Of a stretch of DNA of 64,000 nucleotides, positions 1-64,000 are shown in pieces (the first letter of the stretch is position 1; the number at the start of each line of letters is the position of its first letter). This stretch comes from Spirochaetota bacterium. Lineage in GTDB: Bacteria; Spirochaetota; UBA4802; UBA5550. The stretch spans positions 1,029 to 65,028 of the forward strand of contig DAISJZ010000005.1 of NCBI GenBank assembly GCA_036821145.1, read 5' to 3'. Under the pieces are notes generated by a model, which saw nothing but the letters and a program-made list of their open reading frames with translations, was not told where the DNA came from and did not search any database. The translations under genes were made by a program, and so were the position numbers.

Positions 1-855
1 AAGTTTTGCCGAATCTTTCGGGTATGAGGCTGCTTCACCCTTGGATTCAGGGGTGTTAACCCAAACAGGGTCATACAATTCATCATTGTAGGCAGCTGTA
101 TTTTCATAACCCAGAGTTATTACAGGGAAGTAGATGCTCTTTGTGTCCATTACAAAACCCAGTACAGGATTCACAGCAACAGTCGCTTTTGTTGACTCAG
201 GCTTGCCATCATCAATATTCATGCTGAATGCCATGAATTTGTAGAGCTCAATTGCAATGAATTTCTTTTTATAACTTTCAACAGGATCCATGTAGTCCAT
301 TGTTCCGTCGTCTTTTGGAACATATTCATTGTTGATAATTAAGCCGCCGTGGAATGTAAAATACGGCCTGAATAAAACTGATACGGCATATATATCGTCA
401 AAGAACTGTGAATGTTTGTAATCAGATACCGATTCTGTCCCGGCACTGCCGCGATCAATCTCTACATCCTTTGTGAGCCCGTAGTGAAAACCTGTAGTGT
501 TCAATGCTATTATAAAATCACTGTCATCGGTTTTGTTTCTGAATCCCCCTACAGGCAGGGCAAGTGTCATGCTGCCGTAAGTCCTTGTGAGGCGGAGTTC
601 AGTTGATTCATATTCCCCAGTTCCGGCGTTATACGTGTTTACATCAAAATTAAAAACCCAGTTTATTTTTCCGTATATATCGAAATAGAAATTTTTCTCT
701 TTAAGTATATCCCATCTTTTCATATAGAGATCCTGAACTGTCTCGGCCCTTGAGACCGAGTTATACAGCGTGGATGCCTCGTAGACTGCGGAATGTGCCT
801 GCATTAAAGGTAAAAGCAGGAGAACGGCAGTGAATATTCCTGTTAATTTATTCAT
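1..855 (-). CDS. secreted or envelope protein of unknown function (start inside window, 3' end runs off the window)
   Basis: Absent from the ORF track because it is open at the window edge. The minus-strand frame has no stop from the ATG at 855-853 down to base 1 (285 codons, checked triplet by triplet). The N-terminus MNKLTGIFTAVLLLLPLMQAHSAVYEA looks like a Sec signal peptide. The remainder is rich in Y/F/G/N/D, as in beta-rich envelope proteins. Confidence 0.6.
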   Translation of the reverse strand, partial: MNKLTGIFTAVLLLLPLMQAHSAVYEASTLYNSVSRAETVQDLYMKRWDILKEKNFYFDIYGKINWVFNFDVNTYNAGTGEYESTELRLTRTYGSMTLALPVGGFRNKTDDSDFIIALNTTGFHYGLTKDVEIDRGSAGTESVSDYKHSQFFDDIYAVSVLFRPYFTFHGGLIINNEYVPKDDGTMDYMDPVESYKKKFIAIELYKFMAFSMNIDDGKPESTKATVAVNPVLGFVMDTKSIYFPVITLGYENTAAYNDELYDPVWVNTPESKGEAASYPKDSAKL

Positions 856-1095
856 AAAGTAGTACTCTTCTTTTTTGATATCATATGAATAATATAAAAT
901 GCAATGGGTGTAATCAAAAATTTATAATGCTTTAATTTTTTTATCAAAATTAAAGTTATTTAGTGCAATCAGTTATTATATACGTGTTATTATAATGCAA
1001 AGCATAACTCTTCAGATATGATTAATATCTTTACACGGATTTAAGAGTCTGTGAAAAGTGATTTTATAAAAAAGCAGTAAGAGTGAATCCGGAAT

Positions 1096-2940
1096 TTGGA
1101 AAAAAATAAAGAGAGATATAAACAGAATAACTGGCTCCCTGTTACAAAAAAGGAGGCAGAGAGGAGAGGGTGGACTGAACTGGATGTTATTCTTTTCAGC
1201 GGGGATGCTTATGTCGACCATCCCTCTTTCGGCAGCGCTGTTATCAGCAGAATAATTGAAAGCTGCGGGTTAAGAATCGGCATTGTGCCTCAACCTGACT
1301 GGCGGGGAGATTTCAGGGATTTTAAGAAATTCGGTGTGCCGCGCCTGTTCTTTGCAGTGACTTCCGGATGCATGGATTCTATGATTAATCATTACACTGC
1401 CGGTAAACGTCTCCGTTCTGATGACGCGTTTTCACCGGAAGGGAGAGCCGGTCTCCGCCCTGATTATGCAGCCTGCGTTTACACAAAAATTCTGAAAGAG
1501 CTGTATCCTGATGTGCCTGTTATAGCAGGGGGAGTTGAGGCTTCTTTAAGGAGGCTTACACATTATGATTACTGGAGTGATGCATTAAAACCTCCGTTTC
1601 TTATTGAGAGCGGAGCTGACCTTGTTGTCTACGGAATGGGGGAGAAACCCATAGTTGAAATTATAAAGCTTCTTTTAAAAGGGATTCCATTCTCCGCACT
1701 GAAGACAGTTGAGAATACTGCATTAATTGAAGATTCAGCTGAAGGAGTGAAAAAGCGGAAGGGGTGGAGAGATGTATATCTGTATTCTCACGAGGAGTGT
1801 ATTGCTGATAAAAAAAAGTTTGCTGAAAACTTCGTCATTACCGAGAGAGCTTCGGTATCAGAAGAGCCTGTAAGGTTAATTCAAAAGACCGGGGATCGTT
1901 ATGTTATTGTTAATCCTATATTCAGTAGTCTTAAAGAATCTGATATTGACAGAGGATTTGATCTTCCGTATACACGGCTCCCTCACCCGAAGTATAAAGA
2001 TAAGGTGATCCCGGCATATGAAATGATAAGGCATTCGGTTACTGCACACAGGGGATGTTTTGGAGGATGCAGTTTCTGCGCAATCACCGCACATCAGGGG
2101 AAGAAGATTGTAAGCAGGAGTGAAGATTCTATTCTGCGGGAAGTAAAAGCTGTAACAGAGATGCCTGACTTCAAAGGATACGTTTCTGACATAGGGGGCC
2201 CCTCGGCAAATATGTATAAAATGCACGGAGAGGACGGGGCTCTTTGCGCAAAGTGTCTGCGCAGTTCCTGCTTATATCCTTCGTTATGCGGAAACCTTGT
2301 TTTTGATCATGCTCCCCTGCTTGAGCTTTATAAGAAAAGTGAAAGAGTTCCCGGTGTAAAAAAAATCTTTATTTCAAGCGGTATAAGATATGATCTTCTT
2401 CTCTGCGGAGATGAAGCTAAACGTAAAAAGTACTTATGCGAAAAGTACGCTGAGAAGCTGATAACTGATCATATTTCAGGGAGGCTTAAGGTTGCCCCGG
2501 AGCATTCATCAGCAAAAGTGCTTAAGCTTATGCGGAAACCTTCGTATGATCTATTCCTGAAATTTAAAAAGATCTTCGAAAAAATTTCGGAGAGGGCAGG
2601 GCTCAGGCAGCAGATTATACCATACTTTATTTCATCTCATCCGGGATCGCAACTTGAGGATATGGCTGAACTTGCGGCAGAAACAGCCGGGGAGGGATTC
2701 AGGCTTGAGCAGGTTCAGGATTTCACACCAACACCAATGACGCTTTCAGGTGTGATCTATTATTGCGGGTTTGATCCTTATACCGGGGAAAAGGTTTATT
2801 CTGCCAGGTCAAAGAAAGAACGGGATGATCAAAGAGGTTTTTTCTTCTGGTACAAGGGTGAATACAGGGAGAGGATAAAATTATTGCTCAGAAAAATTGG
2901 CCGTGAGGACCTGATTAAAAAACTGTTTGGTAAAACTTAA
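1096..2940 (+). CDS. ygiQ: YgiQ-family radical SAM protein (UPF0313)
   Basis: The 614-aa ORF has family-typical blocks GDAYVDHPSFG, QPDWR, MDSMINHYTA, EASLRRLTHYDYWSD, RGCFGGCSFCAI, KVAPEH and YFISSHPG. Confidence 0.9.
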   Translation: MEKNKERYKQNNWLPVTKKEAERRGWTELDVILFSGDAYVDHPSFGSAVISRIIESCGLRIGIVPQPDWRGDFRDFKKFGVPRLFFAVTSGCMDSMINHYTAGKRLRSDDAFSPEGRAGLRPDYAACVYTKILKELYPDVPVIAGGVEASLRRLTHYDYWSDALKPPFLIESGADLVVYGMGEKPIVEIIKLLLKGIPFSALKTVENTALIEDSAEGVKKRKGWRDVYLYSHEECIADKKKFAENFVITERASVSEEPVRLIQKTGDRYVIVNPIFSSLKESDIDRGFDLPYTRLPHPKYKDKVIPAYEMIRHSVTAHRGCFGGCSFCAITAHQGKKIVSRSEDSILREVKAVTEMPDFKGYVSDIGGPSANMYKMHGEDGALCAKCLRSSCLYPSLCGNLVFDHAPLLELYKKSERVPGVKKIFISSGIRYDLLLCGDEAKRKKYLCEKYAEKLITDHISGRLKVAPEHSSAKVLKLMRKPSYDLFLKFKKIFEKISERAGLRQQIIPYFISSHPGSQLEDMAELAAETAGEGFRLEQVQDFTPTPMTLSGVIYYCGFDPYTGEKVYSARSKKERDDQRGFFFWYKGEYRERIKLLLRKIGREDLIKKLFGKT

Positions 2941-2941
2941 A

Positions 2942-3991
2942 TTATCTGAATCTTAAATTCAAAATTTCATCCCAGAACCATTCCTTTTCAGCAGGATTTT
3001 CTCTGAAGGAGTAGACCCTCCACTCATCGGAACTGAAAACAGTTCCACTGTCAGAGTCTTTGTTCAGCAAAGAATAATCAAGGACCGAAATATCCGTTGT
3101 TTCTGTAACTACGGGTAAATCTGTAATAATTTTCATTCCGGTGAAACTTATACCTTCAATAGATGGAAAGAGCTTCGGGTTGCTCCGGAGTTTTTTTACT
3201 CTTTTGAAAAGATCATTTTTTTCTATCCCGCATAACAGGAGATACCTGCTGTTTATGCCCTGCGCCGTTGAATCATTAAGCTTAATAAGAATAATAAATA
3301 ATCCGCAGGGGCCCACTTCAGGCATTAGAACCGGGACCTCTTTTAATTGTGTAATATCGAGATTGTCATTATACTCAATTGAAAGAGCCTTTATATCAAT
3401 GAGTTTACTGCAGTTTTTAACTGTTTTGTAGAAGGTGAAATCTGTATGATAATTGGGGATGAAATAATTCATTTTATGTTTGAAAATTAAAAAAACAAGA
3501 ATACCTTCTCCTGTTTCTGCGAGAAGCCTTACATGTTCCGATGCCCTTTCACTGACCGCATCAGGAAATGATGCGATATTATTATGAAAGAGGGTACATG
3601 ATTTGAGCTCCAGAAATTTCTCTTTACCATCCGCTTCCAGAAGAAAATCAAACCTGTGATTGCCGATTGCCGGTTCTCTCCTGATCAGTTTAAAACCTTC
3701 AAGCCCGGGAACTTTTTTTTCAATCAGCAGTTTCTGAAAGAGCCGGTTGCTGTAGGTAGAGTCAATCATCACAGGGTAGTTGTCATTAATGATGTAAAGT
3801 ATTTTGTAGCGGTACTTTCCGTTGATTGGAGATAACAATACATCTGCTCCGGGGAGAGCGAGTTCAGAGAGCCTCCCTGTATTGGGAACATAAACGGTTT
3901 CCGGTTTACCGTTTAAAATTACATCAGCAACAAAGCGGTTGTTTCTTTTAATAAGTGAGGCTCTAAGGAGATTGTCCGGAGTTTTTTTCAT
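2942..3991 (-). CDS. sfsA: SfsA-family protein (sugar fermentation stimulation/nuclease-like) with an extra ~115-aa C-terminal region
   Basis: The N-terminal ~230 aa match SfsA (LIKRNNRFVADV, VYVPNTGRL, ELKSCTL, FPDAVSERASEHVRLL). At 349 aa the ORF is longer than the usual ~235 aa. Confidence 0.8.
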   Translation of the reverse strand: MKKTPDNLLRASLIKRNNRFVADVILNGKPETVYVPNTGRLSELALPGADVLLSPINGKYRYKILYIINDNYPVMIDSTYSNRLFQKLLIEKKVPGLEGFKLIRREPAIGNHRFDFLLEADGKEKFLELKSCTLFHNNIASFPDAVSERASEHVRLLAETGEGILVFLIFKHKMNYFIPNYHTDFTFYKTVKNCSKLIDIKALSIEYNDNLDITQLKEVPVLMPEVGPCGLFIILIKLNDSTAQGINSRYLLLCGIEKNDLFKRVKKLRSNPKLFPSIEGISFTGMKIITDLPVVTETTDISVLDYSLLNKDSDSGTVFSSDEWRVYSFRENPAEKEWFWDEILNLRFR

Positions 3992-4023
3992 TCAGAAAGT
4001 ATATAGAAAAAGGCGTATATTAA

Positions 4024-4045
4024 GAACCCCGCGTAAGCGGGGTTC
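4024..4045 (-). terminator. stem-loop downstream of the crotonase-family gene
   Basis: GAACCCCGC-GTAA-GCGGGGTTC is a perfect 9-bp GC-rich stem. It lies 8 nt past the stop of the 4054..4836 gene, and the minus-strand downstream flank is T/A-rich. Confidence 0.6.
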
Positions 4046-4053
4046 GTGTCTGT

Positions 4054-4836
4054 TTATTTATCGTGATATACAGGTTTTCTTTTTTCGATGAAAGCGTTAA
4101 CTGCTTCCTCTTTATCTTCTGTACCAAAGCAGTATATCGACTGCGCCTGCTCGAACATCAGGGCCGCGTATGTGTTACCCTCTGCAGCAACGTTGACACC
4201 CCACTTGCCGAATCTTAACGCTGACGGAGGAAGGTTAACCATTCTCTTCGCGAGTTTCATTACTGTATCATCGAGTTCTTCAGGTTTAACAAGGTACTCA
4301 ACCAGTCCTATACGGTATGATTCAGCAGCATCTATCATTTCGCAGCAGAGGATCAGTTTTTTCGCCTGCCCTATGCCCACAAGCTTTGTAAGCCTTGTAG
4401 TACCTGTCTGGTCCGCTGTCAGTCCGAATCTTACTTCAGGAAGAGCGAGTGTAGCTCCTTCTGCTGCAACCCTGATATCACAGCTGAGCGCCAGTTCAAG
4501 TCCGCCGCCGAGACAGAATCCTTTTATCGCACATATTACAGGTATAGGGAGTTCCTGGAATCTGCTGAATGTTCTCTGGAGAAAGTTCAGGTTATCTTTT
4601 ACAAATCTTGTATCAACAGTTTTAAGAAAAGCCGTGTCAACTCCTGCTGAAAAATGCGCACCGGTGGAATTAACTATTACAACTCTTAACTGGTTGTCCT
4701 GTGAAATCTGTTCCTGTATGTCGGCAAGCGTAAGAACAGTTTCTTTGTTCAGAAGATTGAGTCCGCTGGGGTCACAGAAAGTAACGGTCGCAATGTGACC
4801 ATCTTTTGTAAGTTTTATGTTTGGTTCACCGCTCAT
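4054..4836 (-). CDS. enoyl-CoA hydratase/isomerase (crotonase) family protein
   Basis: The 260-aa ORF has crotonase-fold blocks: FSAGVD, AIKGFCLGGGLELALSCDIRVAAEGA, LPEVRFGL, and EDKEEAVNAFIEKRKP at the C-terminus. Confidence 0.88.
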   Translation of the reverse strand: MSGEPNIKLTKDGHIATVTFCDPSGLNLLNKETVLTLADIQEQISQDNQLRVVIVNSTGAHFSAGVDTAFLKTVDTRFVKDNLNFLQRTFSRFQELPIPVICAIKGFCLGGGLELALSCDIRVAAEGATLALPEVRFGLTADQTGTTRLTKLVGIGQAKKLILCCEMIDAAESYRIGLVEYLVKPEELDDTVMKLAKRMVNLPPSALRFGKWGVNVAAEGNTYAALMFEQAQSIYCFGTEDKEEAVNAFIEKRKPVYHDK

Positions 4837-4942
4837 GAGTTTACCTCATCCTAAAATATATTTTTCAGAAATGCCCCGGTAAATAGTTTTATATATAGGT
4901 CAGGTTTATAGCTTTCAGAATTTTATTCAAGGAATAAAAATA

Positions 4943-5263
4943 TTAAAAATTAATTTTTATTTTAAATTCACGGCTGTTTTCCGTGTTTTCTATTACAACA
5001 TTTTTAAAGAAGTGCTGTTCAAGGTGGTATTCAAATTCAGCAAGCCATTTGCGGAGCTGCTTAGGTTCAAAGAGATCGCGGTCAACTGAGAGTTCCATAC
5101 TGAAATCGGAGACCGTGGCAAGAAGTTCAATATCCCTCCCTTCAGGAGATTTTATATTGGCTTTAAATTTTTTAAGATCAAGAGCTTCAACTTTGATATG
5201 AGATTCAGATTCCATTGCAAGCGCTGCAATATCGAGTACTTTCATATAATCTATGGATGTCAT
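4943..5263 (-). CDS. hypothetical protein
   Basis: ORF 4943..5329 in the track. I prefer the internal start MTSIDYMKV at 5263. That start removes the overlap with the upstream gene (ends 5268) and is preceded by AGAGGT. No family recognised. Confidence 0.5.
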   Translation of the reverse strand: MTSIDYMKVLDIAALAMESESHIKVEALDLKKFKANIKSPEGRDIELLATVSDFSMELSVDRDLFEPKQLRKWLAEFEYHLEQHFFKNVVIENTENSREFKIKINF

Positions 5264-5267
5264 AGGG

Positions 5268-5786
5268 TTACCTCTTACCTGATTTTTTCCCGGAAAATAT
5301 TTTCTGCCAGTAGGAGATCTCATCATCACTGACGGCAGGGTTCACCTTTTCAAGCTCCTCAATTTTCTCCTCCTCGGCGAGTTGTGAGGCTTTGAAAACT
5401 GACTGAACATTTTCGGCAAATTTTTCACTGCTTATATTTTTTGCCCCGAACCTGTTTATGTAAAATATAATATCCTTATCCGATGTTACAACTGTTATCA
5501 TTTTCGGATTCATATCTTTTTTTATGAACTGTTTAATCAGGTAGTCCGCAGAGTAATCGAGTGAGTAGTAAACATCTATTGAACCGATTTTTTCACTCCG
5601 TACCTCAATGGAGGGTTCTTTTTTCCCGTCAAATACTACGGTTATACCACCTTTTCTGATTTTCTGGTAATCACGGAGAATTTCAAGGAGTCCTTCTCTC
5701 GCTTTGTTGAGCTGCCCGTAGCACATTAAGCTTTCAAGTTCAGGAAATTTATATATGAGATTGAATCCGTCTATCAGTAAAGCCAT
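5268..5786 (-). CDS. NYN/PIN-like YacP (Rae1)-family predicted RNA-binding nuclease
   Basis: The N-terminus MALLIDGFNLIYKFPEL, then VVFDGK and VVTSDKDI, follows the YacP/DUF901 NYN-domain pattern. Confidence 0.7.
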   Translation of the reverse strand: MALLIDGFNLIYKFPELESLMCYGQLNKAREGLLEILRDYQKIRKGGITVVFDGKKEPSIEVRSEKIGSIDVYYSLDYSADYLIKQFIKKDMNPKMITVVTSDKDIIFYINRFGAKNISSEKFAENVQSVFKASQLAEEEKIEELEKVNPAVSDDEISYWQKIFSGKKSGKR

Positions 5787-5796
5787 GATGTCCTGT

Positions 5797-6231
5797 TTAT
5801 GAATTTTTTTTATGGAGATTTAAAGTATTTTGAGATTGAACAAATCCCCTTTTGATGAAGAAGTTTAAAGTTTCCATGTTTTCCGCGGGGAGAGCAATAA
5901 AAAAATTTTTCGAACCGGCTTTTTTCGAATGCAGAGAAAATTTTTCAAGAAGGAGAGAGCCTATTCCGCATCTGCGGAATTTTTCTTTCACAAAAATTTT
6001 TTCAACAAAAGCATTATCTCCCTGTACATTGCCGAGGATAAATCCCAGGAGATGCTTTTTTCTCACCGCGCTGTATAAAACCGCGCTGTCTGACATAAAA
6101 AGATCAGCAAGCCTGTCTGCAGTTAAATCACCGGAACTGAATTCTGCTGCTCCTGAAACTGTGAGATATATATTCCGTAGATCCGATTCCACTGTTCTGC
6201 GGATAATAATTCCTTTTTCTGCTAAACTCAT
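5797..6231 (-). CDS. GNAT-family N-acetyltransferase
   Basis: 144 aa with the acetyl-CoA binding block FVKEKFRRCGIGSLLL. The 4-nt overlap with the upstream tatD-like gene suggests one operon. Confidence 0.8.
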   Translation of the reverse strand: MSLAEKGIIIRRTVESDLRNIYLTVSGAAEFSSGDLTADRLADLFMSDSAVLYSAVRKKHLLGFILGNVQGDNAFVEKIFVKEKFRRCGIGSLLLEKFSLHSKKAGSKNFFIALPAENMETLNFFIKRGFVQSQNTLNLHKKNS

Positions 6232-7013
6232 TCCCTGATTAGTTTCCTGAAATTTTCTGTTACAGCATCTTCAAGTTTTGAAACAGGGATATTTTTCAGA
6301 TCGGCAACAAACCGGTATGTATGCTTTATATATTCCGGTGTGTTCGGTTTTCCACGCAGAGGCACAGGTGTCAGGAATGGTGAGTCTGTCTCAAGGAGTA
6401 TCCTGTCCAGGGGTACGTATGCTGCAGCGTCGTGAAGTTCTGCAGCGTTTTTATAGGTAACATTTCCTGCAAAAGAGATTATAAAGCCCAGGTCCAGTAC
6501 ACGCTTAGCAGCTTTTGAATCTCCTGCAAAACAGTGCATTATTCCCCCGCGTGTTTTTTTTGCTGAGAGTATTTCAATACCAGCGTCCATTGCATCACGT
6601 ATATGTACAATGAGAGGGAGTCCGTGCTTTTTTGCAATATCAATCTGGTATTCAAAAGATCTGCGTTGTATATCTTCAGGCTGACGCATCCGGTAAAAAT
6701 CAAGGCCGCACTCGCCAATACCAAGTAAAAGTTTATTCCTGTCAGAACTCATCTCTTTTTCAGTGAAAGCTCCAAGCATTTCAAGTGCAGCATCATCAGC
6801 TTTTGAAGAGGGGTGTATCCCGAGAGTATAGTAGATCCCCGCAGCCTGGTGTCTTTCTGCAAAATCTCTGGACCAGGTAAACCCCTTTGTTTCAATGGAA
6901 ACCTGTACACTGTACTCTATATTATCATTCTTGAGAGATTTAATAAGATCATCCTCAGAAATTTTTTTATCTTCCAGTATCATGTCAAAGTGTGCGTGTG
7001 AATCTAATAGCAT
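6228..7013 (-). CDS. tatD: TatD-family metal-dependent hydrolase (DNase)
   Basis: Motifs present: LLDSHAHFD, GECGLDFYR, PLIVHIRDA, IMHCFAG and LLETDSPFLTP. Confidence 0.92.
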   Translation of the reverse strand: MLLDSHAHFDMILEDKKISEDDLIKSLKNDNIEYSVQVSIETKGFTWSRDFAERHQAAGIYYTLGIHPSSKADDAALEMLGAFTEKEMSSDRNKLLLGIGECGLDFYRMRQPEDIQRRSFEYQIDIAKKHGLPLIVHIRDAMDAGIEILSAKKTRGGIMHCFAGDSKAAKRVLDLGFIISFAGNVTYKNAAELHDAAAYVPLDRILLETDSPFLTPVPLRGKPNTPEYIKHTYRFVADLKNIPVSKLEDAVTENFRKLIRE

Positions 7014-7249
7014 CAGTTTACCTTTTATTATAAATAGATTTTTACAGGTTTACTTTAGACTTTCTGTTAAAAAGGGTGTTATTTTCAAGAATAAAAAACC
7101 TGCCGGCTCTTATTAAGACCCGGGAAATGCGTGATTAATTGTAAAAAATATGGTTCCAGGTATGAATTTTTTCACCTTTAATTCATTAAAAACACACGTT
7201 ATCTGAAAGGATGTGGATAGTAATTGTTTAAAGTAAAAAATTTAAAAGG

Positions 7250-7774
7250 ATGGATCCTGTAATGCAGTCTATATTCTCATTTTCGGGTAAGAGATTTTTT
7301 TATAAAAGAAAGCATAAATTAATACATGATAAAACAACAGTGAGACAACCTGATATAATAGAAGGGGAAGATCAGGAGCCTGTTTACAGAGATGAGTATG
7401 TCACAATAATATTTTACAGAAAGAGCGGGATTCTCTGCCAGGAGTGGAGAGGATTTTGTCCCGGTACAGAGTTCAGGGCGGCAATAGATTTTATTTTTAA
7501 TTTTATGACAGAAAAAAATATTTATAAAACAATATGTGATGTCAGGTATCAGAGGGTTGTTCCCCCTTCATGCCAGAAATATGTTGAAGAAAAAGTTCTC
7601 GGGTATATAAAGAGTTACGGCTCATTTTTTACAGCCTTTGTTGCGCTTGAAAAGTCAGTCGGAGGAGTCTGCGCCGGATTATATGACATGCATTTAACGC
7701 AGAAACTCGGTTACAGGATAAACGGTTTTTTTGACAATGTTCAGGATGCTGAAACCTGGCTCAATGAAAAGTAA
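7250..7774 (+). CDS. hypothetical protein
   Basis: 174-aa ORF with an AAAAGG Shine-Dalgarno-like sequence immediately 5' of the ATG. No family recognised by eye. Confidence 0.5.
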   Translation: MDPVMQSIFSFSGKRFFYKRKHKLIHDKTTVRQPDIIEGEDQEPVYRDEYVTIIFYRKSGILCQEWRGFCPGTEFRAAIDFIFNFMTEKNIYKTICDVRYQRVVPPSCQKYVEEKVLGYIKSYGSFFTAFVALEKSVGGVCAGLYDMHLTQKLGYRINGFFDNVQDAETWLNEK

Positions 7775-7788
7775 CCGGCTGTGTTTTA

Positions 7789-9078
7789 TTAATTAGTATC
7801 AGGGTAATAACCAAGAGTTAAAGAAGTACCATTCCCTTTTATAACATAGCTGTTTTTAAGCAGGATTTCTTTTGTGCCGGATTTAATTGAAACCGGCGGA
7901 GTTATCTTTTTTGAACTCCATCCGAGCCAGCCGTATTCCGGCAGGAACCTGACAAATCTGTATTTATCTGCGGGATTCATCTCTCTCCTGTAGTTTTTCC
8001 TTGCTTTGCTGTACTGTTCAGAAGCAAAATCATATCCTTTGTATCCGCCGTACACGAAAACAGCAGCGCCAGCTCCTATTACTTCACTTGAATTCGCGTA
8101 AGCGCCCAGGGCTACAAGTCCTAAACCGGCCCCTCCAATTAATGTAAATATAAGTAAACCTCCTCCCACTGCCAGCGCGATATGCGAAACAAGTTTTCCG
8201 GAACTGACGCCGAATTTCTGTGTATACTTGAAGTCATCAATTACATCAGAAAGTTCACTGTTGCGGACTTCATGTCTTTTATACCAGTATGATGAATCAG
8301 GAGTGATGAAAAGATTTAAGGTTTCGTATTCACCGCCTGAGAGAGTTATACCGCTTCGTGTTCCCTTGCCCCTGAAAGAGACTCCACGCAATCCGCGTAC
8401 AAGTCCCTTTGCGTCAGGATCCCAGTACGGTTCATACCCTGTACCTCCAAGGAGCAGCACCATATTCGATGGAGCTTGCTCCATATTAACAAGCTGCCTC
8501 AGCCATCTGATTTTCGGGTCAAGCTGAAGAGCACGTCTGAAGTCAGTCCGCGCGTCATCCCACTCCCCGCATATATTCCACATCAGCCCGCAGATTATGC
8601 GCATGAAAGGATCGTCAAATCTTCCCTCGTCACTGAATTCATTACTAAGAAGAACAGCAGCCCTGTTAACTTCGACCCGCGCGGATTCCATATCTTTTTT
8701 AAGTGAATAGCCCCAGCAGAGAAGAAAGTGCATCCATATTATTTCATGTTCGGATGCGTAATAACCGTCAGGTGTTTCTATAAAGAAGAAGGATTTAACA
8801 CCTCTTGAAATTTTATATCTCACCTGGTTTTCAATTGTGCGTGAATATGCAGCAAGAGCATCAATCTCAGGTTTACCTGCAAGAAGATTAAGGTATGTGT
8901 GTTCCATGATTGTGATAAAGGTTTTACCCTCCCCGCGCGGCAGTGATTTCAGTGCTGAGTCTATGTTATTCGATGCGAGATGGGAGGTGGAGTTCATATA
9001 GTCGATTTTCATATTGAGTCCTGAACAGCCTGTCAGTACTATTGCAGGGATTAGTATCAGTGAAATCAATCTTTTCAT
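7789..9078 (-). CDS. lipoprotein with TPR-like region and glycine-rich C-terminal membrane segments
   Basis: The signal peptide has a lipobox (LILIPAIVLTGCSG). The middle has a helical repeat-like region. Towards the C-terminus are G/A-rich hydrophobic stretches (LAVGGGLLIFTLIGGAGLGLVALGAY, IGAGAAVFVYGGY). Confidence 0.65.
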   Translation of the reverse strand: MKRLISLILIPAIVLTGCSGLNMKIDYMNSTSHLASNNIDSALKSLPRGEGKTFITIMEHTYLNLLAGKPEIDALAAYSRTIENQVRYKISRGVKSFFFIETPDGYYASEHEIIWMHFLLCWGYSLKKDMESARVEVNRAAVLLSNEFSDEGRFDDPFMRIICGLMWNICGEWDDARTDFRRALQLDPKIRWLRQLVNMEQAPSNMVLLLGGTGYEPYWDPDAKGLVRGLRGVSFRGKGTRSGITLSGGEYETLNLFITPDSSYWYKRHEVRNSELSDVIDDFKYTQKFGVSSGKLVSHIALAVGGGLLIFTLIGGAGLGLVALGAYANSSEVIGAGAAVFVYGGYKGYDFASEQYSKARKNYRREMNPADKYRFVRFLPEYGWLGWSSKKITPPVSIKSGTKEILLKNSYVIKGNGTSLTLGYYPDTN

Positions 9079-9172
9079 CTGCTCTCCGGGATTTATTTAC
9101 AATTTCTTAGCATATAGCTGATATTTTTTTTACATAAAGGAGGTTTATTCATCCGCAAATATAGGGGATAGC

Positions 9173-11551
9173 ATGAATAATATCAACCATAATATCAGGG
9201 AAGTTCATACATTAAATAATTTCAGGAACTGTCTCGGTTTAAGAGAAGGGGTGAGTATTGACCCGGAAAAAATTCCCTATACCGGTGAAGATGCTACCTG
9301 CGGAATTGAGAATGAATTTCAGACAGCAGTGAAAGGGAGATCCGGAGATGTTGATCTGGCTCTTTATATCAGGGAATCCCGTTATCTCAAAAACCTGATT
9401 AAAAGAAGTGAAAGAGGAGACCTGCCGGGCAAGAGAGTAGAGGAGATATCTGAATTTATTGATGATAACAGGAGCTGTATCTGGGAAAACAGCTGGGTCA
9501 GGTTTCCCCGGAAAACATTGAGCAGGTATGCGGATGCTGTTTTCAGAGGTGATCTGAAATCTGATAAAGCAAATCCGGAAAGCGGGGAGAGGCGTGATGC
9601 AGGGAACTTTACAGTTATTCAAAATGGGGTGGAGAGCCTCCGGGTCCCTGTCAGTTATCTGCTAAAGCTCTCTCTCGCGGATTCAGTAAGCGGAGAGACT
9701 TTTATACACCCTGTTATAAGGAAAAGAGGAGAGGATTATCTCAGCTGTTATCTCAATGATAATACTTCCCCTGAAATCGTTTCATTCTTTCCTGCTAAAA
9801 GCGGTAACGGAAAATCCGTCTCAGAGAATATCGTGGGACAGAATCTTAAGAGCTATCTCCTCACCCAGATGCTTGTAATGTATGCCAATAAAAAATTTGA
9901 TCTCCCGGCAAACGGGCAGGAGGTGTCCCTTTATTTTTCACCTCATCCTCCGGTAAGGCAGAAGAAGCTTAATGAACTTGTGACAGATTCATTCTACAGG
10001 GAACTTTTTATGAGTCCCTGCCTTTCCGGGTGGGACAGGGGTGAGGAGAAGCATGCCTACATGAACCTCTGCCACCAGGTGTTATCGAGAAGCAGTCTTA
10101 ATTCGGTACTTAAACTGAAAGAGGCAGGGATACTCCCGGATAACAGGGTTTATCTTAAGGGGATATCCAACATAAGCCTGGCAAACAACGGAACACATAT
10201 AAGTATCGGAAGCAGTAAGCTTAACGCCCTTATGAAAAGCAAAGATACAGGATACGGGGCTGTATACGAAAAGTATTTCGGTGACCTCGCAATAAAAATT
10301 TATGAGCATTTTATCCCTCTCTTCTCAGGAACTTACACGGCCGCCCCGTACAGGCTGGGGTTTGAAGACTTCAGGCCGGAGAAGGTGCTGGGTTTTCTAT
10401 GTCATGAGCTTGACTATACTTATGTAAGGATGATCTGGCGGAGATGGCTTAAAAAAGGGGATATAAAGATCTTAGGTAATCCTGTTATACCTTTCGGGCC
10501 TGAATGGTTTGAAAGGTTTATGGCCGGAACATTCCGTCTGAGGGGAGATTATGTAAATGATTTCAGGCTTATGGATTACCTTGTGGCTCTACTCAGTACA
10601 GATGAGAGCCCGGCTTTAAACGGGATTATAGGTAATGATGAAAAGCTTAAGCAGGATCTTGTATCTATGGGGATCTTTGACAGCAGCATGTCTGTCTATA
10701 CACTCTACAGATTAAGAAGCGTGGCGAAAAACGGTTACACCGGTTTTGAGGGGAGATATTACTCCCTCTTTGAAAGCCTGAACTCAGACCTCGGGCATTC
10801 AGTAAACCTTCAGATACTGATAACAGCACTTGCCTATAAGTATATACTGAATGGCATGGTAACACACAGCAGCATACCTGATTCCCCGGAAATTGAGAGT
10901 GAAAGGAGGCAGATAATCTTCGGTTCATCCATCGGTATACCGACTTTTTATGTAAGGAAGAACAACAGTAATATGTTTATGGGTGAAATTCTGAAGCAGT
11001 CAGCCGGCTGCAGAAACAGCAGCAGGTACCAGGGGTATACTCGTGTATATATCAGTGAATACAGGAAGGGGCTCGTTAAACTTCTGAGGCGGGACGGGGC
11101 GGATTTAATAGAGAGTCTTGGAATGGAGGAGACCATGAAAGATCTTGAGCTTAGGATAAACATGCCGGATCTTTATTCTGCTGCTGCAAAAATTACCGGT
11201 GGCGTGCTTAATATTGCCGGAGAGAAGAGACCGCTGAAAGTAAAGGCTGACGATTTTAACCTGTGTGCTGAAAAGTATTACAGGGAGAACCTGAGAAATA
11301 AACATATGATAGAAGCACTTGATATATTTGCGAAAAGCGCAGCAGATGCAGACAGAAAGTATGATCTGCTCCCCGGGGATATTCAGTCTGCCTTGGGAAA
11401 TGTTCTGGGACTGAAAGGGGCTGCAGATTTTGTGGAATCACTCAGGGACGATCTTGTAACAGGTGATATACCTGTCTTATTCCTGAGATCGGCTATTCAC
11501 CTCCTTCTGATTACTCTCAGAATTGATATGCTTGATTGCTCGGCAGTTTAA
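9173..11551 (+). CDS. large (792 aa) soluble protein of unknown function, first gene of an operon with psd-like and lgt-like genes
   Basis: Long uninterrupted ORF with coding-like composition. I see no TM segments and no recognisable catalytic motif apart from a weak NGTHISIGS block. Confidence 0.7.
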   Translation: MNNINHNIREVHTLNNFRNCLGLREGVSIDPEKIPYTGEDATCGIENEFQTAVKGRSGDVDLALYIRESRYLKNLIKRSERGDLPGKRVEEISEFIDDNRSCIWENSWVRFPRKTLSRYADAVFRGDLKSDKANPESGERRDAGNFTVIQNGVESLRVPVSYLLKLSLADSVSGETFIHPVIRKRGEDYLSCYLNDNTSPEIVSFFPAKSGNGKSVSENIVGQNLKSYLLTQMLVMYANKKFDLPANGQEVSLYFSPHPPVRQKKLNELVTDSFYRELFMSPCLSGWDRGEEKHAYMNLCHQVLSRSSLNSVLKLKEAGILPDNRVYLKGISNISLANNGTHISIGSSKLNALMKSKDTGYGAVYEKYFGDLAIKIYEHFIPLFSGTYTAAPYRLGFEDFRPEKVLGFLCHELDYTYVRMIWRRWLKKGDIKILGNPVIPFGPEWFERFMAGTFRLRGDYVNDFRLMDYLVALLSTDESPALNGIIGNDEKLKQDLVSMGIFDSSMSVYTLYRLRSVAKNGYTGFEGRYYSLFESLNSDLGHSVNLQILITALAYKYILNGMVTHSSIPDSPEIESERRQIIFGSSIGIPTFYVRKNNSNMFMGEILKQSAGCRNSSRYQGYTRVYISEYRKGLVKLLRRDGADLIESLGMEETMKDLELRINMPDLYSAAAKITGGVLNIAGEKRPLKVKADDFNLCAEKYYRENLRNKHMIEALDIFAKSAADADRKYDLLPGDIQSALGNVLGLKGAADFVESLRDDLVTGDIPVLFLRSAIHLLLITLRIDMLDCSAV

Positions 11552-11582
11552 CAAAATATTCAATAATAAATACGGTTACAGA

Positions 11583-12599
11583 ATGAAACATCAGTTTATA
11601 GTCAGAGAAACAGGTGAGGTTGCTGATGAGCAGTTTTATCACGACCGCCTTGTTAATTATCTTTATTCTATTATGAGGGAGGAGGGGTCTCTTGTTTACA
11701 GGCTGGTTACATCGAAACGTCTTTCATCTTTGATGGCATGGATTAATTATGATTTTCCTGCCGGCAAATGGCTCACAGGAGGGTCGGGATTTCTTGAATC
11801 TTCTGGCATTGATACATCGGAATTTTATGATCCACTCGATTCTCTGAATACAGCAAGAAAATTTTTTGAAAGGAAGATCCGCTATATGGAGTGCAGGCCC
11901 ATGCCTCTGAATGCTGATTCAGTTGTAGCCCCGGCAGATTCAAGAATTATTACCGGTTCTTTTGCATCAGAGAGCCTGCTGTTTCTGAAGGAGAAATTTT
12001 TTTCACTGGATGATCTCCTTGATGCGAAGAGGGGGTGGAGTTCGCTCTACCGGAATGGGGATTACGCGATATTCAGGCTTACTCCGGATAAGTATCATTA
12101 TAGTCATGTTCCTGTCTCGGGGATTGTTTTGGATTTTTATGAGATAGATGGAGCGTATAATTCCTGTAATCCCGGTGCGGTTCTTGCGGTGAATAAAGCG
12201 TACTCAAGGAACAGGAGGGTTGTAACAATAATTGACACTGATGTGCGCGGAGGCACCGGGTGCGGTAAAGTCGCGATGATTGAAGTGGCAGCTCTGATGA
12301 TTGGTGATATTGTTCAATGCTATTCAGAATGGATGTATGAAACCCCTGCACCGTTAATACACGGGATGTTTCTTAATAAAGGTCAGCCGAAAAGTCTTTT
12401 CAGGCCGGGTAGTTCGGTTGATATACTGATCTTTGAAAACGGGAGAGTAAAGTTTGACAGAGATCTTATTGAAAATTCCCTAAAGACCGGAATTGAAACC
12501 CGTTATATGAAGAGTTTTACAAGGCCTGTTGTTGAAACAGAGATCAAAGTAAGGTCGTCAATCGGTAAATCTTTAAGACAAGAGGAGATAAATGATTAA
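11583..12599 (+). CDS. psd: phosphatidylserine decarboxylase-family proenzyme
   Basis: Blocks DKYHYSHVPVSG and the C-terminal FRPGSSVD match the PSD family G-S-(S/T) self-cleavage/pyruvoyl site. The start is ambiguous: 11523 in the track overlaps the upstream gene by 29 nt, and MKHQF at 11583 is the alternative. Confidence 0.8.
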   Translation: MKHQFIVRETGEVADEQFYHDRLVNYLYSIMREEGSLVYRLVTSKRLSSLMAWINYDFPAGKWLTGGSGFLESSGIDTSEFYDPLDSLNTARKFFERKIRYMECRPMPLNADSVVAPADSRIITGSFASESLLFLKEKFFSLDDLLDAKRGWSSLYRNGDYAIFRLTPDKYHYSHVPVSGIVLDFYEIDGAYNSCNPGAVLAVNKAYSRNRRVVTIIDTDVRGGTGCGKVAMIEVAALMIGDIVQCYSEWMYETPAPLIHGMFLNKGQPKSLFRPGSSVDILIFENGRVKFDRDLIENSLKTGIETRYMKSFTRPVVETEIKVRSSIGKSLRQEEIND

Positions 12600-13644
12600 T
12601 ATAATATTTTCAGTTTCACTCTGTTCGATACTCCTGGTAATTTATTTTTTTGCATTCAGGTTTCTGCCCGGTGAGAGGTGGCAGGTCTTTGCGTCAATAC
12701 CTGTTCAAAAAAATGGAAACGGGAGATGGAAGGGGGTCAATATCACTTATTACGGGATAATCCTTTCAACGGGGTATGTTCTTGCGATGATGCTTTTTTT
12801 TATTCTCGCGTCATCAGCCGGTGAAACCTGGATTACAATCGGCGGTGTCAGTATAGGAATTATGGCACTTTTCATTCCCGCGGCAAAAATTATGGCTTAT
12901 ATTGTTGAGAGGAAAAAAAATACAATAACAGTGGGCGGCGCGTCTTTTGTAATGTTTATTGCAGCTCCATGGATAATTAAGTGTTATAACCTGCTGCTCG
13001 CAGGGAACAGGCTTGCTGAAGTTAATGAAATTGTAATAATAGCATCTATTACAGCAGCATACGCCCTGGGAGAGGGGATAGGGAGGCTCGCCTGTATCAG
13101 TTTCGGGTGCTGTTATGGTAAGCCTGTTTCTCAATTGCCGCTCTTATTCCGGGAGATATTTTCAAGGTGGAATTTTGTCTTCACCGGTAATACAAAAAAA
13201 ATTTCATATCACGATCATCTTGACGGGAGCCCGGTGGTTCCGGTTCAGGGGATTACTGCAGTATTATATACAGTGACAGCATGCATATCAGTATATCTGT
13301 TTCTTAATGGAAATTATATAGTTTCATTTTTTGTCTCTCTTACAGTTACACAGGGGTGGAGATTTGTATCAGAGTTTCTCCGTTCTGATTATAGAGGGAG
13401 TACAAAGATTTCCGCATATCAGATTATGAGTATTTTTCTGATTTTTTATTACGCGGTATACATTATAATTTTTAATCCTCTGGTACCAGTGGAACCGGTT
13501 CTTTATAAAGGACTGGTTTTTATATGGGATCCGGCACTCTTTTTATTAATCGGTGCTATGTGGACAGGGTCATTGCTGTACACGGGAATCAGCAGTGTCA
13601 CAGCAGCGGAAATTTCCCTGTATGTGATTTCAGACAGAATATAA
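12592..13644 (+). CDS. Lgt-family (prolipoprotein diacylglyceryl transferase-like) polytopic membrane protein
   Basis: Multiple TM helices. Lgt-like blocks are GIGRLACISFGCCYGKP, PVQGITAVLY and RFVSEFLRSDYRG...SAYQIMS. The start overlaps the psd-like stop by 8 nt. Confidence 0.72.
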   Translation: MINIIFSVSLCSILLVIYFFAFRFLPGERWQVFASIPVQKNGNGRWKGVNITYYGIILSTGYVLAMMLFFILASSAGETWITIGGVSIGIMALFIPAAKIMAYIVERKKNTITVGGASFVMFIAAPWIIKCYNLLLAGNRLAEVNEIVIIASITAAYALGEGIGRLACISFGCCYGKPVSQLPLLFREIFSRWNFVFTGNTKKISYHDHLDGSPVVPVQGITAVLYTVTACISVYLFLNGNYIVSFFVSLTVTQGWRFVSEFLRSDYRGSTKISAYQIMSIFLIFYYAVYIIIFNPLVPVEPVLYKGLVFIWDPALFLLIGAMWTGSLLYTGISSVTAAEISLYVISDRI

Positions 13645-13696
13645 CAGTAATTATTATTCCGGTTTATACCGGTATTCAGAAGGTGCTCCCCCTTTA

Positions 13697-13724
13697 CAGA
13701 TTCCGTTATGGAATCTGTTTTTTT
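13697..13724 (+). terminator. rho-independent terminator ending the 9173..13644 operon
   Basis: CAGATTCC-GTTAT-GGAATCTG hairpin followed by a run of seven T. Confidence 0.8.
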
Positions 13725-13802
13725 ATATGCATTATTAAAACTGAAAAAGATTGACACAGTTTTTTTATAGGGGAATCTGTTATTTACGGAGCGTATAACA
13801 GT

Positions 13803-14102
13803 ATGAGTGAAAACAGAAGCCCTCTGATAATAGATGAGAAAGCATGCAATGGATGCGGTAAATGTGCGGATGCCTGCATAATGCATGTTATTGAAATGAG
13901 AGAGAGGTGTGACAATGGTAAAGGTAGAGTTGCCGTTGTAGTTAATCCTGATGACTGCATGTTCTGCGAAGCCTGTGTAATAAACTGCAGGCAGATTGCA
14001 ATAATGCTCAACGCAAAGGCCGGCAGCAGCATGATTAAAAGTATAAATGAAAAAATGCTCAAGCCGAAAAAAAGCAGATTCAGTTTCAAATTCCGTAAAT
14101 GA
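13803..14102 (+). CDS. 2x[4Fe-4S] ferredoxin-domain protein
   Basis: Two cluster motifs are present, CNGCGKCADAC and CMFCEACVINC. The stop overlaps the next gene's start (ATGA). Confidence 0.85.
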   Translation: MSENRSPLIIDEKACNGCGKCADACIMHVIEMRERCDNGKGRVAVVVNPDDCMFCEACVINCRQIAIMLNAKAGSSMIKSINEKMLKPKKSRFSFKFRK

Positions 14103-15445
14103 AAATTCTTCTGTTAAATCCCCCTGTTGAGGATTTTTACATAACAGGGATCAGGCGGCAGCCCCTTGGTTTATTATATATAGCATCATCGCTCCGGGAG
14201 GCCGGGTATAATCCTGAACTACTGAACTGCCACACAGCGAAAAAACAGATACTGAACCTGCCGCCGGAGTTCAGTTACCTTAAAGAATTCATTAATCATC
14301 CGGAGCCCCTGTTCAGGTTCCCTTTTAAAAATTATACACATTACGGGATGAGCTGGCAGGAGATCGAGTCCAGGATAAAGAAAACCACTGCTGATATCTA
14401 TCTTATATCATCTCTTTTCACAACGTATTATCAGGAGACAGAAAGAATAATCAGCATCATCAGAAATCAGAATTCAGAAGCATTGATTGCAGCCGGCGGG
14501 TACCATCCTTCTCTCTACCCGGAATATTTTATCAATAAAACCGGTGCGGATTTTATAATAATGGGGGAGGGTGAAGCTGCGGCAGTTCAGCTTGTACAGG
14601 CTCTTGAAAATGGCGGCAGACCTGAAGATATTCCTGGAATAATATCACGCAGAAGCAGCGGCAATGAGAAGAGATTAATGGCCGATGCCCCTGATATTAA
14701 AATTCTTCCGTTCCCTGCAAGGGACCTTCTTCTTCATAGAGACTTCAGGGCATACAGGAAAATTTTTGTTTCTATGATCTCATCCCGGGGCTGCCCCAAC
14801 AGGTGTGAATTCTGTACTGGGAGAACCATCTGGGGGAACAGGTACAGGAACAGAGAGACTGATGATGTGATCAACGAGATTATATACTGCTGTAAAAATT
14901 ACGGTGCTGATATAATAAATTTTGAGGATGATAACCTCTTCCCGTCCAAAAAAAATGCGCAGCAATTACTTGCAGGAATTATTGAAATGAAGCAAAGGAT
15001 GAATATTAATCCCGAGTTCACTGCGATGAACGGAATATCCCTTGAAAACATAGATGAGGAAATCCCCCCTTTGATGAAAAAAGCGGGATTCAACGAACTG
15101 AATATTTCCCTTGTGACATACTCCTCTGATGTACAGAAGATGAACCGGCGTCCTTTTGATTCGGAGAAATTCCGCAGCATTGCTGAATGTGCAAAAACAA
15201 CAGGACTCAATGTCAGGGGTTACTTTATCTTAGGTATGCCGGGGCAGGATAAAAAGGAGATTGAGGATACAATCACTTTTATGAAAAGGCTGAAAATACA
15301 GGTTTTCCCATCTATATTCTATAATGTTTTTTCACCTGAGCATCAGTGGAAGATGCAGAGGTCATCAGCTTTCTTTAATGAGACCCCGGAGCTGTCAAGA
15401 AACGATTTGATAAGATTTTTTAATATATGCAGCAGGGAACATTGA
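14099..15445 (+). CDS. B12-binding-domain radical SAM protein
   Basis: The N-terminus resembles a cobalamin-binding Rossmann fold (KILLLNPP..., AAGGYHPS). The radical SAM CxxxCxxC motif is SSRGCPNRCEFCTG. Confidence 0.85.
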   Translation: MKILLLNPPVEDFYITGIRRQPLGLLYIASSLREAGYNPELLNCHTAKKQILNLPPEFSYLKEFINHPEPLFRFPFKNYTHYGMSWQEIESRIKKTTADIYLISSLFTTYYQETERIISIIRNQNSEALIAAGGYHPSLYPEYFINKTGADFIIMGEGEAAAVQLVQALENGGRPEDIPGIISRRSSGNEKRLMADAPDIKILPFPARDLLLHRDFRAYRKIFVSMISSRGCPNRCEFCTGRTIWGNRYRNRETDDVINEIIYCCKNYGADIINFEDDNLFPSKKNAQQLLAGIIEMKQRMNINPEFTAMNGISLENIDEEIPPLMKKAGFNELNISLVTYSSDVQKMNRRPFDSEKFRSIAECAKTTGLNVRGYFILGMPGQDKKEIEDTITFMKRLKIQVFPSIFYNVFSPEHQWKMQRSSAFFNETPELSRNDLIRFFNICSREH

Positions 15446-15566
15446 AATATATCCCCCCATTAAAGCTGCTTTTTTCACATATTAGTAAATCTTGATTTTT
15501 TTATTGAAAATAATTAAATTAGATACGCACATAACTGAATTTTAATCAATCATAACGGACCGGCTG

Positions 15567-16358
15567 ATGCAGAATAACAGGAAAGAGGCCTCAAGGCTAA
15601 GGAGAAAACTGACACTCTATTTTATACTGATTTCAATTGTGTCAATTTCAGTCAGCGCGGAGATTATATTTGAGTTCAGTTCAGGGAAACTGCAGAATGA
15701 AATACGTAATAATTTTATAACCTACTCCGGGAATATACTTTCAACTGAGAACAATAAGCTTGCTAATCAGCAGGAGCTAGCAGATGCTGTGGGCAGGCCT
15801 ATAGCTTCTCTCCGCAACAGGATGATACTTCTGCTACTTGTTGTTTTTGCGAGCATTATAGGGGCCTTTATTATGTTCACGAGGGACATAGTTTCGCCCA
15901 TGCACGGTATAGTTGAAGCGACAAAAAAAATTGCTGATGGAGACCTCACGATAACTGTTCCTGTTATGACCGATGATGAAATCGGGCAGATAGCTATGCT
16001 CATTAATCACATGAATGTGAATCTGCAGGATATGATTATGGAGATAAGGCAGGAGATATTCAGACATAAAGCAAAACTGGATGAAGCTGTACAGAAAATA
16101 TCGTCTATTACGGGTGACGGTAAAGCAGAAGAGATATTTGAAAGCAGGCGAATGAAGATTTCAGATTACCGGGCTATTGTTAATCTTTCGGGCGATGTGG
16201 TTAAGCAGCTTGAGGGGATAATGTTTGATCTGGGGAACCTTGAAACTTTTATGAAGATGTATAAAACCTATGCAATACGCACTGAAATCGAGCAGCGGGA
16301 GATCGATAAAGTTCTGGGTGATTATAAAGACATCGATCCATATAAGGATGGTGAGTAA
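15567..16358 (+). CDS. membrane protein with a HAMP domain and no recognisable output domain
   Basis: Two hydrophobic segments (LYFILISIVSISVSA, MILLLLVVFASIIGAFIMF). These are followed by the HAMP-like VSPMHGIVEATKKIADGDLTITVPVMTDDEIGQIAMLINHMNVNLQ and a short coiled-coil tail. Confidence 0.75.
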   Translation: MQNNRKEASRLRRKLTLYFILISIVSISVSAEIIFEFSSGKLQNEIRNNFITYSGNILSTENNKLANQQELADAVGRPIASLRNRMILLLLVVFASIIGAFIMFTRDIVSPMHGIVEATKKIADGDLTITVPVMTDDEIGQIAMLINHMNVNLQDMIMEIRQEIFRHKAKLDEAVQKISSITGDGKAEEIFESRRMKISDYRAIVNLSGDVVKQLEGIMFDLGNLETFMKMYKTYAIRTEIEQREIDKVLGDYKDIDPYKDGE

Positions 16359-17134
16359 TGAGTTTTGAATACTGGTACATGTTCCCGGTTTCGGTGATTA
16401 TTGCAATTCTTGCCAATTCATCAGGATTTTCCGGGGGGGTTCTTTTTCAGCCTGTTTATAATCTTTTTCTCAATCTTCCGATTCAGACTGCTGTGGCAAC
16501 GGGTATTGCAACTGAGACAATAGGAATGACAAGCGGAGCAGTCCGGTATATCTATTATAAAATGGTGGAACTCCCTGTAGGTTTCACAATGGTGATGCTC
16601 ACAATACCAGGTGTGGTTCTCGGTAATCACGCGCTGCTGGTGATTAACGGTAATCTGCTTAAACTGGTTCTTGGTATTATCATAGTATTTATTGCCAGCA
16701 TGCAGTTTATTAATGCGCTGAGAAAATTTTACGGCACAAAGGAGAATATCCCCGTTGAGGACATCTACCCGTTCATGTGGATACCCCCCATTGGCGGTTT
16801 TTTCTCAGCTTCCACAGGCACAGGTGTTTGTGAATTATCTCAGCCTCTCCTTGAGAAGGGGCTTAATGTAAAAACAAAAAGAGCCAACGCAACAGCTATT
16901 CTTGTTGAGGCCACAGCTGACTGGATTATAACAATCCTTAATCTTCAGGCAGGTCTTATAATGTGGGAGTTGTGGATATTTACAGGATCAGGAGTTTTAA
17001 TAGGTGGGCAGATCGGCCCTTATGTGGCACGGTTTCTCCCTGTACGCCTGATTAAAATCGTATTTTCAGTGTCAGTTATAATCATAGGTATCTTCTATCT
17101 TTATAAAGGATATCAGTGGATAAGAAGTTCTTAG
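16358..17134 (+). CDS. TauE/SafE-family (sulfite exporter-like) membrane protein
   Basis: 258 aa with roughly 7-8 TM helices and the glycine-rich N-terminal block NSSGFSGGVLFQP typical of the family. It shares a 1-nt TAATG overlap with the upstream gene. Confidence 0.7.
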   Translation: MSFEYWYMFPVSVIIAILANSSGFSGGVLFQPVYNLFLNLPIQTAVATGIATETIGMTSGAVRYIYYKMVELPVGFTMVMLTIPGVVLGNHALLVINGNLLKLVLGIIIVFIASMQFINALRKFYGTKENIPVEDIYPFMWIPPIGGFFSASTGTGVCELSQPLLEKGLNVKTKRANATAILVEATADWIITILNLQAGLIMWELWIFTGSGVLIGGQIGPYVARFLPVRLIKIVFSVSVIIIGIFYLYKGYQWIRSS

Positions 17135-17146
17135 CCGGGGTAACGC

Positions 17147-18832
17147 ATGGGACTGATAAGATTCCTTGAAAGCTCCGGCGGCCTTGCGGTTCTTTATACT
17201 GTGCAGGGAGCTCTTTTCTCAATGATGCTGTACATCCTTGCTGCGGAATTCTGGCGGACAAGAGATCAATCTCTCCTTTATAAACTGGCTGCGGCTTCAG
17301 CAATTACTGTAATAAGCGGCGGCACTGCGGTAATATATATTCTGGAATCACTCTATGAAATTCAGGCCGGGCAGAAATTTTTCCCACTGGTGTTCAATTT
17401 GCTCTTTTCACTCAATGTGCTTTCACTTGCAAGGGCCTTTACTCTTGACTTCGTAATGGACAGAAAGAGGTTTGTTTTTTTTATCAATACGGCCATGTTT
17501 ATTTCAGTCATTATTTATATAGTGATGCAGATCTGGTGGCTCATGGTTTTTAAAGAGGGAATGGAATTCTGGAAATCGGGAGCGCAGGGATTCTTTTCGC
17601 TTTTTTTTCTTGTGGTACTTGGTTTTTCAATCTACTATCTCGCGAGGTTCAGGGAGAGCTACAGGTTCCGGCTTGTTACGGCTTTTGCGTCAATTGCTGT
17701 TGTGCAGGTGATCGGCCTTTATGGTGCTGTGGCAGATACTATCCCGGCCCCGCTGATGATTGCAAAAGGCGCCTTTCCTATTCTTGTACCCGTGATGTTT
17801 ACAAGCGTTGTATTTAAAGAGCTTATAGGGCGTGTTGTACTCATGGTTGAACATCTGCGGATTACATTTGAGTCACAGAGAGACATAGTTTTTGAACTGA
17901 TTCAAATCGGCAGCGAACTTACGGATATGTCCGATTCCCTTGTTAAAAGCGCTCTTGACGGATGGGCAAAGCTTTCGGATGTTGTTGAAAATATTAAAAA
18001 ACAGGTTAATGATTCGTTGCTTCTTTCAGAAATGGGGGAGAGAGGGTTGTCTGCGTTTAAAGATCAAGGCCCGGAAAATATTCTGCCGCTTGTTGATGAA
18101 ATAATGAAAATTCCAGAAAGCATTAAACCGGAGGAGGTTTCATTTAATAAAGAAGCGGTTGAGATTTTTAAAAAGAGTGTGAAGGCCACAACTAATGGTA
18201 TTGAAAAATCTCTGGAAATTGCCGTGAAAATAAACAGTATGCTCCCTTCAGTGGACGCGGCGCTTGACAGCATTGATGATATATCTGACAGGACGAATAT
18301 TCTTTCTCTAAATGCTTCAATTGAGGCAGCAAGGGCCGGGGCATCCGGCCGTGGATTTGCAGTTGTTGCTGAAGAGATAGGGAGGCTGGCTGAGAGCTCA
18401 CTTGCAGGGTCAAAGGGAATAAGGAGCAGTTTCTCTTTAATAGCCGGTCTTTTTACAGAGTATGAAGCGGAGTGCAGAAAAGCCCTCGGCAGTATTACCG
18501 GGATTTCAATTGAAAAGTTCACTTCTCCTGAAGATAAACCGGGAATAGAACCTGTGAATTATTTAAAAACAGCTTCTGAGCTTAAAACTTCATTTATGAA
18601 TTACAGGGATAGAATAGAATCAATATTCTCAGAGATGGAAAAAGCTGTGCAGATCGCAGGAAGAGGGAATGAAAGGGCACAGCAGATGCGTGACAGGATT
18701 AGTGAACATATAAGAAATATTGAATCAATAGCCGGGATGGGAGATATACTGAATGACCTGATAACAAAGCTGAACAGAAAAATTAATGTAATTATAAAGA
18801 ATACAGAGGACCTGGAAAAATTGATGCCCTGA
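17147..18832 (+). CDS. methyl-accepting chemotaxis protein-like transducer with a multi-TM N-terminus
   Basis: The N-terminal ~250 aa are almost entirely hydrophobic helices. The C-terminus contains the MCP signalling hairpin core [40 protein letters not shown]. Confidence 0.82.
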
Positions 18833-18920
18833 TCTCTTCTTTTCACACTTGAGTCAAAATTCATCTAATGTGACATAAAAATAATTGACATATTTTAAAG
18901 GCGGGAGATAAACTATTCGC

Positions 18921-19874
18921 ATGAATGCACTGAACAGAAAAGATCTATTGGATATCAAGTCGCTCTCCCCTGAGGAGATTTTACTTATATGCGACACAGC
19001 AAAGTATTTTAAGGACGTTTTCACCCGGGACGTGAAGACAGTACCGGTTCTCCGTGGTAAGACCGTATGCACCCTGTTTTATGAGCCATCCACAAGAACC
19101 CGCCTCAGTTTTGAGCTGGCGGCCAAGATGCTTTCGGCCAATACAATCAATGTCCCTGTTACAACCTCAAGCGTTGTTAAGGGGGAATCGCTGATTGACA
19201 CGGTGCGGACCCTGGAAGCCATGAAGGCTGACTATATTGTAATGAGACATGCGGCATCTTTAGCGCCGCATTTTTTGTCTAAAAATATAGACGGTTCCGT
19301 TATAAACGGCGGTGACGGGTACCATGCTCACCCGACACAGGCTCTCCTTGACACCTATTCTATAATTGAAAAGAGGGGCACACTGAAGGGGCTTCATATC
19401 GGGATTATTGGAGACATCAAGCATTCACGTGTGGCAAGATCGGATCTTCTGGTTTTTAAAAAACTTGGCGCGAAAGTTACTTTATGCGGGCCCTCAACGC
19501 TCCTTCCTGATGAGTTTGAACAGTACGGCGTAGACATGACTTATGATTTTGATGAACTCCTCCCTGATCTTGATGTTGTAAATATGCTGAGGATACAGAG
19601 AGAGAGGCAGCAGGGTTCACTCTTCCCCTCAATAAGGGAGTATAATCTCCTTTACTGCCTTACTGAAGAGAGATTCGCGAAATGCAGGTCAGATGTAATA
19701 ATCATGCACCCCGGCCCTATGAACAGGGGGATAGAAATTGATGATGCTATTGCAGATCATCCCAATTCCATTATAAATGAACAGGTTACAAACGGAGTGG
19801 CAGTGAGAATGGCGGTGTTCTATCTCCTCGCAGGGGGAACACCTTTTAAAGACGAAGAGAACCAGGAAGCTTAA
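18921..19874 (+). CDS. pyrB: aspartate carbamoyltransferase catalytic subunit
   Basis: Motifs present: FYEPSTRTRLSFE, HPTQALLD and MHPGPMNRG. Confidence 0.95.
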   Translation: MNALNRKDLLDIKSLSPEEILLICDTAKYFKDVFTRDVKTVPVLRGKTVCTLFYEPSTRTRLSFELAAKMLSANTINVPVTTSSVVKGESLIDTVRTLEAMKADYIVMRHAASLAPHFLSKNIDGSVINGGDGYHAHPTQALLDTYSIIEKRGTLKGLHIGIIGDIKHSRVARSDLLVFKKLGAKVTLCGPSTLLPDEFEQYGVDMTYDFDELLPDLDVVNMLRIQRERQQGSLFPSIREYNLLYCLTEERFAKCRSDVIIMHPGPMNRGIEIDDAIADHPNSIINEQVTNGVAVRMAVFYLLAGGTPFKDEENQEA

Positions 19875-19878
19875 AGAT

Positions 19879-21156
19879 ATGAGAATAGTAATAAAAAACG
19901 GAAGGCTCATAGATCCCGCGTCAGGAACAGATGACAGGCTTGACGTTGTTTTAAGCGGCGGGAGAGTTGAAGCCATAGATAGAAATATAAAGGGATCAGC
20001 GGAAGATGAAGTTATCGATGCTGAGGGATCCCTTGTCCTTCCCGGCCTTGTTGATATGCATGTTCACTTCAGGGAGCCGGGCCGTGAAGATGTTGAAACA
20101 ATCCTCGGCGGTTCAATGGTTGCTGCAAAAAGCGGATTCACGTCTGTCTGTACCATGCCGAACACTACTCCCGTGATTGATAACCAGGCCCTTGTACGTT
20201 TTATAATTATGGAAGCGGCAAAGGGACCTATTAATGTTTTCCCTTCTGCGAATATTACCAAAGGGGGAAAGGGGGAAGAGATATCAGAGATGGGTGAGCT
20301 CATCAAAGGCGGAGCTGTTGCTTTTACTGATGACGGCAGACCGGTGATGAGTTCTATTACTATGAGAAGAGCCCTTGAGTATTCAAGGATGTTTGGTGCT
20401 CCCATACTCTCCCATGCAGAGGACAAATCCCTTGCTGACGATGGTCTCATGAATGAAGGGCTTAATTCAATCAGGCTTGGGCTTAAAGGGATTCCACGAG
20501 AGGCAGAGGAAGTAATGATTGCAAGGGATATACTCCTTGCCAGGCTTACAAAAGGTAAAATTCATTTCTGTCATGTTTCGTCTGAGGGATCAGTTGAAAT
20601 AATACGCAGAGGGAAAAACGATAAGATAAATGTTACATGTGAAACAGCTCCGCACTACTTCTCCCTTACTGATGATGAAGTGGAAGAACTGATGTCCATG
20701 GCAAAGATGAACCCGCCGCTTCGTACAGAGAGTGACAGAAAAGGGATCATTGAAGGGCTGAGAGACGGGACAATTGATGTTATTGCCACAGACCACGCTC
20801 CTCATTCACCAAATGAGAAGATGCAGGAGATAGAGTATGCTCCCTTCGGAATCATAGGGCTTGAAACATCAGTACCTCTCATCATCACTGAGCTTGTGAG
20901 GAAGAATAATTTTTCATATATACAGGCCTTCGCAAAAGTGACATGCAATCCTGCGGGAATTCTTAATCTTGACAGGGGTGTGCTGAAATCAGGCGGGCAT
21001 GCTGATGTGACAATTGTTAATCCTGAAAGGAAGATAAAAGTGGATGAGCAGTTCCTGCTATCTAAATGTAAAAATACTCCGTTTACAGGCCGCGAGCTCT
21101 ATGGAAGCATAGAATACACAATATGCAACGGGAAGATTGTTTACCGCAGGGGGTAA
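19879..21156 (+). CDS. pyrC: dihydroorotase
   Basis: Motifs present: PGLVDMHVHFREPG, ATDHAPH and the amidohydrolase fold. It lies immediately downstream of pyrB. Confidence 0.93.
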   Translation: MRIVIKNGRLIDPASGTDDRLDVVLSGGRVEAIDRNIKGSAEDEVIDAEGSLVLPGLVDMHVHFREPGREDVETILGGSMVAAKSGFTSVCTMPNTTPVIDNQALVRFIIMEAAKGPINVFPSANITKGGKGEEISEMGELIKGGAVAFTDDGRPVMSSITMRRALEYSRMFGAPILSHAEDKSLADDGLMNEGLNSIRLGLKGIPREAEEVMIARDILLARLTKGKIHFCHVSSEGSVEIIRRGKNDKINVTCETAPHYFSLTDDEVEELMSMAKMNPPLRTESDRKGIIEGLRDGTIDVIATDHAPHSPNEKMQEIEYAPFGIIGLETSVPLIITELVRKNNFSYIQAFAKVTCNPAGILNLDRGVLKSGGHADVTIVNPERKIKVDEQFLLSKCKNTPFTGRELYGSIEYTICNGKIVYRRG

Positions 21157-21176
21157 ATGCAGCGGAACAGGTCTGA

Positions 21177-23123
21177 ATGAAACTATCTCTGACGGGAAAA
21201 CAGGTGCTTACCAGTTCTGAAACAGCAAGGCTGCTGGGGATATCCGTGTCCTCTGTCAGAAACTGGGTGCGGCATGGATTTATCAGTTCGGTCTCCGGCG
21301 AAAACGAATATTCTTTTCTCAGGGACGATGTGATTCTTCTGCAGAGGCGTATTGAAAACGGCGAGCTTGACAGACTTAACAGCAGGGCAAACAAAACAGG
21401 TTCATCAAAAACATTTATCCCTGATGAACTTTTTGAAACAGATTCCGCAAGAAAAGAGGTGGCTGCTTTATCTGATTATATAAGAGAGCAGAAACTTGAT
21501 TCTTCTCTTGCAATGTTTCTGGTGTGTGTAAGTATTTTAAGAATGTACGGCCTTATTGATGCTGTTCAGCAATGCGACATAATCCAGAACAAAAAAATAA
21601 TAATCAGAAAACATAAAAATATAGTCACCGCGCTGAGTGAATGGCGTAAAAATGTATCTGCGGGCATAAATGAAAAAGCGTTAAAAATACTCGATTTTCC
21701 TCTGCCTCTCCAGGGAAATATCGCGGGGATAATATACCAGTCGATCCTTGTTGAAGGTGAAAAATCAAAATTAGGTTCATACTATACTCCTGACTGGATT
21801 GTAAACAGGATTGCGGACAGGCTTGCCTGTGATGGCGGAAGGTTTCTTGACCCATGCTGCGGTACAGGGCAGTTTCTTCTCGCATTCGCGGAGAAGATTG
21901 GTAATCCTGAATTAATTTATGGTATTGATATAGATCCTGTCGCTGTCAATGTTGCAAGAATAAATCTCATGATCAGATTCCGGGAAATTGATTTTGAACC
22001 GGGGATTTTCTGCAATGATTCACTTATGAATTATAATGAATCTCTGCTTTTCGACAGTATAGATTCTCTTCCGCAATTTGATATCATAGCAACAAATCCT
22101 CCGTGGGGTTCTCATTACAGAAAAGAGGAACTTTCAATGTTGAGATACCTCTATCCTGAGATTACATCGGGTGAGTCATTTTCATGTTTTTTTGTGAAGA
22201 GCCTGAGGATGCTGAAAAAAGGGGGGAAGCTCACTTTTCTCCTTCCTGATTCTGTGCTTAATGTCAGAATGCATCATGACATCAGGAACTTTATGCTCGA
22301 AAACGCGATGATTACAAGGATAGAGAAAGAGAAACGAATATTCAGAAATGTTTTCAGTTCAGCTGTTATAATTGATATTATAAAAAAGAAGGGTGAAGGT
22401 TCTGTTGAAATAATAAACAGGGGGAGCAGTTATTCCGTGAGCCAGAAAAGGTTCATGACAAGCAGTAACAATATTTTTGACATAAATATATCCCCTGAGG
22501 ATGAAAGGATTATTGATAAAGTTTATTCAAGGGAACATCTTACTCTGAAAGATGGTGCCATGTGGGCCCTGGGGATAGTTACAGGGAATAATAAAAGTTA
22601 TGTGATCAGCGAATGTCTGAAAGGGTGTGAGCCGGTGATTAAAGGGAAAGATATTCTCCCTTTCAGAATTAAAGAAGCTGAATCATTTATATGTTTTGAT
22701 CCGGAAAAATTTCAGCAGACTGCGGCGGAATGCTACTACAGACACAGGGATAAACTGGTTTACAGGTATATTTCAAACAGACTTGTTTTCGCATGCGACA
22801 GGGAGGGGAGGGTGACCCTGAACAGTGCCAATATACTTATTCCGGAAATTGAAGGGTATTCTCCGGAACTGGTTATGGGACTTTTTAATTCCGATCTCTA
22901 TCAGTTTATCTTTCAGAAAAAGTTTTCGTCGGTTAAGGTTTTGAGGAGCCATATTGAGGAGCTCCCTGTCCCTCTTCTTTCCAGGGATGAAAAGAAGAGA
23001 CTGGAGGAGTCAGTGGAGATTGCAGAGAATACTGGAGACACGATCTCTCTTAATAAAAATGTTTATAATTTTTTCGGATTAACCCGTTGCGATACAGACT
23101 ATATTAAAAAATCTCTGCTATGA
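21177..23123 (+). CDS. N6-adenine DNA methyltransferase (Eco57I/TaqI-like gamma class) with an N-terminal HTH domain
   Basis: HTH: LTSSETARLLGISVSSVRNWVRHGFI. SAM motif I: FLDPCCGTGQFLLAF. Catalytic motif IV: IIATNPPWG. The long C-terminal region resembles a TaqI-like target-recognition domain. I saw no nuclease motif. Confidence 0.82.
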   Translation: MKLSLTGKQVLTSSETARLLGISVSSVRNWVRHGFISSVSGENEYSFLRDDVILLQRRIENGELDRLNSRANKTGSSKTFIPDELFETDSARKEVAALSDYIREQKLDSSLAMFLVCVSILRMYGLIDAVQQCDIIQNKKIIIRKHKNIVTALSEWRKNVSAGINEKALKILDFPLPLQGNIAGIIYQSILVEGEKSKLGSYYTPDWIVNRIADRLACDGGRFLDPCCGTGQFLLAFAEKIGNPELIYGIDIDPVAVNVARINLMIRFREIDFEPGIFCNDSLMNYNESLLFDSIDSLPQFDIIATNPPWGSHYRKEELSMLRYLYPEITSGESFSCFFVKSLRMLKKGGKLTFLLPDSVLNVRMHHDIRNFMLENAMITRIEKEKRIFRNVFSSAVIIDIIKKKGEGSVEIINRGSSYSVSQKRFMTSSNNIFDINISPEDERIIDKVYSREHLTLKDGAMWALGIVTGNNKSYVISECLKGCEPVIKGKDILPFRIKEAESFICFDPEKFQQTAAECYYRHRDKLVYRYISNRLVFACDREGRVTLNSANILIPEIEGYSPELVMGLFNSDLYQFIFQKKFSSVKVLRSHIEELPVPLLSRDEKKRLEESVEIAENTGDTISLNKNVYNFFGLTRCDTDYIKKSLL

Positions 23124-24011
23124 TTACTTCAGCTTTTCATTCATGAATTCCATTACAGGCTCAGCCTGACCTTTCCAGTAAAGCCAGCCGTAACCCCCTG
23201 TTTTACCCTCTTTATATGTTATGCTGTAATCTGAATCTTTTTTCTCGAGCTGTTTCAGCCGTATTGCCATTAGTTTAGACTGTATGGGGTTGAAAGCATC
23301 GTTTTTTTCTCCATGATAGATGTAAACGCTTACACCTTTAAGTTTTTCAGCAAGCTTCAGTACGTTATCTTCATTCTCCCATCTCTGCTGATTTTTTTTA
23401 TAGCTGCCGTATACCGATTCCACCATCCTGCTGGTTGGCATTGTTGATTGATCGTAGTAACCGGAGATCCCGGCTGCTGCTGAAAATTTATCGTTATAGG
23501 CTGCAGCAACAAGGAGTGCTCCGCGTGCGCCGGCAGTGACACCCATTATTCCGGTTCCGTGACTTTTTTTTGCGAGAGAGAATTTTTCGTTAAGGAAACT
23601 GATCAGGGTCTCACCGATATATCTCCCTCCGGGAATAATACTCCATCTGTAACTGGTTTCGGGATAGAAGGCTGTTTCACAGAGAGATTTGTTCATGTAT
23701 GGACAAACAATTACAATATTATATCTGTTTGCAAGGGATTCGATGGAGGTGTTTGTCTCCCAGTCGCTTTCTCTCTCGCCATACTGATGAAGGGCAATAA
23801 CAGTACGATGGTATTTCCCTTTTACATAATTTTTCGGGAAAAAAATCTGTATCCTTGCTGATGATGTTTCGCCTTCATAGGTAATGGGAACCTGGATATT
23901 CTTCAGCCATTTGCCCGGCTGTATCTGGCTTATATAGTCCGGCTCTTCAGCTTTAACACCGGCCGACATTATTAAAAACGTTATTATCAGTAAAGATATG
24001 GTTTTTTTCAT
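23124..24011 (-). CDS. secreted esterase-family (alpha/beta hydrolase, esterase D-like) protein
   Basis: The signal peptide MKKTISLLIITFLIMSAGVKA supports the internal start at 24011; the track ORF extends to 24062. The fold-typical block reads GIMGVTAGARGALLVAA where a GxSxG elbow is expected. Confidence 0.68.
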   Translation of the reverse strand: MKKTISLLIITFLIMSAGVKAEEPDYISQIQPGKWLKNIQVPITYEGETSSARIQIFFPKNYVKGKYHRTVIALHQYGERESDWETNTSIESLANRYNIVIVCPYMNKSLCETAFYPETSYRWSIIPGGRYIGETLISFLNEKFSLAKKSHGTGIMGVTAGARGALLVAAAYNDKFSAAAGISGYYDQSTMPTSRMVESVYGSYKKNQQRWENEDNVLKLAEKLKGVSVYIYHGEKNDAFNPIQSKLMAIRLKQLEKKDSDYSITYKEGKTGGYGWLYWKGQAEPVMEFMNEKLK

Positions 24012-24230
24012 GAGTAAATCCCCGACATAGAATAAGTTAGTAATCTGAACAGATTGCTTCACTCCCGCATGGTCGTTCGCAAAGACAATAATTCATAAAA
24101 AATATTTATACAATATATACTATTAAAAAAGAATCGAGTCAAGCAGATTAGGGAGTTACCGCTTTCTTTTGTCAATAGAATGAGACAATTGTTTATAATA
24201 ATTTACTCACTAAAAGAGTTCCGGAATTTT

Positions 24231-24908
24231 TCATGATATATAGCCATTCTCCTTCATGCTGTAAAATGCTGCATCTGTGAGTATGATATGGTCAACAAGG
24301 GGTATGCCTACAATTTTTCCCGCTTCAATCAGGCGGCGTGTTGTTTCAATATCCTGCCTTGAAGGAGCAGGATTCCCTGAAGGGTGATTATGTGTTACTA
24401 TTATACCTGAACCGCCCTCCCTTATGGCATCACGAAAAACTTCCCGGGGATGAACAATTGCTTCAGTGATTGTACCGATTGAAACAACACTCTTTTTTAT
24501 CAGCATATTTTTGTTGTTTATTACAAGGACCCGGAATTCCTCTTTCTGCAGGCCGGCAGTTTCAGGGAGGAGGAGTTCCCACACCGCCAGTGGTGTGCTC
24601 AGCTGGTTCATGTATGGTGCACCTGTAATGGCTCTTCTGCCAAGCTCAAAAGCTGCTAAAATTTTAACTGACTTTTTTAATCCGATCCCTTTTTCTTCTG
24701 CAAGTTCTCTCAGCCCGCATCTTGAAACAGCGGTGAGCCCCCCTCTTTTTTTTATTATAGTTGATGAAAGTTCGAGTACATCCTTATCCTTTGTGCCGGT
24801 CCCGAGTATTACGGCAAGGAGTTCTATGTCTGAGAGATCTCTGACGCTTTCCCCATCAATACATTTCTGTACAGGGAGTCTGTAATTTTCATGGATTCCG
24901 GAATTCAT
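24231..24908 (-). CDS. radC: RadC-family JAMM/MPN+ protein
   Basis: Motifs HNHPSGNPAPSRQD and ELLAVILGTG with a helix-hairpin-helix-like N-terminus. 225 aa. Confidence 0.92.
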   Translation of the reverse strand: MNSGIHENYRLPVQKCIDGESVRDLSDIELLAVILGTGTKDKDVLELSSTIIKKRGGLTAVSRCGLRELAEEKGIGLKKSVKILAAFELGRRAITGAPYMNQLSTPLAVWELLLPETAGLQKEEFRVLVINNKNMLIKKSVVSIGTITEAIVHPREVFRDAIREGGSGIIVTHNHPSGNPAPSRQDIETTRRLIEAGKIVGIPLVDHIILTDAAFYSMKENGYIS

Positions 24909-25966
24909 CTTCTCCCCCTGCTGTATATCCGTTTAAACTCCTCTAAATATTTTGCGGCAATTTCCCGGCTTTCTATCACAAGGATGTTTTCATCATTTTT
25001 CCGGTTTGCGTTTTTTGAAAAATTGAATGACCCTGTTATTACGATTTTTTCATCAATAATAATAACCTTGTGATGCATTATTTTCCGGTTCCGGTCTTTA
25101 ACAACAGGAAGTCCTTCAATCATCATTTTTGTGAATTCTGAATGCTCGCTGTTTGAGCCTTTTTTTTCAAAAACACCCTCTACTGTGATCCCCTCTTTGA
25201 ATTTTGATATCATGGTCTCTGCAATTACATCTGAGGTGAAAGAAAAAGCCATGAACCGTATGGAGCTTTTCGCTTTATTCAACCTGCTTTTTATTATTTT
25301 TTCTACGTTATTCTCAGGGGAGAAATATGCATTAATATGGACATCGTCAATTTTAACATAATATTTATTCAGGAGCGGTGCAAAGGGGATAACATCACTC
25401 CTGTTTCCGAAAACTCCATGTGAAAACATCTCTTCAAATTCAGCATTATAGATATCAGCGAGTTCAGGGGATCTTATTATTACTGAATTATTATTGTTTT
25501 TAAAAGCGCAGTTATCCGTGGCATTTGTTGAGCCTGTATATACAATGGAACTGTCAATAACTGCAAACTTGTTGTGCATGAGGCCCGGTCTGTTATCTTC
25601 AACAACAGGGATCCCTGCGTCAATGATTGATTCAATGGGCTTTCCTGAAAGATTATCGCTATCTGTTACGAGTCTGACTTTTACGCCTCTTTTCGCGGCG
25701 TTAATAAAAGCCTGAGCTACACGCATTGATGATATATCATAAAATGCGCCATTTATCTCCTGTCCGGACGAATTAATCAGTTTTATAAAACTCTCCTCCG
25801 GCTTCGGAATCGATTTGCGGATTCTTTCCGGATCTGAAAAACAGACTTCAATTTTTTCTGCTGCTCCCGGTGAAGACATAAATAGTATTGTTAATAAGAA
25901 AAAAATATACTTTTTCAAATAGTGTACTCCTCGTTTAATGAAGTTTAGATTTGCTGCACGGGTCAT
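24905..25966 (-). CDS. secreted phospholipase D/nuclease-family protein with two HKD motifs
   Basis: N-terminal signal/anchor: YIFFLLTILFMSSPGAAE. The two HxK(x4)D motifs are HNKFAVIDSSIVYTGSTN and HHKVIIIDEKIVITGSFN. Confidence 0.85.
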   Translation of the reverse strand: MTRAANLNFIKRGVHYLKKYIFFLLTILFMSSPGAAEKIEVCFSDPERIRKSIPKPEESFIKLINSSGQEINGAFYDISSMRVAQAFINAAKRGVKVRLVTDSDNLSGKPIESIIDAGIPVVEDNRPGLMHNKFAVIDSSIVYTGSTNATDNCAFKNNNNSVIIRSPELADIYNAEFEEMFSHGVFGNRSDVIPFAPLLNKYYVKIDDVHINAYFSPENNVEKIIKSRLNKAKSSIRFMAFSFTSDVIAETMISKFKEGITVEGVFEKKGSNSEHSEFTKMMIEGLPVVKDRNRKIMHHKVIIIDEKIVITGSFNFSKNANRKNDENILVIESREIAAKYLEEFKRIYSRGRR

Positions 25967-26060
25967 GAGTTCTCAATGACATGGATCAGGTAAAGATTGT
26001 TGAAACAGAATAGATCCATATATCATATACGAAAGTAACCGGAAGGATTTAAAAATTTTT

Positions 26061-27005
26061 TTATTGAGATTTGAGCTGTTCGAGCCTGTCCATTACGAGA
26101 TTTTCATATTCGGTATAGAGGAGCTGACCCTCCCTTCCGGGATTCATTGAGCTTACTTTTGAAACAAGCGTCCTGTACGGCGCAAGCTTCCGGTAGTCTG
26201 TCTCCTTCTCAAGCTGGGCTTTTACAGTATCTCCATCTCTTTCTATGAGCGCGAGGTAGAATTCAAATGAGTTTTTAAGCTCAATAAGCATATTCATATT
26301 ACGTAAAACTTCATTTTCATCTGTACGGTTCATCAGGATATCATTGAGTAGGTAAATTATGTATTGTGTATCAAAAGCCGAGATGTCAAAGTCCAGAAGG
26401 AGCTGATTGAGGTTCGACAGCGCCATATGTCTAAGGTGATACGAGGCAAGGAAAACCGCGTTGTCTGACATTGTATTAATATTTGTAAAGTCAGTTTCTT
26501 TTGCATCTGAAGTACTTTCAGTCTCCTCTTTTTTCTGTGAAGAGATGTATATGATCTCCATAGGCTTGAACCGGCTGGCTATTACAGATACCTCTGTTTC
26601 AGATAAAGTCTCATCAACAATAAGGTAGTCGATCTCTGTACCTGAAGGTATCTCTTTGAGCATTGCAGAGTAACCTTTAACATGGTTTATGGTAGAGGGG
26701 ACCATGTCCGATTTGGCAAAAAGGTTTATGAATATATATTTTTTCTTTTTTTCAATTATGTTTCTGTAGGGGACAATGAGGTGATTATCTCTTAGTTTTA
26801 AAAGGGAGAATTCCCTGTCGTAATCCCTTTCGGTTTCAAATGTTGTCCCGAGGAAAACGATAGAGGGCATTTTATGCAGGAGGCTTCTCCCTTCATTGTC
26901 AGCGGATATCGACTCACCCCTGTTGTTGAAAACAAGATATTTCATCTTGTTGAACATTACTTTCAGGATGAGACCGGACGGGGTTTTCTCTTCGGCAAAA
27001 TTCAT
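26061..27005 (-). CDS. hypothetical protein
   Basis: 314-aa ORF on the same strand as its neighbours, AT-rich. No recognisable motif. Confidence 0.5.
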   Translation of the reverse strand: MNFAEEKTPSGLILKVMFNKMKYLVFNNRGESISADNEGRSLLHKMPSIVFLGTTFETERDYDREFSLLKLRDNHLIVPYRNIIEKKKKYIFINLFAKSDMVPSTINHVKGYSAMLKEIPSGTEIDYLIVDETLSETEVSVIASRFKPMEIIYISSQKKEETESTSDAKETDFTNINTMSDNAVFLASYHLRHMALSNLNQLLLDFDISAFDTQYIIYLLNDILMNRTDENEVLRNMNMLIELKNSFEFYLALIERDGDTVKAQLEKETDYRKLAPYRTLVSKVSSMNPGREGQLLYTEYENLVMDRLEQLKSQ

Positions 27006-27048
27006 TCTGATAATCTTTCAGAATTATTTTATTTTGCAAGCAAATATT

Positions 27049-28044
27049 TCAGACCTTTGCAGTAACGTCAGTACTCAGGGGATCGAATTTTCCTGATTTA
27101 AAATACCGGTAACCCATCCCTGCAATCATTGCAGCATTGTCTGTGCAGAGCAGGGGGGAGGGGATTATAATCTCCTCATTGTCTCTTTTTTCGCTGTTCA
27201 GAATCTCCCTGAGCCTTCCATTTGCCGCAACTCCGCCGGCAACAACCATTGTTTTTATCCCTTCCTCTCTTGCTGCGGTAAAAATCCGTCGGGATAGGAG
27301 TTCCAGTGCTCTCTCCTGAAACGAGTATACGATTCCGGGAATATCATCATCAGGATTAGCTTTGATGTGATTGATTACGGCTGTCTTTATGCCGGAATAG
27401 GAGAATCTTCTGTCAGCAGGATCTGTTAGTATCTTAGGGAAGAAGACTTTTTTTGTTACGGCCTGTTTTGCGATCTTTTCTATAACAGGGCCCCCGGGGT
27501 AACCGAGCCCGAGGAATTTTGAAACTTTATCATAGGCTTCACCAACTGCATCATCAACAGTTTTTCCAATAAGCTTTAATTCTCCCGGGGCATTAACCCT
27601 GTAAAGAGCGGTGTTACCCCCGGAAATAAGAAGCCCTATGAAGGGGTACTCCGGCTCTCTCCCTTCAAGGAAGGGGGCATAGAGGTGCGCTTCAAGGTGA
27701 TTAATTGCAATAAGAGGAATATTCAGGGTAAACGAGATCGCTTTTGCGCTCTGAAGCGCTATGAGGAGTGACCCTATGAGCCCCGGGCGGTTTGTTGCAG
27801 CAACGTAGTCCAGATCGCCGAATGTAACTCCGGCCTCTGACAGGGATGAGGCAATGAGCCCGTTTATATTTTCGAGGTGTGCCCGTGATGCAATCTCAGG
27901 CACAACGCCTGAATAATCACTGTGAAGCTCGATCTGGCTGTTTATCATGTTCGAAAGAATTTTTTTCCCGTCAACCACTATTGCTGCCGAGGTCTCGTCG
28001 CAGGAGCTTTCAAGACCGAGACCTATTACCTGTCTGTTTTTCAC
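27049..28044 (-). CDS. tsaD: tRNA N6-adenosine threonylcarbamoyltransferase
   Basis: Motifs present: GLESSCDETSAAIV, GVVPEIASRAH, GGNTALY and VAGGVAAN. Confidence 0.95.
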   Translation of the reverse strand: MKNRQVIGLGLESSCDETSAAIVVDGKKILSNMINSQIELHSDYSGVVPEIASRAHLENINGLIASSLSEAGVTFGDLDYVAATNRPGLIGSLLIALQSAKAISFTLNIPLIAINHLEAHLYAPFLEGREPEYPFIGLLISGGNTALYRVNAPGELKLIGKTVDDAVGEAYDKVSKFLGLGYPGGPVIEKIAKQAVTKKVFFPKILTDPADRRFSYSGIKTAVINHIKANPDDDIPGIVYSFQERALELLSRRIFTAAREEGIKTMVVAGGVAANGRLREILNSEKRDNEEIIIPSPLLCTDNAAMIAGMGYRYFKSGKFDPLSTDVTAKV

Positions 28045-29408
28045 TTTTTACTGAACATCTCCAGTGCTGTAATGAGCTGGTTATCAAATTCCAGGTCGTA
28101 TGGGATCTGCTTGTGATATTTGTTTATCTCGCGTTTAAGGATTATATCCGCAGTTTTGTCAGTTATTTTTATATTCTTACTTTTCAGGAAGCTATGAAAT
28201 TCCTGTTTTACGGAATCGTTATACTCTGTTTTAATAGTCACGAATTTATTCAGGAGTTTATCTTTGCTGATTTTCTTCAGTTCTTCAGTATCTGACTGGG
28301 CAACATCTGCGTATTTAACTTCACGGTCAGGCATAATACCTTTCCCGTGGATCATTGCGCCTGACGGGGTGTAGTATTTTGCAATTGTGAGAGCTATCCC
28401 CAGTTCTTTATCAAGGGAGTATGTCTTCTGCACAGAACCTTTTCCGAAAGTTTTTTCTCCGACCAGTATAGCGCGTTTATTGTCTTTCAGAGCCCCGCTC
28501 AGTATCTCCGAGGCTGATGCGCTACCTTTATTTACCAGTATGACAACTTCTCCCGAATAGTATGCAGGATTATTTGCTTTATACACAATCTCTTTAACAT
28601 TCTCCCCTCTCCCTTTTGTGGAGACAATAACAGTTTCCCTGTCGAGAAAGAAGTCAGATATATCAACAGCAGCGTTCAATAGCCCTCCGGGGTTAAACCT
28701 CAGGTCTATAATCAGCCTGTTTACTTTACTGTTTCTGAAAAATTCGAGTGCCTTCTTCACATCAGAAGTTGTGTCGCTCCCGAAGGTTTTAATTCTAAGA
28801 TAACCGGTGTTATGTTCTTTTATAAGAGCGTAATCGGTGCTCTCTATTTTTATCGGGGCCCTTTCTATTTCATAATCTATCTCTTCGTTAAAACCTTCTC
28901 TTCTTACTGATATGGAAACCTTTGTTCCGGGGAGCCCTTTTATGTTTTTAATAACTTCATTAAGATTTTTATCTTTTATATTTTCACTGTTGACCCTGGT
29001 TATAATATCGCCTGACTCTATCCCTGCTTTCATTGCAGGTGAATTATCAATGGGGCTAACCACAACAATCTCCCCGTCCTTCACTGCAATTTCAACTCCG
29101 ATACCGACAAATTTTCCCGTTGTCATCTCCTGCAGTTCAGAGGTGGCCTCTTCATCAAGAAAACGTGTGAATGGATCACCGAGAGAATTAATCATCCCTT
29201 TAATGGCACCGTAAAAAAGCTTTTTGTTGTCAGGTGCGTCAACATATTCAGATGTGATCATCTGGTAGACCTGATGAAAATATTCCAGGTATTTATGAGC
29301 AGGTTCCCCGGCTTTTGCCGCAAAAGAGAAGTTAACGCCGAGAAAAAGTCCTGTTGAAAATGCAAGAACTACAAGGTGAATTTTTCTTTCAGAAAATTTT
29401 TTAAACAT
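28041..29408 (-). CDS. S41-family carboxyl-terminal processing protease with PDZ domain
   Basis: N-terminal anchor, PDZ block (GIGVEI...VVSPIDNSPAMKAGIESGDII) and catalytic region (NKGSASASEILSGALKD, GEKTFGKGSVQ). Confidence 0.9.
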   Translation of the reverse strand: MFKKFSERKIHLVVLAFSTGLFLGVNFSFAAKAGEPAHKYLEYFHQVYQMITSEYVDAPDNKKLFYGAIKGMINSLGDPFTRFLDEEATSELQEMTTGKFVGIGVEIAVKDGEIVVVSPIDNSPAMKAGIESGDIITRVNSENIKDKNLNEVIKNIKGLPGTKVSISVRREGFNEEIDYEIERAPIKIESTDYALIKEHNTGYLRIKTFGSDTTSDVKKALEFFRNSKVNRLIIDLRFNPGGLLNAAVDISDFFLDRETVIVSTKGRGENVKEIVYKANNPAYYSGEVVILVNKGSASASEILSGALKDNKRAILVGEKTFGKGSVQKTYSLDKELGIALTIAKYYTPSGAMIHGKGIMPDREVKYADVAQSDTEELKKISKDKLLNKFVTIKTEYNDSVKQEFHSFLKSKNIKITDKTADIILKREINKYHKQIPYDLEFDNQLITALEMFSKK

Positions 29409-29497
29409 TAGAGGCTCCGGTAAGAAGAGATAATAAACAGAATATATGTATATTCAGAATAAACATGGTTACGGGGAGTGTCAATAAATTATCGGAT

Positions 29498-30109
29498 TTA
29501 CTCTTTGCAGACTTTGCGGGAAAAATCTGTAAGTATCCGGGCTGTCATTCCCCATATTGTGCTGTTTCCGTAAGTATAATAATAGACATCATAATCCCTG
29601 CCGTCGTAAGTTACCTTTTCGCATTTATCATACTGCTCATTATAGAAGAGTGAAAAGGGTACTTCAAGGATCTCTTCAATTTCGTCTGCGCAGGGTGTAT
29701 ATTCGATTTCCCTGTTAAGAGCTCCTATGTAAACATAAACATGGAAGCCCATTATGGAGATATATTCATCATATTCACCCAGAACTTCAATTTCAGCAGG
29801 GTCGATTCCCACCTCTTCATACGTCTCTCTAAGGGCTGTTTCAAGATAATCTTTATCTGTTTCGTCCCAGCTCCCTCCGGGAAATGAAACCTGTCCCTTG
29901 TGAGTGGAGACCCTGTCTGTACGGAGAGAAAGAAGTACATGCGGAGAGTTATCTCTTTCCATAAAAATCATCATAACAGCTGATTTCCTGTAGTCAGGAA
30001 AGCTGATTGTTCTTTTCTCCCTTGAAGAGAGTGTCTCCCTTAATGCCTGTTTGAAATCATGAAACGCGTAGTTATTGCTGAATTCTATTTTCATATATGT
30101 CGCCGCCAT
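29498..30109 (-). CDS. NUDIX hydrolase, CoA pyrophosphatase-like
   Basis: The Nudix box is GGSWDETDKDYLETALRETYEEVGI. It is preceded by the CoA-pyrophosphatase-type signature LLSLRTDRVSTHKGQVSFPGG. The start may be MKIEF at 30094. Confidence 0.82.
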   Translation of the reverse strand: MAATYMKIEFSNNYAFHDFKQALRETLSSREKRTISFPDYRKSAVMMIFMERDNSPHVLLSLRTDRVSTHKGQVSFPGGSWDETDKDYLETALRETYEEVGIDPAEIEVLGEYDEYISIMGFHVYVYIGALNREIEYTPCADEIEEILEVPFSLFYNEQYDKCEKVTYDGRDYDVYYYTYGNSTIWGMTARILTDFSRKVCKE

Positions 30110-30614
30110 AAATATCTATTGCTACAACCGCAGGGAAGTCTTCCACATAAAGTTCAAAGACTGCCTCTGGCCCCAGATCTTCGAATGCTATTACACGGGA
30201 TGATTTGATTCTTTTGCTCAGGTATGCACCTGCTCCGCCGATTGAGCTGAAGTACACTGCCTTATATTTAACAAGGAGTTCCCTTGTCGCATCATCTCTT
30301 TTGCCTTTCCCCATCATCCCCTTGATTCCCCGGGATAGTACCATCTCTGAAAAAGGATCCATGCGTGATGAGGTTGTGGGACCTGCCGCACCAATGATTA
30401 TCCCCTCCTTCGCGGGGGTGGGGCCGACATAATAAAGCAGTTCACCTTTAAGTTCAAAGGGGGGCTGTTCACCATTTGCAAGCATCTGCCTTATCCTGTC
30501 GTGAGCCTTGTCCCTTGCCGTCAGTATACGCCCTGTTATAAGGCAGGGGTCTCCGCAGCGGAGAGATTCAATATCAGTGTCACAAAGCGGCGCTGTTATC
30601 CTTTTCCATTCCAT
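30072..30614 (-). CDS. Fe-S hydro-lyase (class I fumarate/tartrate) beta subunit
   Basis: 180 aa with GDPCLITGRILTARDKAHDR and GPTTSSRMD. It directly follows the alpha-subunit gene. Confidence 0.88.
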   Translation of the reverse strand: MEWKRITAPLCDTDIESLRCGDPCLITGRILTARDKAHDRIRQMLANGEQPPFELKGELLYYVGPTPAKEGIIIGAAGPTTSSRMDPFSEMVLSRGIKGMMGKGKRDDATRELLVKYKAVYFSSIGGAGAYLSKRIKSSRVIAFEDLGPEAVFELYVEDFPAVVAIDIYGGDIYENRIQQ

Positions 30615-31459
30615 TAGAGGGTAACCTCCCCTTTACGGAAAGAATGGCAATTCATGTTCAGGGCCACAGGGAGTGAAGCAATATGAGTAGGAGCGGTGAG
30701 TATGTATACTCCCGCAGCTGTCGCTCTGCCGCCAAAACCCATAGGGCCTACACCTGTGGCATTGATTTTTCTCAGTATTTTATCTTCAAGTTCAGCATAA
30801 AAAGGGTCGCCATGTTTCTCCCCTGCCGGACGCAGAAGCGCTTTTTTGGAATTGAGCATTGCCGTGTCAGCAGTGCCGCCAATACCGACGCCGAGAAATA
30901 ACGGGGGGCAGGGATTAGGGCCGGCCTTGATCACACTTTCTGTGATAAAATCAATAATAAGGTCAGCAGAATCTGTGGGCCTGAACATCCTGAGCACACT
31001 CATATTTTCAGAACCCCCCCCTTTAAGCAGTACATCAATTTTTAATCTGTCACCGGGTACAATATCCGAATGTATGAATGCCGGTGTGTTCGTCCCGGTG
31101 TTAACTCTGCGAAGAGGATCTGACACGATTGATTTCCGCAGGTAAAATTTTTTGTAGGCTTCGGCAACAGCATCATTTACCGCATCATAAAGGTAATTCC
31201 CTTCAAGTTCAAGCTCCTGACCGATTTCAAGAAAAACTATTGTTGATCCGCAATCCTGACATAGGGGGATCTCCTCTTTCTCAGCGATTTCAGTATTTTC
31301 AATGAGTATCTTCAGAGTTTCTGATGCAAGAGGATTAGTCTCTTCGGCTTTCATTCTGATGAATGCGGATTTTATCTCCGGGGGCGCGATGAAACTTGCG
31401 CTGTAGATCAGCTTTATAATTTCGCTTTTTATAATGTCAGTGTGGATAGTTCTTTTCAT
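30614..31459 (-). CDS. Fe-S hydro-lyase (class I fumarate/tartrate) alpha subunit
   Basis: 281 aa with PLCQDCGSTIVFLEIGQ, KGGGSENMS and GVGIGGTAD. It shares a 1-nt overlap with the beta-subunit gene. Confidence 0.88.
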   Translation of the reverse strand: MKRTIHTDIIKSEIIKLIYSASFIAPPEIKSAFIRMKAEETNPLASETLKILIENTEIAEKEEIPLCQDCGSTIVFLEIGQELELEGNYLYDAVNDAVAEAYKKFYLRKSIVSDPLRRVNTGTNTPAFIHSDIVPGDRLKIDVLLKGGGSENMSVLRMFRPTDSADLIIDFITESVIKAGPNPCPPLFLGVGIGGTADTAMLNSKKALLRPAGEKHGDPFYAELEDKILRKINATGVGPMGFGGRATAAGVYILTAPTHIASLPVALNMNCHSFRKGEVTL

Positions 31460-31614
31460 TTTTTGATTGTTTAATTTTTAGTGTATAATAAACATTCAGA
31501 ATATGTCATTTCGAACCCTTATCAGTTTGCCGGGTGAGAAATCTATTAATGACAGGAACAGAAAAAATAATACTCTGATATAGCAATGCAGTATGGAACT
31601 CTTCCGGCAGGTAT

Positions 31615-32130
31615 ATGTCAAGAAATATTATGAGAAAGATAATTGCTGACACATCATCCCTGATACTCCTGTACAAGTGCGGCGCTGCAGAATACTTTCT
31701 GAATACATGCTGTTGTATTGTACCTCAGCCTGTCAGGGATGAGCTTACAGCAGCAGGGCATGAAGGAGCGGATTTTTTTGAAGAATGTATTATAAAGAAA
31801 ATTCTTGCTGTCAAAATTCATTCAGTTGATTTTGAACCGGTTAAAAAATTGCATAAGGGGGAGAGTGGAGCAATAGCGCTCTATAGAGAAGGCGCAGGTG
31901 ATTATTTAATTATTGATGACGGGGGCGGTGCTGCTTACTGCAGGGATAACGGAATCCCGTATATCAATGCTCTGCTGGCTGTGAAAATATTGTTCTCATG
32001 CGGAAAAATTGATCAAAAGAAATATGATACAATGTTTATGTGGCTTAAGAGTAACGGCAGGTATTCAAAAGCTGTTATTGAATGGGCGGAAAATTCAGGC
32101 ATTGCCGAACTAAGGGAGTTTTTACTGTAA
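31615..32130 (+). CDS. PIN-like (DUF3368-type) predicted nucleic-acid-binding protein
   Basis: IIADTSSLILLYKCG..., VPQPVRDEL, GESGAIALYRE and YLIIDDGGGAAYCRDNGIPYINALLAV follow the DUF3368 PIN-like pattern. Confidence 0.6.
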   Translation: MSRNIMRKIIADTSSLILLYKCGAAEYFLNTCCCIVPQPVRDELTAAGHEGADFFEECIIKKILAVKIHSVDFEPVKKLHKGESGAIALYREGAGDYLIIDDGGGAAYCRDNGIPYINALLAVKILFSCGKIDQKKYDTMFMWLKSNGRYSKAVIEWAENSGIAELREFLL

Positions 32131-32138
32131 CAGATCAT

Positions 32139-32711
32139 TTAATGCTTCTCCCCGTAAGCAAGGAATGTATTAAACTTCATATCTTCTCCGGAAGATGATT
32201 CTAAATGAATTGTCTGTTCAAGAACTTCGATTGAAATCTCCTTCAATCCCGCTTTTACAAACCATTCATAAAGGTCAGGCATATTAAATCCGGGCCAGAG
32301 GTGATTATGCTCTTTCTGAAAATCCTCATAAATATATTCTGTAATATCGGTTATTGCAATTTTACCGCCGGGCTTTAATATCCTCACCATTTCTTTAATT
32401 AACTCTACCGGCTCTACAATGTTATGAAGATGCATGTTTGAGAAAACATAATCAGCGGAGCCGTCTGCAGCGTTAATACTCTGCGGGGTGCATTTTATAA
32501 TCTCCACCTCCCTGAAGTGTCCGAATCTCTGTTTCAGGATTTCCAGCATCTCCGGAGATGATTCTGCCATAATTACATTCAGCCCCGCGTTCAGCAGCCC
32601 CTCTGACATGAATCCTGTGCCTGCGCCGATATCAGCGGCAGTTTTACCGAAGTCGGTTTTGACCTTAATGATAGCTTCATCCCGGACTTTTTCAGAAAAA
32701 AATTTTTCCAT
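32139..32711 (-). CDS. class I SAM-dependent methyltransferase
   Basis: SAM-binding motif DIGAGTGFMSEGL and post-I/II blocks (ILKPGGKIAITD). Confidence 0.82.
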   Translation of the reverse strand: MEKFFSEKVRDEAIIKVKTDFGKTAADIGAGTGFMSEGLLNAGLNVIMAESSPEMLEILKQRFGHFREVEIIKCTPQSINAADGSADYVFSNMHLHNIVEPVELIKEMVRILKPGGKIAITDITEYIYEDFQKEHNHLWPGFNMPDLYEWFVKAGLKEISIEVLEQTIHLESSSGEDMKFNTFLAYGEKH

Positions 32712-32993
32712 AACAGATCTCCATTATTAACAATTATTCAGATTTTAATTCAGCATTTTGTCAATTTTAAATGGTTTTTTGATGGCATCATTAGTGTTTT
32801 TTGCGGCAGAGGCGACATAAAAAAGGAAAAACAGGATTTTTTAGTGAAACAAATAGAGATGATTATTATTTTTGCCGAAGGCAGGAGATGATTGCAGGGG
32901 TCTGTGTATAACTGTTTTTAAGCTTGATGAAAATTTTATATCACAAATCATCTGTCATTAATCACATTGTATTGTGGGTGAAAAGAGGGTGCA

Positions 32994-35117
32994 ATGAAGG
33001 TCAGGGATTTTTTATGCAGCAGCAGGATACAGTTTTTCAAGATCGATGACACTGTAAGAGAGGCATGTTCTATATTTAATGATCTCAAAATAGACGCGTC
33101 AGTTGTTGTTGATGACAACGATATACTGGTGGGTCTGTTTACAAAAAATCATGTGTTTAAAGCAATTAAAAACGGTATTGATCTTGATACCCCTATCGGG
33201 GAGCTGATGACCAGGAATGTAATGTCAGGTCACCCTGATGATAATGTTGAAGACAGGTTTTACTTCAAGCACGGATATCTCCCGGTGGTGGAGAACGGTA
33301 AAGCTGTTGGTGTTATTTCAATCCCGGATTTTGTGAAGACATATCACGATTCATATAAAGTGGCGCGGAATTTTGTGGATGCTATTGTAAACTCCTCAAG
33401 CAACCTCCTTGTTTCAGTGGGACAGGACGGCAGGATTATACTTGTAAATAAAATGGCGCAGGAGCGCCTTGATATGTCTGAGGCTGATTTTATCGGTAAA
33501 AACTACTCTGAAGTTTTTCCTGAAATAAGCCTCAATGATGTAATTAAAAGCGGTGTTATCCCCCCTGTACAGAAGGTGATGATAAAAGGGAGGCCGTATA
33601 TCAATTCAAGGTATCCTGTATGGCTTGAGGGGAAAATTATTGGAGCTGTATCTGCGTTTCAGGACGTGGAAGCGCTGGAGTTTATAATTAACGAGCTTGG
33701 AACTGAGAAGGAGCTCAACAGAGACCTGGACGCCATCATCGAATCCTCCTCGGACGGGATATTTGTATGTGACGGAGACGCGAATGTTCTCCGGATAAAT
33801 AAAGCGTATGAAAAAATATCAGAGCTCGATACAACCGGTTTTTACGGCAAAAATATGAGGGATCTTGTCGCGAACGGGACCTACTCCCAGTCTGTAACTC
33901 TCCTTGTTATCGCAAAGAGGGAAACAGTAAGTATTGTTCAGAAGACAAGCAGCGGTAAATCCCTTCTTGCTACAGGTAAGCCTGTGTTTGATGAGAAAGG
34001 AAATATTTTCAGGGTTGTGACAAGTGTAAGGGATATAACAGATCTATATAGAATACAACAGACTCTTGAAGAGACGCAGAAGATGACTGAGGAGTACAGG
34101 AAGGAGCTGGACTCTCTAAGAATAAAATCCGTTAAGAATATTGATGGAATGATTATCGGCTCAGAGAAGATGAATGCACTGGTTGATATGGCTATCAGGC
34201 TCGCGAAGGTTGATTCCACAATAATGATAACAGGTGAGTCCGGAACAGGTAAAGATCTTGTTGCAGGGATCATTCACAAGTACAGCCAGAGGGAGAGCAA
34301 GCCCTTTATTAAAGTGAACTGCGGAGCTATACCTGCCAATCTCCTTGAGTCAGAACTTTTCGGTTATGAGGATGGAGCTTTTACAGGCGCCCGCAAAGGT
34401 GGGAAACCCGGCTACTTTGAGATGGCGGATAAAGGCACGCTCTTCCTTGATGAGATTGGGGAGCTCCCTTACGAACTTCAGGCAAAAATGCTGCGGGTTC
34501 TTCAGCATAAAGAGTTCAACCGCGTGGGGGGGAAGAAATTCATGCAGGTTGACGTCAGAATTCTCACGGCAACCAACAGGGATCTCCTGGAGATGGTTAA
34601 TGAGAAAAAGTTCAGGGAGGACCTGTACTACAGGCTTAATGTCGTTCCCCTTAATATCCCCTCCCTTCGCGAAAGGAGTGAGGATATACCTTTTATTACT
34701 GCTTATTACCTTAAACTTTTTAATGACAGCTACAATATGGCAAAAAGGTTCTCTTCTGAAGTTATGGATGCCTTTGAGAAATACTCGTGGCCCGGTAATA
34801 TAAGGGAACTTCGTAACCTTGTGGAGAGGCTTGTGGTAATGTGCCCTGATAATGTTATCACTCCTGCTGATTTACCTTCTAATATCTGCACAGAGGCTAA
34901 ATGTGAGGATTCAGTTTCAGGTTCCGGCATCAGGGTGAATGAGGTTATGCCTCTGAAAGATGCTATTGAAAATGTGGAAAAACAGCTTATTGCAAAGGCT
35001 TATGAAAAGTTTGCGTCAACACGTGAGATGGCTAAGCATCTTAAAATAAGCGCTCCCACAATAGTGAGGCGTGCGGCAAAATATGGAATAACAAAAAATG
35101 GTTTGTTTCAAAAATGA
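32994..35117 (+). CDS. sigma-54-dependent transcriptional activator (CBS pair - PAS - PAS - AAA+ - Fis-type HTH)
   Basis: Walker A is GESGTGKDL. The ESELFGYEDGAFTGA block carries the GAFTGA sigma-54 contact loop. Also present are RVLQHKEFNRVGG, RILTATNRDL, FREDLYYRLNV and WPGNIRELRN, with a C-terminal HTH. The N-terminal CBS-like repeats and PAS-like regions are read by eye. Confidence 0.9.
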   Translation: MKVRDFLCSSRIQFFKIDDTVREACSIFNDLKIDASVVVDDNDILVGLFTKNHVFKAIKNGIDLDTPIGELMTRNVMSGHPDDNVEDRFYFKHGYLPVVENGKAVGVISIPDFVKTYHDSYKVARNFVDAIVNSSSNLLVSVGQDGRIILVNKMAQERLDMSEADFIGKNYSEVFPEISLNDVIKSGVIPPVQKVMIKGRPYINSRYPVWLEGKIIGAVSAFQDVEALEFIINELGTEKELNRDLDAIIESSSDGIFVCDGDANVLRINKAYEKISELDTTGFYGKNMRDLVANGTYSQSVTLLVIAKRETVSIVQKTSSGKSLLATGKPVFDEKGNIFRVVTSVRDITDLYRIQQTLEETQKMTEEYRKELDSLRIKSVKNIDGMIIGSEKMNALVDMAIRLAKVDSTIMITGESGTGKDLVAGIIHKYSQRESKPFIKVNCGAIPANLLESELFGYEDGAFTGARKGGKPGYFEMADKGTLFLDEIGELPYELQAKMLRVLQHKEFNRVGGKKFMQVDVRILTATNRDLLEMVNEKKFREDLYYRLNVVPLNIPSLRERSEDIPFITAYYLKLFNDSYNMAKRFSSEVMDAFEKYSWPGNIRELRNLVERLVVMCPDNVITPADLPSNICTEAKCEDSVSGSGIRVNEVMPLKDAIENVEKQLIAKAYEKFASTREMAKHLKISAPTIVRRAAKYGITKNGLFQK

Positions 35118-35159
35118 AACACTGTTTCATTTTTGAAATTCTGTTTCATTATTGAAACA
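35104..35159. promoter_or_regulatory. three tandem TGTTTCA-N4-TGAAACA inverted repeats (candidate enhancer/UAS for the sigma-54 activator)
   Basis: The sites are at 35104-35121 (perfect), 35123-35140 (right half TGAAAtt) and 35142-35159 (perfect), a strict 19-bp register. The first site overlaps the activator gene's stop codon. Confidence 0.6.
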
Positions 35160-35300
35160 GAATCGAATTTATTAAATTTAATGAACATTTTAAAGATTTT
35201 TTTATAATTTTTCCCTTCCATTGTTTTATAATAGAGTAATCAAAGAAAACCGCTAACTCCAAAAAACACTCAATTCTAATTAAATACATGCTTTGATAAT

Positions 35301-35328
35301 ATATCTGTTTCAAATATGAAACAGATAT
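35301..35328. promoter_or_regulatory. fourth, extended palindrome ATATCTGTTTCA-AATA-TGAAACAGATAT (candidate UAS)
   Basis: Perfect 12-bp arms containing the same TGTTTCA/TGAAACA core. It lies about 220 bp upstream of the -24/-12 element. Confidence 0.6.
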
Positions 35329-35534
35329 AAAAAAATCAGAAAAATCAGCAAGCTCCAGGTTTAGATGACAGAGTTTGATGCACCGGTTTAATTCAAAAAA
35401 AATTTTCTTAAATTAAAAAAAATCGAATAATACATCTGCTAATAGAGTTTTACCCTGCTCCTATAACCAGTAAAAGTACCATTCGGACGGTTATTACATC
35501 TCTATCCTTTTTTACAGTAATTCAGGCCTGATTC

Positions 35535-35550
35535 TGGCACACATCATGCA
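35535..35550 (+). promoter_or_regulatory. sigma-54 (-24/-12) promoter of the abfD operon
   Basis: TGGCAC-ACATC-ATGCA matches the consensus TGGCAC-N5-TTGCA with correct GG/GC spacing. It lies 54 nt upstream of the abfD ATG and downstream of a sigma-54 activator gene. Confidence 0.75.
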
Positions 35551-35603
35551 ATATATACCTGTGAACTTCAGATTAAATAAAAATTTTATGGGAGGCGTTA
35601 TTA

Positions 35604-37046
35604 ATGAAAACCGGAAAGGAATATGAAGATAGTTTAAGAAAGCTGAATCTGAAAGTTTACCTGTTCGGCAAGAAAGTTGAAAATGTTGTAGATGACCCGA
35701 TTATTCGACCATCAATGAATGCTGTTAAAATGACCTATGATATGGCTGCAATGCCGGAGTATGAAGATTTGCTGACAGCTACATCACATTTAACAGGTAA
35801 AAAGATAAACAGGTTCACACATATCCACCAGAGCACAACCGACCTTGTAAAGAAAACGAAAATGGAGAGGCTCCTCGGTGCCCAGACTGGTTGCTGTTTC
35901 CAGCGCTGCGTTGGAATGGATGCGATGAATGCTCTTTCTATTACTACATTCAACATCGACAAGAAGTACGGCACTGAGTATAACAAAAGATTCCTGAAGT
36001 ACCTTGAGTATGTTCAGGCGGAAGACCTTACATGTGACGGAGCAATGACAGACCCTAAAGGGGACAGAAGCCTGGCACCTCACCAGCAGAAAGATCCTGA
36101 TATGTTTCTACATGTTGTTGAGGAGAGAGCTGACGGTATAGTCGTAACTGGGGCAAAAGCTCACCAGACAGGAGCAGTTAACTCTCATGAGATTATTGTA
36201 ATGCCAACTATTTCAATGAGGGAAGAGGATAAAGATTATGCTCTTTCTTTTGCATTACCTGCAGACGCAGAGGGGATAACATACATTTATGGAAGGCAGT
36301 CTTGTGATACAAGAAAGCTTGAAAAAGGAAAGATTGATAGAGGAAACCAGCTTTTTGGCGGGCATGAAGCCCTTGTAGTTTTCGATAAGGTTTTTGTTCC
36401 ATGGGAAAGAATATTCATGTACAAGGAGTTTGACTTCTCAGGAGAGCTTGTTGAGAACTTTGCTTCTTATCACAGGCAGAGCTACGCGTGTAAAGCCGGA
36501 GTTGGTGATGTTCTTATCGGAGCAACACAGGTGGCAGCGGATTACAACGGAGCAAACAAGGCATCACATGTAAAAGATAAAATTATCGAGATGAATCACC
36601 TGAATGAAACTCTCTATTGCGGATCTGTTGCATGTGCAACTGAAGGGAGCAAACAGCCTTCAGGAACTTTTCTTGTAAACACTCTTCTTGCTAACGTTTG
36701 TAAACAGAATGTCACAAGGTTTCCGTACGAGATTGCAAGACTTGCCCAGGATATCGCAGGTGGTCTTATGGTAACTATGCCGTCAGAGGATGATCTTAAT
36801 TCTCCCGAAATCGGACATTATGTTAAGAAGTATTTTAAAGGTAACGCAAGTGTTCCTACAGAAAACAGGCTTAAGATTCTCAGACTTATTGAAAATATTA
36901 CTTTAGGCACTGCAGCTGTTGGTTATTTGACAGAGTCTATGCACGGTGCAGGTTCACCACAGGCGCAGAGGATTATGATCGCCCGCCAGGTTAACATGGC
37001 TGAAAAGATGAAGGTAGCCAAAAAACTATGCGGGATTGAGGAGTAA
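35604..37046 (+). CDS. abfD: 4-hydroxybutyryl-CoA dehydratase / vinylacetyl-CoA delta-isomerase
   Basis: Collinear with my recollection of Clostridium aminobutyricum AbfD: SLRKLN..VY.FG, RFTHIHQST, CFQRCVGMDA, GAMTDPKGDR, YGRQSCDTRK, YHRQSY, HVKDK.IEM.HLNETLYC, ANVCKQN.TRFPYEI and ESMHGAGSPQAQRIMIARQ. Confidence 0.93.
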   Translation: MKTGKEYEDSLRKLNLKVYLFGKKVENVVDDPIIRPSMNAVKMTYDMAAMPEYEDLLTATSHLTGKKINRFTHIHQSTTDLVKKTKMERLLGAQTGCCFQRCVGMDAMNALSITTFNIDKKYGTEYNKRFLKYLEYVQAEDLTCDGAMTDPKGDRSLAPHQQKDPDMFLHVVEERADGIVVTGAKAHQTGAVNSHEIIVMPTISMREEDKDYALSFALPADAEGITYIYGRQSCDTRKLEKGKIDRGNQLFGGHEALVVFDKVFVPWERIFMYKEFDFSGELVENFASYHRQSYACKAGVGDVLIGATQVAADYNGANKASHVKDKIIEMNHLNETLYCGSVACATEGSKQPSGTFLVNTLLANVCKQNVTRFPYEIARLAQDIAGGLMVTMPSEDDLNSPEIGHYVKKYFKGNASVPTENRLKILRLIENITLGTAAVGYLTESMHGAGSPQAQRIMIARQVNMAEKMKVAKKLCGIEE

Positions 37047-37049
37047 GCT

Positions 37050-37322
37050 CTGATTATCGGACTTAAGTATTGCGGCGGCTGCAACCCTGCTTTTGACAGG
37101 GTCGCAGCAGTCGAAAGAATAAAAAGGGGTCTTGAGGGAATAGCGGAATTTGTTCCGTTGGATTATGATTCAACTGAAATGGTATTAGCAGTAATGGGAT
37201 GCGGCGCAGCATGTGCTGATCTTGAGGGGGTTGATGAAGATCACCTTATAGTCATCACAAGTGAGAAAGAAATTGATGCTGTGATAGAAGAGATAAAGAG
37301 GAAGCATAAAGTTTTTAAATAG
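37050..37322 (+). CDS. small (about 90 aa) cysteine-motif protein (KYCGGCNP ... GCGAAC), non-ATG start; absent from the ORF track
   Basis: The frame is stop-free from 37050 to TAG at 37320-37322. It translates (L/M)IIGLKYCGGCNPAFDRVAAVERIKRGLEGIAEFVPLDYDSTEMVLAVMGCGAACADLEGVDEDHLIVITSEKEIDAVIEEIKRKHKVFK. GAGGAG at 37038-37043 sits 6-12 nt before the candidate starts CTG 37050, ATT 37053 and ATC 37056. The ORF exactly fills the abfD-abfT gap. Confidence 0.6.
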   Translation: MIIGLKYCGGCNPAFDRVAAVERIKRGLEGIAEFVPLDYDSTEMVLAVMGCGAACADLEGVDEDHLIVITSEKEIDAVIEEIKRKHKVFK

Positions 37323-37335
37323 CAGGAGGTTTTAT

Positions 37336-38637
37336 ATGCATTGGAAGGAAATTTATAAGAGCAGAAAAGTATCAGCTGATGATGCGGTGAAGCATATAAA
37401 ATCGGGTGACAGGGTTGTTTTCGGACATGCGGCAGGGGAGCCCAAGGTGCTTGTAGATGCGCTTGTCAGAAATGCTTCGCAGTATAAGAATGTTGAGATA
37501 GTTCACATGGTTGCCATGGGGAAAGGAGAATACTGCAGCGAGGAGTATTCAGAACATTTCATTCATAACGCGTTGTTTGCAGGTGGGCCGACACGGAAGG
37601 CTATTCATGAAGGGAGAGCTCTTTATACACCGTGCCACTTTAGCAGAATACCCTCTCTTTTTAAAGAGAATATTCTCCCGATTGATGTGGTTCTGATGAT
37701 GGTGTCAGAACCTGATGAGCATGGATACTGTTCTTACGGAGTGTCAGTGGATTATACTAAACCGGCAGCGGAAAGTGCTAAAATGGTTATTGCTGAAGTT
37801 ACTCCAAACATGCCCCGTACTTATGGTGATTCATTTATCCATGTATCAAACATAGATTACATAGTAGAAACAGATTCAAGTCCGGCAATATTGAATCCGC
37901 CAAAACTTGGTGAGACAGATGAAAAGATCGGTAAAAATATTGCTGAGCTAATCAACGATGGCGACTGCCTGCAGCTTGGAATCGGAGCAGTTCCTGACGC
38001 GATCCTGAATTTTTTAACAGATAAAAAGAACCTGGGTATTCACAGTGAAATGATTTCAGATGGAGTCGTCGGACTTGTTGAAAAAGGTGTTATTAATTGC
38101 TCAAAGAAAAATTTTCACACAGGCAAGATGGTCCTGACATTCCTTATGGGGTCAGAACGTCTTTATAAGTTTGCGCATAACAACCCGGCTATCGAGATGT
38201 ATCCGGTTGATTATACTAACAGGCCGTCCATCGTTGCGAAGAATAATAACATGGTTTCTGTTAACTCTGCGCTTCAGGTGGATTTCACAGGCCAGGTAGT
38301 TTCAGATACTATCGGTTACAAGCAGTATAGCGGAACAGGCGGTCAGCTTGATTTTGTACGCGGTGCGTCATGGTCAGAAGGGGGGAAATCAATTCTTGCT
38401 TTCAGCTCAACAGCGGCAGGCGGGAAACTTTCAAGGATAGTCCCCCACATCGATGAAGGGGCATCAGTTACAACTCCGAGGACTGACACTCACTTCATAG
38501 TAACTGAGTACGGCATTGCCGACCTCAGGGGAAAATCGGTAGTAGAGAGAGGCAAAGCCCTTATAAAGATCGCGCATCCCGACTTCAGGGAGGAGCTTTC
38601 AAAGCAGTTTTTTGAAATCTATAAAAAAGCGATCTGA
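37336..38637 (+). CDS. abfT: 4-hydroxybutyrate CoA-transferase (acetyl-CoA hydrolase/transferase family)
   Basis: 433 aa, strong RBS AGGAGG. Family blocks are LQLGIGAVPDA, GIHSEMISDG, NSALQVDFTGQV, GTGGQLDF and IVTEYGIADLRGKS. The location next to abfD supports the substrate call. Confidence 0.85.
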   Translation: MHWKEIYKSRKVSADDAVKHIKSGDRVVFGHAAGEPKVLVDALVRNASQYKNVEIVHMVAMGKGEYCSEEYSEHFIHNALFAGGPTRKAIHEGRALYTPCHFSRIPSLFKENILPIDVVLMMVSEPDEHGYCSYGVSVDYTKPAAESAKMVIAEVTPNMPRTYGDSFIHVSNIDYIVETDSSPAILNPPKLGETDEKIGKNIAELINDGDCLQLGIGAVPDAILNFLTDKKNLGIHSEMISDGVVGLVEKGVINCSKKNFHTGKMVLTFLMGSERLYKFAHNNPAIEMYPVDYTNRPSIVAKNNNMVSVNSALQVDFTGQVVSDTIGYKQYSGTGGQLDFVRGASWSEGGKSILAFSSTAAGGKLSRIVPHIDEGASVTTPRTDTHFIVTEYGIADLRGKSVVERGKALIKIAHPDFREELSKQFFEIYKKAI

Positions 38638-38685
38638 TTAACTTAGCGAGTTTATTATATTTAAACTAATAAAAAGGAGTCCAAT

Positions 38686-40131
38686 ATGGGTATTAGAAGA
38701 GAAAGGGAGTATGGCGGAATACAGCCTGGTATTCCATTGGGGCCATTATCATTAAGGCTTCCGTTTATTCATTACAGGTTTGAGTGGGCTGACTATCTTC
38801 AGGGTCTGCTTATGTGTGCTGTTTGTCTCTCGATAATTCCTATCCTTACAGGAAAACTCGGGATGTCTTTTGAGGTTGCCCTTGCAGTGGTTATCCTCAA
38901 CGGAACACTGTATCTTGCTCACGTAACATTAGGCGACCCTGTTGTTCCGGGTTGGATTACACCGGCTATTCCGTTGATCGTTGCATACTGTGAAACTTTC
39001 TCACCAGGTGCAGAGCGTATGCAGGCGTTAATAGCTTTTCAGATGGAGTTTGGTGTTATCTGTATTCTTCTCGGTATTACAGGTCTTGCTAAAAAGTTCA
39101 TTAATCTTATTCCTAACGCTGTTCAGTCAGCGGTTCTTATGGGCGCAGGTTTTGCGGCTATCATAATGATTTTCACTCCGGGAAAAGGTCTTAAGAGTTT
39201 TGATGCTAATCCGCTTACAATAACAATCTGTGTGGGTCTGGCATTTTACCTTCTTTTTTCTCAGAGCTTTAAATCTTTTAAAAAGAAACATAAGTGGGCA
39301 TATTATCTCGGAAATCTTGGTATGATGCCATGTCTTGCACTTGCTATTTTTGTAGGTCCTTTAACAGGGGAACTCCCATGGCCGGATTATTCAGGAATTT
39401 CATTTTTCTCAAGCCCTGATTTTACAACATTATGGAGTGATTTCACAATGCTGGGAGCTATTCCATTCCCGACAGCAGGTATGTTTTTAAGTTCAATACC
39501 TATGGTTGTGAGCGCGTACATAGTAGTTTTTGGTGACGTTATTCAGAGCCAGGCTCTTCTTGATGATGCACAAAAATTCAGACCTGACGAAAATGTAAAC
39601 TATAACCCTAACAGATCACACATCATTTTTGGTGGAAGAAACCTTATAATGAGTATTGTAGGTCCTGATATTTCAATGTGCGGTCCTCTCTGGGCAGCAA
39701 TGCAGGTTGTTGTTTGTGACCGTTTTAAAAACGGCCCGAAAGCAATGGAGTCTATCAATGGCGGCGCAGGGTCATTCAGATGGGGAACATGGACAGGTTA
39801 TTTTATTGCTCCGATAGTTGCTTCAGTTAAACCTATCCTTGGTGTAGGTCTTGCATCAACAATGCTTGTTCAGGGCTATGTTAGTGTACGTGTTGGTGTA
39901 CTTAAATCAAGAGGTTTTAATGACCTTGGTATAGCCGGCGTTGCAGGTGCTATTGTTGCAACACGCGGTGCTGCATGGGGTCTTGGCGCGGCTATCTTAC
40001 TTGTTGTCCTTCAGTATATAGGAAACCAGTGGAAGAATGCCTATGTTGCAGAAGAGCCTGTATTCCCGCTCGACTCACCTGAAGTTATAGCAAAAATTGT
40101 TGAAGAACATATGAATGAAAGTAAAGGTTAA
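38686..40131 (+). CDS. polytopic membrane transporter of unrecognised family (last gene of the abf operon)
   Basis: 481 aa, hydrophobic almost throughout (about 12 helices), RBS AAAGGAG, followed by a terminator. I could not assign a transporter family by eye. Confidence 0.7.
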   Translation: MGIRREREYGGIQPGIPLGPLSLRLPFIHYRFEWADYLQGLLMCAVCLSIIPILTGKLGMSFEVALAVVILNGTLYLAHVTLGDPVVPGWITPAIPLIVAYCETFSPGAERMQALIAFQMEFGVICILLGITGLAKKFINLIPNAVQSAVLMGAGFAAIIMIFTPGKGLKSFDANPLTITICVGLAFYLLFSQSFKSFKKKHKWAYYLGNLGMMPCLALAIFVGPLTGELPWPDYSGISFFSSPDFTTLWSDFTMLGAIPFPTAGMFLSSIPMVVSAYIVVFGDVIQSQALLDDAQKFRPDENVNYNPNRSHIIFGGRNLIMSIVGPDISMCGPLWAAMQVVVCDRFKNGPKAMESINGGAGSFRWGTWTGYFIAPIVASVKPILGVGLASTMLVQGYVSVRVGVLKSRGFNDLGIAGVAGAIVATRGAAWGLGAAILLVVLQYIGNQWKNAYVAEEPVFPLDSPEVIAKIVEEHMNESKG

Positions 40132-40150
40132 TATTCATAAAGCTTCCTGA

Positions 40151-40195
40151 ATTTGAGGGTTCTCTGCTTCATAATGCGGTAGAGGACCCTCAAAT
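40151..40195 (+). terminator. long stem-loop after the abf operon
   Basis: ATTTGAGGGTTCTCT ... AGAGGACCCTCAAAT forms 15-bp arms with one mismatch, 20 nt after the permease stop. The downstream T-tract is weak. Confidence 0.55.
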
Positions 40196-40283
40196 CTGAA
40201 TTGTTGTTTTACAAAAAGTTTATAATTATATTATTTATATTACAACAAAGTATCTGTCTGGCAGAGTTAATAAATCTGGAGGA

Positions 40284-41006
40284 ATGAATATTATGGCATA
40301 TGTTGAAGGGCATCCGGGTAAAAAAGTTGAAACCTCAATGATGAAGCATGCGTTTTTCATGATTATATCCTCCATCTCACTTGTTGCTTTTATGCTCTAT
40401 ACTTCAGATGACCCGGCATCGGATCTGATGAAAATTCTTTTTATTGTAGCTGTTGTTCTGGCTGTAAGTGTACTTGTTTCTGTAAAACTGAATCCCCTGG
40501 GATGGAAAAGAATTTTCAACAGGTCTGAATATGAAAGGATAATTGAAATTGAAAGCATGGTGATTGAAAAACTGAACGAACTGGATGACAGTTATTTTGT
40601 TATTAATGATTTTAGTTTTGAATTATTGCGTGTGGAACACCTTATTATATCTGAAAATGGTTTTTTTGTACTGGCAAAATCCCCCAAAACCGGCAATCTC
40701 CGCGTAGAGGGCAACACCCTCTACGCGGGAGATTATTCCCTTGAAAAAGCCACAGCAGGACTGTGGAGGGTGTGCCATCTTATAAATATTTTAATACGCA
40801 AGGGATTTAATAATCTTGAGATAATGCCAAAACCCGTTCTGATTCTCCCTGAATCAGGTAAACCGGCGTTGACCGAATTTGATGGTATAACCATTGCAGG
40901 GATAGATGATTTGAATAACATCATAACAAAAAAAATTAAGTTTAAAATAGAAAAAGAGACTGCCGATGGTTTTGCGTATTTTATAAAAGGACGATATATC
41001 AGATAA
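40284..41006 (+). CDS. membrane-anchored NERD (nuclease-related) domain protein
   Basis: Two N-terminal TM helices, then NERD-like blocks (YFVINDFSFE, VEHLIISENGFFVLAKS). The start could be the second ATG at 40293. Confidence 0.65.
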   Translation: MNIMAYVEGHPGKKVETSMMKHAFFMIISSISLVAFMLYTSDDPASDLMKILFIVAVVLAVSVLVSVKLNPLGWKRIFNRSEYERIIEIESMVIEKLNELDDSYFVINDFSFELLRVEHLIISENGFFVLAKSPKTGNLRVEGNTLYAGDYSLEKATAGLWRVCHLINILIRKGFNNLEIMPKPVLILPESGKPALTEFDGITIAGIDDLNNIITKKIKFKIEKETADGFAYFIKGRYIR

Positions 41007-41032
41007 TCTATCAAAGGTTAAGAGGAGTCCAT

Positions 41033-41413
41033 ATGAAAAGTGGAAAACTGAGTTTTAAAGAACTTCCGGCTAAGGTGAGATATGGAATAGTTATCACAAT
41101 TTCCGCCTGGATTCTTTTTATCATATCATCAATTTTAAAAACCGGAACAATTTCAATACTCCATATGACTATGGGGATGTTTTTCTGTTTTGCGATACTT
41201 TCACTTCGCAAATGGAGCAGAATAGCTACTTCATTATACAATATTTTTATGGCAATAATGATTGGTTTTGAATTATATAATACATTTTCTGCCGGAGAAT
41301 TTATTTTTTCAATATATACAATTGTTAAAATCATCTGTATATTCATGTTCTCTGCTGCGTCGGTTTTTCTTTTGTCCAGGGAAACAGCAAAGTTTTTTAC
41401 TGAAAATTCCTGA
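41033..41413 (+). CDS. small four-helix membrane protein, unknown function
   Basis: 126 aa with RBS AAGAGGAG 6 nt upstream and four clear hydrophobic helices. I prefer it to the overlapping antisense ORF 41011..41427. Confidence 0.6.
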   Translation: MKSGKLSFKELPAKVRYGIVITISAWILFIISSILKTGTISILHMTMGMFFCFAILSLRKWSRIATSLYNIFMAIMIGFELYNTFSAGEFIFSIYTIVKIICIFMFSAASVFLLSRETAKFFTENS

Positions 41414-41568
41414 GACTCTGCCAACACTGATTATGGTATAGTAAAATCCTTTTACTGAATAAATGGTTACAGCAAAATTCTGCATGTATCCGGAGATTGT
41501 TGTTTTTTATGATAATTTTTGGAATACCTGAGTGTTTCTTTTAAAACGGAGGGTTAATCTAAATATGC

Positions 41569-41597
41569 TTGCAGAATTTTTGTAAATAAATTACAAT
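41569..41597 (+). promoter_or_regulatory. sigma-70-like promoter upstream of the first thiolase gene
   Basis: TTGCAG, a 17-nt spacer, then TACAAT. It lies 37 nt upstream of the ATG at 41634. Confidence 0.5.
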
Positions 41598-41633
41598 GAG
41601 TGAGAAATATACAATAGAGATGGAGGATTACTA

Positions 41634-42920
41634 ATGAAAGAAGTCGTTATTGTAAGCGGAGCAAGGACATCAATAGGAGCTTTCGGGGGGAGTTTAAAGG
41701 ACGTATCAGCAATAGAGATGGGATCACTTGTCATGAGAGAGGTATTCAAAAAGATTAATCTCAAACCTGTGGTTTCCGGCGAGCAGATCAGTGTAGCTCC
41801 GGATAAGTTTAAGCAGAAAGGGCAGCTTGATCTTGAGAAAAAGGGATATCTTTACGAGGCTGGAGCTAAAGAGATAACAGTTGATGAGACAATCATGGGC
41901 TGTGTTCTTCAGGCTGCGCAGGGTCAGAATCCGGGGCGTCAGGCGGCAATATTCGCGGGTATACCTAAAGAGGCAGCAGGTTATTCTGTTAACATAGTAT
42001 GCGGCTCCGGCCTTAAAGCAATAGCAAATGCTGCACAGTCAATTATGACAGGCCAGGCTGATGTAGTTGTTGCAGGGGGTATGGAGAGCATGAGCAACGC
42101 TCCTCTTGCTCTTAAAAAGGCAAGGTGGGGACACAGGATGGAGCTCACCGGAACAGGCGATATCCACGACCTCATGGTATATGATGGACTTTATGAAATC
42201 TTCAACGGCTACCACATGGGTATCACAGCTGAAAATATTGCAGAACTTTATGGAATAGGGAGAGAGGAGCAGGACAAACTCGGAGTTCTTTCACACCAGA
42301 GGGCTATGAATGCGATCAAAACAGGTCTCTTCAAGGAGGAGATTGTGCCGGTAGTTATTTCATCAAGGAAAGGTGATATAATTATAGATACAGACGAAAG
42401 GCCAATGGAGACAACACTTGAAAAGATGGCTGCTATGAAGCCTGCATTTAAGAAAGATGGAACAGTTACAGCGGGAAACGCTTCAGGGATAAATGACGGA
42501 GCAGCAGCAGTTCTCATGATGAGCGCTGACAAGGCAAAAGAGATGGGACTTGAGCCCATAGTAAAAATAAGATCATTTGCGGTTGGCGGAGTTGACCCTG
42601 CATACATGGGACTCGGACCTGTACCTGCAATGAGAAAGGCCATGAAACTCGCTGGTATGACTATCAGGGATTTTGACATGGTTGAAATCAACGAGGCATT
42701 TGCGTCCCAGGCAATAGGGTGCTTCAGGGAACTCGGCCTTGACAACGAATTTCCGAACCAGCTTGGAAGCGGAATATCGCTTGGTCACCCGATTGGATGT
42801 ACTGGCGCGAGGATGGCAGTAACAACAATGTACCAGATGAAGAGAAAGAATTTCTCAACCGGTATCGTCTCCATGTGTATAGGCGGCGGTATGGGTATGG
42901 CTATGATATTCGAAAGATAG
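41634..42920 (+). CDS. acetyl-CoA C-acetyltransferase (thiolase II) with a ~36-aa N-terminal-domain insertion, copy 1
   Basis: Motifs present: MKEVVIVSGARTSIGAFGGSLKD, active-site VCGSGLKA, NASGINDGAAA, GHPIGCTGARM and CIGGGMGMA. At 428 aa it is longer than the usual ~392-400. Confidence 0.92.
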   Translation: MKEVVIVSGARTSIGAFGGSLKDVSAIEMGSLVMREVFKKINLKPVVSGEQISVAPDKFKQKGQLDLEKKGYLYEAGAKEITVDETIMGCVLQAAQGQNPGRQAAIFAGIPKEAAGYSVNIVCGSGLKAIANAAQSIMTGQADVVVAGGMESMSNAPLALKKARWGHRMELTGTGDIHDLMVYDGLYEIFNGYHMGITAENIAELYGIGREEQDKLGVLSHQRAMNAIKTGLFKEEIVPVVISSRKGDIIIDTDERPMETTLEKMAAMKPAFKKDGTVTAGNASGINDGAAAVLMMSADKAKEMGLEPIVKIRSFAVGGVDPAYMGLGPVPAMRKAMKLAGMTIRDFDMVEINEAFASQAIGCFRELGLDNEFPNQLGSGISLGHPIGCTGARMAVTTMYQMKRKNFSTGIVSMCIGGGMGMAMIFER

Positions 42921-42933
42921 AAACTGATATAGG

Positions 42934-42958
42934 GGCACCGTGTAAGCGGTGCCTTTTT
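42934..42958 (+). terminator. rho-independent terminator between thiolase and crotonase genes
   Basis: GGCACCG-TGTAAG-CGGTGCC followed by TTTTT. Confidence 0.75.
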
Positions 42959-42985
42959 ATTTATTAGTACCGGGGGTTTATAAAG

Positions 42986-43768
42986 ATGGCGGATTTTCAG
43001 AATTTAACATATACAAAAAATGGCGTCGTAGGGATTGTCACTGTTTCACGTCCCAAGGCGATGAATGCCCTTAACACGGATCTTCTTGTTGAGCTTGGGA
43101 AAGTTGCAGATATGGCTGCTGAAGATAAAGATCTCTCTGTCCTGATTATCACCGGAGAGGGAAAAGCGTTTGTGGCTGGTGCTGATATTGCTGAGATGAA
43201 GAATTTTAACAGTGAGCAGGGGAGAGAATGGGGCGAACTGGGCGCAGGTGTTTTCAATAAGATCGAAAAGCTGAAGATACCTTCAATTGCGGCTGTTAAC
43301 GGATTTGCCCTTGGCGGAGGTTGTGAGCTTGCAATGTGCTGTGATATCCGTATTGCTTCTGAAAACGCGAAGTTCGGACAGCCTGAGGTTGGTCTTGGAA
43401 TTACACCGGGGTATTCAGGATGCGTGAGGCTCCCCAGACTTGTGGGACCGGCGAAGGCGAAGGAGCTTATTTATACAGGGGATATTATTAACGCTGCTGA
43501 AGCTGAAAAAATCGGCCTTGTCAACAGGGTTGTGGCTCCTGAAAAATTAATGGACAGCGCTCTTGAACTGGCGCAGAAGATAGCTTCACGTGCACAGCTT
43601 GCTGTCCGTTATTCAAAAATGGCTATAAACCGGGGCCTTGAGACAGATATTGAAACAGCTATAGTTTTTGAAAATCAGGTTTTTGCACTCTGTTTTGCCA
43701 CTGAGGATCAGAAAGAGGGTATGACAGCATTTATCGAAAAAAGAAATGCTGATTTTAAATGCAGGTAG
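42986..43768 (+). CDS. short-chain enoyl-CoA hydratase (crotonase), copy 1
   Basis: Motifs present: GEGKAFVAGADIAEM, AAVNGFALGGGCELAMCCDIRIAS, GQPEVGLGITPG and EDQKEGMTAFIEKR. Confidence 0.92.
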   Translation: MADFQNLTYTKNGVVGIVTVSRPKAMNALNTDLLVELGKVADMAAEDKDLSVLIITGEGKAFVAGADIAEMKNFNSEQGREWGELGAGVFNKIEKLKIPSIAAVNGFALGGGCELAMCCDIRIASENAKFGQPEVGLGITPGYSGCVRLPRLVGPAKAKELIYTGDIINAAEAEKIGLVNRVVAPEKLMDSALELAQKIASRAQLAVRYSKMAINRGLETDIETAIVFENQVFALCFATEDQKEGMTAFIEKRNADFKCR

Positions 43769-43800
43769 AACCTGCCTGTTTTTGTCTTCTAATACTCTGA

Positions 43801-43832
43801 TATTCAGCCGCTTTTGCGGCTGAATATCTTTT
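43801..43832 (+). terminator. rho-independent terminator after crotonase copy 1
   Basis: ATTCAGCCGC-TTTT-GCGGCTGAAT followed by ATCTTTT. Confidence 0.75.
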
Positions 43833-44093
43833 AAATGATTTTCCTCGGTAAATTTTTTCCTATAATTACTAAAGCTACAATAATTTAATCAATAGAATTA
43901 CATTAATAATTACATACTGAGTATTGTTATTAAAGCTGAAAAAGGCCTTATACTTTATAGCGGACTTTTTTTAGATTGGCAGAAATTACAGGCTTTTACG
44001 ATTGAATTAGAACATTAAATTGTCATTTCGTAAGGCGTTAATTTAGAAAAAGTCTAATAGAAGCTATCTCGGGTTAAGGCGGTGTAAATTATT

Positions 44094-45908
44094 ATGCAAT
44101 ATGTAGTGCAGAATGAAAACGATTATTTCAGCCAGTCGGGACTCGCTACATTGGAACTCGATGAAAATTTAACAATAGTCAGATTTAATGATGAACTGAC
44201 CAGAATTACAGGTATTCCGGAACCTGTCCTTTCAGGTATGAAGTGGAATGATCTTGTTGCGTATTATAATCCCTGTACAGTCAGCGGAGAAAATTTATAC
44301 ATGAAATGGGGTATGAAAACTCCTACCGGTAAATTCTGGTGCTGGCAGAAATATAAAAACCCCCGGAGAATTTTTTCAGCTACAGTAAAGTATGACTGGA
44401 TACAAAGGGTCTATTTTGCCACTTTGTATGATATCAGTGATCAGATATCACCGGAGAAACTTGTAACTGATGGCGGGATAATTACCGGTGTTATTACAGA
44501 TTCTGTAAAAGGGGCTATGGCGTATCATGACAGTGATGGTATAATCAGATTTGCATCCCGCGAGATATGCAGTATGGCAGGGCTCAGCAGCAGGGATATT
44601 ATCGGCAGGCATATCAGAGATTTTTTTGATCACGGGCTTGTTGAGAAGTGGCTCTCTCTTATGAATAAAAAAAACTGTGAGCTTCCGGGTAATCTTGAAT
44701 TCAATACATCCGGAAGTCATAGTCATGTACAGGTTTTTCATTCAATAGCAACTCCAAGACTATTCATGAAAAAAGACGGTACTGTTGCGGGGTGTATGTT
44801 TATTTTTGCGGATATAACAGAGTTAAAGCACCATGAACGGAAACTGAAGATTTCTGATGAGAAATATTCCAAGGCGTTTCACGCCAGTCCCGCACCAAGT
44901 TCAATTACAACACTTAAAGACGGAAGATTTTTAGAAGTTAATGAAAGTTATGCGCGACTGGTGGGGTATTCAAAAGAGGAACTTATCGGTGAAACAACAA
45001 CCAGCATTAATTTTATAGTAAACAAAGTGGAAAGAGAAAAGTTTGTAAATGAACTGATGATAAACGGGAAATTACGTGATTATGAGACACAGGTTTATTC
45101 AAGAGTAAAAGGGATCCGGACGTTCTCCCTCTCCGCGGAGATAATTGAACTGCAGAGTGAAAAATGTATCATTCTTGTGGGATATGACGTTACTGATCAG
45201 ATCCGCCTTGAAAAGGAGGTCCTGACTATTACAGGCAGGGAAAGATACAAAATCGGACAATATCTCCATGATGATCTGGGTCAGCATATTGTGGGTATTG
45301 AAGCTATGTGTGCAATACTGGAAAACAGGATGAAAGCTAATAACAGCCCTGATGTCGATATGCTGACTGATATATCTGAATACCTGAGAGAAGCACATGA
45401 AAAAGCAAGGAATATGGCTGGAGGATTATGCCCTGTAAGGCTTGAAGAGAACGGCCTCAGTTCTGCTATTGAAGAGCTCTCCATTAAGATTTCAAAAATG
45501 TATAATATAAAGTGTGAGTATCGTAATTACAACTCGAACATTAAAATTTACAACAGTCAGATTGCAATTAATATGTATTATATTGTAAGGGAAGCAGTTA
45601 ATAATGCAATAAAACATGGTAAAGCGGGTACAATAGAGATAACATACTCATCAAGCGCAGACACTATTTTTATTCTTATTAGAGATGATGGTGATGGATT
45701 TGATATAGTGAAAAATGAATCATCAGGGATGGGGCTCAGCCTGATAAAATACAGAGCACGGGCAATAGGAGGTTCTGTAGATATTGAAAGTGAGCCCGGA
45801 TCGGGAACATCCGTTTTATTGAAGTTCCCGAGAATTAACAATAAAAAAAATGAATGGGACTGGAAGCAGAAAACCTATGAAGAAATCGCAAGTGTTTATC
45901 GTAGATGA
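44094..45908 (+). CDS. soluble multi-PAS sensor histidine kinase (HisKA_3 / NarX-DegS type), paralogue 1
   Basis: No hydrophobic TM segment. PAS-like block: DEKYSKAFHASPAPSSITTLKDGRFLEVNESYARLVGYSKEELIG. H-box: RYKIGQYLHDDLGQHIVG. ATPase N/G boxes: REAVNNAIKHGKA, DDGDGF, GMGLSLIKYRARAIGGS. Confidence 0.9.
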   Translation: MQYVVQNENDYFSQSGLATLELDENLTIVRFNDELTRITGIPEPVLSGMKWNDLVAYYNPCTVSGENLYMKWGMKTPTGKFWCWQKYKNPRRIFSATVKYDWIQRVYFATLYDISDQISPEKLVTDGGIITGVITDSVKGAMAYHDSDGIIRFASREICSMAGLSSRDIIGRHIRDFFDHGLVEKWLSLMNKKNCELPGNLEFNTSGSHSHVQVFHSIATPRLFMKKDGTVAGCMFIFADITELKHHERKLKISDEKYSKAFHASPAPSSITTLKDGRFLEVNESYARLVGYSKEELIGETTTSINFIVNKVEREKFVNELMINGKLRDYETQVYSRVKGIRTFSLSAEIIELQSEKCIILVGYDVTDQIRLEKEVLTITGRERYKIGQYLHDDLGQHIVGIEAMCAILENRMKANNSPDVDMLTDISEYLREAHEKARNMAGGLCPVRLEENGLSSAIEELSIKISKMYNIKCEYRNYNSNIKIYNSQIAINMYYIVREAVNNAIKHGKAGTIEITYSSSADTIFILIRDDGDGFDIVKNESSGMGLSLIKYRARAIGGSVDIESEPGSGTSVLLKFPRINNKKNEWDWKQKTYEEIASVYRR

Positions 45909-46563
45909 TCACCCCATTTTCCGCAAGGGGCTAAGACAGCTTATCAATGAAGAGAGTGACATGATAGTTTGTGATGAAGCTGAAGACGTATTCAGCGCCA
46001 CTACCAAGCTCAGGGGAATTAAACCTGACATAGCGATTGTTGACATTACACTGAATGATACCAGCGGCCTTGAACTTATAAAGTTCATAAATGACAACAG
46101 GATGAAAATACCGGTGCTTGTTCTCTCCATGCATGATGAAAAAATATTCGCGGAACGTGCTATAAAGTCCGGTGCAAGAGGCTATATTATGAAGCAGGAG
46201 ATGGCAAAACAGGTTGCGGGGGCGGTACGGCATGTGCTTTCCGGAAAGATATACCTCAGTGATACAATGAACGAACGGATGCTGAATTCCTTTTCTGCGA
46301 AAGAAGAGAAACCGGAAGAAATAAGCAACGATAATCCTGCGTCAATTCTTTCAGGGAGAGAGCTTGAGATATACATGCTTCTCGGGAAAGGGTACCAGAG
46401 AAAAGATATTGCCGGGATGCTGAACCTGAATATAAATACAATTGGAACCTACAGAGAAAAAATAAAAGAGAAGATGGCATTTGAATCTTCAAGCGCTCTT
46501 GTTGCCCACGCAATAGCATGGGTCAGGAAGCAGGAGAGCGGCAGCCCGGACGCACAGCTTTAA
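45877..46563 (+). CDS. LuxR/NarL-family response regulator, paralogue 1
   Basis: The REC domain has VFIVDDHPIFRKGL and DIAIVDITLNDTSGLEL. The GerE HTH is LSGRELEIYMLLGKGYQRKDIAGMLNLNINTIGTYREKIKEKM. The start at MKKSQ (45877) is chosen by homology with the two paralogues and overlaps the kinase gene by 32 nt. Confidence 0.9.
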   Translation: MKKSQVFIVDDHPIFRKGLRQLINEESDMIVCDEAEDVFSATTKLRGIKPDIAIVDITLNDTSGLELIKFINDNRMKIPVLVLSMHDEKIFAERAIKSGARGYIMKQEMAKQVAGAVRHVLSGKIYLSDTMNERMLNSFSAKEEKPEEISNDNPASILSGRELEIYMLLGKGYQRKDIAGMLNLNINTIGTYREKIKEKMAFESSSALVAHAIAWVRKQESGSPDAQL

Positions 46564-46603
46564 AAAAATACTCCTCTATTCATCACAGTAAAATCAATTT
46601 ATT

Positions 46604-46660
46604 GACCACAACGTGTAACTAAGTAGGGTTATTGCAGATATCTCCTGAAGATGCTATTAA
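46604..46660 (+). promoter_or_regulatory. candidate promoter with an upstream GACCACA box (acyl-CoA dehydrogenase 1a)
   Basis: GACCACA (46604-46610), 21 nt, TTGCAG (46632-46637), 17 nt, TATTAA (46655-46660). The ATG is at 46696. Confidence 0.5.
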
Positions 46661-46695
46661 TTTGTTATATTATTTATTTCCCAGGAGGAGAGATC

Positions 46696-47859
46696 ATGTT
46701 TGATTTAACAGAAGAACAATTGATGGTCAGAAATATGTGCCGTGAATTCGCTGAGAAGGAGTTAAGAGAACAGGCGGTAGAAATAGACAGAACCCACAGG
46801 TTCCCGCTTGAGACAACAAGAAAGCTCGGTGAGTTAGGTATAATGGGCGTTGTTTATGATGATAAATATGGCGGAGCCGGTATGGACTATGTATCATACG
46901 CTATAGCAGTTGAAGAGATATCAAGGGTCTGCGCATCATCAGGTGTAATAGTTTCAGCTCACAACTCACTCTGCGTTTCACCGATAAATTATTTCGGTAC
47001 AGAGGAGCAGAAGCAGAAGTATCTTCCTAAACTCTGCAAAGGTGAACATATCGGGGCTTTCGGCCTCACAGAACCAAACGCAGGTTCAGATTCAGGCGGA
47101 ACAAAAACAACGGCAGTTCCTGACGGCAAAGGTTTTACTCTCAACGGAAGCAAAAACTTTATTACTAACGGCGAATATGCCGATGTACATGTGACTCTTG
47201 CGGTTACTGATAAAAATGCATCAAAGAATAAAAATACATCTTTCTTTATTATTGAGAAAGGAGATCCGGGTTTCAGCGTAGGGAAAGTTGAGGATAAACT
47301 CGGAATATGCGCTTCATCCACCACTGAAATGATTTATGAAGACTGTAAGATTCCTGAAGGCAGGATGCTCGGCAAACCGGGTGAAGGTTTTAAAATCGCG
47401 ATGCACACACTTGACGGCGGACGTGTAGGTATTGCAGCACAGGCTCTCGGGATCGCCCAGGCTGCACTGGAAGAAGCTGCAAAATATGCCAATATGAGAG
47501 AGCAGTTCGGAGCTCCAATAGGAAAACTACAGGCAATACAGTGGATGATTGCTGATATGGCTACAGAGATTGAAGCATCAAGGCTTCTTGTATATCAGGC
47601 AGCGGCAATTCTTGATAAGAACGGTGCTAACAGAAGGCCTGCAAGTAAATACGCTGCAATGGCAAAACTCTACGCAGCTGAATGCGCACACAGATGTGCT
47701 CATAAATGTATACAGATACATGGCGGTTACGGCTATGTTAAGGATTATATTGCAGAAAGACTTTATAGAGATGCAAGAATTACTGAAATCTATGAAGGGA
47801 CATCAGAAGTACAGAGACTTGTTATTGCTGCTAATGTTCTTTCAGAGTTTGAAGGATAA
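46696..47859 (+). CDS. acyl-CoA dehydrogenase, butyryl-CoA dehydrogenase-like (lineage 1, copy a)
   Basis: MFDLTEEQ... start with RBS AGGAGGAG; the track ORF starts 45 nt upstream at 46651. Motifs: GAFGLTEPNAGSD, KNFITNG, GGRVGIAAQALGIAQ, YEGTSEVQRLVIA. Confidence 0.92.
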   Translation: MFDLTEEQLMVRNMCREFAEKELREQAVEIDRTHRFPLETTRKLGELGIMGVVYDDKYGGAGMDYVSYAIAVEEISRVCASSGVIVSAHNSLCVSPINYFGTEEQKQKYLPKLCKGEHIGAFGLTEPNAGSDSGGTKTTAVPDGKGFTLNGSKNFITNGEYADVHVTLAVTDKNASKNKNTSFFIIEKGDPGFSVGKVEDKLGICASSTTEMIYEDCKIPEGRMLGKPGEGFKIAMHTLDGGRVGIAAQALGIAQAALEEAAKYANMREQFGAPIGKLQAIQWMIADMATEIEASRLLVYQAAAILDKNGANRRPASKYAAMAKLYAAECAHRCAHKCIQIHGGYGYVKDYIAERLYRDARITEIYEGTSEVQRLVIAANVLSEFEG

Positions 47860-47899
47860 TTCATCATCAGCTTTAACTCAATCATAGGGGGATTGAATT

Positions 47900-49186
47900 A
47901 TGAAAGAAGTGGTTATAGTAAGCGGTTCAAGGACATCAGTCGGAGCTTTCGGTGGCAGTCTGAAAGATGTATCAGCAATAGAGATGGGTTCTCTTGTAAT
48001 GAGAGAAGTATTCAGAAAAATTAATCTTAAACCTGTTGTTTCAGGAGAGCAGATTAGTATCTCACCTGATAAGCTTAAACACGCGGGCCAGCTTGAGCTG
48101 GAGAAAAAGGGATATAAATATGAAGCCGGGGCAAAAGAGATAACAGTAGATGAGACAGTAATGGGCTGTGTTCTCCAGGCGGCACAGGGGCAGAATCCCG
48201 GACGCCAGGCGGCAATCCACGCGGGTATTCCGAAAGAGGCGGCAGGCTGTTCAATAAACATAGTATGCGGTTCAGGACTGAAGGCAATAGCAATGGCAGC
48301 ACAATCAATTATGACAGGTCAGGCTGATGTAGTTGTTGCAGGCGGTATGGAGAGCATGAGTAACGCTCCTCTTGCTCTTAAAAAGGCAAGGTGGGGACAC
48401 AGGATGGAGCTCACCGGAACAGGCGATATCCACGACCTCATGGTTTATGACGGCCTTTATGAAATATTCAACGGATACCATATGGGTATAACAGCGGAGA
48501 ATATAGCAGAACTGTACGGTATAAGCAGGGAGGAGCAGGATAAGCTCGGTCTGATGTCACACCAGAGGGCTATGAATGCGATCAAAACAGGTCTCTTCAA
48601 GGATGAGATTGTGCCGGTAGTTATTTCATCAAGGAAAGGTGATATAATTGTAGATACAGATGAAAGGCCTATGGAGACAACACTTGAAAAGATGGCATCC
48701 ATGAAGCCTGCATTTAAAAAGGACGGAACAGTTACAGCGGGAAACGCTTCAGGAATAAATGACGGAGCAGCAGCGGTTCTCATGATGAGCGCTGACAAGG
48801 CAAAAGAGATGGGACTTGAGCCTATAGTAAAAATAAAATCTTTTGCCACAGGGGGAGTTGATCCCGCATACATGGGACTCGGCCCTGTACCTGCTGTGAG
48901 GAAAGCTTTAAAGCTCGCAGGTATGACAATAAAGGATCTGGATATGGTAGAGATTAACGAGGCATTCGCGTCCCAGGCAATAGGGTGTTTCAGGGAACTC
49001 GGTCTTGACAACGAATTTCCCAACCAGCTTGGAAGCGGGATTTCTCTTGGCCACCCGATTGGATGTACTGGCGCGAGGATGGCAGTAACAACAATGTACC
49101 AGATGAAGAGAAAGAATTTCTCAACCGGTATCGTCTCCATGTGTATAGGCGGCGGTATGGGTATGGCTATGATATTCGAAAGGTAG
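47900..49186 (+). CDS. acetyl-CoA C-acetyltransferase (thiolase II) with the same ~36-aa insertion, copy 2
   Basis: 428 aa, nearly identical to 41634..42920, including long runs of identical nucleotides. Confidence 0.92.
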   Translation: MKEVVIVSGSRTSVGAFGGSLKDVSAIEMGSLVMREVFRKINLKPVVSGEQISISPDKLKHAGQLELEKKGYKYEAGAKEITVDETVMGCVLQAAQGQNPGRQAAIHAGIPKEAAGCSINIVCGSGLKAIAMAAQSIMTGQADVVVAGGMESMSNAPLALKKARWGHRMELTGTGDIHDLMVYDGLYEIFNGYHMGITAENIAELYGISREEQDKLGLMSHQRAMNAIKTGLFKDEIVPVVISSRKGDIIVDTDERPMETTLEKMASMKPAFKKDGTVTAGNASGINDGAAAVLMMSADKAKEMGLEPIVKIKSFATGGVDPAYMGLGPVPAVRKALKLAGMTIKDLDMVEINEAFASQAIGCFRELGLDNEFPNQLGSGISLGHPIGCTGARMAVTTMYQMKRKNFSTGIVSMCIGGGMGMAMIFER

Positions 49187-49248
49187 AAACTGATGACAGT
49201 ATAAATATTTTTATCAGGATTCAAATTTCATTTTTGTAATAATTTAAA

Positions 49249-49287
49249 GTCTCTATCATGATTAATTATGGCAGAGACTTTTTTTTA
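49249..49287 (+). terminator. rho-independent terminator after thiolase copy 2
   Basis: AGTCTCT...AGAGACT stem with additional inner pairing, followed by eight T. Confidence 0.7.
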
Positions 49288-49388
49288 TTGTTTTTAATAA
49301 TTCAGAGGGAAGCATTAAATAGCGCGTTGAAAAAGGGATTGACAGTATGGTCGGTTAAGATGGATCAATAAGTAAACCGGATACAGTT

Positions 49389-51194
49389 ATGAATAAAAAA
49401 TTTTTTAAAGAAAAAGATTTGATTACCCAGTCCGGGCTTGCAGCTCTGGTTCTTGATGATGATTTGAAAATTATTGAATTTAATGATGAACTGATTAATA
49501 TAACAGGTTTTTCAAGTGAGAAAATAAAAAATAAAAAATGGTACGACCTTATTAATTATGATTACCCCTTTACTCCTATAGACTCTATTCCTGATGTAAC
49601 TGAATGTGCCGCACCGCCCTCCGGGAAGTTCTGGTGCTCAATTAAAGATAAAATTCCGAAAAAACTTATCTCCGCAACTATTTCCTACGATCCAGAAAAG
49701 TCAATTTATTTCGCAACACTCTATGATATATCTGAGCAGGTTACACCTCAGCGGCTTGTTAATGATGGCGGGCTTCTTATCGGATCAATTGCAGACCACC
49801 TAAAAGGGGCAATGGCATTTCATGACAGCCGGGGAATTGTAAGATTTGCCTCCTCCGAAACATGCAGAATTGTCGGCTCAGGAAAAAAAGATATCATCGG
49901 GCACCATATAAATGAATTTTTTGACGAGAAGCTTGTTAATAAGTGGCTGATCCTTATGAATGAGAAGGCTGAAAGCGTTCCTCTGTATCTTGAGTTTATC
50001 AGTACAAGAAAGAAAGATAAAGTTTTTCATGTTATTGCAACACCCCGTCTGTTTTTTGATTACAACAGAAAAGTAATAGGTTGCATGTTTATCTTTACTG
50101 ATATAACAGAACTTAAAATGAATGAAGAGAGACTTCGGCTTTCTGATGAAAAATACTCAAAGGCGTTCCAGGCAAGTCCCGCTCCCAGTTCAATAACAAC
50201 ACTGGCTGAGGGCCGTTATATTGATGTTAATGAAAGCTATTGTGCATTTGTGGGTTACTCGAAAGAGGAACTTATCGGCAGAACATCAACTGATATCAAT
50301 TTTTTTAAATACAGGGATGACAGGAAAAGATTTGTTGCTGAGCTTGAATCAAAAGGTAAACTTCGTGATTATGAAACCCATGTTAATTCAAGGGTAAAGG
50401 GTTTGCGGACATTCTCACTCTCCGCCGAGCTGATCGAACTTCAGGGTGAGAAGTGTATCATCTGGGTCGGATATGATGTCACTGATGAGATAAGGCTTGA
50501 AAAAGAAGTCCTTGAGGCAACTGGAAGAGAGCGATACAACATCGGCCAGTATCTCCATGACGATCTGGGGCAGCACCTTGTGGGGGTGGAGGCAATGTGC
50601 TCTCTGCTGGAAAACCGGCTTAAAACTTCAGGGAATCCTGAGATTAAGCTTGCAGGGGAAATTCATGAATATATGAAAGAGGCCCTTGAAAAAACAAGGG
50701 GTGCAGCAAGGGGGCTTTGTCCTGTATCCCTTGAAGAGAACGGATTCAGTTTTGCAATCAGGGATCTGGCGTTACGGACAGAAAAAATGTTCGGTATAAA
50801 TTGTATTTTTCATAATTTTAATTTATTCGAAATAATTTACAACAGCCAGATAGCTATAAATATGTTTTACATTGTGCAGGAGGCTGTGAATAATGCAGTT
50901 AAACATGGCTCATGCAGTGAAATAATAATAACTTATTTTTCAAACGAGGATAACCTTTATATCTCTGTAGAGGATAACGGGAAAGGTTTTGATCCGAAGG
51001 AAATTGCTTCAAACGGCATGGGGCAGAGCCTGATGAAATACAGAGCCAGGGCAATCGGCGGAAGCCTTGAAGTTAATAGTGAACCGGGAAATGGTACTTA
51101 TATTCTTCTGACGTTCCCGAGAATTAATAATAAACAGACCGAATGGGACTGGAAACAGGTGAGCTATGAGGAAATCACAGATATTCATCGTTGA
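49389..51194 (+). CDS. soluble multi-PAS sensor histidine kinase (HisKA_3 type), paralogue 2
   Basis: Collinear with 44094..45908. Shared blocks are DEKYSKAFQASPAPSSITTL, KLRDYETH, RTFSLSAELIELQGEKCII, GQYLHDDLGQHLVG, YNSQIAINMFYIVQEAVNNAVKHG and KYRARAIGGS. Confidence 0.9.
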   Translation: MNKKFFKEKDLITQSGLAALVLDDDLKIIEFNDELINITGFSSEKIKNKKWYDLINYDYPFTPIDSIPDVTECAAPPSGKFWCSIKDKIPKKLISATISYDPEKSIYFATLYDISEQVTPQRLVNDGGLLIGSIADHLKGAMAFHDSRGIVRFASSETCRIVGSGKKDIIGHHINEFFDEKLVNKWLILMNEKAESVPLYLEFISTRKKDKVFHVIATPRLFFDYNRKVIGCMFIFTDITELKMNEERLRLSDEKYSKAFQASPAPSSITTLAEGRYIDVNESYCAFVGYSKEELIGRTSTDINFFKYRDDRKRFVAELESKGKLRDYETHVNSRVKGLRTFSLSAELIELQGEKCIIWVGYDVTDEIRLEKEVLEATGRERYNIGQYLHDDLGQHLVGVEAMCSLLENRLKTSGNPEIKLAGEIHEYMKEALEKTRGAARGLCPVSLEENGFSFAIRDLALRTEKMFGINCIFHNFNLFEIIYNSQIAINMFYIVQEAVNNAVKHGSCSEIIITYFSNEDNLYISVEDNGKGFDPKEIASNGMGQSLMKYRARAIGGSLEVNSEPGNGTYILLTFPRINNKQTEWDWKQVSYEEITDIHR

Positions 51195-51846
51195 GGATCA
51201 CCCTATCTTCAGAAAGGGGCTGATACAGCTTATTAATGAAGAGCCGGATATGGAGGTGTGCGGTGAAGCGGAGGATGTGTTCTCTGCTACAAAAAAGGTC
51301 AGGCAGCTCAATCCTGAGCTTGTAATTGCTGACATTACACTTAAAGATACCAGCGGACTGGAGCTGGTAAAATTTATTAATGACAACAATCTTAACATAC
51401 CTGTACTTGTTCTTTCAATGCATGATGAAAAGATATTCGCAGAGCGTGCGCTAAAGTCCGGGGCAAAGGGTTATATAATGAAGCAGGAGATGTCGGGTAA
51501 CGTAACTGCCGCAATCAGGCATGTTCTTGCAGGGAAGATATATGTAAGTGACGCCATTAATGACAGGATACTCAGCTCTTTAACCGGCCGTGCTGTTGAG
51601 GGTACTCCTCTTGAACTTGAAAAGGACCCTGCGGCAGTACTGACTGACAGGGAACTTGAGATATTCAGGATGATGGGTAAAGGCTACAGAAGAAACGAGA
51701 TAGGAAAAGCGCTGAATCTTAATGTGAATACAATAGGCACATACAGGGAGAGGATCAAAGAGAAACTTAATCTATCTTCATCCAATGAGCTCATGGCCAG
51801 AGCGATACTCTGGGTGCAGAAAGTTGAGGAGCAGGAGATCAAATAA
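51166..51846 (+). CDS. LuxR/NarL-family response regulator, paralogue 2
   Basis: Blocks IFIVEDHPIFRKGL, PVLVLSMHDEKIFAERALKSGAKGYIMKQEM and LNLNVNTIGTYRERIKEKL. It overlaps the kinase gene by 29 nt. Confidence 0.9.
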   Translation: MRKSQIFIVEDHPIFRKGLIQLINEEPDMEVCGEAEDVFSATKKVRQLNPELVIADITLKDTSGLELVKFINDNNLNIPVLVLSMHDEKIFAERALKSGAKGYIMKQEMSGNVTAAIRHVLAGKIYVSDAINDRILSSLTGRAVEGTPLELEKDPAAVLTDRELEIFRMMGKGYRRNEIGKALNLNVNTIGTYRERIKEKLNLSSSNELMARAILWVQKVEEQEIK

Positions 51847-51891
51847 AGGCTTTAATATAAATAAGACAAATAAAAAGGGGAAATAGCAGAA

Positions 51892-53241
51892 ATGAGTAAT
51901 ATCTGGCAAGATCAGTACAGAGAGAAACTCCGGAGCGCTGATGAAGCTGCTCTCTGTGTAAAATCCGGAGATGTAATTTTCATGGGTGAGTTCATACAGG
52001 TTGTCGAAGCAATGGATGAGGCACTTGCGAAAAGAAAAGAAGAGCTTAAGGATGTCATAATAGTAACAACAACAAGGACAAGACCTCTGAAGTGCGTTGA
52101 GGCTGATCCGAAAAGAGAGGTCTTTACCTGGGATGACTGGCATTTTTCAGGCGTTGCCAGAAAATTTTCAGAGCAGGGGCTTGCCAGTTATATTCCTTTT
52201 ACCTATCATCAGGCTCCGCGGGTTGTCGCAAAATATAACAAAGTGGATGTGGTCTTTATCCGTGTTGCGCCTATGGATGAAAAAGGATTTTTTAACTTCT
52301 CAACTTCTAATTCAATAGGTTACGCATACTGCAAAAAAGCTGCAAAAGTTATTGTTGAAGTTAATAACAACAATCCAAGGTGTCTTGGTGGAGCGTCAGA
52401 GGCTATACATATATCAGAAGTTGATATGATTGTTCAGGGCCCGGACAACCCGCTTATTGAACTCCCTGCTGTTACACCGGGGGATGCGGATCTCGGCATA
52501 GCGGGTCATGTGATGAGTCTTATTGAAGATGGAGCTACATTGCAGCTGGGTATAGGTGGTCTCCCCAATGTTGTAGGCAGCATGATCGCAAAGAGTGATT
52601 TGAAGGATATAGGTGTTCATACCGAGATGCTTGCTGATTCATATGTTGACATGTACGAGTCCGGCAGAATTACCGGCAGAAGAAAGATGATCGATAAAGG
52701 TAAGATGGTTTATACTTTTGCTATGGGTTCAAAAAAACTTTATGATTTTCTTGATAACAACCCCGTGTGTGCCATATACCCCGTCAGTTATACCAATGAT
52801 CCCCGGATCATAGGTCTTAACGACAAGGTGGTAGCAATTAATAATGCGCTTGAAGTCGATCTCTTCTCACAGGTAGCCTCTGAGTCCAGTGCTGCGCGGC
52901 AGATTTCAGGAACCGGGGGGCAGCTTGATTTTATGATGGGTGCTTTCAACTCACGCGGCGGGAAAGGCCTTATCTGTATAAGTTCCACTTTTAAAGATAA
53001 GAAAGGAGAACTTCATTCAAGAATTGTACCAACTCTTACTCCGGGAACGATTGTGACATGCCCCAGGTCAATTACACATTACGTGGTGACTGAATTCGGC
53101 GCGGCACAGATGAAAGGGAAATCCACATGGCAGAGAGCAGAGGCTCTTATTGAGATTGCCCACCCGGATTTCAGGGAAGAACTTATTAAACAGGCTGCTG
53201 AACTGAATATATGGCGAAGAAGCAATAAACTTGTTGTTTAG
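51892..53241 (+). CDS. acetyl-CoA hydrolase/transferase-family CoA-transferase (butyryl-CoA:acetate-type), copy 1
   Basis: 449 aa. Family blocks are LQLGIGGLPNVVG, GVHTEMLADS, NNALEVDLFSQV, GTGGQLDF and VVTEFGAAQMKGKS. It starts 45 nt after the response-regulator stop with no intervening terminator. Confidence 0.85.
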   Translation: MSNIWQDQYREKLRSADEAALCVKSGDVIFMGEFIQVVEAMDEALAKRKEELKDVIIVTTTRTRPLKCVEADPKREVFTWDDWHFSGVARKFSEQGLASYIPFTYHQAPRVVAKYNKVDVVFIRVAPMDEKGFFNFSTSNSIGYAYCKKAAKVIVEVNNNNPRCLGGASEAIHISEVDMIVQGPDNPLIELPAVTPGDADLGIAGHVMSLIEDGATLQLGIGGLPNVVGSMIAKSDLKDIGVHTEMLADSYVDMYESGRITGRRKMIDKGKMVYTFAMGSKKLYDFLDNNPVCAIYPVSYTNDPRIIGLNDKVVAINNALEVDLFSQVASESSAARQISGTGGQLDFMMGAFNSRGGKGLICISSTFKDKKGELHSRIVPTLTPGTIVTCPRSITHYVVTEFGAAQMKGKSTWQRAEALIEIAHPDFREELIKQAAELNIWRRSNKLVV

Positions 53242-53271
53242 TTTATATTTTAATATTATGTCGCATAAAAA

Positions 53272-53294
53272 AAGGCCGCTCATTGAGCGGCCTT
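53272..53294 (+). terminator. stem-loop after CoA-transferase copy 1
   Basis: AAGGCCGCTC-ATTG-AGCGGCCTT, flanked by an A-run upstream and by T-containing sequence downstream. Confidence 0.6.
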
Positions 53295-53408
53295 AAGTTT
53301 ATCAACAGAATTCCCCAGAAGGTTTCCAGGTTATTCTTATTATTAATATAATTAAAATTCGGTAAAATAGTGTTTTTTTATGGCAGATACTGGTGAAAAA
53401 AATGAATT

Positions 53409-53433
53409 AAAACCCTGCATAACGCAGGGTTTT
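53409..53433 (-). terminator. rho-independent terminator of the minus-strand acyl-CoA dehydrogenase
   Basis: CCCTGC-ATAAC-GCAGGG stem. On the minus strand it is followed by TTTTAATTCATTTTTTT. It lies 10 nt past the stop of 53443..54645. Confidence 0.7.
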
Positions 53434-53442
53434 AAATTTATG

Positions 53443-54645
53443 TTATGAAAAAGTATAAGTATACTTACCTTCTGTTGTGAGATATTTCCCGATAACCATC
53501 CGTTGAACCTGAACAGTACCTTCAAAGATCTGCATTATTTTCGCATCTCTCATGAATTTTTCTACCGGGTATTCCTTCACATATCCGTATCCGCCGAAGA
53601 TCTGAACTGCATCCAGTGAGGATTTCATTGCTGTATCCGCGGCATACATCTTAGCCATATTTGAGAGCATTTTGAACGGGAGGTTATTATCCTGGCACCA
53701 GGCGGCTTTCTGGTACAAAAGCCTCGAGCATTCAGTTTGTGTGGCCATGTCAGCAAGCATAAACTGTATTGCCTGGAAAGCGGATATCGGTTTTCCGAAC
53801 TGTTTTCTTTCATTCGCATAAGCAATTGATGCATTCAGCGCACCGGTTGCGATACCTGTTGCCATAGCAGCTACGGCAGTACGCGAATAATCAAGGGTTT
53901 CCATGAGCATCGGTGTTCCTTTTCCTTCTCCAGCGAGACACATCCATCCGGGAACACGTACATCTTCAAAAATAACCTCGGTTGTACTTGATGACCTTAT
54001 TCCGAGTTTCTCTTCTTTCTTGCCGATTTTAACTCCGGGGAAATCTTTATCCACCATGAAGCAGCAGATTCCCTTGTTCCCCATAGCTCTGTCCATGGTT
54101 GCAAATACGGTAAACTGCTTTGCGAATCCGCCGTTTGTTATAAACTGTTTGGTTCCGCTGATGATCCAGTCGTTGCCGTCTTTTGTGCATTTTGTTGACA
54201 TGCCGAGAGCATCAGATCCCGCGCCCGGTTCTGTTAAGCAGAACCCGCACATTGCCCCTTCAAGCATTCTTCCGAACCACCATTTTTTCTGTTCGTCATT
54301 GGCACCTACCATTACCGGGTCTGTTGCAAGGAGAGATGATGCCACAACAGTTGTTGCTATACCTGCGTCTCTCTGTGCAAGCTCGTCACATATAGTGTAC
54401 CTTGTGAGGTTGTCAAGGCCCTGGCCGCCGTATTCAGCTGGTACACCTATGTTGGTGAGACCCAGTTCGTGCAATTTGGCCAGGACATCCATTGGGACGT
54501 GATCTTTAATATCCCATTCTCCCGCAAATGGTTTGATCTCCTTGTCGGCAAATTCAGCTGTCATCTGCCTGATCATCTCCTGCTCTTCTGTAAGCCTGAA
54601 AGATATTGTGTTTTCCATTGTCACATCCATTGAAATTGAATTCAT
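53443..54645 (-). CDS. acyl-CoA dehydrogenase (lineage 2, copy a)
   Basis: 400 aa. Motifs: LTEEQEMIRQMTAEFADKEI, GFCLTEPGAGSD, KQFITNGG, YANERKQFGKPI, FEGTVQVQRMVIG. Confidence 0.9.
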   Translation of the reverse strand: MNSISMDVTMENTISFRLTEEQEMIRQMTAEFADKEIKPFAGEWDIKDHVPMDVLAKLHELGLTNIGVPAEYGGQGLDNLTRYTICDELAQRDAGIATTVVASSLLATDPVMVGANDEQKKWWFGRMLEGAMCGFCLTEPGAGSDALGMSTKCTKDGNDWIISGTKQFITNGGFAKQFTVFATMDRAMGNKGICCFMVDKDFPGVKIGKKEEKLGIRSSSTTEVIFEDVRVPGWMCLAGEGKGTPMLMETLDYSRTAVAAMATGIATGALNASIAYANERKQFGKPISAFQAIQFMLADMATQTECSRLLYQKAAWCQDNNLPFKMLSNMAKMYAADTAMKSSLDAVQIFGGYGYVKEYPVEKFMRDAKIMQIFEGTVQVQRMVIGKYLTTEGKYTYTFS

Positions 54646-54894
54646 TTTTTGACCGCCGATGTTGTAAATCCGTCCGGTCAGAGTTTAAATCAGGGTATAT
54701 CTGTTTCCTTTTTCCTCTGAAAAGAAGGCTGCTGCTGAATTATTTGACCAGCCGGTCAAAAATGCAACAATGCGCCATTTTATTTTTAATCATATTGATG
54801 GTAATTTACAGAAAATCCGGTTTTTGGGAAGAGTAGAATTAACCTCACGGGTAGTTGATTTTATTTATTCATACTACATGAAAATAATTAATTC

Positions 54895-54951
54895 GACCAC
54901 AGGATAATAGATTATCAGACTATTGAAGTATAGTGAATTTCAGTGTAGATA
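54895..54951 (+). promoter_or_regulatory. candidate promoter with an upstream GACCACA box (acyl-CoA dehydrogenase 1b)
   Basis: GACCACA (54895-54901), 21 nt, TTGAAG (54923-54928), 17 nt, TAGATA (54946-54951). The ATG is at 55002. Confidence 0.4.
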
Positions 54952-55001
54952 ATTAACAGGGGCTGAAACAGTCCTATTCAGGGGGAAATAGGAGGAGAAG
55001 T

Positions 55002-56165
55002 ATGTTTGATTTAACGGAAGAGCAACTGATGGTACGGAATATGTGCCGTGAATTTGCAGAGAAGGAATTGAGGGAACAGGCTGTGGAAATAGACAGAACA
55101 CACAGATTCCCTCTTGAAACAACAAGAAAATTAGGCGAACTGGGTATCATGGGGGTTGTTTACGATGATAAGTATGGCGGAGCCGGAATGGACTATGTTT
55201 CATATGCCATCGCAGTTGAAGAGATTTCGAGAGTTTGCGCCTCTTCAGGTGTTATTGTATCAGCTCATAATTCATTGTGCGTTTCTCCGATTAACTATTT
55301 CGGAACAGAGGCGCAGAAAGAGAAGTATCTGCCTAAGCTCTGCCGCGGTGAGCATATCGGAGCTTTCGGGCTTACTGAACCGAACGCGGGCTCAGATTCA
55401 GGCGGGACCAAAACCACTGCTGTAAAAGGCGGCAACGGTTACATCGTGAATGGAAGTAAGAACTTTATTACAAACGGCGAGTATGCGGATGTGCATGTGA
55501 CACTTGCTGTTACGGATAAGAATGCAACCAAGAATAAGAATACTTCATTTTTTATTATCGAGAAAGGAGATCCCGGATTCAGCGTGGGAAAAGTTGAGGA
55601 TAAGCTTGGAATATGCGCGTCATCAACTACTGAAATGATTTATGAAGATTGTGATATTCCTGAGGACAGGATGCTTGGAGCGCCGGGTGAGGGCTTCAAG
55701 ATTGCGATGCATACCCTTGACGGCGGGCGTGTCGGTATTGCTGCACAGGCTCTCGGTATTGCGCAGGCGTCACTTGAAGAAGCGGCGAAGTATGCTAATA
55801 TGAGGGAGCAGTTTGGAGCACCTATAGGTAAACTTCAGGCTATACAGTGGATGATTGCAGACATGGCCACAGAGATTGAAGCAGCGAGGCTGCTGGTTTA
55901 TCAGGCGGCAGCTCTTTGTGACAAAAACGGGGCAAATAGAAGGCCTGTGAGTAAATATTCAGCAATGGCTAAACTATACGCTTCAGAATGCGCGCACAGA
56001 TGTTCTCATAAATGTATCCAGATACACGGGGGATACGGCTATGTGAAGGATTATATCGCTGAAAGGCTTTATAGAGATGCAAGGATTACAGAAATATATG
56101 AAGGCACATCGGAAATTCAGAGGCTTGTAGTTGCAACAAGTGTTCTTTCCGAGTTTGCAGAGTAG
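55002..56165 (+). CDS. acyl-CoA dehydrogenase, butyryl-CoA dehydrogenase-like (lineage 1, copy b)
   Basis: 387 aa. The first 103 residues are identical to 46696..47859 and the remainder is highly similar. Confidence 0.92.
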   Translation: MFDLTEEQLMVRNMCREFAEKELREQAVEIDRTHRFPLETTRKLGELGIMGVVYDDKYGGAGMDYVSYAIAVEEISRVCASSGVIVSAHNSLCVSPINYFGTEAQKEKYLPKLCRGEHIGAFGLTEPNAGSDSGGTKTTAVKGGNGYIVNGSKNFITNGEYADVHVTLAVTDKNATKNKNTSFFIIEKGDPGFSVGKVEDKLGICASSTTEMIYEDCDIPEDRMLGAPGEGFKIAMHTLDGGRVGIAAQALGIAQASLEEAAKYANMREQFGAPIGKLQAIQWMIADMATEIEAARLLVYQAAALCDKNGANRRPVSKYSAMAKLYASECAHRCSHKCIQIHGGYGYVKDYIAERLYRDARITEIYEGTSEIQRLVVATSVLSEFAE

Positions 56166-56209
56166 ATGAAATTTCTGCGCTGCCTTCTATGTTTCCGCCG
56201 GGGCATTTT

Positions 56210-56233
56210 CCGGCTGCTGTTTTCGGCAGCCGG
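56210..56233 (+). terminator. GC-rich stem-loop without a T-tract (possible weak terminator or RNA structure)
   Basis: CCGGCTGC-TGTTTTCG-GCAGCCGG, 45 nt after the dehydrogenase stop. No U-run follows it. Confidence 0.35.
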
Positions 56234-56316
56234 GGTGTAACGGCTGCTGAAGATTTAAAAAAACCGGGAAGTTGGGATTGTTGATGCCCGGTTTTAAAAG
56301 GGAACCGGTAGAAGGT

Positions 56317-58125
56317 ATGCGCGGTAATTTGGATATCAATTATGATGTTTTTATTCAGCAGTCAGGGCTTGCGACAGCGGTTCTTGACTCGGAACTGAAG
56401 ATAATCAGATGCAACAGTCAGTTCCTTGATGTCACAGGGCGATCTGAAGATAAAATAATTAATACTTCCTGGCATGATCTTGTTAATTATGATTACCCGT
56501 ATACTCCCGTTGAAAACGGTGAAATATACAGGGATTCCGGTGTAATACCCTCAGGCAAATTCTGGTGCTCCATCAGAAATAAATTTCCGAAAAAAATTAT
56601 TTCAGGAACAGTTTCTTATAATCGCGATGAGGACTGTTATATCACAACAATGTATGATATAACAGATCAGTTACGCCCCGAAAGACTTATCCATGACGGC
56701 GGACTCCTTGTCGGTTCCATTGCTGATAACATGAAGGGCGCAATGGGATTTCATGACAGGGACGGCATTATCCGATTTGCTTCAAAAGAGATCTGCAATA
56801 TGCTTAATGTTGATAAGAGCAGAATTCTTGGAAGGAATATACGGGAATTTTTCGAAGAGGATGTTGTTAATCAGTGGCTCTACTGGTTCCGTAACAGAAC
56901 TGATGAACTTCCCAAGTACCTTGAATTTAACAGTTCGAAGAGAGATGACAAAGTTTTTCACGCTATCGCAACACCTAAAATTTTTTATGACATGAACCGC
57001 AATGTGTCAGGATGCATGTTTATTTTTTCTGATATCACCGAACTTAAAATTGCAGAACAGCAGCTGCGGATATCAGATGAAAAATATTCAAAAGCGTTTT
57101 ACGCGAGCCCGGCTCCAAGTTCCATAACAACACTGAATGAAGGACGTTATGTGGACATCAATGAAAGCTATCTTAAACTTGTAGGTTATTCGAAAGAAGA
57201 ACTTATAGGAAAAACTACAACAGAAATCGATTTTTTTACCGATTCGGAGGACAGGGCAAAATTCGTCAGTGAACTTATGGCGGATGGAAAACTGAGAGAT
57301 TATGAAACCCAGATGTATTCCCGTGTCAAGGGTATCAGGAGGTTTTCTCTTTCCGCGGAAATTATTGAACTTCAGGGGGAAAAGTGTATCATCTGGGCCG
57401 GTTATGATGTTACTGAGCAGATCCGTCTTGAGAGAGAAATTCTCACTGCATCAGGAAGAGAGAGATATCGCATTGGGCAGTATCTTCATGATGATCTTGC
57501 TCAGCACATAGTTGGGATAGATGCACTGTGTTCATTACTGAGAAACCGGCTGCGTCATCAATGTAATCCTGATGTGCGGCTGGCTGAGGAGATACAGGGC
57601 CTTGTGAAAGGTGCGCATGAAAAAACCCGGGCTCTGTCCAGGGGGTTATGCCCGCTGAGGCTTGAAGAGAATGGACTGAGTTCCGGTATAAGTGAACTGG
57701 CAGCATCAGTGGAAAAGATGTACGGGATCGATTGTGAATTCAGAAATTATAATACAGATGTCATGATATACAACAGTCAGATTGCTATTAACATGTATTA
57801 CATAGTGCAGGAAGCTGTTACCAACGGAATAAAGCACGGGAAAGCGGATCTTATAGTAATCACTTATTCTTCAAATGAAGAGAATATTTATCTTTGCATC
57901 GAAGATAATGGAACAGGTTTTAATGTTTCATCAGGAGAGTCTACCGGCATCGGTCTTGCAATTATGAAGTACAGGGCAAGGGCAATCGGCGGTTCTCTTG
58001 AGATAGGGATAAATGCCGGCGGCGGAACTTATGTAGTTATTAAATTCCCCAGAGCGAATAATAGAAAAATAGAATGGGACTGGAAAGCAAAAAGTTATGA
58101 AGAAATCAAGGATACTTATTGTTGA
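56317..58125 (+). CDS. soluble multi-PAS sensor histidine kinase (HisKA_3 type), paralogue 3
   Basis: Collinear with the other two kinases. The start at MRGNLDINYDVFIQQSGLA (56317) is chosen by N-terminal alignment with the paralogues. The track offers 56272 (TTG), and an ATG at 56284 is also possible. Confidence 0.88.
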   Translation: MRGNLDINYDVFIQQSGLATAVLDSELKIIRCNSQFLDVTGRSEDKIINTSWHDLVNYDYPYTPVENGEIYRDSGVIPSGKFWCSIRNKFPKKIISGTVSYNRDEDCYITTMYDITDQLRPERLIHDGGLLVGSIADNMKGAMGFHDRDGIIRFASKEICNMLNVDKSRILGRNIREFFEEDVVNQWLYWFRNRTDELPKYLEFNSSKRDDKVFHAIATPKIFYDMNRNVSGCMFIFSDITELKIAEQQLRISDEKYSKAFYASPAPSSITTLNEGRYVDINESYLKLVGYSKEELIGKTTTEIDFFTDSEDRAKFVSELMADGKLRDYETQMYSRVKGIRRFSLSAEIIELQGEKCIIWAGYDVTEQIRLEREILTASGRERYRIGQYLHDDLAQHIVGIDALCSLLRNRLRHQCNPDVRLAEEIQGLVKGAHEKTRALSRGLCPLRLEENGLSSGISELAASVEKMYGIDCEFRNYNTDVMIYNSQIAINMYYIVQEAVTNGIKHGKADLIVITYSSNEENIYLCIEDNGTGFNVSSGESTGIGLAIMKYRARAIGGSLEIGINAGGGTYVVIKFPRANNRKIEWDWKAKSYEEIKDTYC

Positions 58126-58789
58126 TGATCACCCTATATTCAGGAAAGGGCTGGGTCAGCTGATCAATGAAGAAGTGGATTTGGAGGTCTGCGGAGAAGC
58201 TGAAGATTTTTTTTCAGCTATTCAGAAAATAAAAAATCTTAAACCGGATCTGGCCATTGTGGATATAACACTTAAAGATACAAGCGGTCTGGAGCTGATT
58301 AAGTATATAATGGATAACGGGATTAATATCCCGACTCTGGTGCTGTCAATGCATGATGAAAAAATTTTTGCAGAGCGGGCACTGAAGAGCGGGGCAAAAG
58401 GATATATTATGAAACAGGAGATGTCTGATAATGTTACAGTAGCTATACGACAGCTCCTCGCAGGTAAAATATATATAAGCGAAGCTATGAACGAAAGGAT
58501 GCTCAATAATTTTCTGGGGAGAGGAGGTGATTCAGGAACAAAAAGCAGCGTGCCGGATCCCGCGAAGCTTCTTACAGGGCGGGAGCTTGAAATTTTCAGG
58601 CTTATGGGGCGCGGGTATAAACGTAATGAAATCGGAAGAGCTTTGAATCTTAATGTTAACACAATCGGGACTTACCGGGAGAGAATTAAGGAAAAACTTG
58701 ATTTGAACTCATCAGTTGACCTTCTTGCACAGGCAATAATGTGGGTAAGAAATACTGAGGAGAGAGAAATAATCGCTGAGCATGAGTGA
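58097..58789 (+). CDS. LuxR/NarL-family response regulator, paralogue 3
   Basis: Blocks ILIVDDHPIFRKGL, PTLVLSMHDEKIFAERALKSGAKGYIMKQEM and LNLNVNTIGTYRERIKEKL. It overlaps the kinase gene by 29 nt. Confidence 0.9.
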   Translation: MKKSRILIVDDHPIFRKGLGQLINEEVDLEVCGEAEDFFSAIQKIKNLKPDLAIVDITLKDTSGLELIKYIMDNGINIPTLVLSMHDEKIFAERALKSGAKGYIMKQEMSDNVTVAIRQLLAGKIYISEAMNERMLNNFLGRGGDSGTKSSVPDPAKLLTGRELEIFRLMGRGYKRNEIGRALNLNVNTIGTYRERIKEKLDLNSSVDLLAQAIMWVRNTEEREIIAEHE

Positions 58790-58852
58790 AATAAAATCAT
58801 TCGTAACCGGCGTTAGTAATAAACATAGAAAAAAATTTCTGGAGGCTAAAAA

Positions 58853-60202
58853 ATGTCTACTATCTGGCGTAATCATTATCAGGATAAACTGAAAAGTGCT
58901 GATGAAGCTGCTAAGGTTGTTAAATCAGGTGATGTGGTGTTCATGGGAGAGTTTATTCAGGGAGTTGATGCTCTTGATGCTGCTCTTGCAAAAAGAAAGG
59001 AGGATCTGAAAGATGTTATCCTCATTACAACGACAAGGGCAAAACCGCTTAAGTGTGTTGAGGCTGACCCGAAACGTGAAGCTTTTACCTGGGAGGACTG
59101 GCATTTCTCCGGTATGGCGAGGAAGTATTTTGATCAGGGGCTTGTAAACTATATTCCGTTCACCTATCATCAGGGGCCGAGAATAATTGTTAAGTACGGT
59201 AAGGTGGATGTTGTTTTTATCCAGGTAACTCCGATGGATGATAAAGGTTTTTTTAATTTATCAACCTCAAACTCGCTTGGCTATGCGTACTGTAAAAAAG
59301 CATCTAAAGTTATAGTTGAGATTAATACAACAATACCAAGATGTCTCGGCGGAGCATCCGAATCAATACATATCTCCGAAATTGATATGATTGTTGAAGG
59401 GCCAAACACACCTCTGATTGAGTTACCTGCAGCAAAGGCAACAGAAGCAGATAAAGGTATTGCAAAACACGTAATGACACTTATAGAGGACGGAGCCACA
59501 CTGCAGCTTGGGATCGGCGGTCTTCCAAACATTGTGGGTTCAATGATAGCCCAAAGTGATCTTAAAGACCTTGGTGTACACACGGAGATGCTTGCTGACT
59601 CATACGTGGATATGTATGAATCAGGAAAAATTTCAGGGAGAAGAAAAGTTATAGATAAAGGGAAGATGGTTTACACATTCGCTATGGGTTCAAAGAAACT
59701 GTATGAGTTTCTTGATAACAATCCGATTTGTGCATCATATCCCGTGAGCTATACAAATGATCCTCGTGTTATAAGCGTGAATGATAAAGTAATGGCAATA
59801 AATAACGCGATAGAAGTAGATCTTTATTCACAGGTATCATCGGAATCAAGCGGTTCAAGACATATAACAGGAACAGGGGGGCAGCTTGATTTTATATTTG
59901 GAGCATTTCAGTCAAGGGGCGGAAAAGGTCTTATATGCATAAGTTCCACTTTTACTGATAAAGAGGGGAATCTTCAGTCAAGAATAGTACCAACACTCGC
60001 TCCTGGGACAATAGTTACATGTCCAAGGTCAATTGTTCACTACATAGTAACAGAGAACGGTATAGCCCAGATGAAAGGCAAGTCAACATGGGAAAGAGCT
60101 GAAGCACTTATAGAGATAGCACATCCGCAGTTTAAAGATGAGCTTATTAAAGAAGCGCAGAAGCTTAATATCTGGAGAAAGAGCAGCAAGCTCGCTGTAT
60201 AA
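58853..60202 (+). CDS. acetyl-CoA hydrolase/transferase-family CoA-transferase, copy 2
   Basis: 449 aa, collinear with and highly similar to 51892..53241. It starts 63 nt after the response-regulator stop. Confidence 0.85.
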   Translation: MSTIWRNHYQDKLKSADEAAKVVKSGDVVFMGEFIQGVDALDAALAKRKEDLKDVILITTTRAKPLKCVEADPKREAFTWEDWHFSGMARKYFDQGLVNYIPFTYHQGPRIIVKYGKVDVVFIQVTPMDDKGFFNLSTSNSLGYAYCKKASKVIVEINTTIPRCLGGASESIHISEIDMIVEGPNTPLIELPAAKATEADKGIAKHVMTLIEDGATLQLGIGGLPNIVGSMIAQSDLKDLGVHTEMLADSYVDMYESGKISGRRKVIDKGKMVYTFAMGSKKLYEFLDNNPICASYPVSYTNDPRVISVNDKVMAINNAIEVDLYSQVSSESSGSRHITGTGGQLDFIFGAFQSRGGKGLICISSTFTDKEGNLQSRIVPTLAPGTIVTCPRSIVHYIVTENGIAQMKGKSTWERAEALIEIAHPQFKDELIKEAQKLNIWRKSSKLAV

Positions 60203-60221
60203 TTAAAATACTTATTATTAC

Positions 60222-60258
60222 CATGAAAAAGCCGTCTGTACCAGGCGGCTTTTTCATG
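60222..60258 (+). terminator. rho-independent terminator after CoA-transferase copy 2
   Basis: GAAAAAGCCG ... CGGCTTTTTC stem with a T-rich 3' arm. Confidence 0.78.
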
Positions 60259-60300
60259 TACATGTAAGATTATTACAGGCTGGTTTCAATTATGTATTGA

Positions 60301-60335
60301 ATAAAAAATCCCCCCGGTAAATATCCGGAGGGATT
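60301..60335 (-). terminator. rho-independent terminator of the thiolase/dehydrogenase minus-strand operon
   Basis: AATCCCCCCGG ... CCGGAGGGATT imperfect stem. On the minus strand it is followed by TTTTTTAT. Confidence 0.65.
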
Positions 60336-60385
60336 TATATATATCAGAAACCGCCGTTAAACGGCTGCTGTGTGTAAATTAATTC

Positions 60386-61579
60386 TTAGAATGTATATGT
60401 ATACTTACCGTCTTTTGTAAGATATTTACCTATAACCATTCTTTGAACCTGTACAGTCCCTTCGAAGATCTGCATGATTTTTGCGTCTCTCATGAATTTT
60501 TCAACAGGATATTCTTTTACATATCCGTATCCGCCGAAAATCTGAACAGCATCAACTGCGTTTTTCATGGCGCAATCTGCAGCATACATTTTAGCCATAT
60601 TGGAAAGCATTTTAAACGGGAGGCCGTTATCCTGCGCCCACGCCGCCTTCTGATACAGAAGTCTTGATGCTTCAGTAGTGGTAGCCATATCTGCAAGCAT
60701 AAATTGTATCGCCTGAAATGAAGAGATCGGTTTTCCGAACTGTTTTCTTTCATTAGCATATTCAATAGCAGCATTTAATGCTCCAGTTGAAATACCTGCT
60801 GCCATAGCAGCGATGGCTGTTCTTGAGTAATCAAGAGTTTCCATAAGTATCGGTGTGCCTTTCCCTTCTGCTCCGAGACACATCCAGCCTGGAACTCTTA
60901 CATCGTCAAAAATAACCTCAGTTGTACTTGTTGTCCTTATACCGAGTTTTTCCTCTTTTTTTCCGATTTTAACACCGGGGAAGTCTTTGTCTACCATGAA
61001 GCAGCATATACCCTTATTGCCAAGGGTTCTGTCTGTTGTTGCAAAAACAGTAAACTGTTTCGCAAATCCGCCGTTGGTTATAAACTGTTTAGTTCCGTTA
61101 AGAATCCAGTCATTTCCGTCTTTTGTACATTTTGTTGACATGCCGAGAGCGTCTGAACCTGCGCCTGGTTCAGTTAAACAGAAGCCGCACATTGCTCCTT
61201 CCATCATCCTTCCAAACCACCATTTCTTCTGCTCATCGTTTGCGCCGATCATAACAGGGTCAGTAGCAAGAAGAGAAGAGGCAACAACAGTTGTTGCTAT
61301 ACCTGCATCTCTCTGTGCGAGTTCATCAACTACTGTATATCTTGTAAAATTATCGAGACCCTGGCCGTCATATTCTGCCGGAACTCCAATATTTGTTAAA
61401 CCAAGATCGTGCATTTTTTTAAGAACATCCATTGGAACATGATCGTTAATATCCCATTCACCGGCAAAGGGTTTAATTTCTTTGTCAGCAAATTCCGCTG
61501 TCATCTGCCTGATCATTTCCTGTTCTTCGGTAAGTTTGAAACCGAAACTGCTTTCCTGTCCGCTTATTACTGTATTCAT
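60386..61579 (-). CDS. acyl-CoA dehydrogenase (lineage 2, copy b)
   Basis: 397 aa, collinear with and highly similar to 53443..54645. It has a strong RBS (AGGAGG) and lies 22 nt downstream of the thiolase gene. Confidence 0.9.
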   Translation of the reverse strand: MNTVISGQESSFGFKLTEEQEMIRQMTAEFADKEIKPFAGEWDINDHVPMDVLKKMHDLGLTNIGVPAEYDGQGLDNFTRYTVVDELAQRDAGIATTVVASSLLATDPVMIGANDEQKKWWFGRMMEGAMCGFCLTEPGAGSDALGMSTKCTKDGNDWILNGTKQFITNGGFAKQFTVFATTDRTLGNKGICCFMVDKDFPGVKIGKKEEKLGIRTTSTTEVIFDDVRVPGWMCLGAEGKGTPILMETLDYSRTAIAAMAAGISTGALNAAIEYANERKQFGKPISSFQAIQFMLADMATTTEASRLLYQKAAWAQDNGLPFKMLSNMAKMYAADCAMKNAVDAVQIFGGYGYVKEYPVEKFMRDAKIMQIFEGTVQVQRMVIGKYLTKDGKYTYTF

Positions 61580-61601
61580 TTTTGTCCTCCTTTCTGCCTG
61601 T

Positions 61602-62804
61602 TTATATTTTTGTTGTCCAGAGTGATGCCATTGCCGGGCCTGTTCCTACGCATAGAGAAGCACCGCCATTTGAGTAGCCCTTTCTTTTCATTTCATAAAG
61701 AAGTGTTACAATAATTCTGATCCCTGTACATCCAATGGGGTGACCTAATGCAATACCTGATCCGTAATGGTTAACATTATCGCGTGAAATTTCGATATTG
61801 TAGTCTTTTTTCAGTTTTCTTTCGCATCCAATAAACTGCGGAGCGAACGCTTCGTTGATTTCCCAGTAATCGATATCAGATGCTTTAAGGCCGGCTTCAT
61901 TCAGGCACTGAGGTATTGCAACTGCAGGACCGATCCCCATAACTTGCGGGTCAACTCCTACGTCAACTATGTTAATAAGTTTGGCGAGAGGTTTGAGGCC
62001 TAATTCCTCAGCTTTCTTTTTAGACATAAGAACAAGTGCTGCGGCTCCATCATTAATTCCTGAAGCATTTGCTGCAGTAACAACTCCACCGTCAGGTTTA
62101 AAAGCAGGTTTTAATTTACTCATAGCTTCAAGGTTTGCATCTGGTATAAAGTGTTCGTCTTTGGAAAAGTATGTTGTACCTTTTTTGCTTTTAATTTCAA
62201 CGGGTATTATTTCCTCATCGAAAACCCCTGAATTAACTGCATTTGCCGCTCTCTGATGACTCATTAATGCAAGCTGATCGCATTCTTCCCTGGTGATGTT
62301 ATACTCTTTTGCGACATTTTCTGCAGTGAGGCCCATGTGTCCGGGAACAAGCGCATCATAAAGAGCATCATGTAAAAGAGCATCAACAAGTTCTCCGCTC
62401 CCCATTCTGTATCCGGTTCGTCCATTCGGAATCATGTATGGGACACGGGTCATGTTCTCAACTCCGACTGTCAGTGCTATTTCAGTTTTACCAAGCATTA
62501 TTTTATGTGCAGCAATTTCAACGGCCCGCATAGCTGATGAACAGTTCTGGTTTACAACCATAGCAGCGCTTCTGTGGGGGAGCCCGCAAGCAAGACCTAC
62601 AGCCCTGGCCGGGAGAGAATCCTGCATATGCTGATAAACCTGTCCCATAACAATTTCATCTATTGTTGAAGGATCAACTCCTGCTCTTTTTATAGCCTCT
62701 TTTCCAACTGTTACGGCGAGATGTCTGGCTGTAACATCCTTTAAACTGCCAAGAAATTTTCCTATTGGTGTTCTACACGCTCCAACAACTACTACTTCGT
62801 TCAT
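61602..62804 (-). CDS. acetyl-CoA C-acyltransferase (thiolase) of conventional length, no insertion
   Basis: MNEVVVVGACRTPIGKF start with GGAGG 7 nt upstream; the track ORF extends to 62864. Motifs: NQNCSSAMRA, NASGINDGAAA, GHPIGCTGIR, CVGTGPAMA. Confidence 0.9.
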   Translation of the reverse strand: MNEVVVVGACRTPIGKFLGSLKDVTARHLAVTVGKEAIKRAGVDPSTIDEIVMGQVYQHMQDSLPARAVGLACGLPHRSAAMVVNQNCSSAMRAVEIAAHKIMLGKTEIALTVGVENMTRVPYMIPNGRTGYRMGSGELVDALLHDALYDALVPGHMGLTAENVAKEYNITREECDQLALMSHQRAANAVNSGVFDEEIIPVEIKSKKGTTYFSKDEHFIPDANLEAMSKLKPAFKPDGGVVTAANASGINDGAAALVLMSKKKAEELGLKPLAKLINIVDVGVDPQVMGIGPAVAIPQCLNEAGLKASDIDYWEINEAFAPQFIGCERKLKKDYNIEISRDNVNHYGSGIALGHPIGCTGIRIIVTLLYEMKRKGYSNGGASLCVGTGPAMASLWTTKI

Positions 62805-63174
62805 ACAGAGCCTCCGTAAATTTTTAAAGTACACCGGAAATTTTTTACCTTCTTTCTGAGGCATAAGCCTTCATGCTGAATTCTGTCAACATATAAAAAT
62901 TTTTTAGATAAAAAAATATAACACTTGTTATGTTATGGTGATTATTTTGTGGTTAGACCGATTATTGGTGTAATTAAAAAAGCTACAAAATTAAATTGGG
63001 CTGTAGTTATTAAAGGTATAAAACGTTACTATAAAAAAAATTAATGTAACCACGTTAGTAAAGACGAAGGGGTTATTGTAATAAATTTAATAATAGTTTA
63101 TTTCTTGAATCAACACCGGATACCTTCCCGTTTAACTCGTTAAACGGATTAATTAAAATAGCGTGAGGCTGATT

Positions 63175-63972
63175 ATGAATATGAAAGCTGAAGTGCAATT
63201 CGAAAACCTGAAGTACAGAAAAGAGGGACATATCGGCATACTTACATTGTCAAGACCGAAGTCTCTTAATGCTCTCAACGCGAAACTTCTCCATGAACTT
63301 GGAGATGCAGTAGACATGATCAATTCTGATGAAAGCGTTCATGTGCTTATTATTACGGGTGACGGCAAAGCATTTGTTGCCGGAGCTGATATCCCGGAAA
63401 TGAAGGATTATAATAGTGAAGAGGGCCGTGAATGGGGCGAACTAGGTTCTTCTGTTTTTAAAAAAATTGAACTTATGAAAATCCCGACCATTGCGGCAGT
63501 GAATGGATTTGCCCTTGGAGGCGGATGTGAACTGGCAATGAGCTGTGATATCAGGATCGCAAGCGATAACGCTAAGTTCGGGCAGCCTGAAGTGGGACTT
63601 GGAATAACACCGGGTTATTCAGGTTGTGTAAGGCTTCCAAGACTTATAGGCCCGGCAAAGGCTAAGGAACTTATTTTTACAGGTGATTATATTTCTGCAT
63701 CAGAAGCCGAGAGACTTGGCCTTGTTAACAAAGTAGTATCCGTAGAGGAGCTTATGAATGTTGCAATTGAACTTGCAGGAAAAATTTCATCTAAAGCACA
63801 GATTGCTGTCAGATATTCAAAGCTCGCAATAAACAAGGGAATAGAAACTGATATTAACACCGCAATTGCCTTCGAAAACCAGATCTTTGCACTCTGTTTT
63901 GCAACAGAAGACCAGAAGGAAGGGATGAATGCTTTTGTTGAAAAAAGAAGCCCTCATTTCAAAACAAAATAA
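63175..63972 (+). CDS. short-chain enoyl-CoA hydratase (crotonase), copy 2
   Basis: Highly similar to 42986..43768 (GDGKAFVAGADIPEM, AAVNGFALGGGCELAMSCDIRIAS, EDQKEGMNAFVEKR). I prefer the ATG at 63175, preceded by GTGAGG, over the GTG at 63163. Confidence 0.9.
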   Translation: MNMKAEVQFENLKYRKEGHIGILTLSRPKSLNALNAKLLHELGDAVDMINSDESVHVLIITGDGKAFVAGADIPEMKDYNSEEGREWGELGSSVFKKIELMKIPTIAAVNGFALGGGCELAMSCDIRIASDNAKFGQPEVGLGITPGYSGCVRLPRLIGPAKAKELIFTGDYISASEAERLGLVNKVVSVEELMNVAIELAGKISSKAQIAVRYSKLAINKGIETDINTAIAFENQIFALCFATEDQKEGMNAFVEKRSPHFKTK

Positions 63973-64000
63973 AAGAGGGAGATAAAGAGGAAACAAAATG

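Follow-up and report, generated by a model that had tools for sequence, protein, structure and literature searches.

The closest described system is the XanR regulon of Clostridium, a computational prediction by Nie et al. (2019, BMC Genomics 20:565, PMC6615313). XanR carries the GAFTGA motif and is listed as a CBS-PAS activator in the supplement of that study. Its gene lies upstream of abfD-nifU-hyp-ach-golB in C. beijerinckii (Cbei_2099/2100) and upstream of abfD-nifU-ach-... in C. kluyveri (CKL_3021/3020), and its targets have a sigma-54 promoter together with GTTGCA-N4-TGCAAC sites, including a pair 18 bp apart (PMC6615313). Our literature search found no experimental work on the XanR-abfD prediction. 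GabR of Bacillus thuringiensis, a one-component sigma-54 activator with the architecture PAS-AAA+-HTH, has been studied experimentally and switches on the GABA shunt, a C4 acid pathway, upon GABA or succinic semialdehyde (PMC4279683). At norVW of E. coli, three enhancer sites are jointly required for assembly of the activator NorR and for sigma-54-dependent activation (PMC2831303).

We analyzed a 64,000-nt stretch of DNA (hereafter the window) from an uncultured Spirochaetota bacterium (assembly GCA_036821145.1, contig DAISJZ010000005.1, forward strand, positions 1,029-65,028) and searched its 3.75 Mb genome. As judged from sequence, the window very probably contains a complete and conserved sigma-54 circuit devoted to a single operon, made up of an activator, four predicted activator sites, a promoter and a 4-hydroxybutyrate operon. 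This reading is strongly supported by the presence of rpoN, by phylogenetic footprinting, by conserved synteny and by the same layout in two other phyla. All the sequence features listed for the locus were found at their coordinates, far beyond chance. An earlier, sequence-only reading of this locus had taken the circuit to be uncharacterized, but essentially the same circuit had already been predicted in Clostridium by comparative genomics as the XanR regulon (PMC6615313), and thus it is not new in kind. The check for rpoN proposed in that reading gave a positive result: the gene is full length (471 aa, contig C60) and its product has the AID, CBD and DBD domains. Only five enhancer-binding proteins are encoded in the genome, and just one of them, the product of the gene at 32994-35117, has the CBS-PAS architecture.

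This gene (plus strand) codes for a sigma-54 enhancer-binding protein of 707 aa with the domain order CBS-PAS-PAS-AAA+(GAFTGA)-HTH_50, based on Pfam and NCBIfam scans, translation and motif positions, so that the GAFTGA, CBS and PAS elements ascribed to it earlier were borne out. The CBS pair covers about residues 3-117 (33000-33344), with the Pfam match at residues 3-59, and is followed by one PAS module at about residues 125-235 and a second at residues 244-353 (33723-34052). Sigma54_activat (PF00158) matches residues 387-553 (34152-34652, E 1.4e-70), and AAA_lid_14 was also matched by Pfam. The Walker A motif GESGTGK is at residue 414, the GAFTGA loop at residues 461-466 (34374-34391) and the Walker B motif LFLDE at residue 483, while the C-terminal HTH_50 occupies residues 652-699 (34947-35090, E 3.7e-14). 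The best-scoring named model, over residues 240-697, is that of PrdR (NCBIfam NF041552), the sigma-54 regulator of proline reductase. PrdR shares the PAS-AAA+-HTH core with the activator, but its N-terminus and its target operon differ, and the assignment was rejected at 497.5 bits against a cut-off of 795.

Four palindromes upstream of abfD, none assigned to a strand, are the predicted upstream activator sites. Site 1 (TGTTTCAAAAATGAAACA, 35104-35121) and site 3 (TGTTTCATTATTGAAACA, 35142-35159) are perfect copies of TGTTTCA-N4-TGAAACA, and site 2 (TGTTTCATTTTTGAAATT, 35123-35140) has two mismatches, with a right half that reads TGAAATT. The starts of these three sites are spaced 19 bp apart, and the right half of site 1 begins with the activator stop codon TGA (35115-35117), which agrees with the earlier description of three 18-bp palindromes in a 19-bp register at 35104-35159, the first overlapping the stop. 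The fourth, extended palindrome described there is also present, with a perfect core (TGTTTCAAATATGAAACA, 35306-35323), but its length is 30 bp (35300-35329), 2 bp beyond the 28 bp claimed; it constitutes the distal site 4. The motif has four matches against 0.39 expected, and four or more were seen in 0 of 100 shuffles. When the 3.75 Mb genome was searched for further copies, as had been suggested, perfect ones were found solely upstream of abfD, and genome-wide none of the sites with one mismatch is near a -24/-12 match.

The predicted sigma-54 promoter (TGGCACacatcATGCA, TGGCAC-N5-ATGCA, 35535-35550, plus strand) has the correct GG-N10-GC spacing, with the -24 GG at 35536-35537, the -12 GC at 35548-35549 and a predicted start near 35560, and sits 56-68 nt before the abfD ATG. 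Recognized already from the letters alone, it is one of 19 matches to the strict -24/-12 pattern genome-wide, three others of which adjoin other activator genes. The AT-rich stretch reported upstream of it is reflected in an intergenic GC of 0.28 vs 0.41 for the window. The tandem array (-462 to -500 relative to the ATG) lies about 400 bp from the promoter, which is unusually far, since most clostridial activator sites are 100-250 bp from the promoter (PMC6615313). An Rfam search of the locus returned no element.

Structure matches and Pfam support the operon content proposed earlier, namely abfD, a small Cys-motif ORF, abfT and a permease, all on the plus strand. abfD (35604-37046, 480 aa), preceded by the ribosome-binding site GGGAGG at 35590-35595 and present as a single copy in the genome, codes for 4-hydroxybutyryl-CoA dehydratase / vinylacetyl-CoA isomerase (E 2.5e-210 to PDB 1u8v). 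All eight positions compared with 1u8v are identical, namely the [4Fe-4S] ligands C99, C103, H292 and C299 and the catalytic residues E257, Y296, E455 and T190; the alignment has one residue fewer between Y296 and C299. The next gene (37050-37322) encodes a small Cys-motif protein (KYCGGCNP...GCGAAC) of about 90 aa from a non-canonical start, CTG at 37050 or ATT at 37053, and the 54 codons previously attributed to it were wrong. Its homologues in other genomes carry the label Pfam PF27236 (AF_0334), and all loci examined have this gene between abfD and abfT. abfT (37336-38637, 433 aa) codes for 4-hydroxybutyrate CoA-transferase (E 6.6e-162 to 3eh7 and 2.2e-156 to 3gk7), with similarity to the solved structures over residues 1-429 and with the Pfam domains AcetylCoA_hydro and AcetylCoA_hyd_C. 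The last gene (38686-40131) codes for a polytopic membrane protein of 481 aa, 72-76% identical to Desulfobacterota and 61-64% to clostridial proteins. A Pfam search of this protein returned no family, and some sources label its homologues BenE or xanthine/uracil permease-like. In three phyla its gene accompanies abfD and abfT, and it is a candidate 4-hydroxybutyrate importer. A strong hairpin 3' of this gene (40149-40196, plus strand, -30.5 kcal/mol, z -5.2) is the probable operon end. As regards the terminator claimed there, the hairpin stands, but its interrupted U-tract kept it from being called in the consensus terminator scan.

The intergenic sequence has changed widely among at least seven related spirochaete genomes, but the activator sites have been retained in an 18-19 bp register, as have the ribosome-binding site and the -24/-12 element; in an alignment in which the rest could not be aligned, these two elements, the three tandem sites and the distal site are the only conserved intergenic blocks. 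Activator identity across these spirochaetes ranges from 92 to 52%, and as far as their contigs extend they share the gene order activator-abfD-small ORF-abfT-permease. The position of site 1 is kept in three of the relatives (L003, L004 and L005), the right half of site 2 departs from TGAAACA in all six relatives with a scored middle site, and site 4 is kept in the relatives examined. The same layout occurs in Desulfobotulus alkaliphilus (Desulfobacterota) and Clostridium lundense, and more distant spirochaete orthologues and Desulfobotulus have intermediate or GTTGCA-type sites. In the tree, the abfD-linked activators of spirochaetes and Desulfobotulus form a supported clade (98/98). The C. 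lundense activator (483 aa) lacks the CBS and first PAS modules, is 47% identical to ours over 456 aa and finds its best match in this genome in the 32994-35117 gene (426 bits vs 260 for the next), but on the tree it forms a long branch outside the abfD-linked clade. Because this homologue is without CBS and outside the clade, strict orthology to XanR is not established, and its shortened N-terminus at the same kind of locus weakens the case for the CBS pair, earlier suggested to sense an adenosyl or CoA-type ligand, as a pathway-specific sensor.

It is quite improbable that the palindromes are mainly RNA or DNA hairpins serving as terminators of the activator transcript, 3'-end stabilizers or insulators, rather than activator sites. 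The folding energies of sites 1-3 (-26.7 kcal/mol) and of site 4 (-17.3 kcal/mol) are indeed far lower than those of shuffles; a terminator scan flags 35105-35139 and 35138-35163; and site 3 with its flanks ATTC/GAAT makes an 11-bp stem, which could also end the activator transcript. The complementary arms of the distal site vary by lineage in a compensatory manner, with extensions of 6, 4, 4, 19, 14 and 4 bp, and a T-run follows this site in Desulfobotulus and C. lundense. In the window, however, it is followed by an A-run and not a T-run. Moreover, the core heptamer is kept as sequence and not just as pairing, at all four sites and in every genome, and the 4-nt spacer varies freely in sequence but never in length, as one would expect of a site bound by a dimeric protein. 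The 18-19 bp register, the independent derivation of the same motif as the XanR activator site, and the fact that the motif tracks the activator family even with a different target operon, as in S. wolfei, argue in the same direction. Given these stable RNA folds, the palindromes could be conserved in part because they help to terminate the activator transcript, and such a dual role as binding site and hairpin is compatible with their being activator sites.

That the palindromes bind a different regulator, such as a repressor encoded elsewhere, with the activator using other, unrecognized sequences, has nothing specific in its favor and is very improbable, given that the locus has no further conserved regulator gene, that no other conserved intergenic block could serve as the activator site, and that the motif co-occurs with the activator family in three phyla and with different target operons. 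We give still less credence, indeed hardly any, to the idea that TGGCAC-N5-ATGCA is fortuitous and that a sigma-70 promoter or read-through from the activator gene accounts for abfD transcription. Although the -12 region reads ATGCA vs the consensus TTGCA/T, the strict pattern is rare in the 3.75 Mb genome, with several matches beside activator genes, and in seven relatives the element is retained amid diverged flanks, 70-85 nt from the ATG. In addition, a scan of the plus strand upstream of abfD (35160-35603) called no sigma-70-like promoter.

The sequence parts, their conservation, the presence of rpoN and the uniqueness of the sites were seen directly, and from these we infer how the activator would bind, nucleate a hexamer and loop to the promoter, and what its inducer may be. 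In the proposed sigma-54 circuit, activator dimers would bind through their C-terminal HTH_50 to the three abutting sites, which lie some 430 bp before the start, and also to the one distal site, some 250 bp before it. The three-dimer array would nucleate the active AAA+ hexamer, and the AT-rich, A-tract-rich spacer would let this hexamer loop to the closed sigma-54 holoenzyme at the promoter, which would then be opened by ATP hydrolysis and the GAFTGA loop. Transcription would cover abfD, the small Cys protein gene, abfT and the permease gene, so that the cell could take up 4-hydroxybutyrate, convert it to its CoA ester and dehydrate this ester to crotonyl-CoA, which would then be passed to the thiolase, crotonase and acyl-CoA dehydrogenase encoded farther along in the window. 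Until a pathway metabolite appears, the N-terminal sensor modules would keep the ATPase inactive; the inducer, a guess from the operon content, is most likely 4-hydroxybutyrate itself or one of the CoA esters made from it.

Members of the activator family are found beside 4-hydroxybutyrate genes here and in Desulfobotulus, and beside beta-oxidation or ETF genes in Syntrophomonas and Desulfotomaculum. A wider reading, which we regard as rather unlikely, is that this very large, multi-phylum and wholly uncharacterized CBS-PAS-PAS family serves anaerobes as a general set of sensors for short-chain acyl-CoA metabolism, that the CBS pair binds the CoA thioester itself, and that the distal palindrome is both an enhancer and the terminator of the activator gene. 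If so, CBS modules involved in transcription control would gain a new class of ligand, the adenosine-containing CoA thioesters.

Compared with known systems, the structural genes are canonical: AbfD and AbfT score 702 and 524 bits, respectively, against the C. aminobutyricum proteins (1u8v and 3gk7), but their context differs, as here they are joined to a candidate importer and placed under predicted sigma-54 control. NorR offers a model for three dimer sites nucleating one hexamer, a likeness that is mechanistic only, as NorR has a GAF/iron NO sensor, the site motif GT-N7-AC and an unrelated pathway. By its description, GabR resembles our activator as a one-component sigma-54 activator of a C4 acid pathway that responds to pathway metabolites, but it has no CBS, controls gabT and the gab cluster instead of abfD/abfT and uses other binding sites. 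The XanR regulon is much closer. It shares the CBS-PAS GAFTGA activator directly upstream of an abfD-led operon, the small Cys protein and the 4-hydroxybutyrate CoA-transferase within that operon, the position of the sigma-54 promoter (57-69 nt before the ATG) and the several GTTxCA-N4-TGxAAC inverted repeats, two of them 18 bp apart; the XanR-type locus of C. lundense also shares the sites overlapping the activator stop and the distal extended palindrome. The half-site is GTTGCA for XanR vs GTTTCA here, one base per half-site in the same geometry, and XanR has two sites vs three abutting ones here, which are further from the promoter. The spirochaete locus has neither a NifU gene nor a luxEC or acyl-ACP second target, and its activator has two PAS modules. 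What is new here, relative to XanR, is the host phylum Spirochaetota, the one-base change in the half-site, the triple-site array and the membership in a very large, uncharacterized activator family beside short-chain acyl-CoA genes.

The abf operon of this spirochaete is very probably governed by an enhancer-dependent sigma-54 circuit consisting of an activator, its palindromic sites, a -24/-12 promoter and the operon itself, and every feature that the sequence-only reading had listed is present on direct reading of the region. The activator gene (32994-35117, forward strand) codes for 707 aa, in which the Pfam scan places a CBS repeat at residues 3-59, two PAS stretches, Sigma54_activat at 387-553 (E 1.4e-70), AAA_lid_14 and HTH_50 at 652-699. 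Walker A (414), GAFTGA (461) and Walker B (483) were also located, in agreement with the proposed GAFTGA loop and CBS plus PAS sensor domains. A second, more degenerate CBS repeat is readable at about residues 66-117, and because its C-terminal string GVISIPD fits the ribose-binding motif G-h-h-S/T-x-x-D/N, the N-terminus likely carries a Bateman pair. The top-scoring named model for the protein is PrdR, yet the score lies far under the PrdR cut-off.

The rpoN gene presupposed by such a circuit was found in the genome, in one full-length copy. Five enhancer-binding proteins are encoded, and only the activator of the abf operon has a CBS-PAS N-terminus. The predicted promoter, TGGCACacatcATGCA (35535-35550, forward strand), has the correct GG-N10-GC spacing, with the abfD ATG 56-68 nt downstream. 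The TGGCAC-N5-ATGCA element proposed earlier was thus read directly, and it is also one of just 19 genome-wide matches to a strict -24/-12 pattern. Three of these matches adjoin other activator genes, which validates the strict pattern for this organism. Predicted activator sites of the form TGTTTCA-N4-TGAAACA start at 35104, 35123 (two mismatches), 35142 and 35306. Since the first three starts are spaced 19 bp apart, these sites abut, and the TGA stop of the activator forms bases 1-3 of the right half of site 1; the sequence-only reading had described the 19-bp register and the overlap with the stop codon. The extended fourth palindrome it reported also exists, but measures 30 bp (35300-35329) rather than 28 bp. 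Four such sites were observed in the window versus 0.39 expected, and none of 100 shuffles gave four; three copies are perfect, all of them here, and they are the only perfect ones across the 3.75-Mb assembly. A genome-wide search for further regulon members gave no other perfect site and six sites with one mismatch, none near a -24/-12 match. Toward the promoter the spacer is AT-rich (GC 0.28-0.32).

When the activator was searched against forty related genomes, a match at E <= 1e-100 was found in 12. The gene order activator-abfD-small ORF-abfT-permease-orf240 is kept wherever the relatives' contigs extend. The intergenic DNA of the relatives cannot be aligned except for conserved islands, which coincide with the -24/-12 element, the ribosome-binding site, the distal palindrome and each of the three tandem sites. 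The tandem sites retain their register of 18-19 bp. Because the right half of the middle site departs from TGAAACA in all six relatives with a scored middle site, this site may be a deliberately weak centre that relies on cooperativity. Distal site and promoter are separated by a variable distance of about 180 to 300 bp, which fits looping. In the distant orthologues examined (G031 and G037, from the group about 52% identical), the sites drift toward TGTTGCA/TGCAACA, and genes for a porin-like protein and a metallo-beta-lactamase-fold hydrolase lie between promoter and abfD. A secreted hydrolase of this fold joins the sigma-54 abf operon at the loci of these two genomes (L027 and L028) and in Desulfobotulus (L035:11610-12386). 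Its repeated association with the operon raises the possibility that gamma-butyrolactone or 4-hydroxybutyrate esters are the natural substrate in these lineages.

The same arrangement is found in other phyla. Downstream of its 50%-identical activator, Desulfobotulus alkaliphilus has two abutting sites, then an extended palindrome as distal site, TGGCAC-N5-GTGCA and finally the operon abfD-AF_0334-abfT-MBL hydrolase. Clostridium lundense, which served in the sequence comparison as proxy for the predicted Clostridium activator genes Cbei_2099 and CKL_3021, has a 483-aa homologue between luxEC and abfD-NifU-AF_0334-abfT-permease. This protein lacks both CBS and PAS1 and is 47% identical over PAS2-AAA+-HTH. 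Sites at this locus overlap the stop codon of its gene, and further along come a distal palindrome of 46 bp and TTGGCATGTTACTTGCTT. Activator paralogues (about 48% identical) in Syntrophomonas wolfei and Desulfotomaculum defluvii adjoin thiolase/3HCDH/ECH/ACAD or ETF genes, with TGTTGCA-N4-TGCAACA-type sites and a -24/-12 element. Both are CBS-PAS-PAS sigma-54 activators lying upstream of beta-oxidation/ETF gene sets, and syntrophs may control butyrate oxidation through this family. The family is very large, 7954 of 8000 scored candidates reaching E <= 1e-50.

An alternative reading is that the palindromes act mainly as RNA or DNA hairpins, such as terminators or 3'-end stabilisers, and not as activator sites. 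Its main support comes from the flanking arms: around the distal site, and often also the last tandem site, these are complementary and yet differ in sequence by lineage. The arm extensions are 6, 4, 4, 19, 14 and 4 bp, with the inner tandem sites mostly at 0; the longest arms of the distal site reach 19 bp per side in the related locus L006 and 14 bp in C. lundense, and a T-run follows them in Desulfobotulus and C. lundense. Such arms look like the product of selection for a hairpin in addition to a protein site, and the distal site may also serve to terminate the activator transcript or to form a cruciform. We regard hairpin formation as a possible second function beside the protein site, rather than one that replaces it. 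A riboswitch or other known RNA in the leader or intergenic region was rejected, Rfam having returned only sub-threshold noise, on the palindromes.

Classical enhancer looping remains the best-supported reading. Activator dimers would occupy the distal site as well as the three abutting ones and come together as a hexamer; looping to the closed sigma-54 complex would be made possible by the AT-rich spacer, and ATP hydrolysis would open the promoter. Expression of the operon would then yield importer, CoA-transferase and dehydratase, and the resulting crotonyl-CoA could feed the products of the downstream thiolase, crotonase and acyl-CoA dehydrogenase genes. We infer that the inducer is 4-hydroxybutyrate or a CoA ester. 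Since a homologue that lacks the CBS module governs the same operon, the PAS domain beside AAA+ is the better candidate for the pathway-specific sensor; the CBS pair perhaps reports adenylate or CoA status, which is speculation.

The abfD gene (35604-37046, forward strand) is single-copy in the genome. Its product is a canonical AbfD, which aligns with the enzyme of C. aminobutyricum at E 2.5e-210 and at every cluster ligand and catalytic residue. AbfT (37336-38637, forward strand) matches four solved 4-hydroxybutyrate CoA-transferases. The small Cys-motif ORF noted between them is present (KYCGGCNP...GCxxAC, 37050-37322), but its conserved reading frame runs to about 90 codons, not 54. In the window genome it has no ATG, GTG or TTG start; candidate CTG or ATT starts lie just behind an RBS-like GAGGAG at the end of abfD. 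It shares the abfD frame, separated by a single TAA. A read-through fusion was ruled out, as this frame relation is not kept in relatives and differs at locus L023. Relatives begin the ORF with TTG or ATG at the equivalent place, which together with the unconserved frame makes it a separate gene. Neither the small ORF nor the permease gave a family in local Pfam and NCBIfam; the small ORF owes its label PF27236 (AF_0334) solely to the precomputed annotation of homologues in Desulfatibacillum, Desulfobotulus and C. lundense. In spirochaetes, Desulfobacterota and Clostridium alike, the ORF separates abfD from abfT. Its product might assist the Fe-S dehydratase as a partner in maturation or electron transfer.

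The 481-aa membrane protein (38686-40131, forward strand) is 72-76% identical to Desulfobacterota and 61-64% to clostridial proteins. Its gene always accompanies abfD and abfT, and some sources label its homologues BenE-like or xanthine/uracil permease-like. We regard it as a possible 4-hydroxybutyrate importer from a transporter family yet to be characterised. A hairpin of -30.5 kcal/mol lies 3' of its gene, and 40284-41413 encodes a 240-aa membrane protein with a weak NERD match, then a 126-aa protein. All seven spirochaete relatives with contigs that extend this far have the 240-aa gene after the permease, and in Desulfatibacillum aliphaticivorans the permease is followed by a 237-aa homologue (34% identical) and then a 131-aa gene. 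At least the 240-aa gene is part of the conserved abf neighbourhood. Further on, 41634-53241 encodes a crotonase, an acyl-CoA dehydrogenase, two thiolases of 428 aa each and a second CoA-transferase, together with two regulator pairs of the PAS-kinase/LuxR kind. As a whole, the window forms an acyl-CoA island of the butyrate type, with parts under two different regulatory systems. Candidate sources of 4-hydroxybutyrate elsewhere in the genome are five Fe-ADH and three class-III aminotransferase genes, none assignable to the pathway.

The AbfD of this spirochaete shares 83-84% identity with that of two Desulfobacterota (L032 and Desulfobotulus), as close as distant spirochaetes are. In the tree, abfD-linked spirochaete and Desulfobotulus activators form one clade (98/98) with Desulfobotulus nested within. 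The cassette, regulator included, has probably moved between phyla. The Syntrophomonas/Desulfotomaculum group is sister to the abfD-linked clade, and the C. lundense protein falls outside on a long branch. 'IS-A(P/A)' in the HTH pairs with TGTTTC and '(D/N)-AST' with TGTTGC. This co-variation was set aside as evidence, since one or two independent events underlie it and there are exceptions (mixed sites in D. defluvii).

The circuit is unusually clean: a single regulator serves a single operon, the site motif is unique and the genome has only five activators. It is therefore a good test case for a predicted, uncharacterised regulator family. This family adjoins butyrate and 4-hydroxybutyrate genes in syntrophs, sulfate reducers, clostridia and spirochaetes, and its ligand, once known, would explain how short-chain acid pathways are switched in these anaerobes. 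A working 4-hydroxybutyrate-responsive activator/promoter pair would be a useful biosensor for strains producing 4-hydroxybutyrate, gamma-butyrolactone or 1,4-butanediol. The result does not overturn existing knowledge.

The sequence-only reading knew of no characterised circuit of this type, and its suggestion of novelty is not supported, since the circuit type was already predicted in Clostridium by comparative genomics, with XanR as the CBS-PAS activator (Nie et al., PMC6615313). Their promoters are TTGGCAC/T-N-TTGCT at -62 and -69, and their sites are GTTGCA-N4-TGCAAC-like, one pair lying 18 bp apart. The circuit in the window is of this same type. Our literature search found no experimental study of a XanR-type abfD circuit, and a C. 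beijerinckii sigL paper makes no mention of one. Characterised analogues exist for single aspects: GabR of B. thuringiensis, a sigma-54 activator responding to GABA or succinic semialdehyde (PMC4279683), for a metabolite-responsive activator, and NorR for dependence on three enhancer sites (PMC2831303). Relative to the Clostridium prediction, what is novel here is the phylum, the variant half-site and the triple-site array.

Follow-up and report, generated by a model that had tools for sequence, protein, structure and literature searches.

Three soluble multi-PAS two-component systems adjoining short-chain acyl-CoA genes in an uncultured Spirochaetota genome

The window analyzed here (the whole 64,000 nucleotide stretch of DNA) encodes three kinase/response regulator pairs that are probably anciently diverged members of one cytoplasmic two-component family controlling short-chain acyl-CoA genes, of the kind employed in butyrate/crotonate-type beta-oxidation or its reverse, in uncultured Spirochaetota. 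The family is real and uncharacterized, a relative of known catabolic two-component systems that represents no new principle.

Architecture of the kinase/regulator pairs

The initial annotation placed the pairs at 44094-46563, 49389-51846 and 56317-58789, and the Pfam domain content bears this out; the start given to kinase 3 (56317) also agrees with its homologues.

44094..45908, + strand: kinase 1 (HK1; NCBI HOP29521.1), soluble, with PAS-N, PAS-A, PAS-B, HisKA_3 and HATPase_c domains
45877..46563, + strand: regulator 1 (RR1), REC and GerE; first 32 nt shared with the 3' end of the kinase 1 gene
49389..51194, + strand: kinase 2 (HK2; NCBI HOP29525.1), H-box His390, N-box and G-boxes intact
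51166..51846, + strand: regulator 2 (RR2), REC (Asp56) and GerE; first 29 nt shared with the 3' end of the kinase 2 gene
56317..58125, + strand: kinase 3 (HK3; NCBI HOP29530.1)
58097..58789, + strand: regulator 3 (RR3), REC and GerE

All three kinases contain two clear PAS domains (residues ~135-245 and ~255-365), a HisKA_3 domain (~383-448; PF07730, 33-34 bits against a cut-off of 24) and an HATPase_c domain (PF02518) by Pfam. A further, divergent PAS domain occupies residues 1-128, as shown by profile-profile alignment with PAS-B (hhalign, 97% probability over 95 columns), and an AlphaFold2 model of kinase 2 residues 1-372 (pLDDT 79) displays three PAS folds, giving substance to the long N-terminal PAS-like region noticed earlier. 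The sequence LHDDL(G/A)Q is invariant at the H-box, that of the HisKA_3 class being HDxxxQ, and the kinase core is nearest to DesK and VraS, the best PDB sequence matches. Kyte-Doolittle hydropathy revealed no membrane segment in any of the three, the peak value (1.07, 19-residue window) being well under the membrane-helix level, as the initial annotation had anticipated. As judged from their sequences, the three proteins are soluble multi-PAS HisKA_3 kinases with intact catalytic motifs.

The three regulators match Response_reg (PF00072) and GerE (PF00196) above cut-offs, and the receiver pocket residues E10-D11, D56, S84 and K106 can be read in regulator 2. The pairs thus have both the HisKA_3 plus HATPase_c kinase and the receiver pocket plus GerE/LuxR helix-turn-helix regulator of the HisKA_3/NarL class (NarX-NarL, DesK-DesR, LiaS-LiaR). 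In the mechanism we propose, the three PAS domains of each soluble kinase would precede a DesK/NarX-class (HisKA_3) transmitter, the family-specific PAS-N and PAS-A would read an intracellular cue, presumably an acid of the pathway or its CoA thioester, and the kinase would autophosphorylate within the H-box (on His390 in the case of kinase 2) and hand the phosphate on to the translationally coupled NarL-type regulator, at Asp56. That a cytoplasmic PAS domain can sense an acyl chain has a precedent in RpfS of Xanthomonas, where the N-terminal PAS domain of a soluble histidine kinase binds the fatty acid DSF (PMC4504480); the likeness is one of description, RpfS being a quorum-sensing signal receptor rather than a catabolic regulator.

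Pairwise identity is 58-60% among the kinases and 63-71% among the regulators. By domain, the kinases are 39-48% identical in PAS-N, 51-56% in PAS-A and 73-76% in PAS-B, the last being a generic S-box PAS without a feature marking a ligand pocket. The N-terminal sensor domains are therefore the most diverged, which is compatible with differing inputs; chain-length specificity and a cytoplasmic ligand are guesses. This divergence favors a reading that we regard as possible yet doubtful, namely that the pairs form three insulated circuits, each tuned to an acid or acyl-CoA chain length of its own and controlling only the genes adjoining it. Against insulation, the DHp helices are 58-64% identical, so that cross-phosphorylation is possible, and the GerE recognition helix is the same in regulators 1-3. 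This helix, LNLN(V/I)NT(I/V)GTYRE, is common to the regulators of the family and differs in the Acidobacteriota outgroup. Its identity makes it probable that all three sensors feed into a common set of operators, and leaves co-transcription and synteny as the sole ground for assigning one gene set to one pair.

The proteins nearest to the sensor region in structure and sequence (FixL, MmoS, NifL, DosP and PpsR) raise another alternative, that the PAS domains bind FAD or haem, like those of NifL, MmoS and FixL, and report the redox or energy state, tuning thermodynamically delicate butyrate oxidation or fermentation without sensing a substrate. Seven cysteine positions kept across the family (83, 159, 232, 356, 404, 444 and 472) and the origin of the organisms in anaerobic digester and subsurface metagenomes, as told by MAG names, would suit it. 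However, these neighbours are generic multi-PAS sensors whose 13-16% identity reflects the PAS fold as such, the cysteines are scattered, with no CxxC or NreB-like four-cysteine cluster on reading the kinase sequences, and a single redox cue is harder to square with three diverged sensor copies. We consider redox sensing unlikely. NreB/NreC of Staphylococcus resembles the present pairs in joining a cytoplasmic PAS-HisKA_3 kinase to a GerE-type regulator and controls nitrate respiration, but NreB has one PAS domain, not three, and four cysteines that hold an oxygen-labile [4Fe-4S] cluster. NreB was also absent among NCBIfam matches at E<=1e-10, in a library that may have no dedicated model.

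Acyl-CoA genes and candidate operators

The genes surrounding the pairs, with their predicted terminators, are the following.

41634..42920, + strand: thiolase 1, 94% identical to thiolase 2 (Pfam Thiolase_N/C)
42986..43768, + strand: crotonase/short-chain enoyl-CoA hydratase 1 (Pfam ECH_1)
43799..43832, + strand: terminator-like hairpin and T-run closing the thiolase 1-crotonase 1 unit ahead of kinase 1 (read by eye)
46696..47859, + strand: acyl-CoA dehydrogenase (ACAD) a, lineage 1, Bcd/AcrC-like (Pfam, NCBIfam)
47900..49186, + strand: thiolase 2 (Pfam)
49246..49286, + strand: weaker terminator-like hairpin with a large loop and T-run, 5' of kinase 2 (by eye; unlisted in the scan)
51892..53241, + strand: CoA-transferase 1, butyryl-CoA:acetate CoA-transferase-like, 449 aa, AcetylCoA_hydro family (Pfam)
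53272..53435, no strand: two strong hairpin terminators (53272-53294 and 53407-53435; scan) between CoA-transferase 1 and dehydrogenase c, whose genes converge
53443..54645, - strand: acyl-CoA dehydrogenase c, lineage 2 (Pfam)
55002..56165, + strand: acyl-CoA dehydrogenase b, 93% identical to a (Pfam)
56197..56214, + strand: terminator-like hairpin 3' of dehydrogenase b (scan)
58853..60202, + strand: CoA-transferase 2, 449 aa, 78% identical to 1, 63 bp past regulator 3 (Pfam)
60226..60336, no strand: terminator-like hairpins between convergent units, 60306-60336 (scan) and 60226-60254 (by eye, unlisted in the scan)
60386..61579, - strand: acyl-CoA dehydrogenase d, 88% identical to c (Pfam)
61602..62804, - strand: thiolase 3 (Pfam); ORF opens at 62864
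63163..63972, + strand: crotonase 2; ORF opens at GTG 63163

Pfam supports the gene order described earlier, in which pair 1 leads to a dehydrogenase and a thiolase, pairs 2 and 3 each lead to a CoA-transferase and then a reverse-strand dehydrogenase, and the block is bounded on both sides by thiolase and crotonase genes (41634-43768 and 61602-63972). The genes it named hold, yet that description overlooked dehydrogenase b, the forward gene lying between modules 2 and 3 (55002-56165). The terminator scan, which began at 44000 and hence does not list the 43799..43832 hairpin, found no terminator-like site in the regulator-to-enzyme gaps, in line with the claim that acyl-CoA genes follow each pair without an intervening terminator. 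CoA-transferase 1, 45 bp past regulator 2 across a gap in which the scan found no terminator and the PWM no operator, is probably co-transcribed with pair 2; in the proposed mechanism pairs 2 and 3 would each be co-transcribed with one CoA-transferase. That the CoA-transferases and the ACAD lineages differ by module is a further point for insulated circuits.

The CoA-transferases belong to the same Pfam family as the TIGR03948 enzyme, and their full-length scores against that model (558 bits for CoA-transferase 1 and 568 for CoA-transferase 2) lie below the equivalog cut-off of 674.8, so that a substrate is not assignable from sequence. Crotonase 1 scores 385 bits with NCBIfam PRK05809, slightly below the cut-off of 394. 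For dehydrogenase a, the ATG at 46696, with its AGGAGG ribosome-binding site, is the most likely start, in preference to the ORF opening (46651); the orthologue in relative L092 has 387 aa. Thiolase 3 probably starts at 62804, and crotonase 2 likely at an internal Met a few codons past GTG 63163. In relative L083 the crotonase 2 counterpart is followed by a 3-hydroxyacyl-CoA dehydrogenase gene.

Inspection of the promoter regions gave the following elements.

46581..46610, + strand: candidate operator O1, CATCACA-N16-GACCACA, then a conserved G..TAT.G block
54744..54759, no strand: palindrome TTGACCAGCCGGTCAA (GACC-N4-GGTC) in the divergent promoter region, kept in 3 close relatives with varying spacer
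54872..54901, + strand: candidate operator O2, TACTACA-N16-GACCACA
62948..62975, - strand: operator-like variant 5' of thiolase 3, AATTACA-N14-AACCACA (GACCACA in L083)

The direct repeat YAYYACA-N16-GACCACA occurs twice in the window (0.10 expected), and these sites score ~36 bits by PWM (O1 35.5), the runner-up in the window reaching 10.5. Both precede the 93%-identical dehydrogenase genes a and b and may have arisen by duplication of a single ancestral promoter. The motif was also found in the loci of 10 other distinct relatives, on the gene's own strand and at most 180 bp ahead of an ACAD, thiolase or atoD-like gene, and nowhere else in the 1.85 Mb searched; ~1.4-1.5 Mb of outgroup loci contain none. 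Aligned promoters have in common the two half-sites, an A-rich spacer and the G..TAT.G block. The strict motif is absent in L084, L090, L104 and L107; the regulator helix of L084 is identical to that of the family and that of L090 slightly different. Inverted repeats are the commoner binding sites of GerE-type regulators; even so, the direct repeat is the likely binding site of the present regulators.

According to the proposed mechanism, the phosphorylated regulator would bind this repeat, its promoter-proximal half placed where a -35 box would lie, a position suggested by the distance to the conserved TAT-containing block, and would activate the dehydrogenase and thiolase promoters. Pair 1 would thus precede the operator-bearing promoter of dehydrogenase a-thiolase 2, while O2 would drive dehydrogenase b. 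Motif and PWM scans of the window found no operator ahead of any kinase or CoA-transferase gene. A single operator type, present only at lineage-1 ACAD promoters, argues against insulated circuits, and together with the shared helix it tells against the initial annotation, in which each pair is wired into its own gene set.

Conservation of the linkage among relatives

Full-length relatives with readable flanks (42-94% identity) all come from Spirochaetota/Leptospirales metagenome genomes, and acyl-CoA genes adjoin the kinase gene in all but one. At 62-64% identity, L081, L082 and L098 have a single pair followed by thiolase-ACAD-crotonase-CoA-transferase; at 52%, L086 has an orphan kinase, with no adjoining regulator gene, followed by CoA-transferase-crotonase-thiolase-ACAD; and at 45%, L093 has the order ACAD-thiolase-CoA-transferase-crotonase-kinase-regulator. 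L084 and L088 (43-46%) are arranged as kinase-regulator-atoD-atoA-atoE-like genes and L090 (34%) as kinase-regulator-CoA-transferase, and Syntrophaceae/Smithella loci (31-36% over the C-terminal part only) as kinase-regulator-acyl-CoA ligase. As controls, the 10 kb neighbourhoods of ~55 Acidobacteriota/Verrucomicrobiota PAS-HisKA_3/LuxR pairs contained no acyl-CoA gene, save one thiolase ~9 kb off (L014). The linkage to acyl-CoA genes, on which the initial annotation had staked its proposal, is thus conserved beyond this genome.

It is very unlikely that the pairs are mere syntenic passengers of a metabolic island and control unrelated genes. The whole block is common to most high-identity loci, and two loci have other neighbours: L001 (64%) lacks acyl-CoA genes over the 10 kb downstream and has no more than a 4HBT-family thioesterase gene directly before the kinase gene, and L094 (37%) has glycyl-radical enzyme, ligase and rnf genes. 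However, the adjacency survives rearranged contexts down to 34% identity and across non-homologous CoA-transferase types (AtoDA-like and AcetylCoA_hydro), the outgroup pairs do not display it, and the motif tracks the family. By these comparisons of gene order, linkage between kinase and CoA-ester genes exceeds local synteny.

Each paralogue also forms its own orthologue group and keeps its own neighbours in 5/5, 5/5 and 4/4 loci, as insulated circuits would have it, but many of the supporting loci are related genomes with conserved synteny, mostly having the whole 20-kb block. In L083, the pair 2 CoA-transferase has decayed to a 34-aa remnant beside an intact kinase and regulator, suggesting that the pair serves more than that one gene.

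Relation to known catabolic systems

CrbS, MxtR and MctS are membrane kinases that sense through a transporter-like domain, unlike the soluble kinases described here. The CrbS/CrbR, MxtR/ErdR and MctS/MctR systems are nonetheless similar in tying a LuxR/NarL-type regulator to short carboxylic acid activation, through control of acetyl-CoA synthetase (bioRxiv 10.1101/2020.07.04.188060; NCBIfam names). Among named NCBIfam models, MctS scores best or nearly best for kinase 2, and MctR for regulator 2, but the scores (MctS 83 against a cut-off of 700, MctR 124 against 300, ErdR 48 against 390) fall far short of membership.

AtoS is a HisKA-class (PF00512) kinase anchored in the membrane and AtoC a sigma-54 (NtrC-type) activator, whereas the present kinases have no hydrophobic segment and a HisKA_3 DHp, and the regulators consist of REC and GerE only, with no sigma-54 AAA+ domain. 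The NCBIfam AtoS model reaches 58 bits against a cut-off of 646 and covers one PAS domain only. AtoSC is thus a functional analogue, not a homologue: in Escherichia coli it activates the adjacent atoDAEB genes (CoA-transferase, short-chain fatty-acid transporter and thiolase) for short-chain fatty acids (PMC3118216). The likeness lies in adjoining CoA-transferase and thiolase genes for short-chain acids, an adjacency seen here in sequence alone, and L084 and L088 follow the ato order exactly.

TdiS/TdiR of Azoarcus/Aromatoleum comprises a tandem-PAS kinase with a single transmitter and a NarL/FixJ-type HTH regulator, and TdiSR, like Tcs2/Tcr2, adjoins and activates catabolic operons including a beta-oxidation-like pathway (PMC5874301). 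The present pairs share with TdiSR/TodST a soluble PAS kinase and a NarL/FixJ-type regulator beside a catabolic operon, a resemblance of design only. The TdiSR substrates are aromatic and TdiR is proposed to recognize a palindrome (GGTGTTCGCACC) (PMC5874301), in contrast to the direct repeat, three PAS domains and HisKA_3 DHp found here. AtoSC and TdiSR contradict the earlier view that fatty-acid/butyrate regulators are all one-component (PMC3118216, PMC5874301); two-component control of such pathways is known from both systems. The TdiSR inducer is benzylsuccinate, a pathway intermediate rather than the substrate, and the ethylbenzene cluster of Aromatoleum holds the paralogous systems Tcs1 and Tcs2 (PMC5874301).

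Gene content and predicted transcription units of the acyl-CoA block

Three kinase/regulator pairs lie at the positions reported in the initial annotation, embedded in a block of acyl-CoA genes.

Genes of the acyl-CoA block (window positions, strand; enzyme assignments from Pfam)
41634-42920, +, thiolase 1
42986-43768, +, crotonase 1
44094-46563, +, kinase 1 and regulator 1
46696-47859, +, dehydrogenase a (acyl-CoA dehydrogenase, lineage 1; start corrected)
47900-49186, +, thiolase 2
49389-51846, +, kinase 2 and regulator 2
51892-53241, +, CoA-transferase 1
53443-54645, -, dehydrogenase c (lineage 2)
55002-56165, +, dehydrogenase b (lineage 1; overlooked in the initial annotation)
56317-58789, +, kinase 3 and regulator 3
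58853-60202, +, CoA-transferase 2
60386-61579, -, dehydrogenase d (lineage 2)
61602-62804, -, thiolase 3 (start corrected)
63163-63972, +, crotonase 2

Several mechanically called ORFs open too far upstream. That of dehydrogenase a begins at 46651, 15 codons too early, its true start probably being the ATG at 46696, which follows AGGAGG and matches a 387-aa orthologue. The same applies to thiolase 3 (62864, likely 62804) and kinase 3 (56272, corrected to 56317), and the start of crotonase 2 at 63163 is probably also too early, with an internal Met a few codons further in.

The enzyme genes are themselves paralogous (dehydrogenases a/b 93% identity, c/d 88%, a versus c 42%; thiolases 1/2 94%; CoA-transferases 78%; crotonases 73%). 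In NCBIfam the CoA-transferases are nearest to butyryl-CoA:acetate CoA-transferase (558-568 bits against a cut-off of 675) and the dehydrogenases to clostridial AcrC/Bcd-type enzymes, all of them under the equivalog cut-offs, so that substrates cannot be assigned. Since no electron-transfer flavoprotein genes occur within the window, it does not discriminate between butyrate oxidation and butyrate formation.

As previously proposed, no terminator-like site was detected by scanning the gaps between regulators and enzyme genes. Terminator-like hairpins found in the scan separate the downstream modules, and visual inspection added hairpins with T-runs before kinases 1 and 2 and behind CoA-transferase 2. 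Every regulator start codon falls within the final codons of its kinase gene (overlap of 29-32 nt), implying translational coupling. A sigma-70 promoter scan was discarded, its count being no higher than in shuffled controls.

Immediately before the block comes a sigma-54 activator containing CBS and PAS domains (32994-35117). After it come a 480-aa protein of the HpaB-family kind to which 4-hydroxybutyryl-CoA dehydratase belongs (35604-37046) and a third AcetylCoA_hydro-family CoA-transferase (37336-38637). This order also precedes a kinase-1-type pair in locus L092 of a relative, and in part in L088, and the island seems to have a second, sigma-54-controlled route into crotonyl-CoA. Between this CoA-transferase and thiolase 1 (38686-41413) are three ORFs (481, 240 and 126 aa) without Pfam match; genes of like size and position in L092 and L088 likewise lack one. 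Elsewhere in the window are another crotonase-family gene, far from the main block (4054-4836, - strand), and a lone N6-adenine DNA methyltransferase of 648 aa (21177-23123), whose specificity domains are Eco57I-like and TaqI_C.

A soluble PAS kinase family linked to acyl-CoA genes

The domains assigned earlier to the pairs are borne out by Pfam: each kinase has two clear PAS domains (PAS-A, PAS-B), HisKA_3 and HATPase_c, and each regulator has Response_reg and GerE. The kinases are indeed soluble, as the maximum 19-residue hydropathy across the three (1.07) leaves no membrane helix. Their first 128 residues give faint Pfam matches only, and correspond to a third, divergent PAS domain (PAS-N) by hhalign profile-profile comparison (97% probability against PAS-B). 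An AlphaFold2 model of kinase 2 residues 1-372 (mean pLDDT 79) contains PAS folds at 18-113, 141-238 and 267-363. Its top Foldseek matches in the PDB are PpsR and FixL (TM-score 0.72-0.74 over the target), MmoS, NifL and DosP, generic multi-PAS proteins at 13-16% identity; these matches bear out the fold and do not allow the ligand to be deduced. The H-box LHDDL(G/A)Q, N-box and G-boxes are intact in the kinases, and regulator 2 retains E10-D11, D56, S84 and K106. Pairwise identity is 58-60% among kinases and 63-71% among regulators. The kinases are deposited as HOP29521.1, HOP29525.1 and HOP29530.1 (kinases 1-3), with no name other than "PAS domain S-box protein [Spirochaetota bacterium]".

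Of 53 family members, at least 45 retain Cys at each of seven positions (83, 159, 232, 356, 404, 444 and 472 of kinase 2). These residues are spread roughly one per domain and form no CxxC motif; they could confer redox sensitivity or merely mirror anaerobe composition. Past the ATPase domain, all family kinases carry a conserved C-terminal tail, ..NN.K.EWDWK...YEE.. (45850-45908, 51140-51194 and 58070-58125), which is missing from matches in the outgroup (Acidobacteriota/Verrucomicrobiota), these stopping near residue 577. The Y-E-E codons of the tail contain the regulator ATG, which is 8-20 nt downstream of the EWDWK codons; judging from this arrangement, conservation of the tail may partly be due to an embedded ribosome-binding or translational-coupling signal.

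Homologues spanning the whole kinase were found in Spirochaetota/Leptospirales metagenome genomes only. Linkage to acyl-CoA genes, whose absence among orthologues had been named in the initial annotation as the point that would count against it, is conserved in these relatives.

Gene neighbourhoods of family loci (locus; identity to window kinases; gene order)
L081, L082, L098; 62-64%; single pair, then thiolase-dehydrogenase-crotonase-CoA-transferase
L086; 52%; orphan kinase without adjacent regulator, then CoA-transferase-crotonase-thiolase-dehydrogenase
L093; 45%; dehydrogenase-thiolase-transferase-crotonase, then pair
L084, L088; 43-46%; pair, then atoD-atoA-atoE-like genes
L090; 34%; pair, then CoA-transferase
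Syntrophaceae/Smithella; 31-36%, C-terminal part only; pair, then acyl-CoA ligase

The atoD-atoA-atoE-like set of L084 and L088 represents a different CoA-transferase family together with a short-chain fatty-acid transporter. A metagenome scan recovered 14 more family loci, with acyl-CoA-type neighbours in all those having usable flanks. About 55 PAS-HisKA_3/LuxR pairs of Acidobacteriota/Verrucomicrobiota recovered by the same scan served as a control, and no such gene occurred within 10 kb of them, the sole exception being one thiolase 9 kb away. Within the family the exceptions are L001 (64%), where the downstream genes are unrelated and the upstream side offers only a 4HBT-family thioesterase gene, and L094 (37%), which adjoins a glycyl-radical enzyme, a phenylacetate-CoA-ligase-like gene and rnf genes. 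The linkage between the pair and acyl-CoA genes is real and conserved.

The L094 member (GCA_964512685.1) lies between the rnf operon and a glycyl-radical enzyme cluster comprising a PFL-like large subunit, a 4-hydroxyphenylacetate-decarboxylase-type small subunit, an activase, an MFS transporter and a CoA ligase. The same assembly holds L086 and L093, indicating that the pair has multiplied in a second lineage. The Syntrophaceae/Smithella loci (L012, L015, L026, L027, L028 and L043) encode shorter PAS-HisKA_3 kinases, similar over the C-terminal two thirds, with LuxR-type regulators; an AMP-dependent acyl-CoA ligase gene comes after each pair, and L015, L026 and L043 have a dehydrogenase gene as well. 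They may constitute a sister family in syntrophic fatty-acid degraders.

A candidate operator and a shared recognition helix

When regulator-to-target gaps were compared between genomes, a direct repeat emerged, YAYYACA-N16-GACCACA, its spacer rich in A. The window contains exactly two such candidate operators, before dehydrogenase a (46581-46610) and dehydrogenase b (54872-54901), against 0.10 expected by chance; a weight matrix scores them at 35.5 and 36.2 bits, the next-best window site reaching 10.5. In 1.85 Mb of fetched loci, with A or G allowed at the first base of the second half-site, the motif was found in 14 loci, or 10 distinct places once duplicate contigs were merged. All sites fall in family loci, on the strand of the downstream gene and no more than 180 bp upstream of a dehydrogenase, thiolase or atoD-like gene, and the motif is absent from all outgroup loci fetched. 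A G..TAT.G block is conserved about 17 nt downstream of the repeat; if this is the -10 region, GACCACA would occupy the position of the -35 box, a placement typical of activators that replace a weak -35.

Thiolase 3 is preceded by a conserved variant whose half-sites are N14 apart. With the weight matrix, no site rose above background in front of the kinase genes, the CoA-transferases, thiolase 1 or the 4-hydroxybutyryl-CoA dehydratase-like gene. As no operator was found in the 45- and 63-bp gaps before the CoA-transferases, their co-transcription with kinase and regulator is the simplest reading.

Regulators 1-3 and the rest of the family share one GerE recognition helix, LNLN(V/I)NT(I/V)GTYRE(R/K)IKEK, which differs in the Acidobacteriota outgroup. 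It is thus likely that all three regulators recognise one and the same half-site, and common promoters may be the point at which the three sensors converge. The shared helix partly contradicts the earlier proposal of three separately wired, chain-length-specific circuits, which is not established. Several paralogous sensors feeding one promoter type would make a testable case.

Other sequence signals were also considered. Shared 10-mers among window intergenic regions were of no use in such AT-rich DNA, and only the comparison between genomes brought out the operator. The region separating the divergent genes of dehydrogenases c and b contains a perfect palindrome, TTGACCAGCCGGTCAA (54744-54759), kept with a different spacer as GACC-N4-GGTC in L003, L004 and L083, all close relatives. 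GACC-N4-GGTC was rejected as a family operator, being conserved at one orthologous position only and not enriched in family loci. GACC is common to the palindrome and the operator half-site, and the palindrome may act as a second binding site, either for the same regulator or for a different one.

Relation to known systems, sensor divergence and possible ligands

The premise that fatty-acid and butyrate regulators are exclusively one-component was incorrect, given several two-component precedents. For short-chain acids, atoDAEB is activated by AtoSC (PMC3118216); in TdiSR, which activates the bss and beta-oxidation-like bbs operons, a tandem-PAS kinase is teamed with a NarL/FixJ regulator, and paralogous systems occur within one cluster in Aromatoleum (PMC5874301); the soluble PAS kinase RpfS binds a fatty acid (PMC4504480); and CrbSR-type systems control acetyl-CoA synthetase (bioRxiv 10.1101/2020.07.04.188060). 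Soluble PAS kinases are already established as two-component regulators of CoA-dependent catabolism, and no principle is overturned. The family belongs neither to AtoSC, from which it differs in kinase and regulator class, nor to MctSR/CrbSR, its NCBIfam scores being far under the cut-offs. Membership of NreBC and NreB-like Fe-S sensing were likewise rejected, since the family kinases have no Cys cluster. No description of the family was found in the open-access literature; it is uncharacterised, follows a well-known design and now has a predicted operator.

Spirochaetes are abundant in digesters and subsurface sediments and, to our knowledge, almost nothing is known of how short-chain fatty-acid turnover is regulated in uncultured anaerobes, these included. 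A conserved sensor family with a predicted operator offers a handle for reading metatranscriptomes, and candidate parts for butyrate or acyl-CoA biosensors, AtoSC having already been used as an acetoacetate biosensor (PMC7618054).

In the mechanism that we consider most likely, a cytoplasmic cue would be read by PAS-N/PAS-A, the HisKA_3 kinase would phosphorylate its coupled NarL-type regulator, and the latter would bind the direct repeat and activate the dehydrogenase and thiolase promoters. Speculatively, the CoA-transferase made alongside the sensor would convert incoming acid to acyl-CoA, the actual inducer, by analogy with TdiSR, where an intermediate (benzylsuccinate) and not the substrate induces (PMC5874301). 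A bolder version, which we regard as improbable, would make the kinases direct CoA-thioester receptors and the CoA-transferases signal generators: each PAS-N/PAS-A module would bind the acyl-CoA generated by the transferase co-transcribed with it, and three channels of different acyl specificity would be summed at the shared operator to switch on common dehydrogenase/thiolase machinery. No histidine kinase with a CoA-thioester ligand was found in a search of the open-access literature, and acyl-CoA, if it were the ligand, would be a new ligand class for PAS kinases.

Divergence among the paralogues is highest in PAS-N (39-48% identity) and PAS-A (51-56%) and lowest in PAS-B (73-76%). An exhaustive representative search with residues 1-372 identified PAS-B as a generic S-box PAS and PAS-N plus PAS-A as confined to the family; it was otherwise uninformative, being swamped by giant multi-PAS proteins matching PAS-B. 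A sensor-only search (residues 1-250) returned only two fragments and nothing on other output domains. Both linkage and motif are still present with relatives lacking PAS-N (492 aa, L088).

The paralogues are old: kinases 1, 2 and 3 each define an orthologue group (77-91%, 74-92% and 79-94% identity, respectively), next to a fourth, "single-copy" group at 62-65%. Each of the three groups keeps its own neighbours (5/5, 5/5 and 4/4 loci, not independent since most share the whole block). In L083 (3203-3558), the CoA-transferase following the kinase-2-type pair has decayed to a 34-aa C-terminal remnant while kinase and regulator are intact; the pair must therefore serve something besides that gene.
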